DNA from: Pyrinomonadaceae bacterium
Lineage (GTDB): Bacteria > Acidobacteriota > Blastocatellia > Pyrinomonadales > Pyrinomonadaceae
Direction of reading: 5' to 3'
Assembly: GCA_045807785.1 (NCBI GenBank)
Contig: JBJMGS010000012.1
Coordinates: 1,039 to 65,038 of the forward strand
DNA length: 64,000 nt
How positions within the stretch are numbered: the first letter of the stretch is position 1; each line of letters opens with the position of its first letter. Shown piece after piece: positions 1 to 64,000 of this stretch. Below the pieces are notes generated by a model that saw only the letters and a program-made list of their open reading frames with translations, was not told the origin of the DNA and ran no database searches. A program made the translations under genes and the position numbers.

Positions 1-1082
1 CGGTCGATCCCGGTTTCGATCCCGCGAACCTCCTAACGCTGCGCGTGACGTTGCCCGCGAGCAAGTACAAGGAAGACCCGCAGGTCGTCAACTTCTTCCA
101 TCAGGCGACGCAGCAGATGGCGAGCCTGCCCGGCGTGCGCTCCGCCTCGGTTGCCAACTACCTCCCGTTCTACACGGGGCTCGGCGCGCGCACCCGCTTC
201 TGGATCGACGGCGAGCCCACGCCGCCGCCCGGCCAGGAGCCATCGACCGACGTGCGCGTCGTGGACGACAACTATTTCCGCACGCTCAACATTCCCGTCC
301 TGGAGGGTCGCACCTTCACGGCGCAGGAGGCGACAGAGGATCGCCACACCATCGTCATCACCGAGTCGGTCGCACGGAAATATTTCCCCGGCGAGAGCCC
401 CATCGGCAAGCACATCGCCGTCGAGATGATGGAAAAGCCGCCGATGAACGAGATCGTCGGCGTCGTCGGCGACGTGCGCTACGACAAGCTCGACGGCCAA
501 ACTTTCCCGATGGTCTATTGGACTCAGCCGCAGCTCGCCTACTCAGAGATGACCTTCGTCGTCCGCACCGAGGGCGATCCGTCCGCTCTCGCCGACGCGG
601 CGCGCCGTGTGATCCAGTCGATTGATCCGGCGCAGCCCGTCGCCGACGTGAGGACGATGGAGGGCTGGATCGGCGAGTCAACTTCGCGCGCGCGTTTCGC
701 CGCGCTGCTGCTGACGGTCTTCGCCTGTCTCGCGCTCGCGCTGGCGGCGGTCGGCATCTACGGCGTGATGGCCTACACCGTGGCGCAGCGCCAGCACGAG
801 ATCGGGATACGGATGGCGCTCGGCGCGCTACAGAGAGACGTGCTGCGCATGATCCTGCGGCAGGGCATGGGAATGACGCTCGTCGGCGTCGCCCTCGGTC
901 TCGCCGGGGGACTGGCGCTGACACGCGTCATGTCGGGCTTGCTCTTCGACGTGAGCGCGACCGATCCGCTGACCTTCGCCGGAGTCGCCGTGCTGCTCTC
1001 CGCGGTCGCGCTCATCGCCTGCCTCGTCCCCGCACGCCGCGCCGCGAAGGTCGATCCGATGGTGGCGCTTCGTTATGAGTGA
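1..1082 (+). CDS. ADOP-type (MacB/FtsX-like, duplicated) ABC permease, C-terminal part; 5' end is upstream of the window
   Basis: Frame is open from the window edge (codon phase starts at nt 3: [13 protein letters not shown]...). Periplasmic domain followed by an FtsX-like TM bundle. Ends [16 protein letters not shown]-stop, like the paralogs downstream. Confidence 0.85.
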
Positions 1083-1088
1083 AGACAG

Positions 1089-1192
1089 CCGTTAGCGGTT
1101 AGCTATTAGCTGTTAGCCAAACTGTTGTTCAGGCCGAACAAGCCAGTGCGACATACGCGAGCCGCAGGCTTCTGGCTAACCGCTAACAGCTC
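1089..1192. repeat. Intergenic heptad-palindrome element, junction 1/2
   Basis: Left arm is 4 heptads (cgTTAGC ggTTAGC taTTAGC tgTTAGC) at 1089-1120. Right arm is ggCTAAC cgCTAAC agc at 1173-1192. The arms are reverse complements separated by a ~52-nt loop. Confidence 0.8.
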
Positions 1193-1206
1193 TTGAGGAA
1201 TTGCTA

Positions 1207-3663
1207 ATGAGAACCATCTGGCAGGACATGCGCTACGGGCTGCGGGTGCTGTCGAGGCACCGTGGCTTCACGGCGGTCGCCGTGCTGACGCTCGCGCTCG
1301 GCATCGGCGCGAACACGGCGATCTTCAGCGCCGTCAACTCGGTGCTGCTGCGCGCGCTGCCTTACGCCGCGCCTGATCAACTCGTGTTGGCGTGGGAAGT
1401 GACGCCGAAGGGCAGGCAGACGACCGTCACGCCCGCGGACTTCCTCGACTGGCGCGCGCAAGCCGCTTCGTTCTCCGAGCTGGCGGCGACGAGCGGCGTC
1501 GATTTCACCGTCACGGACGAAGGCGAGCCGGCGCGCGTGCGCGGCGCGAGCGTCTCGACCAACTTCTTCCGGCTGCTCGGCACGAGCCCCGCGCTGGGGC
1601 GCACCTTCGATGGCGACGGCGCGACGGCGGGCGACTGGCACACGGTCGTCATCAGTCATAGTTTCTGGCAGAGCCGTTTCGGCGGCGACGCGGGCGTCGT
1701 CGGCAAGACGATAACGCTGAACGGCGCCGCCTATCAGATCGTCGGCGTCATGCCGCGCGAGTTCCGCTGGCAGAACCTCGCGCCGCTCTCGTCTGCGGGC
1801 GAGCTGGCGGAGTTGTTCGTCCCGGCGGTCAGGAAAGACATCCCGCAACTCGGCGCGCAGACGGATCGCGATCTCACGGCCAGCCGCAAGACGAGCTACA
1901 TGCGCGTCGTCGGGCGGATGAAGCCGAATGTGTCGCTCGCGCAGGCACAGTCGGAGATGGACGCCGTCGCGGCGCGGCTCGCCACGCAGTACCCGGAGAC
2001 GAACGCGGGCGCGGGCGTGCGGCTCATCCCGCTCAAGCGCTTCCTCGTCGGCGACTCGAGACCGGCGCTCTTGATGCTGCTCGCGGCGGTCGGGCTCGTG
2101 CTCCTGATCGCGTGCGCCAACGTCGCCAACCTCTTCCTCGCGCGCGCGACGACGCGGCGGAAGGAACTCGCCGTGCGCGCGGCCCTGGGCGCGGCGAGGG
2201 CGCGTCTCGTCCGCCAACTCCTGACCGAGAGTGTGCTGCTCTCGCTCGTGGCCGGAGGCGTCGGTCTGCTGTTCGCCGTGTGGGGCGTGCAGGGATTAGT
2301 TAGCTTATTGCCAAACGATCTGCCGCGCCTGAACGATGTTGCCATCGACGCGAACGTGCTGCTGTTCACGCTCGCCGTCTCCACCGTCACGGGGCTCGCC
2401 TTCGGGCTCGTCCCGGCGCTGCAAGTTTCGCGCGTCGATCTCACCGAGACGCTCAAGGAGGGCACGGGGAAGGCGACCGGCGCGCACGGGCGTTCGACCC
2501 GCGTGCTCATCGTCCTCGAAGTCGCCGTGTCGCTCGTGCTCCTCGTCGGCGCGGGGCTGCTCATCAAGAGCTTCGTCCTGCTCCAACAGGTCAAGCCCGG
2601 TTTCGACCCGAGCAAACTGCTCGCGCTCAACATCTCTCTGCCGCCGACGAAGTACGCCACGCCGAAAGAGAAGAGTCGCTTCTTCGAGCAGCTACTCGAA
2701 CGCATCAGAGCCGTGCCCGGCGTCAAGGATGCAGGCGCGGCGCTGAATCTTCCGTTTCCCGGCGACGACATTCTCTTTCCCCTCCGCGTCGAAGGCGAGC
2801 CCGAACCCGCACCCGGCGAAGTGAGTTCGATCAACTATCAGGTCGTCTCGCCCGACTACTTCCGCGCGATGCAGATTCCCCTGCTCGCCGGTCGCGACAT
2901 CAGCGACGCCGACCGCGCGGACGCGTCCGGAGTCGTCGTGTTGAACGAGGCGGCCGTCAAGCGTTATTTCGCGGGCGCAGACCCGCTCGGCAAGCGGATC
3001 AGATTGGGGTCGGACGACTCACCTCTGCTAACGGTCGTCGGCGTCGTGAACGACATCCGACAGCGCACGCTCGACGCGCCACCGAAGCCGGAGGCTTACG
3101 TCTCTTACCAGCAATCGCCCTTCGGCTTCATGGGCGTCGCCGTGCGCACCGAGGGCGATCCGGCGACCCTGACGGGTACGGTGCGCGGCGCGGTCGCGAA
3201 TCTGGACGCGCAAATCGTCTCGACCAACGTCCACACGATGAATGAGCTGATGTCCGAGTCGCTGGCGCGGCAGCGTTCCGTCTCGGTGCTGACCGGCGCG
3301 TTCGGCCTCGTTGCGCTCTTGCTCGCCTCGGTCGGCATCTACGGCGTCATCTCCTACATGGTGACGCAGCGGACGCGCGAGATCGGTATCCGCATCGCGC
3401 TCGGCGCGCGCGCGGGCGACGTGCTGCGCATGATCGTCGGCTACGGCATGGGGCTCACGCTGGTCGGCGTCGCGGCGGGGCTTGCCGCCTCGTTCGCGCT
3501 GACGCGGGCGATGTCGGGCCTGCTCTACGAAGTGAGTGCCTCCGATCCGCTGATCTACGTCGCGGTGGCGCTGCTGCTCTCGGCGGTCGCGCTCGTCGCG
3601 TGCCTTGTCCCGGCTCGCCGCGCGATGAGAGTCGATCCGATGGTGGCACTCCGGTACGAATGA
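1207..3663 (+). CDS. ADOP-type duplicated orphan ABC permease (MacB/FtsX-like)
   Basis: ATG at 1207 gives MRTIWQDMRYG, matching the paralog N-termini, with GAGGAA 6 nt upstream. [12 protein letters not shown]1 motif, two periplasmic domains each followed by FtsX-like TMs. Ends [10 protein letters not shown]-stop. Confidence 0.9.
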   Translation: MRTIWQDMRYGLRVLSRHRGFTAVAVLTLALGIGANTAIFSAVNSVLLRALPYAAPDQLVLAWEVTPKGRQTTVTPADFLDWRAQAASFSELAATSGVDFTVTDEGEPARVRGASVSTNFFRLLGTSPALGRTFDGDGATAGDWHTVVISHSFWQSRFGGDAGVVGKTITLNGAAYQIVGVMPREFRWQNLAPLSSAGELAELFVPAVRKDIPQLGAQTDRDLTASRKTSYMRVVGRMKPNVSLAQAQSEMDAVAARLATQYPETNAGAGVRLIPLKRFLVGDSRPALLMLLAAVGLVLLIACANVANLFLARATTRRKELAVRAALGAARARLVRQLLTESVLLSLVAGGVGLLFAVWGVQGLVSLLPNDLPRLNDVAIDANVLLFTLAVSTVTGLAFGLVPALQVSRVDLTETLKEGTGKATGAHGRSTRVLIVLEVAVSLVLLVGAGLLIKSFVLLQQVKPGFDPSKLLALNISLPPTKYATPKEKSRFFEQLLERIRAVPGVKDAGAALNLPFPGDDILFPLRVEGEPEPAPGEVSSINYQVVSPDYFRAMQIPLLAGRDISDADRADASGVVVLNEAAVKRYFAGADPLGKRIRLGSDDSPLLTVVGVVNDIRQRTLDAPPKPEAYVSYQQSPFGFMGVAVRTEGDPATLTGTVRGAVANLDAQIVSTNVHTMNELMSESLARQRSVSVLTGAFGLVALLLASVGIYGVISYMVTQRTREIGIRIALGARAGDVLRMIVGYGMGLTLVGVAAGLAASFALTRAMSGLLYEVSASDPLIYVAVALLLSAVALVACLVPARRAMRVDPMVALRYE

Positions 3664-3667
3664 GGGG

Positions 3668-3794
3668 AGCTGTTAGCTGTTAGCGATTAGCTATGAGCCG
3701 TTAGCCAATCGAGGATGGCAGCAGCGAATCGTGATTCAGGAGGGAATAGAGAGCAAAGATTTTGCTAACAGCTAACAGCTATTAGCCAATCGCT
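3668..3794. repeat. Intergenic heptad-palindrome element, junction 2/3
   Basis: agctGTTAGCtGTTAGCgaTTAGCtatgagccGTTAGCcaa at 3668-3708. GCTAACaGCTAACagctattagccaatcgct at 3764-3794. Confidence 0.85.
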
Positions 3795-3810
3795 CTTGAG
3801 GGTTTTAACC

Positions 3811-6264
3811 ATGAGCACGCTCTTACAGGATTTGAGGTTCGGCGCGCGGATGCTGATGAAGAACCCGGGCTTCGCGCTGGTGGCCGTCACAACTTTGGCG
3901 CTCGGCATCGGGGCGAACACGGCGATCTTCTCGGTCGTCCACGCGGTCTTGCTGAAGCCCCTGCCGTTTACGTCTTCGGAGCGACTGGTCGCGCTGGGGC
4001 AGACAGAGCCGCGCAACCGCACTGCCCTGTCAAACTTCTCCTTCCGCAACTTCGCAGACCTGAGAGAGCAGAACAGATCGTTCGAGCGCCTCGCCGCCTA
4101 CTACGACAAGAACGTGACGCTCACGGGCCAGGGCGAGTCCGCGCTTCTACGCTCGACCGTCATCACGTCCGATCTGTTTCCGCTGCTCGGGGCAGCGCCG
4201 GCGCTGGGTCGCGCTTTTCTCCCTGAAGAAGACAAGGCGGGGGGCGGCGGCGTGGGGCGTCCCGCCATGCTGAGCTGGGACTGCTGGCGGCAGCGCTTTG
4301 GCGGCGACACGGGCGTGGTCGGACGCGCCGTGACGCTCGACGGCGAGAGCTACACGGTCGTCGGCGTCATGCCGGCGCAGTTCGCTTTCCCCGTCGAAGC
4401 GCAGCCGACGGAAGTGTGGCTCTCGACCGCGCTCGACTCTGAAAAAACGGGCGACGGCTCGATCATGATCGCCCGCGGCTACCGTGCGTGGAGAGTGATC
4501 GGGCGACTCAAGCCCGGCGTCACATTAGAGCAGGCGCAGGCGGAAGCCGAAGTGATCGGATCGAGCCTCGCGTCGCAATACCCCGATGTGAATGAGGAGA
4601 TGGGCATCCGCGCCATGCCGCTGCTCGAATCTCTGGTCGGGAGCCTGCGCCTCATCCTGCTGCTGCTCTTCGTGACGGTCGGCGTCGTCCTTCTGATCGC
4701 GTGCGTCAACGTGGCGAACCTGCTGCTCGAACGCGCCGTCAGCCGTCAGCGCGAGATCAACATCCGCCTGGCGCTCGGCGCGAGCCGCTGGCGCATCACG
4801 CGGCAGCTCGTGACCGAGAGCTTGCTGCTCGCGCTGGCGGGCGGGGTTGCCGGGACGATACTGGCGATGTGGGGCACGGACCTGATCATCTCTCTGAGCC
4901 CACAAGGTATCGCCCGCATCACGGAGACGCGCCTCGACGCGGGCGTGCTCGCCTTCACGGCTGCGGTCTCGGTTCTGACCGGCGTGCTCTTCGGTCTCGC
5001 GCCTGCGTTCACGGTCGCGGGGACGAGTCTGTCGGAGGCACTGAAGGATGGCGGACGAAGCTCTTCGGGGGGACTGTTGTCGGGCAGCGCGCGGGGACTG
5101 CTCGTCGTCGCACAGGTCTCGATGGCGCTCGTGCTTTTGGTCGGGGCGGGGCTCTTGATTAAGAGCCTCGTGCGCCTGCAAAAAGTCGAGCTGGGGTTTG
5201 ACCCGCGAAACATCCTGACCCTGAAGGTTGCGAAAACGTCTGACCCTTCAAGAAACACGCAACAGCTCAGCGCCTTCTACCAGCAGGTTACGGAACGAGT
5301 CAGAACGCTGCCGGGCGTGGTCGCGGCAAGCGTCGTCTTCCAACCGCCCTTAAGCGGCGAGGCAGCCACCACCGGGCTGGCGGTAGAGGGGGACGCAGAA
5401 GGGTCGGGCGACCGCCTTTCCGTCGTCATCCACACGGTCGGGACGGATTACTTCCGCACGATGGGCATCCCCGTCATGAGGGGGCGCGAGTTCGGCGCGC
5501 ACGACGACCTGAACTCGACGCCCGCGATCATCATCAACGAGACGCTGGCGCGCAGGGTCTTCCCCGGCGAAGACCCGATCGGAAAACGCATCCGGCCCTC
5601 TTGGTCACCGACCGGTCAGTACGTTATGCGCGAGATCGTCGGCGTCGTGGGCGACGTGCGGCACCGCGGGTTGCAGGCGGACGTGCAGCCCGAAATCTTC
5701 TTCGCGCAGGCGCAGGTGCCCATGCCCACGATGACGGTCGTCGCTCGCACCACAGGGGACGCGCGCGCCATCGCCGACGCGGCGCGCAGGGAGATTCAGT
5801 CGCTCGACAAAGACGCCCCCGTCTATCGCGTCCTGACCGTCGAGGAACTCCTCTCGCGCTCGCTCGCCTCCTCGCGCTTCAACATGACGCTGCTCGCAGC
5901 CTTCGCGGGCGTGGCGCTGCTGCTGACGGCGGTGGGGCTCTACGGCGTGGTCTCGTTCACGGTGAGCCAGTCCACGCATGAGATCGGGATACGGATGGCA
6001 CTGGGCGCGCAGACCTCCGACGTGCTGAAGCTGGTTCTGGGGCAGGGAATGGCGCTGGCAGCTGTGGGGGTCATCGTCGGCTTGGGGGCTTCATACGGGT
6101 TGACGCGGCTGATGTCGGGTCTGCTCTTCGGCGTCGGCGCGACCGACCGCGTGACCTTCGGCGCGGTCACGGTGCTGCTCCTGGCAGTGGCAGCGCTGGC
6201 CTGCTACATCCCGGCGCGGCGCGCAACGAAGGTGGACCCGATGGAGGCGCTGAGGTACGAGTGA
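3811..6264 (+). CDS. ADOP-type duplicated orphan ABC permease
   Basis: ATG at 3811 ([11 protein letters not shown]) with GAGGG 8 nt upstream. Same architecture as the paralogs. Ends [11 protein letters not shown]-stop. Confidence 0.9.
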
Positions 6265-6268
6265 AGGG

Positions 6269-6401
6269 AGCTGTTAGCGATTAGCTGTTAGCTCTCAGCC
6301 AGACGATTGAACGCCGGTGCATGTTGAACAGCTTTACTAACAAGGGCATCAATTGATGGCTTGGCTAACAGCTAACAGCTAACAGCTAATCGCTAACAGC
6401 T
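6269..6401. repeat. Intergenic heptad-palindrome element, junction 3/4
   Basis: agctGTTAGCgaTTAGCtGTTAGCtctcagcc at 6269-6300. ggCTAACagCTAACagCTAACagCTAATcgCTAACagcta at 6363-6401. Confidence 0.85.
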
Positions 6402-6415
6402 ATCGAGGTGACGTG

Positions 6416-8842
6416 ATGGGCACACTCTTTCAAGACGTTCGTTATGGGCTGCGGGGCCTGCGCCACAACTTGGCGTTCACGCTTGTCGCGGTCTGTTCGC
6501 TGGCGCTCGGGATCGGGGCGAACACGGCGATCTTCAGTCTCGTCAACGCCGTGCTCTTGCAGCCGCCGCCGTTTCGCGATCCCTCACGCCTCGTGATGCT
6601 CTGGGAAGATCAACCCGCGATCGGCGTCACGCGGGATCAGGTGCAGCCCGCGACCTATGCCGAATGGAAGTCGCAGAATCAGGTCTTCGAAGACATGGCG
6701 GCGCTACGCTGGCAGACCTTCAACATCACCGGCGACGGCGAGCCGGAGAAGGTGCAGTCTTACGGCGTGACGAGGAACTTCCTGCCGCTGCTCGGCGCAG
6801 AGCCCGCGCTCGGTCGAAACTTTCTGCCCGAAGAAGACCAGCCCGGGGGCGCGAAAGTCGTCATCCTCAGCCACGGCTTGTGGCAGCGCCGCTACGGCAG
6901 AGATCAGAACATCGTCGGCAGAGAGATTCTCTTGAACGGCGAGAAGCGCACCGTCGTCGGCGTGATGCCCGCCGGCTTCCAGTTCTTGCAAAGCACGACG
7001 GGGCTCTGGACGCCCGCCGCCTTTACGCCCGACGAACTTGCCACACGTGACAGCAATACGCTGCTCGTCGTCGGTCGGCTTAAACCCGGCGTGACGCGGC
7101 AGCAGGCGCAGGCCGACATGGGCGCGATCACCGAACGCCTCGCGCACGACTACCCCGAAGACCTCGCGGGCATTCAAGCGAACGTCCTGCCGTTGGGCGA
7201 GCAACTGTCGGGCGCAGTCCGGCAGCCCCTGCTGATCCTGCTCGCGGCGGTCGGCTTCGTCCTCCTCATCGCGTGTGCGAACGTGGCGAACCTGCTTTTG
7301 GCGCGCGCCGCCTCGCGCCGCAAAGAGATTGCCGTGCGCGTGGCGCTCGGTGCAAGTCGTTGGCGCATCGTGCGGCAACTTTTGACCGAGAGCGTGCTGC
7401 TCTCTCTGCTCGGCGGGGCGCTCGGCCTCTTGCTCGCCGCGTGGGGCTTCGAGTTCATGAAGAAGCTCATCCCCGACGGGCTCGTGCTCTCGGCGAGCCT
7501 GCGCCTCAGCCTGCCCGTGCTCGGCTACGCAGCGCTCATCTCGCTCGCGACGGGCGTTGTCTTCGGGCTCGCCCCGGCGTGGCAGGCGTCGCGCGCTGAT
7601 CTCAACGACGCGCTCAAGCAGGGCGGCGGTCGCGGCGGCTCGGCGGCGGGCGGGCGTCTGCGCGGCGCACTCGTCGTGCTGGAAGTCGCGCTCGCACTGG
7701 TGCTGCTCGTCGGCGCGGGGCTGCTCGTGCAGACCGTCTCGCACATGCGCGGGCAGTACGCGAGTCTGAAACCGCAGCAGTTGCTGACGGTGCGCACGGT
7801 GTTGCCCGATTACAAGTACGGCTCGCTTCCCAAACGCGCGCAGTTTTACGACGAGGTGTTAGAGCGCGTGCGACAACTGCCCGGCGTCGTTGCGGTCGGC
7901 TACACGACCTCCGTGCCTCTGCAGTGGCAGGGCGGCGCGAACGGATTCATGATCGAGGGCACGCAGCTTCCGCCCGGCACGGCGGCGAACGCCATCCACC
8001 GACAAGTGAGCGCGAACTATTTGCAGACCGTCGGCCTCGCGCTGCGCGAGGGTCGCTACCTCGACGAGCACGACGGCGCACAGTCGCAGTTCGTCGTCGT
8101 CGTCAACGAGAAGATGGCGCGGCAGTACTGGCCGGGCGAGAGCGCCGTCGGCAAGCGGATCAGCTTCGGCATGGGAAAGGGGACGCCTCCGTGGCGCACC
8201 ATCGTCGGCGTCGTGGCCGACGTGCGCGACATGGGGATGGACGCGCCGGTCAAGGCGGAGATGTATCTGCCTTACAGTCAGGTGGCGGGGTTCAACGGCT
8301 TCAAGCCGCGCGATCTCGTCGTCCGCACGGAGGGCGATCCGCTGAGCCTCGCCGCCGCCGTGCGTCGCGAAGTCCACGCCGTCGATCCGGACGAGCCCGT
8401 CTCGAACGTCGCCACGATGGCGGAGCAGTTGAGCGACGAGACCGGCACGCGCGGCATCGGCATGGTCTTGCTCGCGTCGTTCGCTGGCCTTGCGCTGCTG
8501 CTCGCCACGATCGGGATTTACGGGGTGCTCGCCTATTTCGTCACGCAGCACGTGCCGGAGATCGGTGTGCGGCTCGCCCTCGGCGCGCAGCCGCGCGACA
8601 TCCTCGCGCTCGTCTTAAAGCAGGGGATGGCGCTCGCGCTCGGCGGCGTCGCGGTCGGCCTGGCGGCGTCCTTCGCGCTGACGCGGCTGATGTCCGGCTT
8701 GCTCTTCGGCGTCTCGGCGACCGACCCGAAAACTTTCGCGCTCATCTCCCTGTTCATCGCGGCGGTCGCCCTCGTCGCCTGCTACATCCCCGCGCGCCGC
8801 GCGATGAGAGTCGATCCGATGATCGCGTTGAGGTACGAGTGA
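6416..8842 (+). CDS. ADOP-type duplicated orphan ABC permease
   Basis: ATG at 6416 gives MGTLFQDVRYG (a GTG at 6413 is also possible), with GAGG upstream. Ends [11 protein letters not shown]-stop. Confidence 0.9.
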   Translation: MGTLFQDVRYGLRGLRHNLAFTLVAVCSLALGIGANTAIFSLVNAVLLQPPPFRDPSRLVMLWEDQPAIGVTRDQVQPATYAEWKSQNQVFEDMAALRWQTFNITGDGEPEKVQSYGVTRNFLPLLGAEPALGRNFLPEEDQPGGAKVVILSHGLWQRRYGRDQNIVGREILLNGEKRTVVGVMPAGFQFLQSTTGLWTPAAFTPDELATRDSNTLLVVGRLKPGVTRQQAQADMGAITERLAHDYPEDLAGIQANVLPLGEQLSGAVRQPLLILLAAVGFVLLIACANVANLLLARAASRRKEIAVRVALGASRWRIVRQLLTESVLLSLLGGALGLLLAAWGFEFMKKLIPDGLVLSASLRLSLPVLGYAALISLATGVVFGLAPAWQASRADLNDALKQGGGRGGSAAGGRLRGALVVLEVALALVLLVGAGLLVQTVSHMRGQYASLKPQQLLTVRTVLPDYKYGSLPKRAQFYDEVLERVRQLPGVVAVGYTTSVPLQWQGGANGFMIEGTQLPPGTAANAIHRQVSANYLQTVGLALREGRYLDEHDGAQSQFVVVVNEKMARQYWPGESAVGKRISFGMGKGTPPWRTIVGVVADVRDMGMDAPVKAEMYLPYSQVAGFNGFKPRDLVVRTEGDPLSLAAAVRREVHAVDPDEPVSNVATMAEQLSDETGTRGIGMVLLASFAGLALLLATIGIYGVLAYFVTQHVPEIGVRLALGAQPRDILALVLKQGMALALGGVAVGLAASFALTRLMSGLLFGVSATDPKTFALISLFIAAVALVACYIPARRAMRVDPMIALRYE

Positions 8843-8846
8843 AGGG

Positions 8847-8972
8847 AGCTGTTAGCCATTAGCTATTAGCTTTTAGCCAAAGCGAAAACAGAGCAGGTAA
8901 CTGAACTAGTGCGAAAGCCAAGCGCTTCTGACTTCCGGCTAAAAGCTAACAGCTAACAGCTAATCGCTAACA
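8847..8972. repeat. Intergenic heptad-palindrome element, junction 4/5
   Basis: agctGTTAGCcaTTAGCtaTTAGCttTTAGCcaa at 8847-8880. ggCTAAAagCTAACagCTAACagCTAATcgCTAACa at 8937-8972. Confidence 0.85.
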
Positions 8973-8987
8973 CTTTGGGGTAAACGA

Positions 8988-11426
8988 ATGAGCAACCTGT
9001 GGCAAGACCTGCGGTACGGTTTCCGGCGGCTGTTGAAGAGTCCGGGCTTCACGCTCGTCGCGGTCGTCTCGCTGGCGCTCGGCATCGGCGCGAACACGGC
9101 GATCTTCAGTCTCGTCGATACGGTGCTGCTGCGCCCGCTCCCCGTCAAAGACCCGCAGCAGATCGTCGAAGTTTACGGCACGCTGCACAAGGGCGCGGAC
9201 TACACGATCCAGTCGTACCCCAACTACAAGGACTACCGCGACCGCAACAAAGTCTTCACGGGACTACTCGCCTACCGCTTCGCGCCGATGAGTTTGAGCA
9301 CCGGCGGCGCGAACGAGCGCGTCTGGGGCTACACCGTGTCGGGCAACTACTTCGACGTGCTCGGCGTGCCGCCCGCGCTCGGTCGCGGCTTCCTGCCCGA
9401 AGAAGATCAGACGCCGGGCGCTCGCCCCGTCGTCGTCATCAGCCACGCCTGCTGGCAGTCGCGCTTCGGCGGCGACGCGTCAATCGTCGGACGCCAGATC
9501 AGGCTCAACAACCAGCCGTTCACGGTCGTCGGCGTCGCGCCCAAAGGCTTCATCGGGACTGAGATCGCCTACGCGCCCGAAGTCTTCGCGCCGATGATGA
9601 TGGCGAAGCAGATCGAGCCGGGAAGCGACTGGATCGACTCGCGCACGGACGACAATCTCTTCGTCGTCGGTCGGCTCAAACCGGGCGTATCGAGGCAGCA
9701 GGCCGAGGCGTCGCTCGTCGGACTGACGCGCCAGATCGCCGAGGAGCACCCGCAGGAGAACGAGGGGCGCGGCGTCAAACTGCTCTCGCCCGGCCTCTTC
9801 ATCCCGGACATCCGCGACGCGGTCGTCACCTTCAGCAGCGTGCTGATGGGCGTCGTCGGGCTGGTGCTGCTGCTGGCGTGCGTCAACCTCGCGAACCTGC
9901 TGCTCGCGCGCGCCACCGAACGGCGCAAGGAGATCGCCATCCGCCTCGCGCTCGGCGCTTCACGCGTCCGCCTCGTGCGCCAACTCCTCACCGAGTCGGT
10001 CGTGCTCTCGCTCGCGGGCGGCGCGCTCGGGCTGCTGCTCGCCACCTGGCTCAACGCGCTGGTCAGTGCGATCAAGCTCCCGACCGACATCGCGCTCTTC
10101 TTCGATCTGCACCTTGACTGGCGCGTGCTCGTCTTCACGCTCGCCGTCTCGCTCGTGACGGGCGTCGTCTTCAGTTTGCTGCCCGCGCTCCAGTCGTCGA
10201 AACCGGACATGATCCCGGCGCTCAAGGACGACTCGGCGATGGGCGGCTTCCGCCGCTCGCGTCTGCGTAACGCGCTGGTTGTGGCGCAGGTCGCGCTCTC
10301 GCTCGTGCTCCTGGTCTGCGCCGGGCTCATTGTGCGCGGCCTGCAGGCGGCGCAGGCGATGCGCCCCGGCTTCAACCCACAGAACGCCGTCGCGCTCTCG
10401 TTCGACCTCGGCCTGCAAGGCTACGACGAGCCGCGCGGGCGTGCCTTCCAGCGCGATGTCGTCGAGCGGGCGAAGCAGCTTCCCGGCGTGCGCTCGGTGA
10501 CGACGACGGACGGTCTGCCGCTCGCCATCAACTACAACTCGACGACGATCTACGTCGAGGGTCAGCCCGAGGCTTCGAGCAACGACCTGCCGCTCGTCGT
10601 GCCCTTCTACGTCGGGCTCGACTACTTCAAGACGTTGGACATCCCGCTGCGCGGGCGCGACTTCACCATTCATGACGACCAGAAGGAGTCGCGCGTCGCC
10701 ATCATTAACGAGACCTTCGCACGCAAGTTCTGGCCCGGCCAGGAGGCCATCGGCAAGCGTTTCAACTACAACGGCCCGAACGATCCGTACTGGGAAGTGA
10801 TCGGGGTGGTGGCGGACGGCAAGTACAACTCGCTCGGTGAAGAGCAGAAGCCCGCCCTCTATCGCTCGATGCTGCGCAACTACAACTCGACCGTCGTGCT
10901 CGTCGCGCGCGTCGAAGGCGATCCGCAGGGAGCGGTCGCGCGCCTGCGCGGCGTGGTGCAGTCGCTCGACCCCTCGATGCCCGTCTATGACACGAAGACT
11001 CTGACGCAGCACATGCAAATCCCGCTCTTCCCGGCGCGCATGGCGGCCATCGTGCTGGGCAGCTTCGGCGTGCTCGCGCTCGTCCTCGCAGGGATCGGCA
11101 TCTACGGCGTGATGAGTTACGTCGTCGCCGGGCGCACGCGCGAGATCGGCTTGCGCATGGCGCTCGGGGCCGACCGGCGCAGCGTCCTGCGCCTCATCGT
11201 CGGGCAGGGCATGACGCTCGCCGCCATCGGGCTCGGCGTCGGTCTGCTCATCGCCTTCGCCTTCGCGCGCTTGCTGACGAGTCAGCTCTACGGCGTCAGC
11301 CCCGCCGATCCCGTGACGTTCGTCGGTGTCGGGCTGCTGCTCGCCGCGGTCGCCTTCCTCGCCTGCTACGTGCCGGCGCGGCGCGCGACGCGAGTCGATC
11401 CGATGATCGCGCTCAGGTACGAATGA
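8988..11426 (+). CDS. ADOP-type duplicated orphan ABC permease
   Basis: [11 protein letters not shown] start. Same architecture as the paralogs. Ends [11 protein letters not shown]-stop. Confidence 0.9.
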   Translation: MSNLWQDLRYGFRRLLKSPGFTLVAVVSLALGIGANTAIFSLVDTVLLRPLPVKDPQQIVEVYGTLHKGADYTIQSYPNYKDYRDRNKVFTGLLAYRFAPMSLSTGGANERVWGYTVSGNYFDVLGVPPALGRGFLPEEDQTPGARPVVVISHACWQSRFGGDASIVGRQIRLNNQPFTVVGVAPKGFIGTEIAYAPEVFAPMMMAKQIEPGSDWIDSRTDDNLFVVGRLKPGVSRQQAEASLVGLTRQIAEEHPQENEGRGVKLLSPGLFIPDIRDAVVTFSSVLMGVVGLVLLLACVNLANLLLARATERRKEIAIRLALGASRVRLVRQLLTESVVLSLAGGALGLLLATWLNALVSAIKLPTDIALFFDLHLDWRVLVFTLAVSLVTGVVFSLLPALQSSKPDMIPALKDDSAMGGFRRSRLRNALVVAQVALSLVLLVCAGLIVRGLQAAQAMRPGFNPQNAVALSFDLGLQGYDEPRGRAFQRDVVERAKQLPGVRSVTTTDGLPLAINYNSTTIYVEGQPEASSNDLPLVVPFYVGLDYFKTLDIPLRGRDFTIHDDQKESRVAIINETFARKFWPGQEAIGKRFNYNGPNDPYWEVIGVVADGKYNSLGEEQKPALYRSMLRNYNSTVVLVARVEGDPQGAVARLRGVVQSLDPSMPVYDTKTLTQHMQIPLFPARMAAIVLGSFGVLALVLAGIGIYGVMSYVVAGRTREIGLRMALGADRRSVLRLIVGQGMTLAAIGLGVGLLIAFAFARLLTSQLYGVSPADPVTFVGVGLLLAAVAFLACYVPARRATRVDPMIALRYE

Positions 11427-11430
11427 AAAG

Positions 11431-11556
11431 AGCTGTTAGCTGTTAGCGATTAGCTGTTAGCCAAAGCGAAAACAGAGCAAGTAACTAATCTGGTGTGACA
11501 GCTAAGCGCTTCTGACTTCTGGCTAACAGCTAACAGCTAACGGCTAATCGCTAACG
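11431..11556. repeat. Intergenic heptad-palindrome element, junction 5/6
   Basis: agctGTTAGCtGTTAGCgaTTAGCtGTTAGCcaa at 11431-11464. ggCTAACagCTAACagCTAACggCTAATcgCTAACgc at 11521-11556. The loop is nearly identical to that of junction 4/5. Confidence 0.85.
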
Positions 11557-11572
11557 CTATTGAGGTGAACGA

Positions 11573-14008
11573 ATGAACAACCTGTGGCAAGACGTTCGGT
11601 ACGGTTGGCGCTCGCTGCGCAAGAGTCCGGGGTTTACGGTCGTCGCGGTGCTGGCGCTGGCGCTCGGCATCGGGGCAAACTCGGCGATCTTCTCGGTCGT
11701 CAATGCGGTCGTGCTGCGCCCGCTGCCCTTCGATCACCCGGAGCGGCTAACGGCCGTGCTCTCGCGCAACGAGAAGGACGGCTCGGTCGGGAGCGACGAG
11801 GCTTACCCGAACTACGTCGATCTGCGCGACCAGTGTCAGACCTGCGAGGGCGTCGCGGCATACGGCTTCGTGACCATGTTCCTGACCGCCGCCGACGGCG
11901 AGCCGGAGCGCGTGCGCGGCATCGACGCCTCGGCTGAGCTGCTCCCGATGCTCGGCGTCCAGCCTGAGCTGGGGCGCTTCTACACGCGCGAAGAGGATCA
12001 GGCCGGCGCGGCGCGCGTCATCGTGCTCGCGCACGACTTCTGGCGGCGCAGCTTCGGCGGCAACCCGAAGATCATCGGCCAGCAGGTTCCGATGGGTAGC
12101 TCACCGGCGACCGTCATCGGCGTGATGCCCGCCGGCTTCAAGTTCCCGGTCGAGGCGAAGGAAGTGGACTTCTGGATGCCGCTCGCCCCGCTGCTCTCGA
12201 AGAACGATCTCACGCGCCGCGACTACGTTTCGCTCCAGTTCGTCGCCAAGATGAAGGCGGGCGCGACCATCGCGCAGACTCAGTCGGAGATCGAAACCAT
12301 CTCACGCCGGCTGCAATCTCAATACCCGGCGACGAACACGGCGCTCGTCTTCTTCGTCAGGCCGCTCCGCGACGCGCTCGTCGGCGACGTGCGCACGGCA
12401 CTCTTCGTCCTGCTCGGCGCGGTCGCCTTCGTGCTTTTGATCGCGTGCGTCAACGTGGCGAACCTCTTGCTCGCGCGCGCCTCGGCGCGGGCGAAGGAGA
12501 TTTCCGTGCGGACGGCGCTCGGCGCTTCGCGCTGGCGCATCGTCAGGCAAATGCTGACCGAGAGTTTATTGCTCTCCATCGTGGGCGGCGCGCTCGGACT
12601 CCTGTTCGCGACGTGGGGCGTGGCGCTCCTTGTCGGCGCGAGCCCGGCGGATTTGCCGCGCGCGGGCGAGATTAATTTGGACGCGCGCGTCGTGGTCTTC
12701 ACCGCCGCCGTCACACTGCTGACGGGGCTCGTCTTCGGTCTCGCGCCCGCGCTCTCGGCGTCGAAGATAGACATCTCCGACGCGCTCAAGGAGGGCGGGC
12801 GCTCTGGCTCGGACGGCGCGTCGCACAACCGCCTGCGCTCGGCACTCATCGTCGCCGAGGTGGCGCTCTCGCTGGTGCTGCTCGTCGGCGCGGGGCTCCT
12901 CGCGCAGAGCTTCCGCCACCTGCTCGACGTGAAGCCCGGCTTTGATCCGGACAACCTCGTGACGATGGACGTGGTGCCGCGCCGCAGCCGCTACCCGCAG
13001 GATGCGCAGCGCGTGCAGTTCTTCCAGGACTTCCTGCAGAAGGCGAAGGCTCTGCCCGGCGTCGAGTCGGTCGGTCTCGTCGATCCGCTCCCGCTCGGCG
13101 GCAACTTCGAGGCGTGGGACTTCCAGATCGAAGGGCGACCGCCCGCCGCACCCGGCGTCAACCAGAACGCCGACCGGCGCGTGATCGACCCGGACTACTT
13201 CCGCGCGATGAAAATTCCGGTCGTCCGCGGTCGCGCCTTCGGCGACGGCGACGCGGCGACGGCCACGCCCGTCATCATCATCAATGACTCGCTGGCGCGC
13301 AAATACTTCGCGGGCGAGGACGCCGTGGGCAAGCGGCTCGTCTTCGCGGGCGGGACCGTCTCAGGCGCGCGTGAGATCGTCGGCGTCGTCGGCGACGTGC
13401 GCCATGCGGGGCTCGAAGCCGAGACGACTCCCGAAATCTACGTGCCCTTCACGCAGGTCGCTACTTCTCGCCTGACGGTCGTCGCGCGCGCGCGCTCCGG
13501 CGATCCGGCGGGCGTCACGGCTGCCTTGCGCGGCGTCATCCGCCAGACCGACAAGGACTCGCCCATCTACAACGTCCACACGATGAACGAGCTGCTCTCG
13601 GCCTCGGTCGCGCGCCGCCGCTTCAACATGATCCTCCTCGGTAGTTTCGCCGCGCTCGCGCTGCTGCTCGCGAGCCTTGGCATCTACGGCGTCATTTCTT
13701 ACACCGTGACGCAGCGCACGCACGAGATCGGCATCCGCGTCGCGCTCGGTGCGCAAGCCTCGGACGTGCTGCGGATGGTGCTGGGGCAGGGGATGATCCT
13801 GACCTTCGTCGGGGTCGGGGTCGGCCTCGTCGGCGCGTTCGCGCTGACGCGCGTCATGTCGAGTCTGCTCTTCGGCGTCTCGGCGACCGATCCGCTCACC
13901 TTCGCCGTCGTCGCGCTGTTGCTCCCCGCCGTCGCGCTCGTCTCGTGTCTTATCCCCGCGCGGCGCGCGACGCGCGTCGATCCGATGGTGGCGCTCAGGT
14001 ACGAATGA
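11573..14008 (+). CDS. ADOP-type duplicated orphan ABC permease
   Basis: MNNLWQDVRYG start with GAGGTG upstream. Ends [11 protein letters not shown]-stop. Confidence 0.9.
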   Translation: MNNLWQDVRYGWRSLRKSPGFTVVAVLALALGIGANSAIFSVVNAVVLRPLPFDHPERLTAVLSRNEKDGSVGSDEAYPNYVDLRDQCQTCEGVAAYGFVTMFLTAADGEPERVRGIDASAELLPMLGVQPELGRFYTREEDQAGAARVIVLAHDFWRRSFGGNPKIIGQQVPMGSSPATVIGVMPAGFKFPVEAKEVDFWMPLAPLLSKNDLTRRDYVSLQFVAKMKAGATIAQTQSEIETISRRLQSQYPATNTALVFFVRPLRDALVGDVRTALFVLLGAVAFVLLIACVNVANLLLARASARAKEISVRTALGASRWRIVRQMLTESLLLSIVGGALGLLFATWGVALLVGASPADLPRAGEINLDARVVVFTAAVTLLTGLVFGLAPALSASKIDISDALKEGGRSGSDGASHNRLRSALIVAEVALSLVLLVGAGLLAQSFRHLLDVKPGFDPDNLVTMDVVPRRSRYPQDAQRVQFFQDFLQKAKALPGVESVGLVDPLPLGGNFEAWDFQIEGRPPAAPGVNQNADRRVIDPDYFRAMKIPVVRGRAFGDGDAATATPVIIINDSLARKYFAGEDAVGKRLVFAGGTVSGAREIVGVVGDVRHAGLEAETTPEIYVPFTQVATSRLTVVARARSGDPAGVTAALRGVIRQTDKDSPIYNVHTMNELLSASVARRRFNMILLGSFAALALLLASLGIYGVISYTVTQRTHEIGIRVALGAQASDVLRMVLGQGMILTFVGVGVGLVGAFALTRVMSSLLFGVSATDPLTFAVVALLLPAVALVSCLIPARRATRVDPMVALRYE

Positions 14009-14012
14009 GGGA

Positions 14013-14169
14013 GGCGGTTAGTTGTGAGCGATTAGCGATTAGCTTTTAGCTGTTAGCCCTGAGCTATGAGTTGCAAGCGACTAACGCTCGGCCTTCGCAC
14101 CGGCCTTGTTAACGACCGTGTTTTCAGTTTGGCTCACAGCTAATGGCTAACAGCTAACAACTAAAAGCT
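14013..14169. repeat. Intergenic heptad-palindrome element, junction 6/7 (longest copy)
   Basis: ggcgGTTAGttgtgagcgaTTAGCgaTTAGCttTTAGCtGTTAGCcctgagctatgag at 14013-14070. ggctcacagCTAATggCTAACagCTAACaaCTAAAagct at 14131-14169. Confidence 0.8.
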
Positions 14170-14181
14170 CTCGAGGTAGCG

Positions 14182-16572
14182 ATGGACACACTCTGGCAAG
14201 ACCTGCGTTACGGCGTGCGGATGATGTTGAAGCGCCCCGGCTTTGCGGCGGCGGCGGTGTTGACGCTCGCGCTCGGCATCGGCGCGACGACGGCGATCTT
14301 CTCCGTCGTCAACGCGGTGCTGCTGCGCCCGCTGCCTTTCAGCGAGCCGGAGCGCCTGTTGACGCTCAGGCGGAACGAGTCGGTGCCCGACCTCGAAGAC
14401 ATTAAAGCGCAGAGCCAGTCGTTCGAGTCGCTCGGCAGCTCCAACCAACGTCCGCTCGACTACACGGGCGAGGCGGAGCCGTTGCAGGTGCAGGCCAGTC
14501 TCTGTAACGCCGATCTCTTCCGCGCGCTTGGCGTCCCGGCGGAGATCGGGCGCACGATCACGCCCGCCGAAGACGGGTACGGCGCAGAGCGCGTCGTGGT
14601 CTTGAGTCACAACTTCTGGGAGCGCCATTTCGGCGGCGACCGCGGTGTCATCGGGCGCGCGATTCCGCTCAGCGGAAACTCCTACACCGTCATCGGCGTG
14701 ATGCCGCCGCAGTTCAACGCGCTCGGCGCAGACACGGACGTGTGGGCGGCGCTGCGCGTGGTCGATCCGCTCGCGGCGCAGTTTCGCGGCGTGCATTTCC
14801 TGCGCACCTACCTGCGTTTGAAACCCGGTGCGACGATGCAGCAGGCACAGGCCGAGCTGGCGTCAATTGACCAGCGTCTGGAGCAGCAGTACCCGGAGGA
14901 GAACAAGGGGCGGCACAGGCAGCTCCTCTCGCTGCACGAGTACGTCGTCGGCGACACGCGCCCGGCGCTGCTCATCCTCTTCGGCGCGGTCGCTCTGGTG
15001 CTGCTCGTCGCGGCGGCAAACTTCTCGAATCTGCTGCTGGCGCGCGCGGCGTCGCGCAAATCCGAGCTGGCTGTGCGCGCGGCCCTCGGCGCGGGTCGCG
15101 CGCGACTCGCAAGACAGTTGGTGACCGAGAGTGTATTGCTGGCCGCCGTCGGCGGGGTGGGTGGTCTCATCCTCGCGTCGTGGGGCATTGATCTTTTGAC
15201 CGCACTCAAGCCTGAGAGTCTGCCGCTCGCGGCGTCGGTTGGGATTGACCGCTGGGTACTGGCGTTCACCTTCGGCGTCGCGCTCTTGACGGGCGTCGTC
15301 TTCGGACTCGTGCCCGCACTCGGCGCGTCCCGCTTCGACGTGACGGCGGCACTCAAAGAAGGCGGTCGCGGCGCGCAGGGCGGCGTACGGCAGCGCGCGC
15401 GAAGTCTCCTGGTCGTCTCGGAGCTGGCGCTCGCGCTGATGCTGCTCGTCGGCGCGGGACTCTTGATCAAGGGCTTCTGGCGGCTGCGCTCGGTCGAGCC
15501 TGGTGTCGATCCGTCGAACCTGCTGACCATGCGACTTGAGTTGCCAGAGGCGCGCTACAAAGAGATTCCGAAGCAGACAGAGTTCCGCCGCCAACTCGTC
15601 GAGCGGCTGAACGCGCTGCCCGGCGTCGAGGCGGCAATGGTCAGCGAGCTGCCCTTGAGCGGCGACATGCTGACGCACAACGTCGCCATCGAAGGGCGAC
15701 CCGTCGCGATCGGCGACGAACCGGAGTTGCAGACGATCAATGTCGCCGGCGACTACTTCCACACGATGCGCATCCCCTTGCTTCGCGGTCGCGGCTTGAC
15801 GTCGCAGGATCGCGCGGGCGCGCCCGTGGTCGGCGTCGTCACCGAAAGTTTCGTCCGCGAATACTTCCCGAACTCCGACCCCATCGGCGCGCGCATCCGC
15901 TGGGTGCGACAGCAGCCGCCGCAGTGGATGACCATCGTCGGCGTCGTCGCAGACGTCAAACACTCCGGTCTGGATCAACCCGAAGCGCCCGCGTTCTACT
16001 ACTCCTACATGCAGGCCGATCAAACCTGGAAGCGTTGGATGTACCTCACCGTCCGCGGCCAGGCCAATCCAGCGGCGCTCGCGCAGCAGGTGAAGGAGCA
16101 GGTCTGGGCGCTCGACAAGCAACTGCCTGTGACGAAGGTTAAACCGATGACTGAAGTGATCGCGGCATCGGTCGCCGCGCGCCGCTTCACGATGACGCTG
16201 ATGGGCATCTTCGCTGTCGCCGCGCTCCTGCTCGCGAGCCTTGGCATCTACGGCGTCATCTCTTACACCGTGACGCAGCGCACGCACGAGATCGGCGTGC
16301 GCGTGGCGCTCGGCGCGCGCACGGCTGACGTGCTCCGGCTCGTCATGGGGCAGGGGCTCTGGCTCACTGCGGTCGGCGTGGCGCTGGGGCTCGCCGGGGC
16401 GTTCGCCGCCACGCGGCTGATGAAGGGCTTGCTCTTCGGCGTCGGGGCGACCGACGCCTCGACTTTCATCGTCATCCCGGCGCTGCTCGCGGCGGTCGCG
16501 CTCGCCGCCTGTCTCGTGCCGGCGCGGCGCGCGGCGCGGGTCGATCCGATGATCGCGCTCAGAGACGAGTGA
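14182..16572 (+). CDS. ADOP-type duplicated orphan ABC permease
   Basis: [11 protein letters not shown] start. Same architecture as the paralogs. The tail is a variant, [11 protein letters not shown]-stop. Confidence 0.9.
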
Positions 16573-16624
16573 TTAAAGAAGAGACGAGTGATTAAAAATT
16601 AACCTGCGAAGCAGGAGGGGGTTG

Positions 16625-19051
16625 ATGGCTATGGGGACGTTCTGGCAAGACATCAAGTACGGCGTGCGCGTGTTGTTGAAGACGCCACTGTTCACCGCCG
16701 TAGCAGTGCTCGTCATCGCGCTCGGCATCGGGGCGAACACGGCGATCTTCTCGGTCGTCAACGCGGTGCTGCTCAGGCCGCTGCACTTCGAGTCGCCCGA
16801 ACAACTCGTCCGCGTCTTCGGGACGTCGCCGCGGCGCAACAACTTCTCGCGCCCCTACTCGTACCTGAACTTCTCAGACCTGCGCACACAGAACGGGACG
16901 CTCGAAGCGCTCGGCGCTTATACGGGGACGAGCGCGGCTCTGAGCGGGACGGACGCGCCGGAGCAGATCACGGGCGTGCTGGCGTCGGGCGACATCTTCC
17001 GCGTGCTGAAGACGAAGCCGCTGCTCGGGCGCTTGCTCGCGCCGGAGGACGAGAAGCCGGGCGGCACACCCGTCGCCGTCATCAGCCACGGGCTGTGGCA
17101 GCGCCGCTTCGGCTCCGATCCGAACATCGTCGGCCACCAGATCAAACTCGACGGCAAAGAGCGCGAGATCATCGGCGTCACGCCCGCCGACTTCCGCTTC
17201 GAGTTTCTCACGGACGCCGCAGACTTCTGGACGCCCATCGACCCGCAGGGCGACGGGTTCCAGTCGCGCGGTGCGATCTTCCTCGAAGTGATCGGAAGGC
17301 TCAAGCCTGGCGTCACACTCGGGCAGGCGCAGGCCGACATGGAAGGCGTGATGGGGCGTTTGCAGCAGGAGTATCCGAATCCGAACACAGGCATCGGCAT
17401 CCGTCTGGCGGGCGCGCAGGAGGAGCTGGTCGGCGACCTGCGCCCGACACTGCTCGTGCTGCTCGGCGCGGTCGGCTTCGTGTTGCTCATCGCGTGCGCC
17501 AACGTGGCGAACCTGCTCTTAGCGCGCGCCGCCGGGCGTGGGCGCGAGATCGCCGTGCGGGTGGCGCTCGGCGCGTCGCGCGCGCGCATCGTCCGGCAGC
17601 TTTTGACCGAGAGCACGCTGCTCGCCTGCGTCGGCGGTCTGCTCGGCCTGCTCTTCGCCGTCTGGGGCGTCGATCTGCTCAACTCGTTCATCCCGCCGGA
17701 CGTGCCGCGCTTCGGCGAGACGAGTCTCGATCTGCCGGTGCTTGCCTTCACGCTCGGCGCGTCGCTCTTGACGGGCGTGCTCTTCGGGCTCGCGCCCGCC
17801 GTCCACAGCGCGCGCATCGACATGAACGAGTCGCTCAAGGAGGGCGGTCGTGGCGCGACCGAGGGGCGCGCGCGCAACCGCGTACACAGCCTGCTCGTCG
17901 TGGCCGAGGTCGCGCTCTCGCTCGTGCTCCTGGTCGGCGCGGGCTTGCTCGTCAAGAGCTTCATCAAACTGCGCAACACCGATCCGGGTTTTGATCCGCG
18001 CGGCACGGTGACCGCTTCGCTCTCGCTCGCACCCGTACGCTACACGAAGGACGAACAGATCACGCAGTTCTACGATCAACTGATCGAGCGCATCAAGTCG
18101 CTCCCCGGCGTGGAGGCGGTCGGCGCCGTCTCGCCGCTCCCCTTGAGCGGCAACGGGATGTCCTACTCCTTCGTTATCACGGATCGACCGGAGCCGCCGC
18201 CCGGCCAGGGCTTATCGGCCTCGGCGCGCTTCACGACGCCCGGCTACTTCCGCGCGATGGGCATCCCCCTGCTCCGGGGGAGAATTTTCACCGAGCAGGA
18301 CAGGGCGGACGCGCCCGCCGTGCTCGTCGTCAACGAAGCGTTCGCGCGCCGCTACTTTTCCGGCGAGGAAGTGCTCGGCAAGCGGTTGCGTCTGGGGTTC
18401 AACCGGATCGAGGGCGAGGTCGTGGGCGTGGTCGGCGACGTGCGGGGCAGCAACCTGAGCGAGCCGGGCACGCCGGAGTATTACATCCCGCAGTCGCACG
18501 CCGCGTCGGGCGATATGTCGCTGGTCGTGCGCACGAGCACGTCTGATCCGGCGGCGCTCACGCCCGCGCTGCGACAGGTGGTGCGCGAGATGGACAAGGA
18601 TCAGCCGCTCTACGAAGTGCGGACGATGAACGCGCTCGTCTCAAGATCGGTGGCGCGGCAGCGCTTCAGCACGACCCTGATCGGGGTCTTCGCGGCGCTG
18701 GCGCTCGCGCTCGCGGCGGTCGGCATCTTCAGCGTGATGAGCTTCCTCGTCGCGCAGCGCACGCACGAGATCGGCATCCGCATGGCTCTCGGTGCGCAAA
18801 CTTCTGACATCCTGCGGATGATCCTCGGTCGCGGCATGACACTGACGCTCGTCGGCGTCGGGCTCGGACTCGCCGCCGCCTTCGGCCTGACGCGACTGAT
18901 GAGGAGTCTGCTCTTCGGCGTCTCGGCGACCGACCCTATCACGTTCGGGGGCGTCGCAGTCCTGCTCGCGTCGGTCGCGCTCCTTGCCTGCTACGTGCCG
19001 GCACGGCGCGCGACGAAGGTCGATCCGATGATCGCGTTGCGCTACGAGTGA
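16625..19051 (+). CDS. ADOP-type duplicated orphan ABC permease
   Basis: GGAGG at 16614-16618. ATG at 16625 (MAMGTFWQD) has the best spacing; ATG at 16631 (MGTFWQD) matches the paralog N-termini. Ends [11 protein letters not shown]-stop. Confidence 0.88.
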
Positions 19052-19092
19052 AGTCCGTCGGCAATCAAGGCGCGACTCGCGCGGAGGGACAC

Positions 19093-21513
19093 ATGAGCAC
19101 ACTGTGGCACGATCTCAAGTACAGCGCTCGCCTGTTGTTGAAGAGCCCCGGCTTCACCTTCGTCGCCGTGCTCTCGCTCGCGCTGGGCGTGGGCGCGAAC
19201 ACGGCGATCTTCTCGCTGGTCAACACGGCGCTCTTGCGCCCGCTGCCGTTCAGTGAACCCGACCAGCTGATGTTTCTGGCGGAGCAGAGTCGGGCGGGCG
19301 ACCGGGGTAATCTGGCCTACCCGAATTTCAAAGACTGGCAGGAGCGCGCGAAGTCTTTCGCGGGCATGGCCGTTTACCGCGGCGGCTCGTTCAGTCTCAC
19401 GGGTGGCGACTACGCGGTGCGTCTGCAGGGCCGGACGGTGAGCGGCAACTTCTTCGAGCTGCTCGGCGTGCAGCCCGAACTCGGTCGCGCCTTCACGGCG
19501 GAAGACGACAAGCTCGGGGCGGCGAAGACCGCGCTCATCAGCCACGGGCTGTGGCTGGAGCGTTTCGGCGGCGACACGACGGTCGTCGGACGCGAGATCA
19601 AGCTTGACTCCGAGACGGTCACGGTCGTCGGCGTGCTGCCGCAGTGGTTGGAGTTCCTGCGCCGCGACGACATCTACGTCCCCATCGGCCCCACCCTCAC
19701 GGAGCAGTCGGGCTACCTCGAACGCGGAAACCACTTCGGGCTCTACGGCGTGGCGCGCCTGAAGCCGGGGGTCGCGCCCGCGCAGGCGCGCGCCGAGATC
19801 GAAGGGCTGGCCGCGCAGCTCGAACGCGAGTACCCGGAGACGAACAGCGGCGTCGGCGCGCAGGTTATGCCGCTCGCGGAGCGCTGGGTTGAGAACCTCA
19901 AGCCGGCGCTGCTCGTGCTGCTCGCCGCCGTCGCGTTCGTCCTGCTCATCGCGTGCGTCAACGTGGCGAACCTGGCTCTGGCGCGCGGGGCGGAGCGACA
20001 GCGCGAGATCGCCGTGCGCGTCGCGCTCGGCGCGGCGCGCTGGCGCATCGTGCGCCAACTCTTGAGCGAAAGCATGCTGCTCGCGCTGCTCGGCGGCGGC
20101 GCGGGGCTGCTCCTCGGCTCGTGGCTGCTCGACGGCCTCCTCGCGCTGGCACCCGCCGACGCGATCCAGCTCACACACGTCAGCCTCGATGGCCGCGTGC
20201 TCTGGTTCACGCTCGGCGTCTCGCTCGTGACGGGCCTGCTCTTCGGGCTCGTGCCCGCGCTCAACGCCTCGCACCCCGATCTCAATGCGGCGCTCAAAGA
20301 GGGCGGTCGCTCGCTGGCCGACTCTTCGCGAGAGGGGCTGCGCCGCGCGCTGCTCGTCGCCGAGGTCGGCCTCGCGCTGGTGCTGCTCGTCGGCGCCGGC
20401 CTGATGCTGAGGACGGTCCGCCAACTGACGCGCGTCGATGTCGGCTTCGACGCCGACCACCTGCTGACGGCACGTTTCAACCTGCCCGCCGACACTTACA
20501 AAGAGAACCCGCGCCGCCTCGCCTTCTACGACGAGTGCCTGACGCGCGTTTCGGCGCTGCCTGGCGTGAGCGGCGCGGCGCTCACCTTCTCGCTCCCGAT
20601 TGACGGGTCGAACTGGAACTCCGTCTTCGTCGCCGCCGATCTGCCCGTGCCTGCGCGCGCAGACATTCCGTCGTCGGCCTTCACTCCCGTCAGCGGCAAC
20701 TACTTTTCGACGATGAACATTCCCGTGCTGCGCGGTCGCGCCTTCAACTCGACCGACACGGCGGACGGGCAGCGCGTCGTCGTGATCAACGAGACGATGG
20801 CGCGGCGGCTCTGGCCCGGTCAGGACGCCGTGGGCAAGCGCATCAAGCAGGGGTGGCCGGAGGCTAAGACGCCCTGGCGCGAAGTGATCGGCGTCGTCGC
20901 GGACGTGAAGCTCAACGGCGTCGAGAGGGAGACGCCGTTGCAGTCCTACCTGCCGCTCACGCAGGAGCCCGCGCGCTCCCTCGTCCTCGTCGCACGCACG
21001 AAGGGCGACCCGCGCCCGCTCGGCGCGAGCGTCGAACAGGCCATGCACTCGATTGAGAAAGACCTGCCTGTCTTTGCCGTGCGCTCGATGGACGAAATTC
21101 TGAACAGCGCCATCGCGCAGCAGCGGCTCTTGATGACGCTGCTCGCGGGCTTCTCCGTCGTTGCGCTGCTGCTCGCGGCGGTCGGCATCTACGGCGTCAT
21201 CTCCTGGTCGGTCAACCGGCGCACGCACGAGATCGGCATCCGCATGGCGCTCGGCGCGCAAACCTCGGACGTGCTGCGGCTCGTCATCGGGCAAGGGATG
21301 CGACTGGCGCTCGCGGGCGTCGTCGTGGGGCTCGTGTCGGCGTTCGGCGTGACGCGGCTGATGAAGGGCCTGCTCTTCGGCGTCTCCGCGTCCGACCCGG
21401 CGACATTCGTAGGGATCGCGGTGCTGCTCGCGCTCGTCTCGTTCGCCGCCTGCTACCTGCCGGCGCGGCGTGCCACACAGGTCGATCCGATGATCGCGCT
21501 CAGGCACGAATGA
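19093..21513 (+). CDS. ADOP-type duplicated orphan ABC permease
   Basis: ATG at 19093 (MSTLWHDLKYS) preceded by GGAGGG. The ORF-track start at 19048 would overlap the previous gene. Ends [11 protein letters not shown]-stop. Confidence 0.9.
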   Translation: MSTLWHDLKYSARLLLKSPGFTFVAVLSLALGVGANTAIFSLVNTALLRPLPFSEPDQLMFLAEQSRAGDRGNLAYPNFKDWQERAKSFAGMAVYRGGSFSLTGGDYAVRLQGRTVSGNFFELLGVQPELGRAFTAEDDKLGAAKTALISHGLWLERFGGDTTVVGREIKLDSETVTVVGVLPQWLEFLRRDDIYVPIGPTLTEQSGYLERGNHFGLYGVARLKPGVAPAQARAEIEGLAAQLEREYPETNSGVGAQVMPLAERWVENLKPALLVLLAAVAFVLLIACVNVANLALARGAERQREIAVRVALGAARWRIVRQLLSESMLLALLGGGAGLLLGSWLLDGLLALAPADAIQLTHVSLDGRVLWFTLGVSLVTGLLFGLVPALNASHPDLNAALKEGGRSLADSSREGLRRALLVAEVGLALVLLVGAGLMLRTVRQLTRVDVGFDADHLLTARFNLPADTYKENPRRLAFYDECLTRVSALPGVSGAALTFSLPIDGSNWNSVFVAADLPVPARADIPSSAFTPVSGNYFSTMNIPVLRGRAFNSTDTADGQRVVVINETMARRLWPGQDAVGKRIKQGWPEAKTPWREVIGVVADVKLNGVERETPLQSYLPLTQEPARSLVLVARTKGDPRPLGASVEQAMHSIEKDLPVFAVRSMDEILNSAIAQQRLLMTLLAGFSVVALLLAAVGIYGVISWSVNRRTHEIGIRMALGAQTSDVLRLVIGQGMRLALAGVVVGLVSAFGVTRLMKGLLFGVSASDPATFVGIAVLLALVSFAACYLPARRATQVDPMIALRHE

Positions 21514-21518
21514 GGAGA

Positions 21519-21638
21519 GCGGTTAGCGATTAGCGATTAGCCGTTAGCAGGAAGCTACCAGCTCTCAGCATTCGCGCCGGCTCCGAGACGGATGGTGTTT
21601 TCGGCTTGGCTAATAGCCAATAGCTAATAGCCAACTGC
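21519..21638. repeat. Intergenic heptad-palindrome element, junction 9/10
   Basis: gcgGTTAGCgaTTAGCgaTTAGCcGTTAGC at 21519-21548. ggCTAATagCCAATagCTAATagCCAActgc at 21608-21638. Confidence 0.8.
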
Positions 21639-21658
21639 TTACGCTCTTGAGGTGAACG

Positions 21659-24070
21659 ATGGGCAACGTGTGGCAAGACGTTCGTTACGGGCTGCGGGCT
21701 CTGCGGAAGAGTCCGGGCTTCACGCTGGTCGCGCTCCTCGCGCTGGGATTAGGCATCGGGGCGAACACGGCGATCTTTTCCGTGATCAACGCGGTGCTAC
21801 TGCGCCCGCTGCCGTATCAGAACCCGGATCGGATCGTCACGATTGAAAAGGCTGATCCGGAGAAGGGCGTCCCTGGTATCACCTCCGTCCAGTATTTGGC
21901 CTGGCGCGAGCAGAATAAAGCCTTCGAGCAGCTCGGCGCTTTCAGTAACGACAACATCAACCTCACGGGCGGCGGCGAGCCGGAACGCGTCTCATGCGCG
22001 CTGGTCAGCGCCAACTTCTTCCCGCTCTTCGGCGTGCGACCGGCTCAAGGTCGCGCCTTCCTGCCGGAAGAGGACGCGCCGGGGCGCGACCGAGAGGTCG
22101 TTATCAGCCACAGCTTCTGGCTGCGCCGCTACGGCGGCGACCCGTCTCTGGTCGGCAAGTCCGTCACGCTCAACGACGCGAGCTACACAGTCGTCGGGAT
22201 CATGCCCGAAGGCTTCTGCTACCCCGCCGGTTATGACATCTGGATGCCGCTCGCCCTCAATCCCGCCGAGGAAGGCGCGCGGCGCATGACGCTCGTCGAA
22301 GTCGTCGCGCGCCTCAAGCCGGGCGTGAGCCTCGAAGGCGGGCGCGCCGAACTCGACGTGATCGGTGCGCGGCTCGCCGCAGGCGAGATGGCGGAGCCGA
22401 CGGAGCTGCGCGTCACCCCCTTGCAACAGCAACTCGTCGGGAGCCTCCGCCCCGTGCTGTTGGTCGTCTTCGGAGCCGTCGGTCTGGTGCTCCTCATCGC
22501 TTGCGCGAACGTCGCCAACCTACAGCTCGCGCGGACGGCGGCGCGGGAGAGAGAGTTGGCGATCCGCGCCGCGCTCGGCGCGTCGAGACGAAGGCTCGCG
22601 CGGCAGTTGGTCACCGAAAGCGCGGTGCTCGGACTGCTCGGCGGCGCGCTCGGACTCCTGCTCTCCGCTTGGTTCATCAGCCCTCTCGTCGCGCTCATCC
22701 CGGAGAGCATCGCCGGCTCGGTGCAGGGCGTCGGGCAGATCAAGCCCGACGCGGGGGCGCTCTGCTTCACATTCGCGGTGTCTTGCCTGACCGTGTTCGT
22801 GTTCGGCGTCGCGCCCGCCCTGCAAGGCTCGAAGCCGAACTTGAACGCGTCGCTCAAGGAGGCGGGCGGGGGGCGGTTGGCGCTCGGACGCGGCGGGCTG
22901 CGACGCGCCTTCGTCGTCCTGGAAATCGCCCTGACGTTCGTGTTACTCGTCGGGGCGAGCCTGCTCGTCAGGAGCTTCGACCGCCTCACGCACGTTGATG
23001 CGGGTTTCAACCCTGGGAACGTGCTGACGATGCGGATCGATCTGCCCCGCTCCCGCTACGCGCTGCCGGCACAGTCAAGAAACTTCTACCAACAACTCCT
23101 GGAGCGTGTCGCTGCACTCCCCGGCGTCCGATCCGCGGGCGTCATCAACCACCGCCCCTTCGATGGCTTCAGCATGGTCGCGCGTCTCGGCATCGAGGGG
23201 GCTCCCCCGGCGAGCGCCGAAGTCGAGCGCCCGATCCCCGTCGGCGTCGTCAGCCCCGACTACTTCCGCGCGCTCGGCATCCCCATTGTGGGCGGGCGCG
23301 GTTTGACCGGCGAGGACACGACGGACTCGATGAAGGTGGCGCTCGCCAATCAATCTTTCGCCCGGCGCTTCGGCGCGCGCGGCGATGTCGTCGGCAAGCG
23401 CGTCTCAGTGGGCTGCCAGCAACAGGAACTCTGTCGCACCATCGTCGGGGTGGTCGGCGACGTGCGGCAGGAGGGCTTGTCCAGAGAGCCGACGCCCGAA
23501 CTCTACGTGCCCTACACGCAAGGGCTCATCGCGGGGATGACGCTCGTCGTGAAGACCGACTCCGACCCGTCGGGTTTCGTCAACGCCGTGCGCGGGCAGG
23601 TGCTCGCGATTGACAAAGAGCAGCCGGTGTCGGGCGTGCGGACGCTCGCGCAGTACGCGGACGAAGCCACGGCGCGAACGCGCTCGCTGATGATGCTGCT
23701 GCTGGGGCTCGCGGGCTTGGCGCTGTTGCTGGCGAGCTTGGGCATCTACGGCGTCGTCTCTTACGCGGTGACGCAGCGCACGCGCGAGATTGGCATCCGC
23801 ATGGCGCTCGGCGCTCGCGCGGGCGACGTGCTGCGGCTCGTGCTCGGTCAGGGCTTGAAACTTACGCTGCTCGGACTCGCGCTCGGTCTCGCGGGCGCGG
23901 CGGCGTTGACGCGGCTGATGACGCGGCTGCTGTACGGCGTGAGCGCAAGTGATCCGGCAGCGTTCCTCGTCGTGACCGTCTTCCTCGGGGCGGTCGCCCT
24001 GCTCGCTTGCTACGTCCCCGCGCGGCGCGCGACCCGCGTTGATCCGATGATCGCGCTCAGGCACGAATAA
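21659..24070 (+). CDS. ADOP-type duplicated orphan ABC permease (last complete copy of the array)
   Basis: MGNVWQDVRYG start with GAGGTG upstream. Ends [11 protein letters not shown]-stop. Confidence 0.9.
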   Translation: MGNVWQDVRYGLRALRKSPGFTLVALLALGLGIGANTAIFSVINAVLLRPLPYQNPDRIVTIEKADPEKGVPGITSVQYLAWREQNKAFEQLGAFSNDNINLTGGGEPERVSCALVSANFFPLFGVRPAQGRAFLPEEDAPGRDREVVISHSFWLRRYGGDPSLVGKSVTLNDASYTVVGIMPEGFCYPAGYDIWMPLALNPAEEGARRMTLVEVVARLKPGVSLEGGRAELDVIGARLAAGEMAEPTELRVTPLQQQLVGSLRPVLLVVFGAVGLVLLIACANVANLQLARTAARERELAIRAALGASRRRLARQLVTESAVLGLLGGALGLLLSAWFISPLVALIPESIAGSVQGVGQIKPDAGALCFTFAVSCLTVFVFGVAPALQGSKPNLNASLKEAGGGRLALGRGGLRRAFVVLEIALTFVLLVGASLLVRSFDRLTHVDAGFNPGNVLTMRIDLPRSRYALPAQSRNFYQQLLERVAALPGVRSAGVINHRPFDGFSMVARLGIEGAPPASAEVERPIPVGVVSPDYFRALGIPIVGGRGLTGEDTTDSMKVALANQSFARRFGARGDVVGKRVSVGCQQQELCRTIVGVVGDVRQEGLSREPTPELYVPYTQGLIAGMTLVVKTDSDPSGFVNAVRGQVLAIDKEQPVSGVRTLAQYADEATARTRSLMMLLLGLAGLALLLASLGIYGVVSYAVTQRTREIGIRMALGARAGDVLRLVLGQGLKLTLLGLALGLAGAAALTRLMTRLLYGVSASDPAAFLVVTVFLGAVALLACYVPARRATRVDPMIALRHE

Positions 24071-24100
24071 GCTGAACCGTTTGTTAAGGAGAATTAAGTC

Positions 24101-25036
24101 ATGATCAGAAACAGACTGCTTCGCGCGTCGCCCAAGCTCGCGCTGATGGCCTGCGTCCTCGCCGTCGCGCCGCGACTTGCGTCGGCGCAGGGCGGGGAAC
24201 ACAACAACTGGACTTGGAACAACTCGGACGACGGCAAGAAGATCGAGGTCAAGGTGGATGACAAGGTCGAGTTCAACGACGACTACTCGGACGTGTCCGC
24301 CATCCCCTCGGACGGCGCGCTGCGGATTCTCGACAGCCGCGGCTCTGACACTCTGCGGCTCGTCGTCACGCGCGGGGCGGAGGGCGTGCTCAAGCGCGAT
24401 TATACCGTCAACGGCGCGCGCCGCGACTTCGACGCGCGGGCGCAGACGTGGGTGCGCGAGGTGCTGCTGCTCGCGGCGCGGCGTGGGGGACTAGACGCGC
24501 GCAACCGCGTCCAACGGATTTACACACGCGGCGGCACGCGCGCCGTCGCCGACGAGATCGGGCACATCGAAGGCGACTACGCGCGGCGCATCTACTTCGA
24601 CGAGTTCCTGCAGCTCAATGGTGTGAGCGACGCCGAACTGCGCGACGCCCTGCGCGACGCCGCGCGCAGTATCAGCAGCGACTACGAGCGCGCACAGTTG
24701 CTTCTTCACGTCGGCCCGATCTTCCTCGCCAAAGACGATCTACTCCCGACCTACTTCGACGCGCTAAACGTGATCAGCTCCGACTACGAACGCCACCACG
24801 TGCTCACCGGCGCGCTCAAGTCAACCACCTTGAGCAGCGCGGCGCTCGCCTCAATGGCCGACTCCGCCACGCGCATCGGCTCGGACTACGAGAAGGCGTC
24901 GTTTTTGATCGAAGCCGCGGGACGCTTCCAGTCGGACGCACGCCTGCGCGAAGCCTTCCAGCGCGCGCTGCAAACCATCGGCTCCGACTACGAGCGCGGG
25001 CGCGTCCAGACGAAACTGACAAAGTCGAACTACTAG
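24101..25036 (+). CDS. Secreted repeat protein of unknown function (34-residue SDYE repeats)
   Basis: AAGGAG lies 9 nt upstream of the ATG. Signal-peptide-like N-terminus (MIRNRLLRASPKLALMACVLAVAPRLASAQG). Four exact-period repeats (ISSDYERAQLL, ISSDYERHHVL, IGSDYEKASFL, IGSDYERGRVQ), each 34 residues apart, plus a degenerate IEGDYARR copy. Confidence 0.7.
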   Translation: MIRNRLLRASPKLALMACVLAVAPRLASAQGGEHNNWTWNNSDDGKKIEVKVDDKVEFNDDYSDVSAIPSDGALRILDSRGSDTLRLVVTRGAEGVLKRDYTVNGARRDFDARAQTWVREVLLLAARRGGLDARNRVQRIYTRGGTRAVADEIGHIEGDYARRIYFDEFLQLNGVSDAELRDALRDAARSISSDYERAQLLLHVGPIFLAKDDLLPTYFDALNVISSDYERHHVLTGALKSTTLSSAALASMADSATRIGSDYEKASFLIEAAGRFQSDARLREAFQRALQTIGSDYERGRVQTKLTKSNY

Positions 25037-25039
25037 ACG

Positions 25040-25189
25040 ATCCTTTCAGGGCTGTGCCTCGAAGTGGGCGATCCGGCGGCGCCCTCCCGGATCACGACGA
25101 CGCCCGCAGTGGTCGCCTTCCGCGCCCGCCCCGCCCTGGCAAGGGGCGCGACCAAAGTCGATCCGATGATCGCGCTGAGGTACGAGTAG
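25040..25189 (+). pseudogene. Relic of the 3' end of an ADOP permease gene
   Basis: The frame ending at TAG 25187-25189 reads [49 protein letters not shown]-stop. This matches the family end ([12 protein letters not shown]...[16 protein letters not shown]). The last-TM segment is degraded and there is no upstream coding body. Confidence 0.7.
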
Positions 25190-25277
25190 GTGCTACCTTG
25201 AAATATTGATTCGCCGCTCTAATCGGCGCGGCTACAGACTGGCCGCGCCGTGCGGGAAGACCATTCGCAAACCAGCA

Positions 25278-26654
25278 ATGAACACTTCTGAGAAAACCTC
25301 GCCGCGCATTCTCATCGCCGACGATCAGCCGGACGTGCTCGAAGCCCTGCGCCTGTTGCTCAAGCGCGAGGGCTTTCAGATCGAGTCCGTCACTTCGCCC
25401 GCGACGGTGTTGGCCGCGCTCAAGGCGAACGAGTTTGATCTGCTCTTCATTGATCTCAACTACACGCAGGACACGACCTCGGGCCAGGAAGGGCTCGACC
25501 TGCTGTCGCGCGTGCAGCAGGCCGACCCGACCCTGCCGGTCGTCGTGATGACGGCGTGGGGAACGGTCGAGCTGGCGGTCGAGGCGATGCGGCGCGGCGC
25601 GCGCGACTTTGTGCAGAAGCCCTGGGAGAACGCGCGGCTGCTCTCGGTGCTACGCACGCAGATCGAGTTGAGCCGGGCGCTGAGGGAAGGGAAGCGGCTC
25701 GAAGCGGAGAACCGGATGCTGCGCGATGGCGCGCCGACGCCCTCGCTCATCGCGCGCTCGCCGGCGATGCAGCCCGTCCTGACGATAGTCGAAACAGTCG
25801 CGCCGTCGGACGCCAACGTCCTCATCACGGGCGAGAACGGGACGGGCAAAGAGGTCATCGCGCGCACGCTCCACGCGCGCTCCGCGCGCGCCGCGAAGCC
25901 GATGGTCACGATCAACGTCGGCGCGCTCTCGGAGGGCACGTTCGAGTCGGAGTTGTTCGGCCACGTCCGAGGCGCGTTCACCGACGCCAAGACCGACCGG
26001 GTCGGACGCTTCGAGCTAGCCGACGGCGGCACGCTCTTCCTCGACGAGATCGCGAACGTGCCGATGCCGCAGCAGGCGAAACTGCTGCGCGTGGTCGAGA
26101 CGGGCGAGTTCGAGCGCGTCGGCTCGTCGCGGACGCGGCGCGTTGACGTGCGGATTCTGTCGGCGACGAACGCAGACCTGAAGGAAGAGGTGGCGGCGGG
26201 GCGCTTCCGGCAGGACCTGCTCTTTCGCCTGAACACGGTCGAGGTGCGGCTGCCCCCCTTGCGCGAGCGCGGCGAAGACATCGCGCTCCTCGCGCGCCAC
26301 TTCCTCGCGCAGTACGCCAAACGCTACCGCAAACCAATCTTCGGCTTCACCGAAGCGGCGCTCGGCGCGCTGGCGGCTTACGAGTTTCCGGGCAACGTGC
26401 GCGAGCTGGATCACGCCGTCGAGCGCGCCGTGCTGATGGCGCGCGGCGATCAGGTTGACGCAGGCGATCTCGGCATCGGCGACGGGCACGCGGCGCCCGA
26501 CCGCGCGCTCGAAGAGATGAGCCTTGATGAGGTAGAGTGTTTCCTGATCAAGAAGACTCTGGCGCGCTTTGACGGCAACGTGGCACTCGCAGCCGAGGCT
26601 CTGGGCTTAAGCCGCAGCGCGCTCTACAGGCGGCTCCAGCGCTATGGGTTATGA
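25278..26654 (+). CDS. Sigma-54-dependent response regulator (NtrC family)
   Basis: Receiver domain ([24 protein letters not shown]). AAA+ domain ([30 protein letters not shown]). C-terminal Fis-type HTH ([17 protein letters not shown]). The ATG at 25278 is preferred over the upstream ORF-track start. Confidence 0.88.
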
Positions 26655-28005
26655 GGGGCGGACGCGACGACCGCGCCAGCCCAGACTAAATTTCGATCAG
26701 CGCCTCTTCTGGCTCGCGCTCTTGGCGGGGCTGCCCGGCTCCGCGACCGCGCTCATCATGCTCTGGGCGGGCGCCTACACGGCGCGCGTCCAGTGGACGC
26801 TGACCGTCTTCATCGTCGGGTTTCTCCTGGGCTGCGCAGGCACACTGCGCGGTCGCGTCGTCCGCCACCTGCAAACACTCTCAAATATTTTGGCGGCGCT
26901 GCGCGAGGGCGACTACTCGATTCGCGCGCGCGGCTCTTCGCACGACGACGCGCTGGGCGAAGTGATGTTGGAGGTGAACGCACTCGGCGAGACTTTGCGC
27001 GAGCAGCGGCTCGGGGCGATGGAGGCGACGGCGCTGGCGCGCACGGTGATGGCCGAGATCGAGGTCGCCATCTTCGCCTTCGACGCGGAGAGCCGCCTGC
27101 GCCTGATCAACCGCGCGGGCGAGCGCCTGCTCGCGCAACCGGCGGAGCGTCTGATCGGTCGCGGCGCGGCGGAACTCAACCTCGCGGACTGTCTCGACGG
27201 CGCGGACACGGACGAGGCGCGCACGCTGCAAAAAACTTTCCCCGGCGGGACGGGTCGCTGGGGCGTGCGCTGCGGCACGTTTCGCGCGCAGGGGCTGCCG
27301 CACCAGATGCTTGTCCTCTCGGATTTGACGCGCGAGCTGCGCGAGGAAGAGCTCGACGCGTGGCGCAGGCTGGTGCGCGTCCTCGGTCACGAATTGAACA
27401 ACTCGCTGACGCCGATCAAGTCCATCGCCGGGAGCCTCGAATCGCTGCTCGCGCGCGAGCCGCGCCCGGCGGACTGGCAGGATGACATGCAGCGCGGGCT
27501 GACGATCATCGGCGCGCGCTCAGAGTCTCTGAGCCGCTTTATGCAGGCTTACGCGCGCCTCGCGCGCCTGCCCGCACCGCGTTGCCAGACAGTGAAGGTG
27601 GGCGAACTGGTGCGGCGGGTCGCGGCGCTTGAGACGCGCCTCAATGTGCGTGTGACGGGGCCGGACGTGACGGTCGAAGCCGACGGCGATCAGTTGGAAC
27701 AACTCCTGATCAATTTGATCCGCAACGCCGCCGACGCCGCGCTCCAGACGGGCGGGGGAGTTAGCGTCGGCTGGGAGAGGATCAATGCTCACCTCGATCT
27801 CTCGGTCGAAGACGAGGGGCCGGGGCTGCCGAAGACCGCGAACCTCTTCGTCCCGTTCTTTACGACGAAGCCGGGTGGCACGGGGATCGGTCTCATCCTC
27901 TCGCGCCAGATCGCCGAAGGGCACGGCGGCACGCTCAAACTCGCCAACCGTCGGCAGGGGAGGGGCTGCGTCGCGCTCCTGCGCCTGCCGGTCAAAGCCT
28001 CCTGA
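26644..28005 (+). CDS. Sensor histidine kinase (2 TM, HAMP, PAS, HisKA, HATPase)
   Basis: Overlaps the regulator stop by 11 nt. Two N-terminal TMs with almost no external loop. H-box LGHELNNSLTPIK, N-box LIRNAADA, G-boxes DEGPGL and KPGGTGIGL. Confidence 0.88.
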   Translation: MGYEGRTRRPRQPRLNFDQRLFWLALLAGLPGSATALIMLWAGAYTARVQWTLTVFIVGFLLGCAGTLRGRVVRHLQTLSNILAALREGDYSIRARGSSHDDALGEVMLEVNALGETLREQRLGAMEATALARTVMAEIEVAIFAFDAESRLRLINRAGERLLAQPAERLIGRGAAELNLADCLDGADTDEARTLQKTFPGGTGRWGVRCGTFRAQGLPHQMLVLSDLTRELREEELDAWRRLVRVLGHELNNSLTPIKSIAGSLESLLAREPRPADWQDDMQRGLTIIGARSESLSRFMQAYARLARLPAPRCQTVKVGELVRRVAALETRLNVRVTGPDVTVEADGDQLEQLLINLIRNAADAALQTGGGVSVGWERINAHLDLSVEDEGPGLPKTANLFVPFFTTKPGGTGIGLILSRQIAEGHGGTLKLANRRQGRGCVALLRLPVKAS

Positions 28006-28266
28006 GGCGTCGAACCCGTCACCGACCCATGATCGCCACGTCTGATAACGACTTGCCCCGCGTTTGCCCGTGGCGTGACCAAATAAATCTGTTGACTGTG
28101 CTGAGTCCAGTCTCTAACTTAAAGAGCGGGCTTATTCCTACGTCGCTCGAGAGAAGCCCCCCGCCTCACGCTTTAAGCCTCCGCTATCGTTCGTCGCCGT
28201 CCGTGAGTTCGCGCCTCGCCCAACGCGCAGTTCGTCGCTGCCCCCCACGTCAATGATCAAAGGAGG

Positions 28267-28710
28267 ATGAGAGCCGTGCCGCAAGTCGTCAACACGCTCG
28301 AAGAGAAGATGCGCTCGCTTTTGGTCGAGCGGCGCCGGTTCGCGCGCCAGCGGTTCAAGTGCGAGGTGCGCCTGCCGCTGGGAGTTTCGCTGCCGAACGA
28401 GAGGATCGATCCCGAATCGGACGAGTACCCGCAGCCGATCATGGGTCACACGCGCGACCTCAGCCTGTCGGGTCTCTCACTCGTCGTGCCCTCGACGCGT
28501 CTCGGCGCGGAAGACATCAGCCGCCGCGGCGCGCCACTGCGCCTCGTCCTGTGCCTGCCCGGCGGCATCATTATCGTCCACGCCGAGACGGTTCACTGCG
28601 AGCCCGCCGCGACCGACGGCACGCAGAGTGAGTTTCTCATCGGCGCGCGCATCCGACGCATGTTCGACGCAGACCGGCGCGCCTACGAGAACTACCTGCG
28701 CGCCCGCTGA
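28267..28710 (+). CDS. PilZ domain protein (putative c-di-GMP receptor)
   Basis: RRFAR (RxxxR) followed by DLSLSG (DxSxxG). AAGGAGG lies just upstream; the start may be GTG 28276 or ATG 28309 rather than 28267. Confidence 0.65.
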   Translation: MRAVPQVVNTLEEKMRSLLVERRRFARQRFKCEVRLPLGVSLPNERIDPESDEYPQPIMGHTRDLSLSGLSLVVPSTRLGAEDISRRGAPLRLVLCLPGGIIIVHAETVHCEPAATDGTQSEFLIGARIRRMFDADRRAYENYLRAR

Positions 28711-28756
28711 TGCCGTCGGGGACTTCTCAGTTCGTCGTGTCAGGAAAAGGATTCGT

Positions 28757-29518
28757 TTGGACGTCAGGGCGTATCTCGAACGCATCAACTACCGAGGCTC
28801 GCTTGAGCCAAGGGCAGAGACCTTGCGCGGGTTGCATTTGGCGCACCTGCTGACAGTGCCTTTCGAGAATCTGAGTATTCACGCGGGCGAGCCGATCATT
28901 CTTGAAGACGAAGCTCTCTTTAACAAGATCGTCGAGCGTCGGCGCGGCGGCTTCTGCTACGAAGCCAACGGCCTGTTTGCCGCTTTGTTGCGGGCACTCG
29001 GCTTCGACGTGGCGATGCTCTCAGCCGAAGTGGCGCGGGCGGGAGGCGGCTTTGGTCCGGCCTTCGATCATATGACGCTGCTGGTGACTTTAGAACAGCG
29101 TTGGCTCGTCGATGTCGGCTTCGGTGATTCGTTTCGCGAGCCGTTAAGGCTCGATGAGAGGGGCGAGCAAATCCATGACGGTCGCGCCTACGCCGTCCGT
29201 CCCGACGGCTCTTTCCTGGTGCTGTTGCAGCGAAGTCATGACAAAGGTGAGTGGGAGGCTCAGTATCGCTTTACTCTAGAGCCCCACGAGTATGCTGACT
29301 ATGCCGAGATGTGCCTCTACCACCAAACATCTCCGGAGTCGCATTTCACCAGAGCGCGTATCTGTTCGAGGGCCACAGAGGAGGGACGCATCACGCTCAG
29401 TGAGATGCGTCTGATCGACACCTCGCGAGACGGCGGGCGACAAGAGCGCTCCTTAACGAGTCCGGCAGAGTACGCACAGATATTGCAACACCATTTTGGC
29501 ATCGTCATGACGGGATGA
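28757..29518 (+). CDS. Arylamine N-acetyltransferase
   Basis: YLERINY...VPFENLSIH. Catalytic Cys context RGGFCYEANGLF, His context FDHMTLLV, Asp context WLVDVGFGD. In-frame TTG at 28757 follows AGGAAAAGGA; the ORF-track start at 28628 would overlap the PilZ gene. Confidence 0.8.
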   Translation: MDVRAYLERINYRGSLEPRAETLRGLHLAHLLTVPFENLSIHAGEPIILEDEALFNKIVERRRGGFCYEANGLFAALLRALGFDVAMLSAEVARAGGGFGPAFDHMTLLVTLEQRWLVDVGFGDSFREPLRLDERGEQIHDGRAYAVRPDGSFLVLLQRSHDKGEWEAQYRFTLEPHEYADYAEMCLYHQTSPESHFTRARICSRATEEGRITLSEMRLIDTSRDGGRQERSLTSPAEYAQILQHHFGIVMTG

Positions 29519-29720
29519 TGCGACCTGACGACGGCGCCACCACGGTTTTTCCACACGATCGCATTTCACTCCAAGCACCTAGTCTGATTCAAGGCGAATC
29601 CGATAAAAGTGACACCTCATTTCCTGCACACTGTCTGGGTCGGATAACGAATCTTATGGTCATATGGGCTTTGCGGGCTTAGTCACGCTTGCAGGGAAAG
29701 TCTGCAACTTGCGTGGAAAG

Positions 29721-31592
29721 TCAGATCAGGTTTTTACCGATGAGAAATTCTCTCGCCTTGTCTGTGAGTTGGTAGTCGGGTTCGCCCGTCACGCGATGGA
29801 TGCTATTGAAAAAGACGTAATCCGCCGCTCTCAGAGCGTCAAGGTGGTATTTGACTCTCTCAATATGCATCTGCGTCTCCCGCGCGATTGCCGACGGGTA
29901 TCTATTACTAACCAAGCTGGCTATTACGGCAAGAATGGCAAGTTTCGCATCGTCAATAATGTCATGCCCCGTCGGAAAAGGGACTATGCGATTAGGTTTC
30001 TTGAGGAAATCGCTGCCCTTCGGCTTGAGTCGGTAATACGAGCCGCGATTTTCAAGTTCTTGAAGTTCAATGTAGTCATGCTGATTCAATAGCGATAAAG
30101 AGATGCCGACTTGAACGGGATTTAATTTTAGAGCCTCCGCGATTTGAGATTCATAACCATTCCCTTTGGCAATCTCTTTGAGGGTTTCAATGGCCGTTTT
30201 ATCAGGCTTGTAATCAGCGGGCGCAGGTGGGGGATATGGAGGAACTTTATAGTTAGTCAGAGTGTCGTCACCTTTTTTAGTGAGTTCGGAGTAAGGGGCG
30301 GCGTTCGCTGGCTGATGCCAAACGATGTAGCCGTACCTCTCCAGCAGTAAAAGGTACAGTCTGATTAGTTCTTCTTTGAAGCCTAAGCCGACGGCGAGTA
30401 TGGAGTCGTATTTATTGCCGATCTTTATGTGGTGGAGGATTTTCTTGGCTGTTTCGTCAGGTTCGTAATCGTCGGGCTCTTGCGTCGGGGGTTGATGAAC
30501 TTTATAGCCGAACTCGTTGACGTACACACGCCCTGTGCCGGTGATTAGGTAACGCTTAATGACATCGGAGGATTGATCTCTGCGAATTAGTTTGCGCCAT
30601 TCTAGCAGGCGCAAAGCCCTTCCGACTTGCTTATGTTCTAGCTTTAGGGTTCTGGCGAGTTGGTAGTCCTCGCCTATGCCTTCGTTAATTTTCGTGAGGA
30701 CTTTGATAGCCGTTTCGTCGAGTGGGTCTTTAGCGGAAGGGTAAGGGACTTCGTAATCTTGCTCGTAAAGATGTTTCTTCCCTCTCTCTGTGAGGTCGTA
30801 GAAGCCCGATTCGTCGGGAGATAGGCAGTCATATTTTACCAATGCGTCAAAGCGTTCTTGGATTTCGTAAGGCTTACGCCCGAATGCATCCGCGATTTCA
30901 TCAAGCGAGAAACGGCTACCAGCATTCGCCACGAGCCTCAGCATATTGATCAGTGGGTTGTCGGGTATGAACGCATCTTGCTCGTGAGGTTGAGAGGTAG
31001 CCCCTTTTTGAAGTTGCTTAGGCGGATCGGTTTTAGCCTCAACTTCCTTCGGGCTTTCGGAAGGTTCGTAGGTCTTTATGAAATTCAGCGCGCCGCTAAG
31101 GGCAATGCGAAAGACTTCGGGCGGGCAGAACAGCTCCTTAGTTTGTGAAATCTGCCAGCCGCTATTAGCGCCTTCCCAGCCGATGTTTGAAACGTGCCTT
31201 CTGAGTTCACTTTGCGGTATGCGGAAAGGCGAAAGGTCTTCGTGAATCTCAGCCTGAACAGTATCGAGTGTGGCGTGATAGTCGTTAAAGTAAGTTTCGC
31301 TCAAGTCCGCCGTTGAGAGGTGATCATAAATAGATTGTAGGCGGATAACAGCTTTGCGCAGCGTTGGGTTCTTTGGTAATGCCGAAATCTGCGGCGAGTT
31401 ATCCGCGGCAGCGGACTTACTCCAATTAATGGCGAAGATAGGAGCAAGGATTACAGCGACTAACGAAAAGAATGTACCTGCAATGAGGTAGTACTCAGCA
31501 TAAATACCATGACCACCATTAGTAAGCTGATTGTTAATCGCAAAGCAAATGCCGGCGAGCGCCAAGAGAATGGTGATAATAGCTGTACGCAT
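29721..31592 (-). CDS. Membrane-anchored protein with five tandem winged-helix-like modules, unknown function (low-GC island)
   Basis: 623-codon ORF in a 45-52 % GC stretch. Two N-terminal TM helices. Five modules of about 85-87 residues, each of the form (D/K)(E/K)TA(I/K)..L..I...helix-turn-helix-like...Y.LT..G, separated by YxVPxPP-type proline linkers. Confidence 0.75.
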   Translation of the reverse strand: MRTAIITILLALAGICFAINNQLTNGGHGIYAEYYLIAGTFFSLVAVILAPIFAINWSKSAAADNSPQISALPKNPTLRKAVIRLQSIYDHLSTADLSETYFNDYHATLDTVQAEIHEDLSPFRIPQSELRRHVSNIGWEGANSGWQISQTKELFCPPEVFRIALSGALNFIKTYEPSESPKEVEAKTDPPKQLQKGATSQPHEQDAFIPDNPLINMLRLVANAGSRFSLDEIADAFGRKPYEIQERFDALVKYDCLSPDESGFYDLTERGKKHLYEQDYEVPYPSAKDPLDETAIKVLTKINEGIGEDYQLARTLKLEHKQVGRALRLLEWRKLIRRDQSSDVIKRYLITGTGRVYVNEFGYKVHQPPTQEPDDYEPDETAKKILHHIKIGNKYDSILAVGLGFKEELIRLYLLLLERYGYIVWHQPANAAPYSELTKKGDDTLTNYKVPPYPPPAPADYKPDKTAIETLKEIAKGNGYESQIAEALKLNPVQVGISLSLLNQHDYIELQELENRGSYYRLKPKGSDFLKKPNRIVPFPTGHDIIDDAKLAILAVIASLVSNRYPSAIARETQMHIERVKYHLDALRAADYVFFNSIHRVTGEPDYQLTDKAREFLIGKNLI

Positions 31593-31731
31593 TCACGCTT
31601 TCACTCTGTCCCTGTGCACTATTACCTGCTCGGAATGCTCGCCGCATTCGAGTTCGGCTGCGGAAGCCCTAAGCTTTGAATTGGTATATACCTAACTATG
31701 CCTGTCCACGCAAGGCGGGTCATGACGCACG

Positions 31732-32478
31732 CTATATCTCGATCTTTGAGAACCGCCATGCGCCCAAGCCGAGCAGGAGGGCCGCCACGACGGCGAGCGC
31801 AACAAGGTCGAAGCTGACGCCGAAGTGAGTCAGGCCGGTCAGCGCCCCGCGCATGCCATCCACGCCGTAGGTCAAAGGATCGATTCTCGTCAGCGCCGCG
31901 AGCACCTTCGGCAAGTTCGCGAGCGGGTAGAGCGCGCCGGAGAGGAAGAAGATCGGCATCACCATGAAGTTCATGATGAGCTGAAAGCCCTGCATGTCCT
32001 TCAGACTCGATCCGAGCGTTGTGCCGAGCGCCGCGAAGACGACAGCGGTCAGCATCATCACGAGGATGGCCGTCGGCAGGCCGAGCAAGCCGACCGGGCG
32101 GAAGCCCGCGACGAGACTGACGAGGAAGATCAGTAAGCCTTGTAGCATCGCGACGGTCGCGCCGCCGAGAGTTCGCCCGACCATGATCCAGAGGCGCGGG
32201 ACGGGCGCCACCAAAGTCTCCTTCAGAAACCCGAACTGCCGATCCCACAGCAGCGCGATCCCCGAAAACATCGAAGTGAAGAGCACCGTCATCCCGATCA
32301 CGCCCGGCGCCATGAACTGTAGATAGTTCCCCTCGCCTGCGCGCTGGAAGACAGGCCCCAACCCGAAGCCGAGCACGCCGAGATACATCAAAGGCGAGCC
32401 GAGCGACGCGATCATCTGCGTCCGCGAGCGCAGGTACTTCTTCACCTCGCGCAGCCAGAGTATGTAGATGACCCTCAT
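31732..32478 (-). CDS. ABC-2 type transporter permease
   Basis: Start MRVIYILWLREVKKYLRSRTQ at 32478 forms an ATGA overlap with the upstream ATPase stop. Six predicted TM segments. The ORF-track N-terminal extension is Arg/His-rich and lies inside the ATPase gene. Confidence 0.85.
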   Translation of the reverse strand: MRVIYILWLREVKKYLRSRTQMIASLGSPLMYLGVLGFGLGPVFQRAGEGNYLQFMAPGVIGMTVLFTSMFSGIALLWDRQFGFLKETLVAPVPRLWIMVGRTLGGATVAMLQGLLIFLVSLVAGFRPVGLLGLPTAILVMMLTAVVFAALGTTLGSSLKDMQGFQLIMNFMVMPIFFLSGALYPLANLPKVLAALTRIDPLTYGVDGMRGALTGLTHFGVSFDLVALAVVAALLLGLGAWRFSKIEI

Positions 32479-33266
32479 CGCTTGCCGCTCCACATCCGCG
32501 CCATCTGCCGCATGGCGTCCGCGGAGTTCGCGCCTTCGTCCCTGATGGTCGTGCCCGTCAGCGCGAGAAACGCGCCTTCGAGCGAGTCCGTCGAGGTCTG
32601 CTCCTTCAACTCCTGCGACGATCCGGTGGCGACGATCCGCCCGTGGTCGATGATGGCGATGCGGTCGGCGACGCGATCCGCCTCGTCCATGTAGTGCGTC
32701 GTCAGAAAGACCGTGACCTGATCCGACTCGTTGAGCTTTTTGACGTGCGCCCACATCTGGTTGCGGCTCTGTGGGTCGAGCCCGAGGGTCGGCTCGTCAA
32801 GGAAGAGAACCTTCGGCGTGTGGAGCAGCCCGCGCGCGATCTCCAGCCGCCGCCGCATCCCGCCGGAGAAGGTCTTGACCAACGCAGCGCGGCGATCCCA
32901 CAGCTCGAAAAGCTTCATCAGCGTCTCGGCGCGTTCGCGGCGCTCCACACGCGGCACGCCGTAGAGCACGCCGTGAATCTCCATGTTCTCCCAGGCGGTC
33001 AGGTCTTGATCGAGGCTGGGGTCTTGAAAGACGACGCCGAACCGGCGACGCACCTCGTCGCGCTGCGTGGTCGGGTCTAACCCGTCGAACTCGAGCACGC
33101 CGCTCGTCGGGCGCAGCAGCGTCGTGAGCATCTTGATGGTCGTCGTCTTCCCCGCCCCGTTAGGCCCGAGGAAAGCGAAGACCTCGCCGCGGCGCACCTC
33201 GAAGGAGACGTCGTCCACCGCCGTCAGGTCGCCGAAGCGTTTGACGAGATTCTGTACTCGAATCAT
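32475..33266 (-). CDS. ABC transporter ATP-binding protein (ABC-2/DrrA-like)
   Basis: Walker A GPNGAGKTT, signature FSGGMRRRLEIA, Walker B LFLDEPTLGLD. Start MIRVQNLVKRFGD at 33266 with GGAAAGGAAG upstream. Confidence 0.9.
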   Translation of the reverse strand: MIRVQNLVKRFGDLTAVDDVSFEVRRGEVFAFLGPNGAGKTTTIKMLTTLLRPTSGVLEFDGLDPTTQRDEVRRRFGVVFQDPSLDQDLTAWENMEIHGVLYGVPRVERRERAETLMKLFELWDRRAALVKTFSGGMRRRLEIARGLLHTPKVLFLDEPTLGLDPQSRNQMWAHVKKLNESDQVTVFLTTHYMDEADRVADRIAIIDHGRIVATGSSQELKEQTSTDSLEGAFLALTGTTIRDEGANSADAMRQMARMWSGKR

Positions 33267-33409
33267 CTGTCTTCCTTTCCCTACTGACGCGGGCTGCAAA
33301 AGATACAACACGCGCCAGGTTCGTGTGAAACCGCCTGACGGTTCGGGCGAGAGCGGTTTTGCGTCAGCGTCAAGTTGAGGATGCGCTAGAACCTTGAAGG
33401 CGAGTCGTA

Positions 33410-33447
33410 GCCGGATGACTCTGCAACTTATTACAAAGTCATCCGGC
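33410..33447. promoter_or_regulatory. Perfect 11-bp inverted repeat with 16-nt spacer
   Basis: GCCGGATGACT (33410-33420), ctgcaacttattacaa, AGTCATCCGGC (33437-33447). Lies between the small membrane-protein gene and the ABC ATPase gene. No U-tract on either strand. Confidence 0.5.
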
Positions 33448-33475
33448 CATGCGGCTGAGAAATTGGGAGAGAGCC

Positions 33476-33679
33476 CTATTTGTACTTGCCGAGCCCTTCG
33501 CTTTCCAACTCCCTTTTGATCCTTCTGGACTCCAGGCGGTTGTTCACCGCCGCCGTCAGGAGCGTCGTCAGGACGAGGACGGGGATGACGCCGGGGACGT
33601 AGCCGGCGAGGAGCCCGACCAGCACCGAGACGCCAACCACCGACAGCAAGCAGACGATAAACAGGATGACCAGCTTCAT
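33476..33679 (-). CDS. Small membrane protein (2 TM), unknown function
   Basis: 67 codons. Two hydrophobic helices and a basic C-terminal tail (RRIKRELESEGLGKYK). GGAGG lies about 11 nt upstream. Confidence 0.5.
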   Translation of the reverse strand: MKLVILFIVCLLSVVGVSVLVGLLAGYVPGVIPVLVLTTLLTAAVNNRLESRRIKRELESEGLGKYK

Positions 33680-33760
33680 GTGAGAACGAACCTCCCCCGC
33701 GTCATTTCACTCATCACTCGCTCACGGCACGGCAGAGCAAACCGCCCGGCAGTAGAGCGT

Positions 33761-36700
33761 CTATTCCCCCGCGCCAGCCTTCGCCGTGGGCGACACGAAC
33801 GTGCAAGACGCCGGCACCGCCGTTGTCGGCGTCGTCTTCAGCGGCGTCAGGTTGTTCTTCGTGAGCAGGCTGTTGAAGCCGACGAGGTCTGTGCCGAGAA
33901 TCGTCTGCCACGCGTTCACCGTTGTATTGAACTCCCTGCAGCTGGATTCCCACGTATCGACCTCCGCCTTAGTGGGCGGCATGTCGATGCCGTTCTGCGT
34001 GAACGGACCGAGAACCGTGTAGAAGAGCCCATTGATCGAGTAGAAAGCCAAGACGCTGCCGGGAGCACGTGCGGGGCCGCCGCCGAACCCGCCACCACCA
34101 CCACGCGGGCTGCGGCCACCGATAGCCCCTAACGTCGCCAGCTTCGCGTCGAGGGCTTTCGCGGCCTCCGCGACATCCGGCGGTAGCGAGCCGCTCATGA
34201 GCGCGGCCAGTTGTGTACGCACCGCGGCCACTTCTTCGTTGGCGGCGTAGCTGTCCTTCATGCTCTGCGAAGCCAGCATCGCCAGTCTGTTCTGTGCCCG
34301 CAAAGCCGACATGACGCCTGCGCCTTCGCCGACGCGCGGATCGTTGTGCACGACGAGTGGCTGCGTGTAAGTCTGGCCATCCACCAGCAGCTTGACCGTG
34401 TACGTGCCCGGCAACGCGAGCGGCCCGTGCGGCGCTGGCGTAACCTGTGCCGGCGCGGAGTTCATCTGGTTATTGATGTCCGGGTTGTAAGCAGGTGGAT
34501 CGTCGTAGCGCAAATCCCAGTTGATGCGATTAGTCCCCGTGTTCGTCGCGAGCGCACGCTCAGACGAAGGCATCAGCCAGTAATCGGGATAGGGAGGGCG
34601 CTGGTACAAAGGCGGCGGCGTGCTCGTGATCGTCCGCAACAACTTATTCGCGGAGTCGAAAATCTGTAGCTTGATCTCGCCCTTGGGCGGCTGGCTGAGA
34701 TGGTAATAGATGAGCGCACCGAAAGGCGGATTCGGCGCGTGCGGCATCTCCGGGTTCATCGGCTGATCCCAATTCGAGTTCATCCGCGAGCGGATCGCGT
34801 CGCCCGGTTTGAACAGATATGCCGGAGCCGCAGCGATCTGCTGCCCCTTCGCCGCGACCTCGCGCAGCGGGCTCATGTCGTCGAGCACCCAGAAGCCGCG
34901 GCCGTAGGTTCCGATCACCAAATCGCTCATGTGATCGTCTGTGTGAAAGACCATGTCGCGGATCGAAGTGCTCGGCAGATTCAGCCGCAAAGACTGCCAG
35001 TGGTCGCCATCGTCGAATGAGACATAGACGGTCGTCTCCGTTCCGGCGAAGAGCAGGCCCTTCTGTTTCGGGTCTTCGCGGATGACGTGCACCTGACTGC
35101 CCGTGCGTTCATCCGTCGGGAGTCCGTTGACGATGCGCGTCCAGGTCTTGCCGCCGTCGTGCGTGCGATAGATGTAGTGCTGCTCCGTCGCCGGCGCGGG
35201 AGTGCCGCGTCCGGGGACAAGGTTGGCGAGCACGTAGGCAGTGTTGATGTCGCCGTGTCCGGCTTCGACGGTGACGAAGTTGGCGTTCGGCGGTAGGTCT
35301 GTGAAGTTCGTCACGTTGTTCCAGGTCTGGCCGCCGTCCGTCGTGTTGTAAATCTGCCCGTTGCTGCTGCCCGACCAGACGACGCCCTGTTTGACGGTCG
35401 AGAGAGAGAAATCGGAGATCGTCGGGCGCGGAGTGGGAAAAGGCGCGGGAGCCGACGGAGTCGGACTCGGAGTCGGAGCCTCGGGCGTGGGAGTCGGAGT
35501 TCCCGTCGGGTGCGGACTCGCAGGCGTCGGCGCGACACCGCACGCCGCCATCGGCTGCCCCTTCGGCGTGGTCAGGTCTGGGCTGAACGCTTTCCACGTC
35601 TCCGCGCCGTCACGCGTGACGAGAATGCAGTTGTAGCCGACGTACAGAGCCTTCGGCTCGAACGCGGTGTCGAACCGTTTCCAGAAATCGCGTCCCGCTG
35701 GGTACAGGTTCGCGTCCGTCCCGAAATTCGGCGCGACGTTGCCCCACTGCCCGGTCGCGAGATCGATCTTGATCAACCCGTTGCCTTGCCCTGCGCCGTA
35801 GCCTACGCCGTACACGGTCGTGGGCTTGAGCGGATCGGGCGCGACCGTGCCGAACTCGGACGACGGCAGCGGCGACCAATCGACGGTCGTGATCTGACCC
35901 TGATCGCTGCGGCTGCGCACCATGATCGCGCCGGTGTCCTGCTGCGAGCCCATCACCCAGTAGGGGTATCGCGTGTCTGTGCTGATGTGGTAGAGCTGCG
36001 CGATGGGAATCTGGTAATAGCCGCTCCAGGTCTGGCCGCCATCGAGCGTGATCGCGGGGCCTTGATCGAAGCCAAAGAAGATGCGCTTGTTGTCGGTCGG
36101 GTCTAACCACGCGACGTGCGGGTCTTCGCCGCCGGGCGCGCCCTTGAATGGGCTGAACGACTTGCCGCCGTCGGTCGAGCGATAGACGGTGGTGGCGATT
36201 GTGTAAATGATGTCGGGGTTCTGCGTGTCAACCCAAACGCCGGAGCTGTAATTACCCTGACCATTGGCGATGCGCGTCTCATCGCCCGCCATGTGCTGCC
36301 ACGTCGCGCCCTGATCGTCGGATCGAGACAGACCCGAACCCCCCTGAAGCGGCGTGCCGATCACATAGACGCGCCGACCGCTGGTGTGCATTGCAATTGC
36401 CACGCTGATGCGGCCCGTGTAGGGCGGGAGCGTGGTGATCTTCGCCCAAGTCTTGCCCTCGTCGGTTGACTTGTAGAGCGCCGTGCCGTTTGGCCCTTGT
36501 GGCGCGCCGCCCCCACCGCCCCCCCCACCGCCGAAGCCGCCGCCCGCGCCCTGCGACGTGGCGAAGATCACGTTCGGCATGTCGAATGCGTACTCGACAT
36601 CGCGCGTGCCGTTCGCGTTCTCCGGCCGCAGCGTGTTCTCCCAGGTCTTGCCGCCGTCCGTCGTGCGGTAGATGCCCTGACCGTGATGGGTCGCGTCGCC

Positions 36701-37228
36701 CTGCGTCGAAGCGACGACGATGTTCGGGTCTTTCGGGTCAACGACCATCTTGTTGACCTTGGTAGTTTCTTCGAGGCCAATGTGCGTCCACGTCTTGCCC
36801 GCGTCGGTTGACTTGTACATGCCGTCACCGGACGAGCCCTGCACCGAGTCGCCCGTGCCGGCATAGACGACGTTGGGATCGGACGGCGCCACCTGGATCG
36901 CGCCGACGCTATCGACGTTGGTGAACTGATCGAAGACGGGGAACCACGTCACGCCCGCGCTGGTGGTTTTCCAGATACCTCCGGCGGGCGCGCCGACGTA
37001 GAAGACGCCCGGCTGACCGATCGCGCCGGTGACGGCGGAGATACGCCCGCCGTGAAACGGTCCGATGTTGCGCCAGCGGAGACCGGCAAAGAGGTCGTCG
37101 CCCGAAGCCATCATGACCCCGGCGCGACGGCCTACTGCATAGGTCAGACTGTGAAGGCTAACCGCCGCCGCCAACAGCATGACTACGAACACAGCAACGA
37201 TCAACGAAACGCGGTGATTTGTTTTCAT
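33761..37228 (-). CDS. Secreted BNR/Asp-box repeat protein (sortilin/VPS10-like beta-propellers)
   Basis: N-terminal signal/anchor. At least 10 Asp-box motifs (STDAGKTW, TTDGGKTW, STDEGKTW, SDDQGATW, STDGGKSF, TTDGGQTW, THDGGKTW, SFDDGDHW and others). Internal Pro/Thr linker and a poly-Gly run. Confidence 0.85.
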   Translation of the reverse strand: MKTNHRVSLIVAVFVVMLLAAAVSLHSLTYAVGRRAGVMMASGDDLFAGLRWRNIGPFHGGRISAVTGAIGQPGVFYVGAPAGGIWKTTSAGVTWFPVFDQFTNVDSVGAIQVAPSDPNVVYAGTGDSVQGSSGDGMYKSTDAGKTWTHIGLEETTKVNKMVVDPKDPNIVVASTQGDATHHGQGIYRTTDGGKTWENTLRPENANGTRDVEYAFDMPNVIFATSQGAGGGFGGGGGGGGGAPQGPNGTALYKSTDEGKTWAKITTLPPYTGRISVAIAMHTSGRRVYVIGTPLQGGSGLSRSDDQGATWQHMAGDETRIANGQGNYSSGVWVDTQNPDIIYTIATTVYRSTDGGKSFSPFKGAPGGEDPHVAWLDPTDNKRIFFGFDQGPAITLDGGQTWSGYYQIPIAQLYHISTDTRYPYWVMGSQQDTGAIMVRSRSDQGQITTVDWSPLPSSEFGTVAPDPLKPTTVYGVGYGAGQGNGLIKIDLATGQWGNVAPNFGTDANLYPAGRDFWKRFDTAFEPKALYVGYNCILVTRDGAETWKAFSPDLTTPKGQPMAACGVAPTPASPHPTGTPTPTPEAPTPSPTPSAPAPFPTPRPTISDFSLSTVKQGVVWSGSSNGQIYNTTDGGQTWNNVTNFTDLPPNANFVTVEAGHGDINTAYVLANLVPGRGTPAPATEQHYIYRTHDGGKTWTRIVNGLPTDERTGSQVHVIREDPKQKGLLFAGTETTVYVSFDDGDHWQSLRLNLPSTSIRDMVFHTDDHMSDLVIGTYGRGFWVLDDMSPLREVAAKGQQIAAAPAYLFKPGDAIRSRMNSNWDQPMNPEMPHAPNPPFGALIYYHLSQPPKGEIKLQIFDSANKLLRTITSTPPPLYQRPPYPDYWLMPSSERALATNTGTNRINWDLRYDDPPAYNPDINNQMNSAPAQVTPAPHGPLALPGTYTVKLLVDGQTYTQPLVVHNDPRVGEGAGVMSALRAQNRLAMLASQSMKDSYAANEEVAAVRTQLAALMSGSLPPDVAEAAKALDAKLATLGAIGGRSPRGGGGGFGGGPARAPGSVLAFYSINGLFYTVLGPFTQNGIDMPPTKAEVDTWESSCREFNTTVNAWQTILGTDLVGFNSLLTKNNLTPLKTTPTTAVPASCTFVSPTAKAGAGE

Positions 37229-37682
37229 TTAGAATTTGACCTCGATTAGAGACACGCAGCCCGGCAAGATCGTCGCGCAACCCAACGCCGTAACCGAGAG
37301 GCGAGCCGCGCACGCGGGCGCGTGGCGGGCGATGACGCAGCACGTCTGTGGCTTTGGGAGTAGATCAATATCCAGCACGCAAGAACTGACTGGCGCCCGC
37401 AGCCCTAAGTTGAACGTGGAATCGGCCTGCCAAAGTTAAAGGGCGGTCGGGGGTTCGCTGCCAACCGCCGCCGCCCTTCGTCTCACGATCTTCGTCGTGG
37501 GGTTTGCGCCAATTGCGTTTGTCCTCTACCTGCCGCGAGTGGAGCGCATGATATTCCGTGGACGGGCGAAAGTTCAAGGGCGCCGCCCCAAGATTTCCTG
37601 ATGACCCCGCGCTCTAGTGAGGAAACAAACGTTATCGGACTCGTGAGGAATCCGGCAGTTCATCCGAGGCCGGTCAGCTCCA

Positions 37683-38654
37683 TCATTTGACGGTGCCATT
37701 CATGCGCAGGTTGACGATCTGTTCGACGGTTGCGTTGGGGAAGCCGTTGGCTTTGGCGCGGCGGATGTAGGCGGCGTCGATCTGAAAGACACGCAGATCG
37801 ACGATCTGGCGCGGCGTGATCGAGGGGTAACCCTCTTCCTTCAGTTCCTTGATGAAGGAGCTCGTGACTCCGAAGACCTTGAAATCGACCAGCTCGCGCG
37901 GCGAGAGGTCGAAGCCCGCCGCGCGCATCTCGCGCGCGTAGTCCGCCGTGACGTTCTGCGAGCGCATCTCGACTAGCTGCTTGAACGACGGGCGTCCGAA
38001 GCCCAGCGATTGAACCTCTCCGATATACTTGCTATCGATCTTAAAGATTCTGGCTTCGACAAGCTCGTTCAAAGTCAGATTCGTGTAGCCCGCGCCGCGC
38101 ATCTCTTCGATCAGCTCCGCGTTGACGTCGAAGATGCGCGTCTCGATCAGTTTGTTGAAAGGGATGTGGTCGTACCCGGCTGCCTTGAGTTCGTCAACCG
38201 ACTTGAGGTTGACGCCGAAGAGGGCCGACTCGAACAACTCCCTGTCCGACGAGAGCGCGTAGCCGCGGCTGCGCATCTCTGCGACGAAGCTCTCATTGGG
38301 AAAGAGCTGCCAGCTACCGGAGCCCTTGCCGCCGCTAAACCTGCCCTCACACTCGAACGTCCCCGCCTCGCGCACGATGCGGAACTTCACTGCCTGCCCC
38401 GCGCCGAAAGCCTGCTCGCGCGTCAAGCCTTGCAACTCGCCGAGCGCGATGGGGCCGTCCGAACGCGAGCTGCCGCGCAGGATCGACAGCGAGACAAGGT
38501 CAGGCTGTTCGCGGTCGAAGTCAATGCGCCACGTTCCCGTAATCGCCCCCTGGCGCGCGGCGGTTGTGGCGGCGAGTCCGGTAGAGAAGATGAAGCAGGC
38601 GACGAATAATCGTCCGAGCCGCCTGCTATGCGGTGCGCTTGTCAGAATTTTCAT
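37683..38654 (-). CDS. Secreted repeat protein of unknown function (~29-residue repeats)
   Basis: Start MKILTSAPHS at 38654 with GAGGAGG 5 nt upstream. Hydrophobic signal segment. Six to seven repeats of the form L(V/I)ExRIFx(V/I)xxxYIxEMRxAGY. Confidence 0.75.
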   Translation of the reverse strand: MKILTSAPHSRRLGRLFVACFIFSTGLAATTAARQGAITGTWRIDFDREQPDLVSLSILRGSSRSDGPIALGELQGLTREQAFGAGQAVKFRIVREAGTFECEGRFSGGKGSGSWQLFPNESFVAEMRSRGYALSSDRELFESALFGVNLKSVDELKAAGYDHIPFNKLIETRIFDVNAELIEEMRGAGYTNLTLNELVEARIFKIDSKYIGEVQSLGFGRPSFKQLVEMRSQNVTADYAREMRAAGFDLSPRELVDFKVFGVTSSFIKELKEEGYPSITPRQIVDLRVFQIDAAYIRRAKANGFPNATVEQIVNLRMNGTVK

Positions 38655-38718
38655 CAGAACCTCCTCGCCATGTGTGCTCACTCTTCGCCCCGACTTCGCC
38701 TCGACTGCGCCGACCGCC

Positions 38719-41412
38719 CTACTCGTACCTGAGCGCGATCATCGGATCGACTTTGGTCGCGCGCCGCGCCGGTACGAAACAGGCCAGCACGCCCGCGCTG
38801 ACCAAGACGAGCGAGATGACGGCGAACGTCGTCGGGTCGGTCGCGCTGACGCCGAACAGCAGGCTCGCCATCACGCGGGTCAAGGCGAGCGACGCTATGA
38901 GCCCGATGGCGACTCCGACAAAGACCAGTTTCAACCCCTGCCCGACAACCATCCGCAGCACGTCCGAGGCTTGCGCGCCGAGCGCCATGCGGATGCCGAT
39001 CTCGTGCCGGCGCTGCGCCACCGAGTAGCTCATCACGCCGTAGAGCCCGACCGCCGCGAGGATGAGTCCGACGGCGGCGAAGACGGCGAGCAGGATCATG
39101 CTGAACCGCTGCCGCGCGATGGATTCCGAAAGCACGTCTTCCATCGTGCTGATGTCGGAGACCGGCTGGTCTTTGTCGATCTCCCACACCGCCCCGCGCA
39201 CCGCCGAGCCGAGACCGCGCGGCTCGACGCTCGTCGCGATGATGAGATGGCGCGGCGCGAAGAACCCTGCCTGCTGGTAGGTCAGATATATCTGCGGCTT
39301 CGGTTCGGCGTCCAGATTATACTGACGCACGTCGTTGACGATGCCGACAATCGTCATCCAGTCGTCGGGCGACTGGGGCTTGCCAAAACTGATGCGCTTA
39401 CCCAGGGGGTCTTCGCCCGGATAGTAGCGCCGCGCCATCGACTCGCTGACGACCACTGCCGCGGGCGCGTCCGCACGGTCCTGCTCGCCGAACGGACGAC
39501 CGCGCAAGAGCTGTATGCCCATGGTCTGGAAGTAGCGCGGGCTGACGATGCGCGTCGCCACGATGTTTTCCTGTCCGGGCGCGGGGTCGGGCCGCCCCTC
39601 GAAGGCGATGCCGTTGGAATCCCCCTGTCTGATTAAAGGTATCTGGCTCGCGACAGCGGCAGACTTCACGCCGGGCAGTGCTTCGACTCGGCGCAGGAGA
39701 TCGTCATAGAAGGCCGAACGGTGCGCCTGATCGGCGTACTTCTGCGCGGGGAGCACGACGTTCATCGTCAACAGATGATCCGTGTGAAAGCCCGGATCGA
39801 CGCCGCGTAGGTGCAGGAAGCTGTTCACGAGTAGGCCAGCACCGACCAGCAGAACGAGCGAGAGCGCGACCTCCGCGATGACGAGTGCGGCGCGGATGCG
39901 GCTGCCGCGGCTGCCCGAGGCGGAATCCCTGCCGCCCTCTTTGAGCGTCTCGTTCAGGTTGAACTTCGTCGCCTGCGTCGCCGGGGCAAGCCCGAAGACG
40001 AGCCCCGTCAGCAGCGAGACCAGCAGCGTAAAGGCGAGCACCTTGACATCAACCGTGATCGACGCCGCCTGTGAAATGTTCTCCGGGATGAAAGCCTTCA
40101 ACAGTCGCACGCCCCACACGGAGAGGAGCAGCCCAAAGACGCCCCCGATCATTGCGAGCAACAGGCTCTCCGTCAAAAACTGCCGGATGAGTCTGAGGCG
40201 GCTCGCGCCGAGCGCGACACGCGTGGCGATCTCTTTCTGGCGCACGGCGGCGCGCGCCAAAAGCAGGTTCGCGACGTTGGCGCAGGCGACTAAGAGCACG
40301 AAGCCGACCGCGCCGAGCAGCACGAGCAACGCCGGCTTGATGTTGCCGACGAGCTGTTCTTGCAGCGGGACGACCCCCGCGCCGAGATCGGTGTTCTCCT
40401 CCGGGTACTGCTGCGCGAGCCGCGCGGCGATAGTTGTCATCTCCGCACGCGCCTGTTCGAGCGTGACGCCGTCTTTGAGTCGCGCATAAACTTCGAGGAA
40501 GTGTGAGCGGCGCCGCGCGGCTTCCCTCTGCGAGAAGGCGATGGGAATCCAGAACTGATCCTCGCGCGTCGGGAACTGAAAACTCGCGGGCATGACGCCG
40601 ACGACCTCGAAGTCGTAGCCGTTCATAGTGATCTTTTTCCCGACGATGCGCGCGTCGCCGCCGAAACGCCTCTGCCAAAGCGCGTGGCTGAGAATGATGG
40701 AGTGGTTCGCGCCGGCTTGATCCTCCTCCGGCGAGAACCAGCGACCGAGTTGCGGCTCGACGCCGAGCAGAGGGAAGAGGCTCGCTGAGACGCGCCTGCC
40801 GTCGAGCCGCTCCGGCTCGCCCGCGCCCGTTAGGTTCATGCTCAAATCGGCGATGGCCGCCATCTGGTCGAAGACTTTGTTCTGGTCCCGCCAGTCGATG
40901 TAGTTGGCCGGCGCGGGCGTGTCGTGCGGGAAGCCGTGTCGCGAATTGTCTTCATCGACCGACACGATCCGCTCCGGGTCTTTGTAAGGCAGCGGGCGCA
41001 GCAGGACGGTGTTGACCACGCTGAAGATGGCGCTGTTCGCGCCGATGCCTAAAGCCAGTGCGATGACGGCGACGATGGTGAAGGCGCGGTTCTTCAACAG
41101 CACGCGCGCGCCGTAGCGTAAATCCTGCCAGAGATCGCTGAACACGTTAACCCTCCCATGCGATGCTGAAGTCTTTGGCTCGCGGCTCGTGGCGCTCTCG
41201 ATCTGTCGGAGAGACTGCGTCAGCAGCCCGTCCCCTTCGAGTTCCCGGAGCGCCGCACGGCGGGCTTCCACTTCCGTCGCGCCACCGCGCAGAGACTCCT
41301 CGTAACGATCTTCGAGGTGCTGCGTCAGCTCTTCGACGATCTCCGACTCGCGCACCGGGTCGAGTTGCAAGCCGCTCAACCTGTTTTTAACTTCTCGTTT
41401 CCAGTCAGGCAT
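38719..41412 (-). CDS. ADOP-type duplicated permease with ~100-residue N-terminal cytoplasmic prefix domain
   Basis: Prefix MPDWKREVKNRLSGLQLDPVRESEIVEELTQHLEDRYEE... precedes [23 protein letters not shown]. Ends [11 protein letters not shown]-stop. The start overlaps the PadR stop by 8 nt. Confidence 0.9.
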   Translation of the reverse strand: MPDWKREVKNRLSGLQLDPVRESEIVEELTQHLEDRYEESLRGGATEVEARRAALRELEGDGLLTQSLRQIESATSREPKTSASHGRVNVFSDLWQDLRYGARVLLKNRAFTIVAVIALALGIGANSAIFSVVNTVLLRPLPYKDPERIVSVDEDNSRHGFPHDTPAPANYIDWRDQNKVFDQMAAIADLSMNLTGAGEPERLDGRRVSASLFPLLGVEPQLGRWFSPEEDQAGANHSIILSHALWQRRFGGDARIVGKKITMNGYDFEVVGVMPASFQFPTREDQFWIPIAFSQREAARRRSHFLEVYARLKDGVTLEQARAEMTTIAARLAQQYPEENTDLGAGVVPLQEQLVGNIKPALLVLLGAVGFVLLVACANVANLLLARAAVRQKEIATRVALGASRLRLIRQFLTESLLLAMIGGVFGLLLSVWGVRLLKAFIPENISQAASITVDVKVLAFTLLVSLLTGLVFGLAPATQATKFNLNETLKEGGRDSASGSRGSRIRAALVIAEVALSLVLLVGAGLLVNSFLHLRGVDPGFHTDHLLTMNVVLPAQKYADQAHRSAFYDDLLRRVEALPGVKSAAVASQIPLIRQGDSNGIAFEGRPDPAPGQENIVATRIVSPRYFQTMGIQLLRGRPFGEQDRADAPAAVVVSESMARRYYPGEDPLGKRISFGKPQSPDDWMTIVGIVNDVRQYNLDAEPKPQIYLTYQQAGFFAPRHLIIATSVEPRGLGSAVRGAVWEIDKDQPVSDISTMEDVLSESIARQRFSMILLAVFAAVGLILAAVGLYGVMSYSVAQRRHEIGIRMALGAQASDVLRMVVGQGLKLVFVGVAIGLIASLALTRVMASLLFGVSATDPTTFAVISLVLVSAGVLACFVPARRATKVDPMIALRYE

Positions 41413-41761
41413 GTTCCATCCCCGTAATCCGGTTAATTGCTTCGACGAACTCGCGCCAAGTGTTGCGCTGCGCGGCGAGCACTTTTTTGCCGTCGGCGGT
41501 CAGGCGGTAGAAGCGCCGCCGCCTCTGCCCCGCCTCCTCCACCCAGCGCCCCTTGATCCACCCGCGCTGCTCCAGACGGTAGAGCAGCGGGTAGAGCGAC
41601 GCGACGTTGAAGCGCACGACGCCGTCTGAGCGCGATTCGATGAGCTTGCTGATCTCGTAGCCGTGCCGGGGTCGCGCCTCGACGAGCGACAGGATCAACA
41701 GCTCGGCGCTCCCCTTCTTCAGCTCCCGGTCGAGCATCTGGGATATATGTGTCATAGCCAT
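41405..41761 (-). CDS. PadR family transcriptional regulator
   Basis: 118 aa. Winged-helix core LLILSLVEARPRHGYEISKLIESRSDGVVRFNVASLYPLLYRLEQRGWIKGRW...RRRFYRLT..GK. Confidence 0.88.
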   Translation of the reverse strand: MAMTHISQMLDRELKKGSAELLILSLVEARPRHGYEISKLIESRSDGVVRFNVASLYPLLYRLEQRGWIKGRWVEEAGQRRRRFYRLTADGKKVLAAQRNTWREFVEAINRITGMEHA

Positions 41762-41865
41762 AGATTACTTAGGACGATATCCGGCGGCAAAAAGTTTCGC
41801 CGAATTTTCAGGCAGGGGCCGCGGGCGGGGCTGACGCCGTTTCTGAAGTGTTTGTCAGTCGTGAG

Positions 41866-43149
41866 TTATCGCGTGCCGTTGCTGAGCAGCCAAGATTTGA
41901 GGATGCCGGGGTCGGCGGGGTCTGTGGCGAAGTATTCGCGGATCAGGTTGTCGTAGAGTTGTGCGCGTTCGGGCGCGGTGAGGGTGAAGCCGTAAGGCAT
42001 CCGCCCGCCTTTGACGTAGGAGCTGACGAGGACGCGATCCATCGGCCAGTTGAGCGCCCCGAGTTGACGCGTCTGGTGGCAGGCGACGCACGACATGGCG
42101 CGTGCGACGACCGTCCCTTCGAAGTTAACGCCGAAGCGCCGGCTGCGTGCTTCGAGGCTCGCGCTGCTCAGTCCGGGACCGAACTTCGCGCCGTCGAGAT
42201 ACTTGTCGAAGCGCGGCGAGCCGTAAGCGCGAAAGCGCCGGTTGACCTCTTCAAGCGCGGGCAGCTCTTCGCGCCTGACGCTGCCCGCTTCGGGGAAGAT
42301 CGGCAGGATTCCGCTCTTATGACACTCCGCGCAGTTGTCGTCGCCGTAGCCCAGCTCCCAGCGCCCGCCGATTGAGGCGAACGACCCGTCGCGTCGGTAG
42401 GTGCGGTAGAAGTCTTTGAAGTAGGCGTCGAACGTGCCGTCGTTCTTCAGGAGCGCCGAGACGACCGAGACGTTGCGGATGCGCGTGCGCGCGCCGGGGT
42501 CTGTGATGCCGAACTGCACCCACTTCTCCGGGACGCCCGTGCCAGCATCGCCGGGCACGACGATAAGCAGGCGGCGAAAGCTGTCGTCGTTGTCGGGCGT
42601 CCCCAGGTGGCGCGACGCGTAGCTGAAGAAGACGAGTTGATCCGTCGGCGCGCGCCGCACGTTCAGCAGCCGCAGGAAAGTCTTGGCGCGTCCGAGCGTC
42701 TCGAAGCGGCTGACGTCGCGCAGGAAGACGGGGTCGAGCAGGAACGCTGGAATTTGCACGAACCCGCGCGTCTCCGCGAAGTACTGTTTGTCGGGCACGT
42801 TGAAGCCCAGCTCGTGGTCGGGCAGGCGGCCGAGCGACGCCGCGTTGACGTACTCGACGAACGTGCGGTGGCTGCTGACGAACTTCTCGTCGCGGGCGAG
42901 CAAGCAGCGGTTCAGCCCGTCGTTGATCTGGTCGAGCACACGCTCATACGCAGGGAGCGCGTCATCGTTATCGTAAGCGGCGCGTGCGCTGCGGACGAGC
43001 GCATCAACTTCTCTCGCGACCCACGCGTCGGGCTGCGCTCGCAGGCTCGCGCACGGGGCGGCAGCGGCCACCTCCTTCACAGAAAGCAGCAGCAGACAGA
43101 TGACGATCAGGCTCACGCGCACACACATGACGCACTCCTTGTCTGGCAT
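41866..43149 (-). CDS. Putative secreted di-heme c-type cytochrome-like protein, unknown function
   Basis: Hydrophobic signal segment. Two CxxCH motifs (CAECH and CVACH). A GGRMPYG segment after the second motif resembles a class I Met-ligand context. Confidence 0.6.
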   Translation of the reverse strand: MPDKECVMCVRVSLIVICLLLLSVKEVAAAAPCASLRAQPDAWVAREVDALVRSARAAYDNDDALPAYERVLDQINDGLNRCLLARDEKFVSSHRTFVEYVNAASLGRLPDHELGFNVPDKQYFAETRGFVQIPAFLLDPVFLRDVSRFETLGRAKTFLRLLNVRRAPTDQLVFFSYASRHLGTPDNDDSFRRLLIVVPGDAGTGVPEKWVQFGITDPGARTRIRNVSVVSALLKNDGTFDAYFKDFYRTYRRDGSFASIGGRWELGYGDDNCAECHKSGILPIFPEAGSVRREELPALEEVNRRFRAYGSPRFDKYLDGAKFGPGLSSASLEARSRRFGVNFEGTVVARAMSCVACHQTRQLGALNWPMDRVLVSSYVKGGRMPYGFTLTAPERAQLYDNLIREYFATDPADPGILKSWLLSNGTR

Positions 43150-43191
43150 GAGACGGCGACCGACGACGGTGCCGCAGCGACGCGCACGGCT

Positions 43192-44274
43192 TTAGCGGGC
43201 TCTGGCGGACTTGGCGACGTAGTAGTAGTCGCGGTACGCGAGCCGCACTTTGTCTTTTGCGAGGAGCGGGTTGACGATCTCGACGCGCACTGCGCGGCGC
43301 TTGCCGTCGTGCGACTTGTTGGTCGGCGTGTAGGCGATGAGGTATTGCGAGCGCAGCTCGCGCTCGATCCGCGCGAACGCCTTGCGCAGATCGCCCGCGT
43401 CTTCGGGAAAGAAGGCGTGCCCGCCCGTCTCTTCTGAGACGTACTGGAGCGCGTCCTTGTTAATGATGTGACCGCCGATGCCGATGCTATAGACGACGGC
43501 GTTCGCGTATGCCGCACCGTTGACGGCGTCGCGCGGGCTGAGCCGACTCTCGTTGTCGAGCCCGTCGCTCAACAGAATCAGGGCGCGGCGCGAGTTCGGC
43601 TGCGCCTTCGTCAGCACCTTGTAGCAGGTGAGAAAGAGCGCGTCATAAATGGCCGTCCCGCCGCCGATGCGGAACGGCGGCGGCGTCGCGTCCGGCTCTG
43701 GCGGTCTGGGTTGCCCCAAACGCGCTGCGGGAGAGCCCGCGCCGACCTGCGCGATGGCTTCGTCGAGCCGCGCGAGATCATTCGTGAAAGGCTGCTGCAG
43801 GAAGGCGGCCCCGGCGAACGAGACGACGGTCGCGCGATCAGACTCGGGGCGGAAGACGGAGCGGATGAACAGCCCGGCGGCTTCCCTCTGATCGGGCAAC
43901 GTCTGCCGCTGCGAGGCGCTCACGTCGAAGACGAGCGCGAGCGAGAGCGGGCGCTGCGTCTCGCGCTCAAAGACGGAGACACGCTGCTCCACGCCGTCCT
44001 CGTAAACGCGTATGTCCGTGGGTAGGAGGTCGGTGAGAAGCTTCCCCTTCTTGTCGGTCACCGTCATTAGGATGGTCGAAAGGTTCGTCTCGACGACTTC
44101 GATCTCGGAATCCTGCTGCTCGGCGGTCGTCAGCAGTGCCGGACGTGGCGGTGGCGCGGAAGGGGAGGCGGGCGTCTGCGCGAAGGCTCCGCCGCGGACG
44201 AAGGCGAGGAGGACGACTAACAAGAGTCGGCTCAACTCACTTCCCTGTCTTCGACGAACGCGCATGTGCGACAT
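43192..44274 (-). CDS. VWA domain protein (VWFA-related acidobacterial type)
   Basis: Signal peptide. MIDAS-like LALVFDVSASQ. LILLSDGLDNES and VYSIGIGG segments. Confidence 0.8.
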   Translation of the reverse strand: MSHMRVRRRQGSELSRLLLVVLLAFVRGGAFAQTPASPSAPPPRPALLTTAEQQDSEIEVVETNLSTILMTVTDKKGKLLTDLLPTDIRVYEDGVEQRVSVFERETQRPLSLALVFDVSASQRQTLPDQREAAGLFIRSVFRPESDRATVVSFAGAAFLQQPFTNDLARLDEAIAQVGAGSPAARLGQPRPPEPDATPPPFRIGGGTAIYDALFLTCYKVLTKAQPNSRRALILLSDGLDNESRLSPRDAVNGAAYANAVVYSIGIGGHIINKDALQYVSEETGGHAFFPEDAGDLRKAFARIERELRSQYLIAYTPTNKSHDGKRRAVRVEIVNPLLAKDKVRLAYRDYYYVAKSARAR

Positions 44275-44318
44275 TGTTAGTGAACCGCCAAAGAATCACA
44301 GCCCGGCGACGCGAACGC

Positions 44319-46070
44319 TTACGGCGTGAACGTTCGTCGGAAAATGATCCCTCCATAGTCGACGCGCATCGCCCTGCCGGCGACGACCGACTCGAAGCTG
44401 AGACGGTCGGGCGAGACATCATCGCCTGCGAGACGGAACGTGTTGCCCACGTCGGGCGCAAGCGGCTGCACGCCGTCGAGCAGGAGCTGTCCTTTGCGTA
44501 GCACGACGCGCGCCGTGCCGTACCAGGGGCTGTCGCTGAAGTAGTGGCCTGCGTAGGCGTCCCACTCCTTCGGATAAGTGAAGGAGCGCGCGCCCGTGTA
44601 AGCCTCGCCCGCGTACCAGTCCGCGCCGTGGAACGCCTCGACCACGCGATCCCGCTCGCGCACGAAGCCGAGGTGGAAGAGATCGAAGTCAGGGTGCTTG
44701 ACGATGAAGCGATCGCGACCGCCGGAGCGTTCGAGCGCGACGCGCGCGCCTCGGTGGACGAGCAAGAGCCGGTTGCCTTCGGCGGCGAGGGTGAGTTTCC
44801 GCCCGTCGGGCGAGGTGTAGGTGCCGGCGTAGTCCGCCGCGTTCTGGATCACTTCGGGCGAGGGCGGCGGCGCGGGGACGGCGGGCAGCGTCTTTCCGGC
44901 GAGCGCCGCAGTCAGGGCTTCGAGCGCAAACTTCGTGACCACGATGGGTCGGTAGCCTTGCAGGTTTGCGTTGACCGAGGCGAACGCGCCGAGTCCTTCC
45001 GACAGGTCAACGTCAATCGAAGAGCTGAAGGCGACCATGCCGCCCGTGTGGCGCAGGCGCGTGTGGCCGCCCACGTCGCTGATCCAGAGACCGTAGCCGT
45101 AGGACGCGGGTTCGAGGCGAAAAGGTGCGTTGATGACGGGCGTCGTCAACAGGCGAAAGCCTTCTTCCGAGAGGATGCGGCTGCCGCGCGCGGTCGCACC
45201 GTGGTTGATGAGAGCGGTGACGTAAGCCGCCATGTCGGCGGGCGTGGCGGCGATGCTGCCCGCCGCCATGTCCATCTCGATCCACGGCGCTTCGCCGAGA
45301 CGACCGCGCAAGGGGAACGGGCGATCCTCGTAGAAGGGCCGGTAGCCGACCGCCATGCGCGGGCGCGTGTCGTTCGTGATCGTGGGCGCGCTCGCAGTCA
45401 TGCCGAGAGGCTGAAGCAGGCGCGCGCGCATCGCCTCGGCGAAGGGGCGACCGTCGAGCGCTTCGACGAGGAAGCCGAGGATGTTGTAGCCGGTGTTCGA
45501 GTAGAGGAAGTGCGTGCCGGGCTTCGAGCCGGTCGGAATCTCCGCGAGCAGTGTGTCGAGCAGGAGCGGAGCTTCAGGCAAGCCCGCCGTGTGGCTCATG
45601 ATGTCGTGCGCGGTGATGGGCTCGAACTTCGAAGCGATCTTAAGCCACGGCAAATACTGCGCAACCGGCCTGTGTAGATCGAGCTTGCCCTCGTCACGCA
45701 GTTGCAGCAGCGCGATGGCGACGAACGACTTGGAGATCGAGCCGATCTGGAAGAGCGTCTCCGGAGCGACCTTCGCCCCCGTCTTGACGTCGGCGAGCCC
45801 GTAGGTGGAGACACGCAGCAGCCCCTCGCGGTTGGCGACGGCGAGCGTCATGCCGGGCGCGCCCGTCTCGCGCATATGCGCAGTGATGAACTCGTCGAGC
45901 CGCGCGAAAGCGGGCTCAAGCGCGACGGCCTGTGTGCGCGCTGCCTGCGGCACGTCGGCGGTGAGCAAGACGGGCGCGGCGGCGGCGGAGAGGCGGCTGT
46001 AGGCCGCGAGCGCGACGGCAGACTTAACGCCCGTGCCGAGGAAACTGCGTCGCGAGAACTCTCGGTGCAT
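44319..46070 (-). CDS. Serine hydrolase / beta-lactamase-family protein with Tat signal
   Basis: Twin-arginine N-terminus (SRRSFLGTGV...AAA). SxxK motif (GSISKSF) and YxN motif (YSNTGYN). C-terminal extension of about 200 residues. Confidence 0.85.
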   Translation of the reverse strand: MHREFSRRSFLGTGVKSAVALAAYSRLSAAAAPVLLTADVPQAARTQAVALEPAFARLDEFITAHMRETGAPGMTLAVANREGLLRVSTYGLADVKTGAKVAPETLFQIGSISKSFVAIALLQLRDEGKLDLHRPVAQYLPWLKIASKFEPITAHDIMSHTAGLPEAPLLLDTLLAEIPTGSKPGTHFLYSNTGYNILGFLVEALDGRPFAEAMRARLLQPLGMTASAPTITNDTRPRMAVGYRPFYEDRPFPLRGRLGEAPWIEMDMAAGSIAATPADMAAYVTALINHGATARGSRILSEEGFRLLTTPVINAPFRLEPASYGYGLWISDVGGHTRLRHTGGMVAFSSSIDVDLSEGLGAFASVNANLQGYRPIVVTKFALEALTAALAGKTLPAVPAPPPSPEVIQNAADYAGTYTSPDGRKLTLAAEGNRLLLVHRGARVALERSGGRDRFIVKHPDFDLFHLGFVRERDRVVEAFHGADWYAGEAYTGARSFTYPKEWDAYAGHYFSDSPWYGTARVVLRKGQLLLDGVQPLAPDVGNTFRLAGDDVSPDRLSFESVVAGRAMRVDYGGIIFRRTFTP

Positions 46071-46091
46071 AGTTGTCCTCCAAATAGATTG

Positions 46092-47246
46092 TTACAGGTC
46101 GGCGTCTTCGAGACGAACCCAGACGCCGTGCTGCTTGACCTCGAACTCGATGATGGGATGAATCTCCCAGAGCGTGCCGCGCGTCTGGTGCGCGTTCTGC
46201 GGTCTGGGAAGCTGCTCCGGGTGCTCCTGATCCATGAGCAGCCAGCCGCTCAGACGCACCTTCGTCCGCGACTTGACGACCTGCGCGATCCGCTTGATGT
46301 CCCAGCCCTGTTTGTGTTGCGCGCGCACGCGCGGCGTCACCTCGCACACGAGCGACTGGAAGCGATTAGACTTGTCCGCCTTCCCCTGCTGGTCAACCAG
46401 CCAGAGGTGGAAATCAACCTCGGTGGACGAGTGGCAGTTGCAAGACTCTTCGCTCTCCCCCTTCGCGCCGGCGAGCCAGCCTTCGACGCGCAGCGCGCCC
46501 TTCGCCTCGTTCAGGTGAACCTGCTCCATGTCGGCGGCAGACCAGTTGGAGCGGTGCTTCCTCTCGATGTCCTCAGGCCAGTCAAGGTCGAGAAGCTTTT
46601 GGATTTTTACGTCCCGCCACGCCCCTTTTTTTTTACGATTCTTCAAGACGTTCAACTGCGCGTCGCCGCCGTCGCCCGACTCCGGGCAGTCTTTCAGATC
46701 GCCTGCAGCGGCGGCGGCGGTCGCAGCAGCGGCGCTGGGCGCGGCTAACAGAGACTCTTTCTGCCCGGCTGACTCGTCTTCGGCGAAGAGAAATTTTGTC
46801 TTGGGGCGCGCGGTAGCGGCGACTAAGTTCGCAGCCGCCGCTTTCGGCTGCGACTTGGACTTGGGCAGGGGCGGCGGCGCGATGACGCCTTCGTCCTCGT
46901 CCTCGTTCTGGATCGCCTCGATCCGCAGATCGTCCGTGGGTTGCTTGGCCAGCGCGAGAGTGGGCGCGGCGCCCGCCGCCAACCCCTGCTCGTGGCGCAG
47001 CCGCGCGACAGCCTTCGCGAAAGCCTGCTGCGCGTGGCTCTCGAAATTAGCCGGGGCGACCTGCTCTCCCCTGATGTAAGCCCTGCCGCCTAACTGACCC
47101 TTCTTGTCGAAGACGACGCCCGACGGGTCGAGCGTCATGCCGGGGTTGGCTTGCTCGAACGCGGTCTTCAACTTTTGTCGCGACTCTTCCGCGTTGCCGA
47201 GCGGGCCGACGTTACCCGCGGCGGGAATCTTGATTCCTTTGAGCAT
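46092..47246 (-). CDS. Hypothetical protein (Ala-rich linker, Cys/His-containing C-terminal domain)
   Basis: 384-codon ORF with normal local composition and no signal peptide. The C-terminal ~190 residues contain CPESGDGGDAQLNVLKNRKKK, ESCNCH and TLWEIHPI segments. I do not recognise any family. Confidence 0.6.
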   Translation of the reverse strand: MLKGIKIPAAGNVGPLGNAEESRQKLKTAFEQANPGMTLDPSGVVFDKKGQLGGRAYIRGEQVAPANFESHAQQAFAKAVARLRHEQGLAAGAAPTLALAKQPTDDLRIEAIQNEDEDEGVIAPPPLPKSKSQPKAAAANLVAATARPKTKFLFAEDESAGQKESLLAAPSAAAATAAAAAGDLKDCPESGDGGDAQLNVLKNRKKKGAWRDVKIQKLLDLDWPEDIERKHRSNWSAADMEQVHLNEAKGALRVEGWLAGAKGESEESCNCHSSTEVDFHLWLVDQQGKADKSNRFQSLVCEVTPRVRAQHKQGWDIKRIAQVVKSRTKVRLSGWLLMDQEHPEQLPRPQNAHQTRGTLWEIHPIIEFEVKQHGVWVRLEDADL

Positions 47247-47407
47247 GAGCGGTGCCTCCCGAGTTAAAGGCTGCTTGGTGAGTGTGCGAGAACGGCGAGC
47301 GCCATCATAAAGGATTTCGGGTCAGCGCCGGCATAAATTTTCCGGGAGGAGTACGGTGGGTAAAAAAAAGTGGAGACTGATCGGACTCTGCTGGTATTTA
47401 ACAAACG

Positions 47408-47441
47408 AAAGGGAGGCACGACCTCAATCGTGCCTCCCTTT
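47408..47441 (-). terminator. Intrinsic terminator downstream of rpoD
   Basis: Perfect 13-bp stem AAAGGGAGGCACG / CGTGCCTCCCTTT with an 8-nt loop. On the minus strand it is followed by TTTCGTTTGTT. Confidence 0.8.
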
Positions 47442-47475
47442 CAAGTGGTTGACTCTAACTGTTTGCGCCGACGCT

Positions 47476-49182
<1,707 letters not shown>

Positions 49183-49244
49183 TAAGAATACCTTTCGCTC
49201 ATGATACGTCCCGGTAGCCCGCCCGGTTGCTAAATGTGCGAAAA

Positions 49245-49280
49245 ACTGCCGGGCGGCTATCCGCACAACCGCCCGGCAGT
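49245..49280 (-). terminator. Intrinsic terminator downstream of the BON-domain gene
   Basis: Perfect 12-bp stem ACTGCCGGGCGG / CCGCCCGGCAGT with a 12-nt loop. On the minus strand it is followed by TTTTTCGCACATTT. Confidence 0.8.
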
Positions 49281-49319
49281 CTCAGAACTCGGCTAAAACG
49301 CGCTGCCTCGCGCTCGAAC

Positions 49320-49871
49320 TTAGCCAATGCGGCGCTGCTCGGCGTCCGTGCGCAGGTTGTTCGTCACCGAAAAAGCTCCGGGGACGGTGCGCGCGGCGAG
49401 GTAAGCCAGTTGCTTGTCGCCCTCGTTCGCCACCACGCCTTCGAGCGTCAGGTGACCACGGTTGACGACGATGTGCAGCGAAGGGTTCGTCCCCGCTGCG
49501 TAGCGGTAGAGACCGCCGGTGTTAAAGATCGTGCGATATGCGCTGACGCGGATCGAGTCGTCGAAGGACGAGAGCGGCAGCACCTCGATCCGGTTGACGA
49601 CGCGGCTCACGCCCTTGACGCGCTTGACGCTGTACTCCGCGTCAGATTTCGTCGTCGGTCGCACGACCTGACCTGAAAGTGTGACCGTGCCATCGGCGGC
49701 GATGCTGTATTCGAGGTTGTCGAAGACGCCGAAGTACGGCAGCATCACGAGCGCCTTGCGCACGCTCTTGGAGACGGACTGAGCGCCTTCGGTCGGCGCC
49801 GCCACGGCGAATGAAGCCGCGAGACACAACGCGGCGACGAGAGCCGTCAATCTGGAAAGAACGCTTTTCAT
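49320..49871 (-). CDS. Secreted BON domain protein (two BON domains, OsmY-like)
   Basis: Start MKSVLSRLTALVAALCLAASFAVA at 49871 with AGGGGG upstream. Two segments of the form ...V.V.G.VTL.G.V (TVTLSGQV and HLTLEGVV). Confidence 0.75.
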   Translation of the reverse strand: MKSVLSRLTALVAALCLAASFAVAAPTEGAQSVSKSVRKALVMLPYFGVFDNLEYSIAADGTVTLSGQVVRPTTKSDAEYSVKRVKGVSRVVNRIEVLPLSSFDDSIRVSAYRTIFNTGGLYRYAAGTNPSLHIVVNRGHLTLEGVVANEGDKQLAYLAARTVPGAFSVTNNLRTDAEQRRIG

Positions 49872-50108
49872 TGCCAAATCCCCCTGTTTATGAACGTCAA
49901 AGCTTATTATTTGCCGTTCACTTTGATGCAACAGGGGTTTCAATGGCTGTCTCCGAGGACGCGACTGCCCGTTGACCCTTCGTGCGCATTAGAGTCCTGA
50001 ATAATCACAAAATTACGCCGTTAGTGCGACTTTTGACGCAACAGAGTGCGCCCATTCGTCTCTCGCGTCAAGCGACCGCGCCCTTTTTTTGCGCATATAA
50101 TCAGGACG

Positions 50109-51530
50109 ATGCCCGAAACGACGGTTCTCAGCTTCGCCGAGATGGCGCTTCGGCGCCAAGGTTCAGCCGCCCGGCGACTTGTCCAGCTCGCTTTAAGCCT
50201 CGCTCTGCTCCTCTTCTTCCGCCGCATCGAGACCGACGGCGCGGGGCGCGTGCCGCGCGACGAGCCGCTGATTTTCGTCCTCAACCACCCGAACGGATTG
50301 ATCGACCCGGCGCTCGTCTTCTGCGCGCTCCCACGCCGCATCTCCTTCCTCGCCAAGTCAACGCTCTTCCGCATGCCCGTCATCCGCGGGCTGCTTCGCG
50401 TCGTCGAAGCCCTGCCCGTCTATCGCCGCGTGGACGAGCCCGAAGGCGCTGCATCGAACCGCGAGACTTTCGCGCTCTGCCGCGAGCTGCTGCGGCGCAA
50501 CCGCTGCATCGCCATCTTCCCCGAAGGCAGGTCGCACGACTCGACGCGCCTGCTGCCCGTCAAGACCGGCGCGGCACGCATCGCCCTCGGCGCGCTCTCC
50601 TGGGGAGAGAACGCCGCAGACGCGCCCCCCTTGCGCTCGCTCAAGATCATGCCCGTCGGGCTCTACTACACTTCCAAGACGACGTTTCGCAGCGAAGTGC
50701 TGATGCGCTTCGGCTCTCCCATCGAAGTGCTGCCTGCGAGTGCGGACGCTGACGGCGAGCCTTCGCACGAAGCCGTCCGCGAGCTGTCGGCGCGGATCGA
50801 GACGGCGCTGCATGAGGTGACGCTCAATGTCGCCGACGACGAGGAGTTGGAGACCGTGGCGCGCGCCGAACAGCTCTTCTCTTCGATCTACGAGACGCTC
50901 AATTTCCGCGTCTCGCTCTCCGCCGAGTTTGACCTGCGCCGCCGCTTCGCCGAGACGCTAGCGCGCGAGCCCGCCCGACTGTCTCCGCGCGTCGAAACCT
51001 TGCGCGCACGCCTGCTGAAATACGAGGAGGATTTGAGCGCCGTCGGCATCGCCCCCGAAAACCTCTCTGTGCTCGCACACACGCGCTGGTTCGTCGTGCG
51101 TCGCTTCCTGCTGCGCTGGCTCGCCGTCGGGCTCGTCTCGCCGCTCGCCGTCACGGGAGCGCTCCTGCACCTGCCAGCCTATCTGGCGAGCACCGTCGCG
51201 TCGCTTCTCTACCGGCGGCACGGCGTGGACGAGATCGCTGCGACAGTCAAAATCCTCGCGGCCATTGTGCTCGTCCCCGCGACGTGGCTCGTCGTCATGC
51301 TCGCGGTCTATCTCATCGCGGGCTGGCGTTGGTCGCTCGCTTCGCTGCCGCTCTCGATCCTGTGCGGCTACGTCGCCCTGCGTTCGCTCGAAACGCTCTA
51401 CGATCTGCGCGGCTGGTTCAGAGCCGCGTGGCTCCTCGCGCGCGACCGCCGGCACTTCCTCCGGCTGCTCCGCGAACGCCGCTCCCTCCTGCGCGACATG
51501 CGCGCCCTCGCTCGCGACACTTCCACCTGA
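50109..51530 (+). CDS. Lysophospholipid (1-acyl-sn-glycerol-3-phosphate-type) acyltransferase with C-terminal TM region
   Basis: HX4D motif (NHPNGLID), FPEGRSHD block, C-terminal hydrophobic helices. Start MPETTVLSF at 50109. Confidence 0.75.
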   Translation: MPETTVLSFAEMALRRQGSAARRLVQLALSLALLLFFRRIETDGAGRVPRDEPLIFVLNHPNGLIDPALVFCALPRRISFLAKSTLFRMPVIRGLLRVVEALPVYRRVDEPEGAASNRETFALCRELLRRNRCIAIFPEGRSHDSTRLLPVKTGAARIALGALSWGENAADAPPLRSLKIMPVGLYYTSKTTFRSEVLMRFGSPIEVLPASADADGEPSHEAVRELSARIETALHEVTLNVADDEELETVARAEQLFSSIYETLNFRVSLSAEFDLRRRFAETLAREPARLSPRVETLRARLLKYEEDLSAVGIAPENLSVLAHTRWFVVRRFLLRWLAVGLVSPLAVTGALLHLPAYLASTVASLLYRRHGVDEIAATVKILAAIVLVPATWLVVMLAVYLIAGWRWSLASLPLSILCGYVALRSLETLYDLRGWFRAAWLLARDRRHFLRLLRERRSLLRDMRALARDTST

Positions 51531-51578
51531 TCCGGCGAGTATCAAACAAGCCCGGCAGTCTTCACCCAAAATGAAGAA

Positions 51579-51598
51579 GCCGACCACTGAGGGTCGGC
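51579..51598. terminator. Possible bidirectional terminator hairpin between convergent genes
   Basis: GCCGACC actgag GGTCGGC, a 7-bp stem between the acyltransferase (+) and the DsbA-like gene (-). The flanking A/T runs are weak. Confidence 0.4.
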
Positions 51599-51630
51599 AT
51601 CTCCCAAGTCGGAATGTTCTAAAACCTTCG

Positions 51631-53196
51631 TCAGCCCCTGCCTTTCTCCTTGAGTGCGACATCAATGGCGCTCTTGAGCGCCTCGTAGCTGCGCTCCTGC
51701 AACGGGCGACCGTTGACGAAGAGCGTGGGCGTGGCGCTGACGCCGAGCCGCGTGCCGTCAACCGAATCGATCTGCACCTTGTCGGCGAGCTGACCCGAAT
51801 CGAGCAGCGCGTCAAACTTCTGCCGGTCGAGCCCGACTTGCGTGGCGTACTCCTTGAGCTTCGTCACCTCGAGTGCCTTCTGGTTGGCGAAGAGCAGGTG
51901 CGTGTACTCCCAATACTTTCCTTGCGCGCGCGCCGCTTCCGCCGCCTCCGCCGCCTTGAAGGCGTTCTCGTGTTGGGTGAGCGGGAAGTCTCGCACGACA
52001 AGGCGCACACTCGCCGAGTACTCCGTCATGATTCGCTCGATGACGGGCTCCATCGCCGCGCAGCTCGGACATTGAAAGTCTGTGAACTCGACGACGGTGA
52101 CCGGCGCGTTCGCCGCGCCGCGCGACGGCTGATCGTCCGTGCTGATCTGATAGACGGGCAGGGGCGGCTCGTGCAGGAAGGTCTGCACCGCCGTGCCGCG
52201 CCGGAGCTGTTCGGCGAAGGCTGACGAGACGTTCTCCTGCTGCTGCCCTTCAAGGTATTGGACGATCTGCGCTTTCGTCTGCGCGAAGTCGCCGTTGATG
52301 CGCGCCTTGTTCTGATCGTAGAAGGCGCGGGCATCAGTCTCCGTCACCGGCTTCAGCTTGGCATTAATCTCGGCGTCGAGCACAGCCCTTTCGGTCGTCT
52401 GCCGCTTCTTCGCCTCCTGTTCGAGCAGCATGTCGTTGATGCGCTGATCGAGCGCAGTCTTGCGCAAGGTATAAACCTGCTGCTGCGTGCTCGCGACGAG
52501 CGGCTTAAGCGAGTCCTCGATCATCGCCGAAGTGACGGGCGTGCCGTTGACCGTGGCGAAGACGCGCGCGCGATCCGCAGGGGTCGCGGGCGGCGTCGCT
52601 TCCGTCACGTTCATCTTGACGGCGGCGGCCGCGCGGAGTTGCTCGGCAAGCTGCTTCGCCCGCTCGCCCTGCCGCTGATCGCGCAGGTACTGGGCGATCT
52701 GCGCCTGGATGTCGGCGCTCCACTCGGCGTTGATCCGCGCCTTGTTCTGATCGTAGAAGGCGCGCGCCTCGGCCTCGGTCGGCTCCGGCGTCTTTTTGAT
52801 GATCTCTTCGTCGATCAGCCGAGTGCTCGCCACGCCGCGCTTCTTCGCCTCCGCGACGAGCAACATGCTGTTGATCTGCAAGTTCAACTCACGCTTGCGC
52901 GCGTCCGTGACGTTTTGTTGGAGCTGCTGAATCTTCTCCCGGATGGGATCATCAATCTCCTTCGTCATCACGCGCACGCCGTTGACGACGGCCAGCACGT
53001 CGGGCGGGGTCTCCACCTCGCAGCCGCAGTCGTCCACCTTCGGCGCGGTCGCGGGCTGAGTCAGCGGCGGAGTCGCCGCGGGTCTCGTGGGCGTCGCGGC
53101 GGGGCGCGCGGTCGTCGGTTGTGTGCGTTGCGCGCTCGCAACCTGCGACGCGCAGACGAAGAGGGCACAGAGATTGATCAGAGCAAACTTACGCAT
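51631..53196 (-). CDS. Secreted SurA-N-like chaperone repeats fused to a DsbA-family thioredoxin domain
   Basis: Start MRKFALINLCALFVCASQVASA at 53196 with GGAGGA upstream. Two similar ~140-residue helical segments (VNG..VT...I......AFYDQNKARIN). C-terminal VVEFTDFQCPSCAAMEP...GVSATPTLFVNG. Confidence 0.75.
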   Translation of the reverse strand: MRKFALINLCALFVCASQVASAQRTQPTTARPAATPTRPAATPPLTQPATAPKVDDCGCEVETPPDVLAVVNGVRVMTKEIDDPIREKIQQLQQNVTDARKRELNLQINSMLLVAEAKKRGVASTRLIDEEIIKKTPEPTEAEARAFYDQNKARINAEWSADIQAQIAQYLRDQRQGERAKQLAEQLRAAAAVKMNVTEATPPATPADRARVFATVNGTPVTSAMIEDSLKPLVASTQQQVYTLRKTALDQRINDMLLEQEAKKRQTTERAVLDAEINAKLKPVTETDARAFYDQNKARINGDFAQTKAQIVQYLEGQQQENVSSAFAEQLRRGTAVQTFLHEPPLPVYQISTDDQPSRGAANAPVTVVEFTDFQCPSCAAMEPVIERIMTEYSASVRLVVRDFPLTQHENAFKAAEAAEAARAQGKYWEYTHLLFANQKALEVTKLKEYATQVGLDRQKFDALLDSGQLADKVQIDSVDGTRLGVSATPTLFVNGRPLQERSYEALKSAIDVALKEKGRG

Positions 53197-53440
53197 TATT
53201 CCTCCAGAAGAAATACTATCGGCCAGAGAGAGACTCGACATTGTAGCAAGCGCCTCCGGCTTTGCCACGCCGCGACGCCGCCGCAATTCGCGCTCAAGCT
53301 ATGAGTCAGAGGCGACGAACGAGGTTGCTCGCATGGAACATTTTAGAGCACGCATTGTCTAAGACTCCGAACGCACCGAACGGCGACGGTGACTCATGGG
53401 ATTTGCGCGACGTCAGAACTTCAGCATGACAGGAGCAGAC

Positions 53441-53941
53441 ATGAAAACCCACACGGCTAACTCTCATCTGCGGGCGACGCCCAGCATCAACGTCACACCG
53501 CTCATCGACGTGCTGCTCGTCCTGCTGATCATCTTCATGGTCATTGCGCCGCTCAAAGCCGCGCGCTTCAAGGCGCTCGTGCCTCAAGAGCCCCAACCAG
53601 ATCGACAACACGTTGAGCTTAACCCGCTCACGCTGGTCGTCACCGTCGCACGTGATCTGCGGCTGCGGTTGAACGGCGGCGAATATCTCGGCACGGTAGA
53701 GAAGCCGGAGGGGCTGGTGGAGGAACTCAACCGGGTGATCCATGCGCGGGAGGCAGCGGGTACTTTGCGGCAAGGACTGATCGCACTCGACACGGTTCCC
53801 GCGTCGGAGCGGATCGAGAAGACAGTCTTCATTAAAGCCCCGCGCGGGATTCGCTACGGCGAGGTGGCGCGCGTCATCGATCAAATCAAAGGCGCGGGCG
53901 CTAACCCGGTCGGGCTACAGATCGACGATCTCGATCCTTGA
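53441..53941 (+). CDS. ExbD/TolR-family biopolymer transport protein
   Basis: AGGAG lies 5 nt upstream of ATG 53441. INVTPLIDVLLVLLIIFMV anchor motif. Periplasmic domain with VFIKAPRGIRYGEVARVID. Confidence 0.8.
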   Translation: MKTHTANSHLRATPSINVTPLIDVLLVLLIIFMVIAPLKAARFKALVPQEPQPDRQHVELNPLTLVVTVARDLRLRLNGGEYLGTVEKPEGLVEELNRVIHAREAAGTLRQGLIALDTVPASERIEKTVFIKAPRGIRYGEVARVIDQIKGAGANPVGLQIDDLDP

Positions 53942-53997
53942 GACTTTTTCGCCTTCAACTTTTTCGCCTGCAACTTGCCACGCTGCTGAAATCAAGC

Positions 53998-56900
53998 CTA
54001 TCTCTTCTTCACCGCGACCTGTGCCCGTTCGCCCTCATCCACGCGGGCGGGCTGAACGAGCAGAGAGTCAACGACGGGCAGGCGCGCCGCCTCAGGCATC
54101 GGGGTCGCGCTGCCGCGCACGCTGAACCAGATCGCTTGGTTGAGGACGCGCGCGTCGGCCTGATCGGCTTGATCGAGGTTCTGTTCGGCGCTGCGCTCCG
54201 CCCAGTAGCGCGCGGCTTCGTCGTGCGGCTTCGCGTTCAACAGGTTGTCGGGTGCAAGGTCGGGCAGGATCGCCTTGAAGGGTCTGAGGTCGGCGCGATC
54301 CTGAAAGATGTCGATGGGCGCGGCGGTCGCGTCGAGCTGGTTCATCGGCGCGAGCCCGAGCAGCAGCTCGATGGTGCGGATGAGGCTGACCGTCGTGTGG
54401 AACGTGTGGACGAGCGCGCCGGGTCGGTTGTAGGCGCTAATGACGAGCGCGGGCGCGCGGTGCGCGTCCACGTGATCAGGGCCGTCCTGCGCGTCGTCCT
54501 CGACGACGAGGATCGCCGTGTCGCGCCAGTAGGGGCTCGTCGAGATCGCCTCGACGAGCAGACCGAGCGCATAGTCGTTGTCGGCGACGTAGAACTGAGG
54601 CGTCGGGAAATCCACCGTCATAGCTTCCGTGTGATCCGCCGGCAGGCGCACGATAGACAGGTTCGGCAGACGGTCGCCGCGACCCGCGCGCAAATCTTCG
54701 ACGTAGCCGCGAAACTCCGTCAGCCACTCGCCCGCGCGCGACGTGCCGCGGAAACGCGCGTCGGCGTTCCACTGGCTGACGAGTGCGTCGCCGCCCGCCT
54801 CCTTCGCGGCGCGGTACGAGTCCGTGGTCATCGCGTCGGGCGACACCGTGTCGAAGTTGCGGAACGTCGTGCTGTGATGGCCTTCGAGTGAGCGCTTCGT
54901 CGGTACGGCGAAGGCGTTGGGCGAAGTGTCTGGATAAGTGCGCCGCCGGTTGGCGTTGACGGCGCGGACGAACGCTTCGGACTCGGTGCCGATGAACTCG
55001 CCGTAGTTGCGGTAGCTGAGCCCGGCGCGCGCGGCGGCGTCCCACAGGTAGAGCGACGCGGGCTCGGCAACGTCGCGCCCGCCGTTGAGATAGGGAACGA
55101 AGCGGCGGACGAAGTTGGCGATGTCTTCGGAGCTGACGGGCGTCGGCAAGACGGGCGCGGTCTTCGAGTCTCTGTCGGGGCGCAAGTCCGGCAGACCGTT
55201 GAAGCCCTCGAAGTCGTAGGGGCGACCTCGCGACGAATAGTTCCAGCGGAAGGCTTTATCCGTGTAGTCGGTCGAGATGGCGGCGGTTGACCAGTTGTGA
55301 CCGTCGGCGCTCGCCTCGGCGTTGACGAAGAAGCGGTCGAGCAAGCCGAAGCGCAGCGCCAGCGCGCGCTGGTTCGGCGTGACGTTCTGTGGTTGGTTGC
55401 GCGGGCTGCGCGCGGCAACACTCGCGCCGAAGATGGCGAGCGTCGGATCGCCGTCGGCGCGGTTGCCGTCGCCCGCGCGCGCGAGATCACCGAAGAGCTG
55501 ATCGTAGGTGCGGTTCTCTTTGATGACGTAAACGACGTGGCGGATCGGCGAGCGCGGCGCGCGGAAAAGACGCGTGCGCGGCGCGTCGAGCAGGCTGTCA
55601 TTGCGCATCACCTGCCGCGTGTAGGCGGCGAGCGACGGCGCGTCGGGCACGCGGATCGCGCTGAAGTTGCCGGCGACGACGGCGACGCTGTACTCGCCGC
55701 CCGACTTCATCGCACGTCCTGTGCCCACCGGGAACCGGTCGTTCGGCGTGTTCGGCTCGCGACCGGAATTGTTGACGACGACGGAAGAGTTTTCAAAGCC
55801 CATGCCCTTCCCGTTGCCGACGAAGACGGTCGAGCCGACGACTGCGACCGCCGAAGGGTACTGCCCCGTCGGAATAAAGCCGCGCACGCGACTGCGCCCC
55901 ACATCACTATCCGCCGCGCCGTGCTCTGCGTCGCGCGGCGCGGCCGTCTGTCGTGCAAGCCGCCTCGCCGTGCCACGCGAGTTTGACGAAAGCGCGACGA
56001 CCGCGACGGCGTTGCTATGCGCGTCGGCGACGTAGAGCGTCGCGCCATCTTCGGAGAGGGCAAGGCTTTCGGGCGTGTGGCCGCTCAATGAAGTCTCGGA
56101 AAGGCGGACGTTGATGCGCTCGACCTCGACCTCGCGCGCGGTGTCGATGACCGAGACGCTGTCGTCGTCCGAGTTCGCGACGTAGAGCCGCGTGCGCTCA
56201 CGGTTCAGGATCATCGCGGTCGGGTGTCCGCCGACGGTGATGTGTCGGGCGAGCTTGTGCTCTCTCTCTCGCACGACGGCGACCGACGAGTTATTCCAAC
56301 ACGAGACGAAGATTTTTCGCGCGGCTCCATTTACGTCCGGCGGCGCGGCGTAGGCGACGCCGTAAGGATAGAGTTCGGTTCCACCGTCGTCGCGCAGATC
56401 GACGCGCGAGATTTGCGGCTTCACCGCGCTCAGGTCTGAGACGACGGCGAGGCTGTCGTCGAGGTTGTTGGCGACGAAGAGCGTGTCGCCGTCGTCGCTG
56501 ATGGCGAGCCCGGTCGGATAGACGCTAGCGCGCCCGTCATTTTCGCGCGGCGTCGGCTTAGACTGCGCGAGCGGGGCGAGATCGATGAAAGGGGCTTTGA
56601 CCTTCGTGTCGGGGCCGGGTGAGGCGGGCGAGACGGGCTCGCGCGCGCCGGGCGTCAAGCGGAAGACCCAGACTTTATTCTCGACGCCGCCCGCGACGTA
56701 CATTCTGAACGCTCCATCGGCGTCCGGCTGCGGCGCGAAGACCAGGCCGACGTTCGCGCTCTGTGGCGTCGGGAAGTAAACATTCTGCACGACGGCGGGC
56801 GCAGGTGCAGGCTCCGTATCGATGACGGAGAGCGACTGCTGCGCTTTGTTCGTCGCGGCGCTGAACTGCAGGCCGTAGCCGCTGTTGACGGCGACGAGGT

Positions 56901-57168
56901 AGCGTCCGCGCCCGTTCGCGCCGCCGCGCTCCGGGCTGCGCACGAAGTCCACGGGCAGCGCGCCGACCGCGGGCTGACGCGTCGTCAAGTCCATGACGAG
57001 TTCGCCCGCGGGCGTAATGGGGCGTCCCTCCGACGCCGGGCTGTTTGACACGCGCACGTCCGCCGAAGAGATCGAGAGCCCGGAAACGAGCGCGAGGCAG
57101 ACGACGACCGATGCGAGCGCGAAGACGTAACCGCGCGCCACATTCATCTGCCGAGACAAGTGCCTCAT
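53998..57168 (-). CDS. Beta-propeller (YVTN/YncE-like) fused to a phosphoesterase (PLC/AcpA-type) domain
   Basis: N-terminal signal/anchor. Repeated propeller blades (LYVANSDDDSVSVID, LYVADAHSNAVAVV). Phosphoesterase motifs IRHVVYVIKENRTYDQLFGDL and VVEDDAQDGPDHVDAHR. The start forms an ATGA overlap with the glgB stop. Confidence 0.8.
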   Translation of the reverse strand: MRHLSRQMNVARGYVFALASVVVCLALVSGLSISSADVRVSNSPASEGRPITPAGELVMDLTTRQPAVGALPVDFVRSPERGGANGRGRYLVAVNSGYGLQFSAATNKAQQSLSVIDTEPAPAPAVVQNVYFPTPQSANVGLVFAPQPDADGAFRMYVAGGVENKVWVFRLTPGAREPVSPASPGPDTKVKAPFIDLAPLAQSKPTPRENDGRASVYPTGLAISDDGDTLFVANNLDDSLAVVSDLSAVKPQISRVDLRDDGGTELYPYGVAYAAPPDVNGAARKIFVSCWNNSSVAVVREREHKLARHITVGGHPTAMILNRERTRLYVANSDDDSVSVIDTAREVEVERINVRLSETSLSGHTPESLALSEDGATLYVADAHSNAVAVVALSSNSRGTARRLARQTAAPRDAEHGAADSDVGRSRVRGFIPTGQYPSAVAVVGSTVFVGNGKGMGFENSSVVVNNSGREPNTPNDRFPVGTGRAMKSGGEYSVAVVAGNFSAIRVPDAPSLAAYTRQVMRNDSLLDAPRTRLFRAPRSPIRHVVYVIKENRTYDQLFGDLARAGDGNRADGDPTLAIFGASVAARSPRNQPQNVTPNQRALALRFGLLDRFFVNAEASADGHNWSTAAISTDYTDKAFRWNYSSRGRPYDFEGFNGLPDLRPDRDSKTAPVLPTPVSSEDIANFVRRFVPYLNGGRDVAEPASLYLWDAAARAGLSYRNYGEFIGTESEAFVRAVNANRRRTYPDTSPNAFAVPTKRSLEGHHSTTFRNFDTVSPDAMTTDSYRAAKEAGGDALVSQWNADARFRGTSRAGEWLTEFRGYVEDLRAGRGDRLPNLSIVRLPADHTEAMTVDFPTPQFYVADNDYALGLLVEAISTSPYWRDTAILVVEDDAQDGPDHVDAHRAPALVISAYNRPGALVHTFHTTVSLIRTIELLLGLAPMNQLDATAAPIDIFQDRADLRPFKAILPDLAPDNLLNAKPHDEAARYWAERSAEQNLDQADQADARVLNQAIWFSVRGSATPMPEAARLPVVDSLLVQPARVDEGERAQVAVKKR

Positions 57169-59537
57169 CCGCGCATCCCCTTTCGGCTTGAACGTCGGCG
57201 CGGCTTGATCGAAGCGGTGCCCGCGGCGTCCGGCGAACTCGCATCGCCTTCTGGCGAGCCTGCGTCGGGCGAAGCCGAGTTGTCATCAATCTTGTGCGAC
57301 GATGCGGCGCTTTCTACGTCCCCGTCCGACTTACTTTCGGTGCGCGGGACTTCGAGCCACACGGTCGTGAGCGGCGGCAGGGCGAGCGCCGCCGAGTAGT
57401 CGCGCCCGTGCAGCGGTTGCGCTTCGGCTTCGAGTGTTGGAAGTGCCGACGAGCCGCCGAAGGTTTCGTCGTCGGTGTTGAGCAGCACACGGTAGCCGCC
57501 CGGCGCGGGCAGGGCGAGCCGGTAGTCCCTCGCCTCGTTCGCGAAGTTGCAGACGCAGACCAGTTCCCTCTGCGCACGCGGCGCGCGGCGCAAATACGCG
57601 ATGATGCCGCCCGAAGCGTCTCCCGCGTCGATCCACTCGAACCCCGCGGGCTCCTGGTCGGCTTCCCACAGCGCGGGCTCGTCCCGGTAAATCCGGTTCA
57701 GCTCGCGAACCAGGCGGCGGACGCCCTCATGCGCGGGTTCATTCGTCAGGTGCCAGTCGAGGCTCTGCGCGTCGTTCCACTCGCGCCACTGCGCCAGCTC
57801 GCCGCCCATGAACAGCAACTGCTTGCCCGGATGCGCCCACATGTGCGCGTAGAGGGCGCGAAGGGTCGCAAACTTCTCCATGGCTGTGCGCCCGCTCATC
57901 TTGTTGAGCATCGAGCCCTTCATGTGGACGACTTCGTCGTGCGAGAAGGGGAGGATGAACTTTTCACTCCACGCGTAAACCAGTCCGAACGTCAGATCGT
58001 TTTGGTGGAAGCGTTGGTAGAGCGGGTCGCGCTCGAAGTAGCGCAGCGTGTCGTGCATCCAGCCCATGTTCCACTTGAAGTCAAAACCCAGTCCGCCCTC
58101 GCCCACCGGGTGACTCACGCGCGGGAACGCCGTTGACTCTTCCGCGATCATCAACGCGCCCGCCTGCTCGGCGTGGACTGTCACGTTCAGCTCGCGCAGC
58201 AGATCAATGGCCTCTAAATTTTCGCGACCGCCGAACCGGTTCGGGAGCCAGCGACCGTCGTCGCGGCTGTAGTCGAGATAGAGCATCGAAGCGACAGCGT
58301 CCACGCGCAGCCCGTCGAGGTGAAACTCGTCGAGCCAGAACAGGGCGTTTGCTAGGAGAAAGTTTTTCACCTCGTTGCGCCCGTAGTTGAAGATGTAGGT
58401 GCCCCAGTCTGGATGTTCGCCGCGGCGCGGGTCTTGATGTTCATAGAGCGCCGTGCCGTCGAAGCGACCGAGCGACCAGGCGTCTTTCGGGAAGTGCGCG
58501 GGAACCCAGTCCATGATGACGCCAAAATTCCGGCGGTGCAGGTAATCCACGAGATAGCGGAAGTCGTCTGGCGAGCCGAAGCGCGCGGTCGGCGCGAAGT
58601 AGTTCGCCACTTGATAGCCCCAAGAGCCGCCGTAAGGATGCCCCTTGAGCGGCAGGAACTCGACGTGCGTGAAATTCATCTCGGCGAGGTAGTCGGCGAG
58701 CGCGGGCGCGCTCTCTCGGTAAGTCAGCGAGCGGTTCTCCTCTTCGAGGACGCGCCGCCAGGAACCGAGGTGGATTTCGTAGATCGACATCGGTGAGCGC
58801 TGTTGGTCGCGCGCGGCGCGGCGTGCCATCCACTCGTCGTCGCCGAATTCATAGCTCGACGCGAAGACGATGGACGACGTGGCTGGCGGCACTTCCGCCC
58901 TTTGCGCGTAAGGGTCGGCTTTGAGGAAGGGGGGCGTGCCGCGCCGATGAATTTCGTACTTGTAGAGCGCGCCCGGCAAGACTTCCGGCACGAACAACTC
59001 CCACACGCCAGAGGTGCCGAGCCGTCGCATCGGATGCGCGCGACCGTCCCAAAAGTTGAAGCTTCCGACGACGCTCACGCCGTCCGCGTTCGGAGCCCAC
59101 ACGGCGAAGGCGACGCCGCGCACCTCGCCGAACTGTCGGACGTGCGCGCCGAGCTTTTCATAGACTTTCAGGTGCCGCCCCTCGTTGAAGAGGTGCTCGT
59201 CGAGCGAGCCGAAGGTGGGGAGAAAGACGTAAGGGTCGTGCTGCTCGAAGACGCGACCGTCCGGCTCATGAGTCCTCAGCTTGTAGGGGAAGACCTGCGT
59301 GCGATCTTCGACCAACAGCTCGAAGAGCCCGCGCGGGTGCGCGAGCGTCATCTCGCGCGTGCCTACGCCTTCGGCAAGCAGCTCGACGCGTGCCGCGCCC
59401 GGTCGCCACGCGCGCACCCACACGCCGCGCGGCGATGGATGCGCGCCGAGGATGGAGTGCGGGTCTGTATGCGTGAGCGAGAACAGCCGCTCAAGCTCGC
59501 GCGCGGAGACAAGTGTTGGCGTGATCGGCTCCATCAA
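57165..59537 (-). CDS. glgB: 1,4-alpha-glucan branching enzyme
   Basis: GH13 motifs GVIMDWVPAHF, LDGLRVDAVASMLY, MIAEESTAFP, FILPFSHDEVVH. Extra Ser/Asp/Ala-rich C-terminal tail of ~60 residues. Confidence 0.9.
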   Translation of the reverse strand: MMEPITPTLVSARELERLFSLTHTDPHSILGAHPSPRGVWVRAWRPGAARVELLAEGVGTREMTLAHPRGLFELLVEDRTQVFPYKLRTHEPDGRVFEQHDPYVFLPTFGSLDEHLFNEGRHLKVYEKLGAHVRQFGEVRGVAFAVWAPNADGVSVVGSFNFWDGRAHPMRRLGTSGVWELFVPEVLPGALYKYEIHRRGTPPFLKADPYAQRAEVPPATSSIVFASSYEFGDDEWMARRAARDQQRSPMSIYEIHLGSWRRVLEEENRSLTYRESAPALADYLAEMNFTHVEFLPLKGHPYGGSWGYQVANYFAPTARFGSPDDFRYLVDYLHRRNFGVIMDWVPAHFPKDAWSLGRFDGTALYEHQDPRRGEHPDWGTYIFNYGRNEVKNFLLANALFWLDEFHLDGLRVDAVASMLYLDYSRDDGRWLPNRFGGRENLEAIDLLRELNVTVHAEQAGALMIAEESTAFPRVSHPVGEGGLGFDFKWNMGWMHDTLRYFERDPLYQRFHQNDLTFGLVYAWSEKFILPFSHDEVVHMKGSMLNKMSGRTAMEKFATLRALYAHMWAHPGKQLLFMGGELAQWREWNDAQSLDWHLTNEPAHEGVRRLVRELNRIYRDEPALWEADQEPAGFEWIDAGDASGGIIAYLRRAPRAQRELVCVCNFANEARDYRLALPAPGGYRVLLNTDDETFGGSSALPTLEAEAQPLHGRDYSAALALPPLTTVWLEVPRTESKSDGDVESAASSHKIDDNSASPDAGSPEGDASSPDAAGTASIKPRRRSSRKGMRG

Positions 59538-59557
59538 AACTTTGACGCGGCGTCAAC

Positions 59558-62056
59558 TTACGACAGCGCCGTCTCTCGGACGCCCTGCGCGTCGTCGTCC
59601 GTCACCGCGTCGGCGACGGACTTTCCCACAGTCTTAGTTTCACTTTCAGTTTGCTCAAACAGAACTGGTGACAAGCCGAGTGTGAGCGCCAGACCACGAA
59701 GCGCATCGCGCCCCGCGCCTTCTCGCACAGACTCGTAGGCGATCTCCTGTGCGCGCTCGACGTCTGCGTCGAGACCGAGACTGTGCGCGACGCGGATCAG
59801 CTCGAAGGCGGCCGCGAGATTTTCCGGCGTGGGCGCAGCGACCGTCTCGCCGACGGCGCGCGTAATCAGTCGCTCGACGCTACGGCGCGTGCGTGCGCGG
59901 TCGATCCGGTAGCCGAGCCGCGCGATCTCGTCGGCGATCTCGACCGCCGCGCGCAAGGAAGCTGGCGACGGGTCGCGCTCAAGACTTTGCAGGCTCAACT
60001 CGAAGCGGCGACCGACGGTGAACTCGGCGGCAGCGCGCAGCTCCGGCGGCAGCTCGAAGCCCGCGTCGTGCAGCATCTCGATGTTGCGCCGGTTCTCTTC
60101 GTAGAGAAACTCGTACTGCTCTGTGAAGCGCCCGATCATCTGCCCGAAAACGATCTCGTAGATGCCCTCGCGACCTTCGGGCAGCAGATGCTCCAGCCCG
60201 AACTCGTCAGGTCCGAACTCCTCGCGCACGAGACGCAGCAGGCGCGGCAGCGACGCGGTGCGAAACTCTTCCCGCAGTTTTTGCGCCGCCGCGGCGAACG
60301 CCGCCTCGCCCTCCGCCTCGCGCAGCGCACAGTAGAAGTCCACGTCGCCGAAGTGCATCGAGGCGGCGGCGAAGTCGAAGTGCCTGCCGGTCGCGCGCGA
60401 ACGCAGGCTCAGCCGCTCGGTCGAGAGCGCGAGCCTTCCGTGCTGCCGCATCTCGAAATCTCGGCGCGCGTAGTCGTAACCGGCGGACTGCCCGACAGCT
60501 TCGGGCGCGGCGACGAGACCCGAAATGGCGAGACTGGCCGCGACCCGGCGCGGCGAGACGCGCGAGGTTTCGACCTGCGCGCGGAAGATGTCCGCTCCGT
60601 TGCCGTGAACGCTCTCGTTACTCTCGGCTTCCGCGAGCAGTTCGAGAAATTGCGCGCGCGGCGATGCGGCATCCAACTCGTCGAGGAGATCTAGCACGCG
60701 CGCGGCGTAGCGCAAGTCCTGCACCGTCTCGATGCCGGAAATGTCGTTAAAGAACCAGCCGCAGCTCGTGAACATCATCAGCGACGCGCGCTGCATTTCG
60801 AGCAAGGATAGCGCGCGCACCTCTCCGGCATCGCCGAGGTCGTGCGCGGCTTGCTCGCGTAAAAACTGAGCGCGGTCTTGCGCGCCGCTGAGCAGCGCGA
60901 CGTAGCGGTCGCGCGCGCGCCAAGGGTCGCAGAAGAGATCGCCGCCCTGTCGCTCGAACACGCGGGCGGCTTCGTCGCGCAGGAAGTTGAGCGCGCGGCG
61001 CAGGGGCGCGCGCCAGCGCTGGTTCCAGCCTTCGGGCGCGCCGGCGTGGCAACTGCAATCGCGCGCCCAGCGGCCGAGTCCGTGCGCGCAGCTCCAGGCC
61101 GTGCCCTCGCCTGCCGCGTTGTGCCGCAGCTCGACCTCCCACGCGGGCTGGTTCTGTTCCAGGAACTCGCCGTAGTTCGTCACGCGAAACCCGCGCGCGG
61201 GCGCTTCGACTTCGAGCGTGTAGGCGAGGCAGCGGTCGCCGAACTTGAAGTGGTGCCCGTAGGTCTCGCCGTCGGTCGCGACGTTGACGAGACCGCCGCG
61301 CCCGGCGGCGCGCTCGAACCGCTCGACGAGAAGGTGACTCGACGCGAGCACGCCGTCGAAGGCGACAGACTTGACGAGCTGGCCGTCGTAGAAAAAGATG
61401 GCGATGGAGCGACCCGATCCGTCGCGGTGGAAATAGCGGTAAGGCACGCCGGTGTCGAGTGCGCCGTCAACGACCGACTCCCACACGCGCGCGCCGAGGG
61501 GACGCACGCGCGCCGCTTGAAAGGGCGAGAGGATGACGTAAGCCAGACCTTCGTCGATGAGCGCGCCGAGTGTCGCGTCGTCGCAGGCGGTTTCGGGGAG
61601 CCAGAGCGATTCGGGGTCGCGCCCAAACCTGTGTTTGAAGTCCGCCACGCCCCAGCGGATTTCCGTCAGCCGGTCGCGCTCGTTGCACAGCGGGAGGATC
61701 GAGTGGTGGTAGCCCTGCGCGATGGCGTTGCTGTGCCCGCCGCGCGTGCGCGCGCTCGCGCGGTCGGCGGCGATGACACGCGCGTAGGTTTGCGGGTGGT
61801 AGCGTTCGAGCCAGTTGAAGAGCGTCGCGCCGAAGTTGAAATTGATGTGCGCGTAGTTGTTGACGATCCGCTCGACGCGACCGTAAGCGTCCACGACGCG
61901 CGCGAAGGCGTTCGGACGGTAGCACTCGAACTGGATGCGCTCGTTCCAGTCGTGGAAGGGGCGCGCGCCCGGCTGTCGCTCGATGGAATTCGTCCACGGG
62001 TTTTCGCGCGGCGGCTGGTAAAAATGGCCGTGGACGATGAGCGCAGTCTTCTCCAT
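59558..62056 (-). CDS. Glycoside hydrolase family 57 protein with long C-terminal domain
   Basis: N-terminus LIVHGHFYQPPRENPW, and WLPETA, typical of GH57. 832 codons. Lies 21 nt upstream of glgB on the same strand. Confidence 0.8.
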   Translation of the reverse strand: MEKTALIVHGHFYQPPRENPWTNSIERQPGARPFHDWNERIQFECYRPNAFARVVDAYGRVERIVNNYAHINFNFGATLFNWLERYHPQTYARVIAADRASARTRGGHSNAIAQGYHHSILPLCNERDRLTEIRWGVADFKHRFGRDPESLWLPETACDDATLGALIDEGLAYVILSPFQAARVRPLGARVWESVVDGALDTGVPYRYFHRDGSGRSIAIFFYDGQLVKSVAFDGVLASSHLLVERFERAAGRGGLVNVATDGETYGHHFKFGDRCLAYTLEVEAPARGFRVTNYGEFLEQNQPAWEVELRHNAAGEGTAWSCAHGLGRWARDCSCHAGAPEGWNQRWRAPLRRALNFLRDEAARVFERQGGDLFCDPWRARDRYVALLSGAQDRAQFLREQAAHDLGDAGEVRALSLLEMQRASLMMFTSCGWFFNDISGIETVQDLRYAARVLDLLDELDAASPRAQFLELLAEAESNESVHGNGADIFRAQVETSRVSPRRVAASLAISGLVAAPEAVGQSAGYDYARRDFEMRQHGRLALSTERLSLRSRATGRHFDFAAASMHFGDVDFYCALREAEGEAAFAAAAQKLREEFRTASLPRLLRLVREEFGPDEFGLEHLLPEGREGIYEIVFGQMIGRFTEQYEFLYEENRRNIEMLHDAGFELPPELRAAAEFTVGRRFELSLQSLERDPSPASLRAAVEIADEIARLGYRIDRARTRRSVERLITRAVGETVAAPTPENLAAAFELIRVAHSLGLDADVERAQEIAYESVREGAGRDALRGLALTLGLSPVLFEQTESETKTVGKSVADAVTDDDAQGVRETALS

Positions 62057-62330
62057 CCGTCTCGTTCCCCGTCGAAAGGCGCGCGTGGGATGGATCGCCC
62101 GTCGCGCGAAAAATGGCTGGAATGGAATTGCGCCGTCAGTCTATCAAATCGGCGGCTCGCGCGCGACACGAGTCAGTGCGCGGCTCGTCGGTCTTGTCGC
62201 CGCGCATAGGGTTGTAGTAAGTTGCAGAAAAGTTTCCGATTCGACTGAAGTAGCGCGCGGACGGCGGCGGGAAAATCCGCCCACTTCCGTGCGTGTCATG
62301 GTTTGCGGCACGAGGCAAGGAGGCACAGAG

Positions 62331-62873
62331 ATGGCAAAGCGCATTGATGAGAGCGTGGGGGCGCGGGGCGGGCAGAAAGGCTCGGCGCGTGTGAGTAAGA
62401 AGGATCAGATTCTGTCGCTCTACATGTCGGGCATCACGGAGGTCGAAGACCTGTCGATCATCACGGGCTCGCGTCCGAGCTACGTCGGTTCGACGTTGCA
62501 GGAGGCGGGACTGAAGACCGGCTACTTCGATCTCTACACCTCTTCGGCCCACCCGATGAACGTCTATTCCAAGTTTTTCGCCAACCGACTCGGCTTCAAA
62601 GACGAGGAGACGGCGAGAGAGAGCGTCGAGATCGTCGACCGCCTACACCAACAGTTCGAGCTGGCTGGCGACCGCGCCGGCCAACACCACGCACTCTCAA
62701 TGGCGCTCGTGATGTACGACCGCGCGCGCTGGACGGGCAAGGCGGCGGAGGCAAACATCTTCCGCGCGTGGCTCTTAAACAATCTCACGGAGGCGGTCGC
62801 GTCATCCGGCGATGAAGACGGGGAAGACGCGGAGGACGCAGGTCGGTCGCGTTCGCGCACTACTCACGGCTGA
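62331..62873 (+). CDS. Hypothetical protein (possible N-terminal HTH, acidic C-terminus)
   Basis: AAGGAGG lies 7 nt upstream of ATG 62331. 180 codons. The ORF-track start at 62037 runs antisense into the GH57 gene. Confidence 0.55.
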   Translation: MAKRIDESVGARGGQKGSARVSKKDQILSLYMSGITEVEDLSIITGSRPSYVGSTLQEAGLKTGYFDLYTSSAHPMNVYSKFFANRLGFKDEETARESVEIVDRLHQQFELAGDRAGQHHALSMALVMYDRARWTGKAAEANIFRAWLLNNLTEAVASSGDEDGEDAEDAGRSRSRTTHG

Positions 62874-62965
62874 GGCTCGACGCGGTTGACTGTCGGGCAG
62901 GTTTGGCGACGATGGGGACGAGGCTGGTCTTAATCGCGTCGTCAGGCGCGCAGCGTGCGAAAGCT

Positions 62966-63568
62966 TTACGGCTCTCGTCTGACGTTGCTGAGGTGGCGGG
63001 TCGTGTCTTCCGTCACGCTGAAGTTCGCGGGGACGAACTCGTTCGTGTCGGCGGAGCGGAGGGTGCGCGGCTCCGTCTGGTTCGCCAAGGCGTCGGCGCC
63101 GCGTTCCATTTCGCGCTGGATGATGCGTGCCTGCCGCTTGCTCACGAACAGGCCGTTGATGATGAGCGCCAGTCCGACGAAGAAAGGGATGATGCCCACG
63201 ACCCACAAGTTTCTTAGAATCTGTGCGTCGCTCGGCGTGACCTTACCGCTCGCGACAATGCCGTCGAAGAGGACGCTCAGGAAGATCGACACGGCGATGC
63301 CGACGCAGCTCGTGATGACGCCCGCCTTGATCTCGTTGTAGCGTTTGATTTCGGGCGTGATGCCGCGCTGCCGCTCGACCTCTTCCTTGCGCCGCTTGCG
63401 CTCCGTCTCGGAGAGGAACATCTCCGCCACCCACGTCTTATTCCAGTCGAGCTTCTCCACCGACTCGCGCGACGCCGCCGCCTGGCGGACGCCTTGCAGG
63501 TTCGCTCCGCACAGGTTGCAGAACTTCAGATCGTCCGACTGGTTGGCGCCGCACTGTGGGCAGAACAT
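62966..63568 (-). CDS. Zinc-ribbon domain membrane protein
   Basis: MFCPQCGANQSDDLKFCNLCGANL (two CxxC pairs) followed by two hydrophobic helices. Confidence 0.7.
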   Translation of the reverse strand: MFCPQCGANQSDDLKFCNLCGANLQGVRQAAASRESVEKLDWNKTWVAEMFLSETERKRRKEEVERQRGITPEIKRYNEIKAGVITSCVGIAVSIFLSVLFDGIVASGKVTPSDAQILRNLWVVGIIPFFVGLALIINGLFVSKRQARIIQREMERGADALANQTEPRTLRSADTNEFVPANFSVTEDTTRHLSNVRREP

Positions 63569-63645
63569 GGGTGACTCCTTTCAGGCGTTCCCCGTTGAAT
63601 ACGTGCGCGCTGTGGGCGGGGTTCGGATTAAGTCGCCGTAGCGGG

Positions 63646-64000
63646 TCATCCCGCCGACGCCCGCTCTCGAAAAGTCTTCAGCACCTCGCGCTTGTCCTGC
63701 GGGCTCAGGCTCTCTAGCCCGTCGGTAACTTTGAACTTGGTGTTGACCCACTTGCGCACCTTGGCGGCGTCGTAGCCCAGCTCGCCCGCGCTCTGCAAAA
63801 TGTCGCGGTCGAGATCGGCTGCCGACTCTTCGCGGGCGGGCGCCGGGGTGGTCGCCGCCGCTTTGGGCTGTGCCGCCGGCTGCATCCGCGCCGTCTTCTG
63901 CAACTCCTCGCGCGATGCGATGCCGCGCTTCACCTCGAAACCTAAGAGCGCCAGCGCGCGACCGACTGAAGAAGTCTCGGCGTTCTCGATGTAAGAGGTC
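63646..64000 (-). CDS. Hypothetical protein, 5' end beyond the window
   Basis: The frame stays open from 63933 to the window edge (TSYIENAETSSVGRALALLGFEVKRGIASREELQK...), so the listed GTG/Met start is probably internal. Confidence 0.45.
   Translation of the reverse strand, partial: TSYIENAETSSVGRALALLGFEVKRGIASREELQKTARMQPAAQPKAAATTPAPAREESAADLDRDILQSAGELGYDAAKVRKWVNTKFKVTDGLESLSPQDKREVLKTFRERASAG

Follow-up and report, generated by a model that had tools for sequence, protein, structure and literature searches.

Seven of the nine junctions in a 10-gene array of ADOP permeases carry an intergenic element made of two opposed arrays of heptanucleotide repeats, (NNTTAGC)n and then (GCTAANN)n, separated by a spacer of about 60 nt. 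We consider it very likely that each element is a paired heptanucleotide-repeat hairpin. The elements belong to a widespread, sequence-indifferent class of intergenic period-7 arrays and are not a permease-specific regulator. Overall we favor, at roughly even odds, a composite explanation, in which repeat arrays born by replication slippage persist as fold-out hairpins between cistrons.

Architecture and folding of the junction elements

The window, which is the whole 64-kb stretch of DNA analyzed, comes from a Pyrinomonadaceae MAG (a genome assembled from a metagenome). The ADOP paralogs of its array share only 42 to 52% protein identity, and an exact-protein look-up of a window ADOP gene returned no record. 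Each element is flanked exactly by the stop codon of the preceding ADOP gene and the Shine-Dalgarno sequence of the following one, with the G-richer arm at the 5′ side and the C-richer arm at the 3′ side (Table 1). When up to one mismatch was allowed, the motif TTAGCNNTTAGC gave 47 matches against 1.2 expected, all 47 of them intergenic and within the seven junctions, and there was no match from 24 to 64 kb of the window. TRF reported a period of 7 with 2.6 to 5.9 copies in all 14 arms. Opposed heptad arrays at seven of nine junctions, as described in the first-pass annotation, are confirmed. Among the heptads of the window a 5-nt core is conserved and two positions vary, a pattern that suggests some within-genome constraint on sequence. 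The arrays decay gradually at both edges and their termini are undefined. At the variable NN positions no complementarity specific to one register was found, such as would mark the arms as mirror copies of each other.

Table 1. Elements, comparator junctions, and related features of the window (MFE in kcal/mol)
Feature	Position	Strand	MFE	z	Outer heptad	5′ arm	3′ arm	Remarks
Junction 1 element	1087–1191	.	−46.4	−3.35		NNTTAGC ×4, 1090–1117	GCTAANN ×2, 1175–1188, plus GCTC	Spacer 57 nt
Junction 2 element	3664–3795	.	−47.1	−2.36	GGGGAGC, 3664–3670, degenerate	3671–3705, 5 units, one TGAGC	3764–3784, then GCTCTTG	GCTCTTG directly 5′ of AGGG
Junction 3 element	6265–6405	.	−65.1	−7.18	AGGGAGC, 6265–6271	6272–6299	6364–6403, 5–6 units	Stem directly abutted by ribosome-binding site GAGGTGA
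Junction 4 element	8843–8972	.	−50.3	−3.79	AGGGAGC	8850–8877	8938–8972	Loop motif GCGAAAACAGAGC
Junction 5 element	11427–11556	.	−57.6	−5.01	AAAGAGC	11434–11461	11522–11556	Nearly identical to junction 4 element, loop included
Junction 6 element	14009–14169	.	−63.7		GGGAGGC	14016–14071, 8 units, several degenerate	14131–14169	Loop GTGTTTTC, flipped orientation of junction 4/5 loop motif
Junction 9 element	21514–21640	.	−48.9	−0.80	GGAGAGC	21521–21548, decayed units up to 21562	21607–21640, units GCTAAT/GCCAAT	Most degenerate of the seven
Junction 7	16573–16621	.						Heptad element absent ("empty" comparator); 19-nt tandem duplication including the stop codon, then small hairpin and ribosome-binding site
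Junction 8	19048–19051							No hairpin (second "empty" comparator); 4-nt overlap
Gene-conversion tract	8763–9160	+						80–92% identical to ~11347–11745
ADOP permease array, 10 genes	45–24070	+						Duplicated FtsX/MacB-type; TIGR03434 matches; first gene cut by window edge

Two details of the earlier description had to be revised. A purine-rich "GGGAG box," placed there 3 to 6 nt after the stop codon, starts 0 to 1 nt after it. It is the degenerate outermost heptad of the array (xxxxAGC), whose phase it keeps, and pairs with GCTNTNG just 5′ of the ribosome-binding site GAGG. The 3′ array, said to end 8 to 20 nt before the ribosome-binding site, ends 0 to 9 nt before it in most junctions.

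All seven junctions are predicted to fold as hairpins, with MFE values from −46 to −65 kcal/mol and z scores from −2.4 to −7.2 in six of them; the fold of the remaining junction (junction 9, 21514 to 21658) is weak (z = −0.8). Stems contain 35 to 57 predicted pairs and enclose spacers of 57 to 64 nt. As anticipated from the letters, the arms can pair in several registers, of which each element has three to five, spaced exactly 7 nt apart and each 70 to 95% paired. Across 36 junctions the stem, with a median of 31 predicted pairs, starts ∼3 nt (0 to 5 nt) past the stop codon and leaves ∼12 nt ahead of the next start codon, and in many junctions the Shine-Dalgarno sequence abuts the stem. The ∼15 nt left unpaired per junction match a tight coupled junction in length, so that an insertion would be structurally silent for coupling and hence tolerated in operon junctions. 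The antisense strand folds as well as the sense strand does. No asymmetry between G-U and A-C pairs, such as selection on the sense-strand RNA would leave, was detected, in a test of low power, as a stem of about −47 kcal/mol can absorb single mismatches. The strand-symmetric pairing is consistent with a DNA-level origin. Positions 1 to 26000 were also compared with Rfam by cmscan (E up to 1), with no match in any junction. The sole cmscan match was a sub-threshold CRISPR-DR29 at 24169 to 24205, outside the junctions.

Sequence turnover at orthologous junctions and distribution of the arrays

In close relatives, whose flanking genes are 84 to 90% identical, the position of the hairpin is kept at orthologous junctions but the heptads differ, being replaced by GAGGTYA, GAACGAT, GTGACRG, or CAGTTGN. 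Array copy number also differs between orthologs, and in one locus (L126) two heptad types are interleaved within a single operon. The gene order of the window is syntenic with that of L121, and a relative at 72% identity (L127) has tight junctions of 10 to 27 nt from which the hairpin is absent. It is the architecture, together with the 7-nt period, that is conserved, and not the sequence. Heptad hairpins are found as well at non-paralogous HlyD-like to ABC-ATPase junctions in two further loci (L123 and L125); gene conversion between paralogs cannot account for these.

One copying event is preserved within the window. The tract that joins junctions 4 and 5 (Table 1) takes in the final ∼80 nt of the gene upstream, the entire element, and ∼170 nt of the gene that follows, while the coding DNA on either side is only ∼55% identical. 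Because the copied tract runs into flanking coding sequence, the junction 4/5 copy is attributed to gene conversion. Except for this pair, the spacers are unrelated. In L121 the loop lies in opposite orientations at neighboring junctions (9918 versus 12442).

Among 80 independent metagenome ADOP loci, period-7 arrays were present in 11/37 long ADOP-ADOP junctions versus 8/266 other intergenic regions (Fisher p = 8e-7), an enrichment of about 10-fold, and in the Pyrinomonadaceae set in 28/40 ADOP-ADOP junctions versus 1/35 others. An enrichment of at least 10-fold could reflect selection rather than tolerance. The suggested link to ADOP genes thus holds as a statistical enrichment and fails as a restriction, array-bearing loci without an ADOP neighbor being found too: a search for copies elsewhere yielded 120 genome loci with TTAGCNN arrays, and an ADOP gene adjoined the array in none of them. 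By these 120 loci the repeat is a generic dispersed element, the outcome that the first-pass annotation had set against an ADOP-linked function. Away from any ADOP gene, TTAGCNN arrays, both single and opposed, were located in Acidobacteriota, Chloroflexota, Bacteroidota, Planctomycetota, Saccharibacteria, Cyanobacteria, Proteobacteria, and Firmicutes, as well as in viral contigs. Distant ADOP arrays show the same design built from other heptads. In ADOP junctions an array nearly always has its opposed partner; in other places most arrays are single. Of the pairs in the genome sample, 25 were convergent (TTAGC arm first) and 4 divergent. Only 1 of ∼150 elements at the 120 other loci was intragenic; the same elements also lie between convergent genes (L056) and between divergent genes, and one locus (L059) has two copies with a conserved spacer 3.4 kb apart.

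Among array periods in bacterial loci, 7 nt is dominant. Unbiased ADOP loci contained 42 period-7 arrays versus 12 of period 6 and 9 of period 8, and the genome sample contained 115 non-selected period-7 arrays versus 6 to 21 for periods 5, 6, 8, and 9. In viral contigs 77 arrays had period 8, and the counts for periods 6 and 7 were both at least the number of matches listed. The 121 distinct heptad types share no common motif, T-N-A-G not being significant (z = 2.4; 192 patterns tested). TTAGC itself was rejected as a special core: in a comparison of four-unit arrays in viral contigs, the permuted cores TTACG, TAGTC, and ATCGT gave 97, 117, and 82 stretches, respectively, versus at least 120 for TTAGC. 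The idea that heptads serve as stop codons in all three frames was likewise set aside, stop-containing heptads not being enriched (z ≤ 2.1).

Arm polarity is a second general feature: in 28 of the 30 pair types with a skew, G exceeds C in the 5′ arm. From gene starts and gene stops alike, the arrays point inward. Avoidance of false Shine-Dalgarno sequences was rejected as its cause, since the polarity is also seen beside stop codons and between convergent genes. It is possible that with the G-rich arm first, a C-rich stretch is never exposed to Rho; a Rho-avoidance test on unpaired arrays showed a trend, but a weak one (74 to 54, p = 0.09). Slippage alone leaves the sharp 7-nt preference and the polarity rule unexplained.

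Proposed origin and possible RNA-level role

Under the composite explanation, arrays would lengthen and shorten in 7-nt steps by replication slippage, and the arms would be independent arrays drawn from one heptad family instead of mirror copies. Gene conversion through the conserved gene ends would then homogenize whole cassettes between neighboring ADOP junctions, a process of which one ∼400-nt tract is directly visible, and loops could flip between junctions. We infer that transcription of the operon passes through the elements and that each folds as a long hairpin in the mRNA. The double-stranded stem would most likely act like REP, ERIC, or Correia-type palindromes, as a barrier to 3′ exonucleases and/or a substrate of RNase III. 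RNase III needs ∼20 bp of nearly continuous double-stranded RNA, a length exceeded by the predicted stems of the window and by the median over the 36 junctions in these presumably transcribed spacers, and RNase III processing or mRNA stabilization at the junctions is structurally plausible from the predicted folds. The element would be dispensable and not an essential regulator, judging from L127 and from junctions 7 and 8 of the window. The origin and the RNA-level role are put forward more tentatively than the identity of the element.

A possible but doubtful alternative is that the hairpins are a selected RNA module, needed for processing of the polycistronic permease mRNA and/or for strict coupling, with the sequence free to drift. 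RNase III would cut the mRNA into units and 3′ stems would protect each cistron, and/or internal initiation would depend on upstream termination, the one requirement being a long stem that abuts both the stop codon and the Shine-Dalgarno sequence. Architecture and position conserved across orthologs despite complete heptad replacement, a median stem longer than RNase III needs that begins within 5 nt of the stop codon, the ADOP-ADOP enrichment with independent recurrence in distant ADOP arrays, and the near-universal pairing there all argue for such selection. However, the 72% ortholog array and two window junctions do without hairpins, the sense strand has no excess of G-U over A-C, and the same elements sit between convergent or divergent genes and in viral contigs; nor does a selected module explain why it is built from 7-nt repeats.

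A broader proposal, which we regard as unlikely, is that convergent heptad hairpins form a selected, sequence-agnostic operon module shared across phyla: a fold-out spacer of universal polarity (G-rich arm first) that would keep stop codon and Shine-Dalgarno sequence together and segment or stabilize long mRNAs, its sequence rapidly rewritten by a directional process in 7-nt steps. If so, the excess of heptanucleotide repeats in bacteria would gain a functional and mechanistic explanation.

The locus and its relatives offer an unusually clean natural experiment, a conserved operon with up to eight junctions per genome in which each genome rebuilds the same fold-out hairpin from a different heptad and the tight junctions of the distant relative serve as controls. 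Constraint falls on the period of 7, the arm polarity, the stop-to-Shine-Dalgarno position, and the arm complementarity, leaving the sequence free. The locus also supplies direct constructs for questions of coupling, Rho-dependent polarity, and RNase III processing.

A MITE-like insert, that is, a nonautonomous palindrome whose heptad arms are multisite terminal repeats mobilized by a transposase in trans and inserted between stop and start, is improbable. Several copies per genome, the two loop orientations in L121, the spaced pair in L059, the spread of TTAGCNN arrays over many phyla and viral contigs, and the "empty" tight junctions of relatives are features that mobility would produce. Against it, no target-site duplication was seen in the flanks by eye, the edges decay without defined termini, arm length varies by 7-nt steps, and spacers are mostly unrelated. 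There is no conserved body, and the evidence for the MITE suggested earlier is weak. Moreover, the only clear instance of copying (junctions 4 and 5) reaches into coding sequence, as gene conversion does, no transposase was present among 30 scanned window ORFs, and control heptads are about as abundant as TTAGC in viral contigs.

Still less probable is a terminator or attenuator, possibly bidirectional or lacking a U-tract, that would place each ADOP gene under separate control. Very stable hairpins directly after stop codons, purine-rich 5′ and pyrimidine-rich 3′ flanks resembling the polarity of bidirectional terminators, and the example between convergent genes (L056) fit it. However, all seven stems lack a following U-tract, their 3′ flanks reading GCTCTTGAGG or GCTATCGAGG, and a scan of positions 1 to 20000 revealed no terminator-like or promoter-like sites in the junctions. 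An intrinsic terminator was rejected on these grounds, and with it a classical form of the terminator proposed at first. The ∼12 nt between stem and next start leave no room for a promoter.

Highly improbable, finally, are protein-binding arrays, whether a DNA operator or a site for a HutP/TRAP-type RNA-binding ring protein whose binding to the 5′ arm competes with the hairpin. The conserved core with two variable positions and the fixed order of the arms (25 versus 4), which would suit a binder of the first-transcribed arm, speak for it. HutP sites have a UAG period of 7, in two sets of UAG-N4-UAG-N4-UAG that lie upstream of a terminator or overlap one. The 5′ arms match this geometry; the GAGGTYA and GAACGAT cassettes at orthologous junctions do not, and no terminator follows. 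The unrelated heptads at orthologous junctions rule out a sequence-specific operator, including the multisite operator suggested initially, and together with the 121 types without a common motif they speak against a HutP-like site. The interleaved heptads of L126 also count against binding, and the scanned ORFs include no candidate binding protein nearby. Telomerase-like 3′-end addition at a break is a poor fit and was rejected because the arrays abut genes and enclose a unique spacer.

Comparison with known systems

Such arrays should not be annotated as operators, CRISPR-like repeats, attC sites, or MITEs. Integron attC sites share several features with the elements: in both cases an imperfect palindrome of 60 to 140 nt follows immediately on every ORF of an array of genes in the same orientation, with structure conserved and sequence variable, and GTTAGCN resembles the core site GTTRRRY. 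In the window, however, the order is GTTAGCN...NGCTAAC and not RYYYAAC...GTTRRRY, and the arms are repeat arrays. An attC assignment was rejected on the inverted core-site order, the synteny with L121, and a scan of window ORFs that turned up no integrase.

REP/BIME, ERIC, and Correia (NEMIS) elements are co-transcribed imperfect palindromes of 35 to 150 nt in operon junctions, where they serve as RNase III cleavage sites or stabilize the mRNA segments upstream. The analogy with the window elements concerns how they may work, as those families have conserved sequence and defined termini, lack internal 7-nt periodicity, and in the case of REP have a cognate RAYT transposase. REP/BIME units are conserved palindromes of 20 to 40 nt with a GTAG or CGTC head. 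Membership in this family was rejected, there being no such head and the arms being repeat arrays of variable length; no Y1 transposase was present among the scanned window ORFs.

The first-pass annotation knew of no described element of this design, but convergent inverted pairs of heptamer repeats have been reported in Xanthomonas, namely GGGAATC or (GGGANTN)n inverted heptameric repeats (Rehm et al. 2015, PLoS One, PMC4692102). Each Xanthomonas genome has 70 to 75 convergent opposite-strand array pairs that could form stem-loops; the arrays mostly have ∼4 units, are intergenic at a mean of 28 nt from the upstream ORF, and differ in length and sequence between close species (PMC4692102). Tandem heptads with a conserved core and two variable positions are common to both systems, and the Xanthomonas type of pairing (the same heptad on opposite strands, convergent and close) is present in 7/7 window elements. 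Unlike the Xanthomonas repeats, TTAGCNN units contain no run of ≥3 G, and thus the window heptad has no G-quadruplex potential. The host here is an acidobacterium, and the elements cluster within a single operon of tandem paralogs rather than being dispersed. Neither heptad replacement at orthologous junctions nor a general polarity rule, both shown here, was reported for Xanthomonas.

The broader affinity is with heptanucleotide simple-sequence repeats, which have been recognized since 2007 as exceeding all other long simple repeats of bacterial genomes in over-representation. They include the cyanobacterial STRR, long simple-sequence repeats of heptanucleotides (Mazel 1990 and Mrazek 2007, as summarized in PMC4679880), and the TAACTGA arrays (MacGregor 2015). 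STRR/TAACTGA-type arrays have been described mainly as direct, a single one of 170 sets in the Orange Guaymas "Maribeggiatoa" (BOGUAY) genome being indirect, whereas the arrays described here are almost always opposed in long-hairpin pairs. Both are strongly intergenic period-7 arrays, phylogenetically scattered and often near start or stop codons, with several heptad types per genome, and replication slippage has been proposed as the origin. The window arrays have the defining properties of heptanucleotide SSRs/STRRs, with units head to tail at a period of exactly 7, at least three units, and confinement to noncoding DNA.

Opposed heptad arrays at ADOP junctions

The window opens with ten genes of the ADOP family (duplicated FtsX/MacB-type permeases; TIGR03434), and the eight full-length ADOP genes scanned score 975 to 1059 bits with the TIGR03434 model. 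With at most one mismatch allowed, TTAGCNNTTAGC was matched 47 times in the window versus 1.2 expected; all 47 matches lie within seven of the nine ADOP junctions, with none in the other 40 kb, and these seven junctions are also where TRF calls arrays of period 7. Each element comprises, in order, a + strand (NNTTAGC)n array, a 57- to 64-nt spacer, and a reverse-complement (GCTAANN)n array. Folding energies of the seven junction RNAs are −46 to −65 kcal/mol, with z-scores of −2.4 to −7.2 in six and a weak score in the seventh. Three to five pairing registers, spaced exactly 7 nt apart and each 70 to 95% paired, are available per element. The motif matches, TRF, and RNA folding thus confirm, with small corrections, the first-pass annotation of opposed heptad arrays that could fold into hairpins between ADOP genes. 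The GGGAG box described there is a degenerate heptad (xxxxAGC) at the outer end of the array, whose phase it keeps; its pairing partner, GCTNTNG, lies just 5′ of the ribosome-binding site.

Hairpins in the window occur at seven of the nine ADOP junctions and in no other intergenic region. In a Pyrinomonadaceae set, period-7 arrays were found in 28/40 long ADOP-ADOP junctions versus 1/35 other spacers (P = 4 × 10^−10). An independent sample of 80 metagenome ADOP loci, 38 to 54% identical to the query, yielded such arrays in 11/37 long ADOP-ADOP, 8/100 ADOP-other, and 8/266 other-other spacers (P = 8 × 10^−7). The same layout of stop codon, hairpin, and ribosome-binding site, built from other heptads, was seen in five or six of nine junctions examined by folding; one example, in L133, folds at −63.5 kcal/mol versus −28.5 for shuffles. 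The enrichment of heptad arrays at ADOP junctions is therefore real and roughly ten-fold, yet it is not exclusive: when one genome from each species was scanned for three units of TTAGCNN, at least 120 loci matched, and an ADOP gene adjoins the array in 0 of the 120 listed. The proposed link to ADOP genes holds as an enrichment but not as a restriction.

The remainder of the window is ordinary chromosome, with rpoD-like, glgB-like, and ABC-2 transporter genes, among others. The 311-aa open reading frame (ORF) directly 3′ of the array has no Pfam or NCBIfam match, and a 304-aa ORF without a Pfam match lies inside the array of a relative, L123. A small ORF ahead of the solo 897-aa permease appears PadR-like by eye from its translation, and the two would constitute a classic PadR + ADOP pair. 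The hairpin downstream of the rpoD-like gene, which has the same purine-first polarity as the junction elements without heptad repeats, is probably a bidirectional terminator.

Coordinates of features in the window and in related loci
Locus	Position	Strand	Feature
Window	45-24070	+	Ten ADOP-family genes, the first truncated by the window edge
Window	8988-11426	+	Gene whose orthologs define the relatives
Window	16563-16621		Junction 7, no heptads; 19-nt tandem duplication AGAGACGAGTGATTAAAGA / AGAGACGAGTGATTAAAAA spanning the stop codon of gene 14182-16572; 3′ of it, small hairpin CCTGCGAAGCAGG, then AGGGGG ribosome-binding site
Window	19048-19051	+	4-nt overlap (GTGA) of ADOP genes 16622-19051 and 19048-21513; tightly coupled junction in the same array
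Window	21514-21658		Heptad junction with folding z-score −0.8
Window	24101-28005		311-aa ORF, sigma-54-dependent response regulator, histidine kinase
Window	38719-41760	−	Solo 897-aa MacB_PCD/FtsX permease; no heptad element
Window	47407-47442		Perfect 15-bp hairpin GAAAGGGAGGCACGA / TCGTGCCTCCCTTTC downstream of sigma-70 (rpoD-like) gene
L121	9918-10001		Junction hairpin with loop GTGAAGACCGGAAGAAC
L121	12442-12528		Neighboring junction hairpin with loop GTTCTTCCGGTCTTCAC
L122	15036-18897		Arrangement as at window 24101-28005: 326-aa ORF, regulator, kinase
L123	5385-7529		HlyD/YknX-like adaptor and ABC ATPase gene(s) preceding the array
L125	561-2783		HlyD/YknX-like adaptor and ABC ATPase gene(s) preceding the array
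L125	18063-20412		Regulator and kinase after the array; no small ORF
L127	4560-7382		HlyD/YknX-like adaptor and ABC ATPase gene(s) preceding the array

Turnover among relatives and occurrence beyond ADOP genes

The window belongs to a Pyrinomonadaceae metagenome-assembled genome (100% protein match). Seven related arrays with an ortholog of the window gene 8988-11426 were compared, and one of them, L121, is syntenic with the window, its flanking genes being 84 to 90% identical in protein. In an alignment of one orthologous junction, the coding flanks are well conserved, and from TGA to GAGGTGA..ATG the entire cassette has been swapped for another. Relatives thus keep the architecture, position, and period but not the sequence, and the element can be dispensed with, as L127 has no hairpin at all. 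The relatives' ADOP arrays are preceded by the gene for an adaptor and by one or two genes for ABC ATPases, so the “orphan” permeases sit in a MacAB-like operon; in L123 and L125, the adaptor-to-ATPase junction likewise bears a heptad hairpin.

Junction elements in seven related ADOP arrays
Locus	Ortholog identity	Junction elements
L121	90%	Opposed GAGRTCA/TGAYCTC arrays in 7/8 junctions; the eighth a plain hairpin
L124	90%	GAGGTYA, plus one GACTGAG junction
L125	84%	GAGGTCA; GTGACAR at the HlyD-like to ABC-ATPase junction
L122	83%	GAACGAT
L126	81%	GTGACRG and GAGGTCA, interleaved within one array
L123	75%	CAGTTGN
L127	72%	No hairpin; tight 10-27 nt junctions (stop, Shine-Dalgarno, start)

The at least 120 TTAGCNN loci listed span Acidobacteriota, Cyanobacteria, Bacteroidota, Firmicutes, Chloroflexota, Planctomycetota, Desulfobacterota, Gemmatimonadota, Proteobacteria, and Saccharibacteria. 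In the 120 loci listed, the arrays are almost all intergenic, lie close against neighboring genes in every gene orientation, and form opposed pairs in about 25 cases. The same loci contain 115 period-7 arrays of other heptads, several likewise opposed pairs, versus 6 to 21 for each of periods 5, 6, 8, and 9; loci picked solely for ADOP content contain 42 period-7 arrays versus 12 of period 6 and 9 of period 8. Some viral contigs (L276, L234, L284, and L281) each carry five to eight separate TTAGCNN arrays, several in opposed pairs, and long arrays are present also in giant-virus contigs. A privileged status of the TTAGC core was rejected because four-unit arrays of three permuted control cores are similarly frequent in viral contigs (82 to 117 stretches versus at least 120 for TTAGCNN). 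Neither a significant common motif nor stop-codon enrichment was found among 121 distinct heptad types.

Geometry, polarity, and exchange between junctions

Across 36 junctions, the predicted stem has a median of 31 pairs, begins 3 nt past the stop codon (interquartile range, 0 to 5), and extends to 12.5 nt ahead of the following start, leaving about 15.5 nt unpaired, which matches the length of the tight junctions of L127. By this geometry, the hairpin is an insertion that folds out from between the stop codon and the Shine-Dalgarno sequence. The arms are polar: among 32 opposed-pair heptad types, G exceeds C in the 5′ arm of 28 and C exceeds G in 2 (P = 9 × 10^−7). In the bacterial loci L001-L207 and the window, the 5′-to-3′ direction of the G-rich strand leads away from whichever gene is nearer in 188 versus 65 cases overall (107 versus 33 at stops and 81 versus 32 at starts), and spacers of convergent and of divergent gene pairs follow this rule too. 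Unpaired arrays show a weak sense-strand bias (74 versus 54). None of the tested explanations accounts for the polarity rule.

The arms are near-perfect even though the ADOP paralogs of the window are just 42 to 52% identical. Junctions 4 and 5 have in common a tract of ∼400 nt that takes in the last ∼80 nt of the upstream gene and the first ∼170 nt of the downstream gene; it is 80 to 92% identical, versus ∼55% outside it. Since the tract reaches into flanking coding DNA and identity drops beyond it, the similarity reflects gene conversion from one junction to another rather than transposition. The variable NN dinucleotides show no register-specific complementarity between arms beyond that of unit-order shuffles; the arms are thus independent arrays of one heptad family rather than mirror copies, and they decay gradually at both edges. 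A GAAAAC/GTTTTC loop motif recurs across heptad types in both orientations (forward at window junctions 4 and 5, reverse at 6 and 9), and the two L121 loops are exact reverse complements, indicating that the loop was flipped between otherwise similar hairpins.

Origin, competing readings, and published heptad repeats

The differences in copy number, the decay at the edges, and the visible conversion tract suggest that the elements may have originated by slippage in 7-nt steps and gene conversion between junctions. Judging from their anatomy, they would be co-transcribed fold-out hairpins that keep the geometry of coupled junctions. Their probable behavior is that of intercistronic palindromes of the REP, ERIC, or Correia type, which would make them barriers to exonucleases or substrates of RNase III.

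The main rival holds that the elements are a selected RNA module. Against it, no signature of mRNA-strand-selected pairing was found in 37 junction elements, in a comparison that has low power for stems this stable: the sense and antisense strands average −46.8 and −47.0 kcal/mol, with 123 and 115 G-U pairs (Wilcoxon P = 0.67). The operator, classical terminator, and MITE readings offered by the first-pass annotation each fail at least one tested defining feature: orthologous junctions carry different heptads, a scan found no sigma-70-like promoter or U-tract terminator in the junctions, and the array edges decay gradually where a MITE would have defined termini. The attC reading fails in the same way, with no integrase, nor any transposase, among the window ORFs scanned.

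A search of the literature for the heptads as sequence strings gave no relevant hit. In most prokaryotic genomes, heptanucleotide repeats are the commonest class of long simple repeat (Mrazek 2007, as summarized in PMC4679880). In Xanthomonas, Rehm et al. 2015 (PMC4692102) reported arrays of (GGGANTN)n, with 70 to 75 cases per genome of two convergent arrays on opposite strands; they are intergenic, lie ∼28 nt from the upstream ORF, differ from one close species to another, and are without a known function. The heptad-palindrome design, initially taken to be undescribed, had therefore been reported, though not explained. The identification of the window elements as convergent heptanucleotide repeat arrays of the Xanthomonas type, here hosted by an acidobacterial permease operon, is well supported.

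Follow-up and report, generated by a model that had tools for sequence, protein, structure and literature searches.

What kind of protein joins a membrane hairpin to a string of five winged-helix (WH) modules, and what might a bacterium use it for? The question is raised by an open reading frame on the reverse strand of a 64,000-nucleotide stretch of DNA (hereafter the window) from a Pyrinomonadaceae metagenome-assembled genome. The reading frame given in an earlier note on this DNA was confirmed exactly: the CDS (29721..31592) is complete, starts with ATG, has its stop codon at 29721-29723 and encodes 623 aa, arranged as two transmembrane (TM) helices, a domain designated here as X, a linker and five WH modules. 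All protein features described below lie on the reverse strand. An identical NCBI entry is named 'MAG: hypothetical protein ACJ741_00730 [Pyrinomonadaceae bacterium]', and a literature search found no paper describing the five-WH/X architecture or domain X.

The gene is real, intact and horizontally acquired. It lies in a low-GC block (29520..31715, GC ~0.44-0.52) inserted between convergent gene ends, amid housekeeping genes of the host. The GC content of the gene is 0.49 compared with 0.64 for the flanks, the insert measures ~2 kb, and GC3 is 0.44-0.60 within the block as against 0.67 and 0.87 in the neighbouring genes. An insert of this kind was found at two unrelated chromosomal sites, in the window and around the orthologue (P0002) in locus L001, and the DNA homology between them is limited to 31604..29719, i.e. 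it stops at the CDS. The neighbours in the window encode a histidine kinase, a PilZ protein, an N-acetyltransferase, an ABC transporter and a sortilin/BNR protein; no defence island was found among the immediate neighbours scanned. The absence of partner genes, as noted earlier, holds for the window, but relatives sometimes adjoin a shared XRE-type gene or a small Zn-ribbon ORF. Scanning 29300-31900 against Rfam gave no RNA family, a promoter and terminator scan gave nothing above shuffle expectation, and no tRNA genes were found in the 64 kb window.

Hydropathy analysis (Kyte-Doolittle, >1.6 over 19-aa windows) placed TM helix 1 at residues 1-23 (31524..31592) and TM helix 2, with values up to 2.43, at residues 32-56 (31425..31499). 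AlphaFold2 modelled the corresponding helices at residues 2-25 and 29-62. The loop between them, of 8-10 residues, has no K or R, while K59, K74, R79 and K80 follow TM helix 2; by the positive-inside rule, the WH modules and the C-terminus are predicted to be cytoplasmic. Both the two N-terminal helices and the cytoplasmic modules proposed earlier are thus in agreement with these data. With an extracytoplasmic loop of this size, a periplasmic sensor domain is absent. The hairpin does not resemble any known pore-forming effector (the best holin match in Pfam has E 0.86), and could be an anchor only.

The soluble region of ~170 residues reported to follow the hairpin does exist, but it consists of a compact conserved domain and a disordered stretch. 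Domain X (residues ~73-181; 31050..31376) is an alpha/beta domain with three helices and a long beta-hairpin, and H106, F123 and C156 are near-invariant. The acidic, Pro-rich linker that follows (residues 182-210; 30963..31049) is disordered, pLDDT being <50 for residues 178-206. When domain X was modelled by AlphaFold2 from 72 sequences, a pLDDT of 90.4 and a pTM of 0.77 were obtained. Foldseek found no fold neighbour of this model in PDB or in the viral set BFVD, a sequence search of PDB was also empty, there is no Pfam family for the domain, and nothing in PADLOC, NCBIfam or PHROGs matched X in seven family members. A degenerate winged helix was considered and rejected: hhalign against the WH profile of the family gave a probability of 0.7% (control 99.9%), and no WH protein was matched in the Foldseek search of PDB (best E 1.6).

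The ~110-aa domain was detected in 567 cluster representatives (profile search, E<=1e-3). According to PADLOC, X is fused in some of these to bSEFIR (7e-65, 1e-50, 4e-30) and to a ThsB-type TIR (3.5e-48); other partners are a PD-Lambda-3_B/Aga_HEPN domain (3.5e-13), a deaminase and a PDC-M14B-like C-terminus. X also occurs alone. One stand-alone X gene lies within a type I R-M operon and adjoins DUF4145, but two of the three examined lie in heat-shock loci (groESL; hrcA-grpE-hsp20-X-dnaK), and X is therefore not exclusively defence-associated; it may have a role related to proteostasis. In many stand-alone X proteins the C-terminus is a conserved ...IGF tail that resembles a docking peptide.

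The five module start motifs quoted in the earlier note were located at residues 211, 292, 379, 464 and 547, and the module lengths are 81, 87, 85, 83 and 77 aa. The modules are: module 1, residues 211-291 (30720..30962); module 2, residues 292-378 (30459..30719); module 3, residues 379-463 (30204..30458); module 4, residues 464-546 (29955..30203); and module 5, residues 547-623 (29724..29954). The similarity among modules exceeds chance: modules 2, 3 and 4 matched one another in BLASTP at 1e-5 to 5e-10, module 5 matched module 4 at 8e-4, and a DNA direct repeat family (D1) recurs within the gene at spacings of 255 and 261 nt, equal to 85 and 87 codons. Between module 1 and the other four, BLASTP found nothing significant (best E 0.11); module 1 was assigned from sub-threshold wHTH and PADLOC matches together with the AlphaFold2 model. 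Module 5, with the pattern Y.LT.KAR.FLI..NLI, represents the C-terminal module type kept across the family.

That these modules are winged helices, as had been supposed, was borne out by profile, model and structure searches. Pfam HTH_45 (PF14947) scored 36.8 bits against a cut-off of 25.5, with its best stretch in module 4 (469-535), and sub-threshold matches to Pfam wHTH families had their best stretches on modules 1, 2 and 5. PADLOC models matched module 1 (WH_III-A, 223-279), module 2 (wHTH of Csa3/CasR/PRTase_III-A, 283-380) and module 3 (CasR, 356-423). The closest sequence relatives of the modules are the wHTH domains of the Csa3, CasR and WH_III-A CRISPR-associated proteins, along with the archaeal-type wHTH families HTH_45, Sso10a and Lrs14 of Pfam. 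AlphaFold2 modelled all five as H-H-H-beta-beta-H at pLDDT ~80-88; for module 1 the elements are H212-223, H230-236, H241-253, E257-259, E265-267 and H269-280. The Pro-rich linkers described between modules are present and were modelled as disordered. The best Foldseek matches in PDB were multi-WH proteins, namely TFIIIC tauB (1.5e-7), SelB WH1-4 (6e-6) and ScpB (5.6e-5), followed by RPC62, UFL1/DDRGK1 and the MarR-type ZitR.

The five modules differ in charge. The pI is 9.7 for the basic module 2 and 4.6 for the acidic module 1, and the net charge of modules 3-5 is 0; a basic recognition helix and wing were found in module 2 only, and the recognition helix of module 4, PVQVGISLSLLNQ, has no basic residue. 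Since four of the five modules lack a basic recognition surface, nucleic-acid sensing is uncertain. For the same reason, it is doubtful that five DNA-binding modules tether DNA to the membrane.

The most informative features of this gene, none of them in the earlier note, are the conserved domain X, its mosaic evolution and the flanking repeat array. The domain associations described next draw on about 17 members of the family, most of which lie on short contigs from metagenomes. The 2TM hairpin with X is found in eleven members, two of which have an added Zn-ribbon. Siblings hold an HNH nuclease, a deaminase or a TIR in place of the hairpin, with X and WH retained: P0013 is HNH-X-2WH, P0007 is dCMP_cyt_deam_1-X-2WH (cytidine-deaminase fold) and P0018 is TIR_2-WH-X. 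The N-terminus of P0013 matches CBASS-type endonuclease effectors (PADLOC: PDC-M68A 1.7e-31, Effector endonuclease 3.3e-22, SAVED_HNH 1.5e-19). Across the family there are 1 to 5 WH modules and 1 to 2 copies of X. A profile scan of 185,579 GTDB species representatives found no relative of the close subfamily; the homologs are rare accessory genes and not widespread housekeeping proteins. Genes for a DDE transposase, IstB, a UPF0175 antitoxin, an MmeI_C fragment and XRE regulators neighbour some relatives; others lie beside a caspase (Peptidase_C14 3.4e-36) or in tandem with a sibling HNH gene. It may be noted that the contig of P0013 seems by eye to carry ParA- and Rep-like genes, the 452-aa putative Rep being without a Pfam match.

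Comparison with P0002 indicated that the gene is a recombination mosaic of a constant X and variable WH modules. Domain X is 97% identical in amino acids with a dS of 0.06, and TM helix 2 and X are near-identical even at synonymous sites. For modules 1 and 2 the dS rises to 1.02 and 0.74 (dN/dS 0.47-0.58), and for modules 4 and 5 the synonymous sites are saturated. Module 3 has been recently shared with the orthologue (third-position identity 0.65-0.95). Sharp breakpoints lie near residues ~40, ~180, ~380 and ~460. The nearest relatives of module 4 are modules of P0010 (74%) and P0015 (68%), and not its positional counterpart in P0002; modules 4 and 5 are both nearer to modules in P0010/P0015 and P0003 than to positional counterparts.

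Directly after the stop codon, on the same strand, is an array of three repeat copies (29667..29720) spaced by 20 and 18 nt: copy 1, CTTTCCACGCAAG (29708-29720); copy 2, CTTTCCCTGCAAG (29688-29700); and copy 3, which is degenerate and ends in GCAAAGCC (29667-29682). The motif has three matches in the 64 kb window at <=2 mismatches, two of them in the array. The same motif-A array was found, alike in position and orientation behind related genes, in six loci (the window, L002, L018, L024, L029 and L033). Eleven of 14 metagenome matches to the motif pattern were long period-20 satellites and were excluded as probably unrelated. The idea that the repeats are binding sites of the WH modules was rejected in its strict form, because in L033 an identical array comes after the gene for P0061, which is TM-ZnR-X and lacks WH modules, and because the copy number of the array stays at three however many modules there are. 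The array in L033 thus speaks against sites specific to WH modules. In P0008, P0015 and L024, three WH modules and three repeat copies coincide, which had seemed suggestive.

Upstream of the gene, at the upstream edge of the GC dip, an inverted copy of the first array unit (31699..31714, 88% complementary to 29708-29723) forms one arm of an inverted repeat, I5. No motif-A-like upstream copy was found in the other motif-A loci, the upstream sequence being short or missing for L018, L024 and L033, and the I5 copy may therefore be due to chance. Terminal repeats of a mobile element were considered for I5 and found unsupported as a general feature, the homology to L001 stopping at the CDS. A candidate 6-bp duplication, ATGACC, occurs at 31718-31723 and 29658-29663. 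No empty site was found; a close homolog of the N-acetyltransferase (P0172, on a 138-kb contig) lacks downstream synteny. Folding of the window array was weak (z -2.5) and the motif-A array of L002 was unfolded (z +1.05). A second motif cluster in L002 lies beyond an adjacent DDE transposase. Motif-B sites in L001 and L005 form strong imperfect hairpins with RYYYAAC...GTTRRRY ends (z -5.1, -5.4, -3.7); such a RYYYAAC/GTTRRRY pair is missing downstream of the gene in the window. L001 resembles an array of two cassettes and has no more than two cassette-like units. Neither an integrase nor a transposase turned up among the immediate neighbours scanned around the window gene. In L001 the 10 kb searched likewise yielded no integrase and, of transposition genes, only an IstB at a distance of ~7 kb.

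How does this architecture compare with known systems? One point of comparison is formed by modular single-gene or effector-swapping anti-phage proteins, such as bSEFIR, ThsB-type TIR proteins, CBASS Cap5-type HNH effectors and the TM effectors of CBASS, Pycsar and type III CRISPR. Effector domains of these kinds are joined to X in siblings and cousins (PADLOC), the switching of the N-terminal slot between a TM hairpin and enzymatic killers is typical of such systems, and the genes are rare, patchy and horizontally moved. The difference is that the protein has no SAVED, CARF or CNB sensor and no NTPase, its putative sensor being the WH array with X. The PADLOC models (bSEFIR, ThsB, HNH effector, PD-Lambda-3_B) match relatives only over the effector domain, and in PADLOC-DB v2 the five-WH protein has no full-length match, only wHTH-local ones. 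Matches to Csa3/CARF-wHTH regulators are confined to the wHTH part of the profiles (131-193/197; 136-189/202), with no CARF here, and the NCBIfam Csa3-type match is below cut-off (26.7 vs 60.2). Unlike Csa3, CasR and WH_III-A, the present protein carries five tandem wHTH copies on a membrane anchor.

Tandem-WH arrays (SelB WH1-4, ScpB, TFIIIC tau138, RPC62/RPC34, UFL1/DDRGK1) are strings of 2-7 WH domains and were matched by Foldseek at 1.5e-7 to 1e-3, but at 10-20% identity and with no sequence relationship. They are housekeeping proteins of the cytosol or nucleus, with RNA, kleisin, Pol III or the ribosome as binding partners, and none is membrane-anchored or has X. The MarR family has the wHTH fold in common, with ZitR and FabT among the weaker Foldseek matches; MarR proteins, however, are ~150-aa homodimers with one wHTH and dimerisation helices, as against 623 aa, five modules, a TM anchor and X. 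A MarR-family regulator was rejected (MarR_2 E 0.013, 16 bits vs a cut-off of 27). The JGI annotation of P0002 and P0006 as 'DNA-binding MarR family transcriptional regulator' is misleading because the architecture of the family is entirely different. ToxR/CadC-type regulators have a cytoplasmic N-terminal OmpR-type wHTH, a single TM and a C-terminal periplasmic sensor. A regulator of this type was rejected as well, since the TM hairpin precedes the WH modules, the loop is ~8-10 residues and there is no Trans_reg_C match.

In the iteron-binding initiators RepA, RepE and pi, a WH1-WH2 pair goes with adjacent direct repeats spaced by ~20 bp. Tandem WH modules next to 2-3 direct repeats at 18-20-nt spacing are also seen here, but without origin features, and the array also follows a WH-less gene. 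No Rep_3 or Rep profile of Pfam, NCBIfam or PHROGs was significant, the best being a PHROG 'replication initiation protein' (E 0.19) on P0002. The HsdS subunits of type I R-M systems undergo shuffling of target-recognition domains, their specificity modules being exchanged by recombination. Their constant near-identical regions and exchanged modules are like the mosaic of X and WH, but the proteins are unrelated and up to five modules are present here. BRiCs are phage-defence integron cassettes (Kieffer et al., bioRxiv 10.1101/2024.07.02.601719). The attC site of an integron cassette is an imperfect palindrome with R''(RYYYAAC) and R'(GTTRRRY) boxes, and it folds in single-stranded form. As in integron cassettes and BRiCs, there is a single promoter-proximal ORF of foreign composition, followed by a repeat and carrying defence-like cargo; structured, putatively attC-like hairpin ends occur only in L001 and L005, whereas the 3' element in the window is a set of weakly folding direct repeats with no integrase or cassette array seen.

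Our preferred reading, held tentatively and at a little less than an even chance, is that the gene codes for a defence-like (conflict-system) sensor-effector in one polypeptide chain and travels as a cassette of a single gene. We consider it the most likely one because in relatives the place of the membrane anchor is taken by killing domains known from anti-phage systems. The 2TM hairpin would lie in the inner membrane with both ends cytoplasmic and occupy the effector slot that in siblings is filled by an HNH nuclease, a cytidine-deaminase-fold domain or a TIR. Domain X, common to many effector fusions, would be the constant coupling or oligomerisation module, and the WH string on its flexible Pro-rich linkers the variable recognition part. 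Its modules would bind an invader-derived ligand, nucleic acid or protein, and family members would exchange whole modules by recombination, which would diversify the specificity. Ligand binding would then cause X-mediated assembly, upon which the TM version may perturb the membrane, leading to abortive infection or exclusion. The idea of defence against foreign DNA raised earlier thus gains real support from the effector swaps and the X fusions (bSEFIR, ThsB, HEPN-type), but not from the window, which has no defence island. A bolder form of this reading, which we regard as unlikely though worth stating, is a new class of one-protein bacterial immune receptor in which the novel-fold X links interchangeable killers (TM hairpin, HNH, TIR/SEFIR, deaminase, HEPN) to a WH string whose modules are shuffled between alleles, a combinatorial 'beads-on-a-string' form of recognition, in a one-gene cassette marked by the 3' array.

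It is quite improbable, in our estimate, that the protein is a membrane-anchored DNA-binding protein, whether it tethers plasmids or the chromosome, traps foreign DNA or is a multi-site transcription regulator kept at the membrane until a signal releases or activates it. The WH folds are genuine, the recognition helix and wing of module 2 are basic, the JGI labels call relatives MarR family transcriptional regulators, and the ~20-nt-spaced direct repeats adjoining the gene recall iterons or operators of tandem-WH Rep proteins. Yet modules 1, 3, 4 and 5 are acidic or neutral, with no basic residue in the module 4 recognition helix; the array also follows the WH-less P0061; a loop of ~8-10 residues provides no periplasmic sensor domain; the MarR and MarR_2 profiles remain below threshold (16 bits vs 27); and a tether or regulator would have no need of the nuclease, deaminase or TIR seen in siblings. 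The neutral or acidic character of most modules would suit a membrane-anchored protein-protein scaffold, one in which the WH modules serve as beads for protein interaction, as in ScpB, ESCRT-II, cullins, RPC62 and TFIIIC, and X binds a protein partner, possibly in proteostasis or stress, with no direct role in immunity. We give this proposal a similarly small probability. The non-DNA-binding WH arrays among the best Foldseek matches (ScpB, RPC62/RPC34, UFL1/DDRGK1), the stand-alone X genes in groESL and hrcA-grpE-hsp20-dnaK loci and the docking-peptide look of the ...IGF tail all agree with it, but it leaves unexplained why X is found fused to bSEFIR, ThsB, HEPN-type, HNH and deaminase domains, as well as the extreme rarity, low-GC horizontal acquisition and cassette-like module exchange.

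The gene may alternatively be cargo of a selfish element, serving maintenance, competitor exclusion or addiction, with the repeat arrays as recombination or transposition sites. Such a role, which we judge very unlikely, is suggested by the 3' array after the stop codon in six loci, the second cluster beyond the DDE transposase in L002, the motif-B hairpins of L001 and L005, the two-cassette look of L001 and the ParA- and Rep-like genes seen by eye on the P0013 contig. It is opposed by the lack of integrase and transposase genes close to the window gene and across 10 kb of L001 (the IstB ~7 kb away excepted), by the unfolded L002 array (z +1.05), and by the failure to find an empty site or, in the stretches of sequence available for other loci, a motif-A-like upstream inverted copy. 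It may be added that the selfish-cargo proposal accounts for mobility and not for protein function, and is compatible with the sensor-effector reading.

If the sensor-effector model is true, X would be a new defence-associated domain and a handle for the discovery of immune proteins by guilt-by-fusion. Recognition diversity would then come from the shuffling of whole WH modules on a flexible string, akin to HsdS, and not from point mutation, and one sensor chassis driving a membrane anchor, nuclease, deaminase or TIR would be an accessible test case. Even without a role in immunity, an array of five WH modules tethered to the membrane and combined with a novel domain is an architecture not yet placed, in the poorly studied phylum Acidobacteriota.

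The open reading frame at 29721..31592 (-) is intact, starts with ATG and encodes a protein of 623 residues identical to an NCBI entry whose sole annotation is 'MAG: hypothetical protein [Pyrinomonadaceae bacterium]'. Two hydrophobic segments (residues 1–23 and 32–56) were modelled as a helical hairpin, in keeping with the two N-terminal transmembrane (TM) helices described in the earlier note. The motifs which that note had quoted for five tandem winged-helix (WH)-like modules were located at residues 211, 292, 379, 464, and 547. Modules 2, 3, and 4 were mutually similar (BLASTP E values of 1e-5 to 5e-10) and module 5 resembled module 4 (8e-4); module 1 gave no significant match to modules 2–5 (best E 0.11). 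The DNA of the gene carries a repeat family spaced by 255 and 261 nt, the same periodicity as that of the protein modules. On module 4, Pfam HTH_45 exceeded its gathering score; the best stretches of sub-threshold Pfam wHTH families fell on modules 1, 2, and 5, and module 3 was covered by the PADLOC CasR model. An AlphaFold2 model from an eight-sequence family alignment (mean pLDDT 74; modules ~80–88; proline-rich linkers of low confidence) gave each module the order H-H-H-beta-beta-H. When it was searched against the PDB with Foldseek, the top matches were multi-WH proteins (TFIIIC tauB, SelB WH1–4, ScpB, RPC62/RPC34, UFL1/DDRGK1, and MarR-type ZitR). Hence, by profile and by predicted fold, the modules belong to the wHTH superfamily. 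Module 2 is the sole basic one (pI 9.7), module 1 is acidic and modules 3–5 have a net charge of 0; the recognition helix of module 4 is devoid of K/R. Both termini are predicted by the positive-inside rule to be cytoplasmic, so that everything beyond the hairpin would lie on the inner side of the membrane, as had been supposed for the modules.

The soluble region of about 170 residues described between hairpin and modules does exist, but it is not generic: residues ~73–181, called here domain X, are more conserved than any other part of the family. A profile search for X against 1.84 billion cluster representatives retrieved 567 proteins at E<=1e-3, of which 114 reached E<=1e-10. Among the best 150, X stood alone in 80 (~110–145 aa), was followed by a C-terminal extension in 29, preceded by TM segments in 16 (6 with a Zn-ribbon), combined with WH modules in 16, and preceded by another N-terminal domain in 8; a Pfam family covered X in none of the 150. 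The AlphaFold2 model of X (72-sequence alignment; pLDDT 90.4, pTM 0.77) is a long beta-hairpin packed by three helices. No significant neighbour of this fold was found in the PDB (best E 1.6) or BFVD (best E 0.25), and there was no match to X in the PDB by sequence. X is an undescribed domain, with H106, F123, and C156 near-invariant. That it might be a divergent WH domain was ruled out by hhalign (probability 0.7% vs 99.9% for a WH-versus-WH control).

The fusion partners of X identified with Pfam and PADLOC were TIR_2 (n = 6), SEFIR (n = 3), dCMP_cyt_deam_1 (n = 2), Hypoth_Ymh (n = 1), and GGDEF (n = 1). Matches included bSEFIR (7e-65, 1e-50, 4e-30), ThsB-type TIR (3.5e-48), PD-Lambda-3_B/Aga_HEPN (3.5e-13), and a PDC-M14B-like C-terminus (3e-9). 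Within the family that combines X with WH modules, the TM hairpin occupies the N-terminal slot of eleven members, and two of these have a Zn-ribbon as well. The same slot is taken by an HNH domain in P0013 (matching CBASS-type endonuclease effectors at 1.7e-31, 3.3e-22, and 1.5e-19) and by a RibD/dCMP-deaminase-fold domain in P0007; a further sibling, P0018, has a TIR_2 domain. The gene downstream of P0007 (contig L006, 1607–1807), within which the contig ends, opens with an HNH domain as in P0013, so two siblings with different effectors stand in tandem. A constant chassis on which a TM module and enzymatic killing domains replace one another is a hallmark of prokaryotic conflict systems, and it is mainly from this interchange on the X-WH chassis that we infer a function for the protein.

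Stand-alone X genes occurred in several other settings. P0156 lies inside a heat-shock locus (hrcA-grpE-hsp20-X-268aa-dnaK; L014–L016) and P0121 in another (groES-groEL-X, followed by a Macro-domain gene; L011–L013), which hints that X may also be linked to stress or proteostasis. P0057 (L007–L010, 7001–7372) lies within a type I restriction-modification operon, hsdM (N6_Mtase)-DUF4145-X-hsdS (Methylase_S), with LexA just upstream. Many stand-alone proteins among P0020–P0070 end, beyond a variable linker, in ...(K/R)x(I)GF (e.g., GKPPIGF, KRIIGFSS, RHIGF), a short conserved stretch that looks like a docking peptide. Ten proteins of ~280 aa (P0080, P0100, P0106, P0111, P0114, P0118, P0122, P0135, P0145, P0153) carry after X a conserved C-terminal region of ~170 aa (DYWSM..LE.LA..Y.I.GYGD...; GS.IQQG; hydrophobic tail) with weak PADLOC matches to PDC-M14B (3e-9) and AbiTi (7e-3).

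When the full-length protein was searched, only 8 clusters were found among 5.8 billion, and a scan of 185,579 GTDB species representatives detected no member of the close X subfamily. The homologues are therefore not widespread housekeeping proteins. One is a full-length orthologue, P0002 (63% identity), on a 105-kb JGI contig (L001); a pattern search revealed a related TM-ZnR-X cassette, P0061, in another Pyrinomonadaceae MAG. The gene has a GC content of 0.49 vs 0.64 in its flanks, and a GC3 of 0.44–0.60 vs 0.67 and 0.87 in neighbouring genes. It is intergenic, between the ends of a convergent ABC-2 transporter operon and arylamine N-acetyltransferase; a PAS histidine kinase, a PilZ protein, and a sortilin/BNR protein are further neighbours. 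The orthologue forms a ~2 kb block of GC 0.48 at an unrelated site of a genome of GC 0.62 to 0.65, and the DNA homology between the two loci is limited by a point 12 nt upstream of the ATG and by the stop codon. The gene has been acquired horizontally. The hexamer ATGACC (minus-strand reading) closely flanks the low-GC insert on each side (31718–31723 and 29658–29663): the first copy precedes the upstream arm of the inverted repeat by 3 nt, and the second follows the GCAAAGCC end, likewise by 3 nt. The pair is a candidate target-site duplication, with chance possible (~2%); no empty site for testing it was found.

Region by region, the orthologues were compared by Nei-Gojobori estimates. Amino acid identity was 97% for X (dS 0.06, dN/dS 0.21), 85% for the TM region (0.25, 0.29), 65% for the linker (1.09, 0.21), and 47%, 49%, and 72% for modules 1 (1.02, 0.47), 2 (0.74, 0.58), and 3 (0.37, 0.46); modules 4 and 5 were 48% and 39% identical, with dS saturated (pS 0.79 and 0.80). 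In a 20-codon sliding window, third-position identity was 0.90–1.00 over residues 41–180, 0.40–0.70 over 181–380, 0.65–0.95 over 381–460, and 0.25–0.50 over 461–623. The size of this synonymous spread rules out protein-level constraint as its cause and, within one gene, indicates recombination with several breakpoints. Consistent with this, module 4 is 74% identical to a module of P0010 and 68% to one of P0015, its positional counterpart in P0002 being outside its five best matches, and module 5 is nearer P0003 (43%) than P0002 (39%). Across the family, the number of modules (1–5), the copies of X (1–2), and the module order also vary.

Directly after the stop codon, at 29667–29720 (-), lies an array of CTTTCCACGCAAG, 7 nt, CTTTCCCTGCAAG, 5 nt, and a degenerate copy ending GCAAAGCC. 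Such arrays (motif A) consist of three ~13-nt direct repeats (CTTTCCCTGCAAG) spaced by 20 and 18–19 nt, with the final copy ending GCAAAGCC, and start 1–28 nt past the stop codon of X-family genes. They follow P0008 (L002, 6140–6190) and P0015 (L018, 1993–2043) in the same orientation to the gene, despite only ~30–40% identity of these proteins to ours, and P0061 in a genome scan (L033, 6785–6839 (-)). A metagenome scan by sequence added arrays after family genes in L024 (1443–1500) and L029 (1684–1740, reverse-complemented), and one behind an unrelated P63C gene (L023). The whole 64-kb window has only three matches to motif A with <=2 mismatches, two of them within the array. P0061 lacks WH modules, which argues against a WH-specific operator; the array may serve in recombination, act within the 3'-UTR, bind a protein, or be an element of another kind. 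Folding was absent in the L002 array (z +1.05) and weak in that of the window (z -2.5). Long tandem arrays of a 20-nt GACTTTCCCTGCAGTCCGCT-like unit in other metagenomes (L019–L022, L025–L028, L030–L032) share the core and 20-nt period of motif A and are probably unrelated satellites or iterons.

A different flank motif, CTTGCCCAACAG / CTGTTGGGCAAA, was found at L001 (9581–9642, 9934–9985, 11901–11951), L005 (2484–2545), and L004 (~3220–3290). Within it is RYYYAAC/GTTRRRY, the consensus of integron attC boxes, and the imperfect hairpins that it forms are strong (z -5.1, -5.4, -3.7). In L001, these sites enclose first a 62-aa TM ORF and then the orthologue, resembling an array of two cassettes; no integrase was found there within 10 kb.

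No universally conserved partner gene was found across the family loci examined. An XRE-type HTH protein (44–51% identity), encoded near the family gene, is common to three independent loci, L001 (12680–12970), L004 (3495–3788 (-)), and L005 (737–1087), and a second XRE type (39%) to L004 and L005. A small conserved Zn-ribbon ORF, WG[FY]RCERCEHEW[IV]PRD..EPRVCPKCKSPYWN[RK]PRR, uncalled in the source annotation, directly precedes the family gene in L002 (~4662–4850) and L018 (1–190). Neither the shared XRE-type protein (tblastn best E 0.41) nor this ORF has a counterpart in the window, which agrees with the view that partner genes are missing there. Relatives have mobile or defence-flavoured neighbours: DDE transposase, IstB, UPF0175 antitoxin, an MmeI_C fragment (1.4e-6), and caspase (3.4e-36). 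On L003, P0003 apparently lies between a 66-aa MmeI-like N-terminal fragment (1617–1817, recognized by eye) and a 149-aa C-terminal one (3110–3559; Pfam MmeI_C 28.9 bits vs a cut-off of 27), suggesting insertion into a restriction-modification (defence) gene.

Known classes did not accommodate the protein. As a MarR regulator it fell below the profile threshold and had the wrong architecture; Csa3/CARF was rejected as the CARF domain is absent, ToxR-type as the domain order is reversed and a periplasmic domain is absent, a Rep initiator as no profile matched, and a PADLOC system as only local wHTH matches were obtained. In its presumed working mode the protein is likened to effector-swapping single-protein defence systems, but it fits none of them. 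The architecture is real, unusual, and largely uncharacterized.

From the fusions, the horizontal acquisition, and the mosaicism, we give a little under an even chance to a protein in which the WH string would be the variable recognition part, X would stay constant and serve in coupling or assembly, and the output, through membrane perturbation, or at least the localisation would come from the TM hairpin. A membrane DNA tether or regulator, as first proposed, appears unlikely: by charge, module 2 alone is basic, a periplasmic domain is lacking, and siblings of the protein carry enzymatic domains. The ScpB/RPC62-like structural matches and the X genes of the groESL and hrcA-grpE-hsp20-dnaK loci would suit a scaffold for protein interactions, perhaps one linked to stress; we hold such a scaffold to be improbable as well. 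That the gene is cargo of a selfish cassette, a reading compatible with the sensor-effector model, we consider quite improbable. The protein unites an undescribed domain, clear links to immunity by domain swapping, pronounced intragenic mosaicism, and a conserved 3' repeat array, and would belong with the modular sensor-effector conflict proteins.
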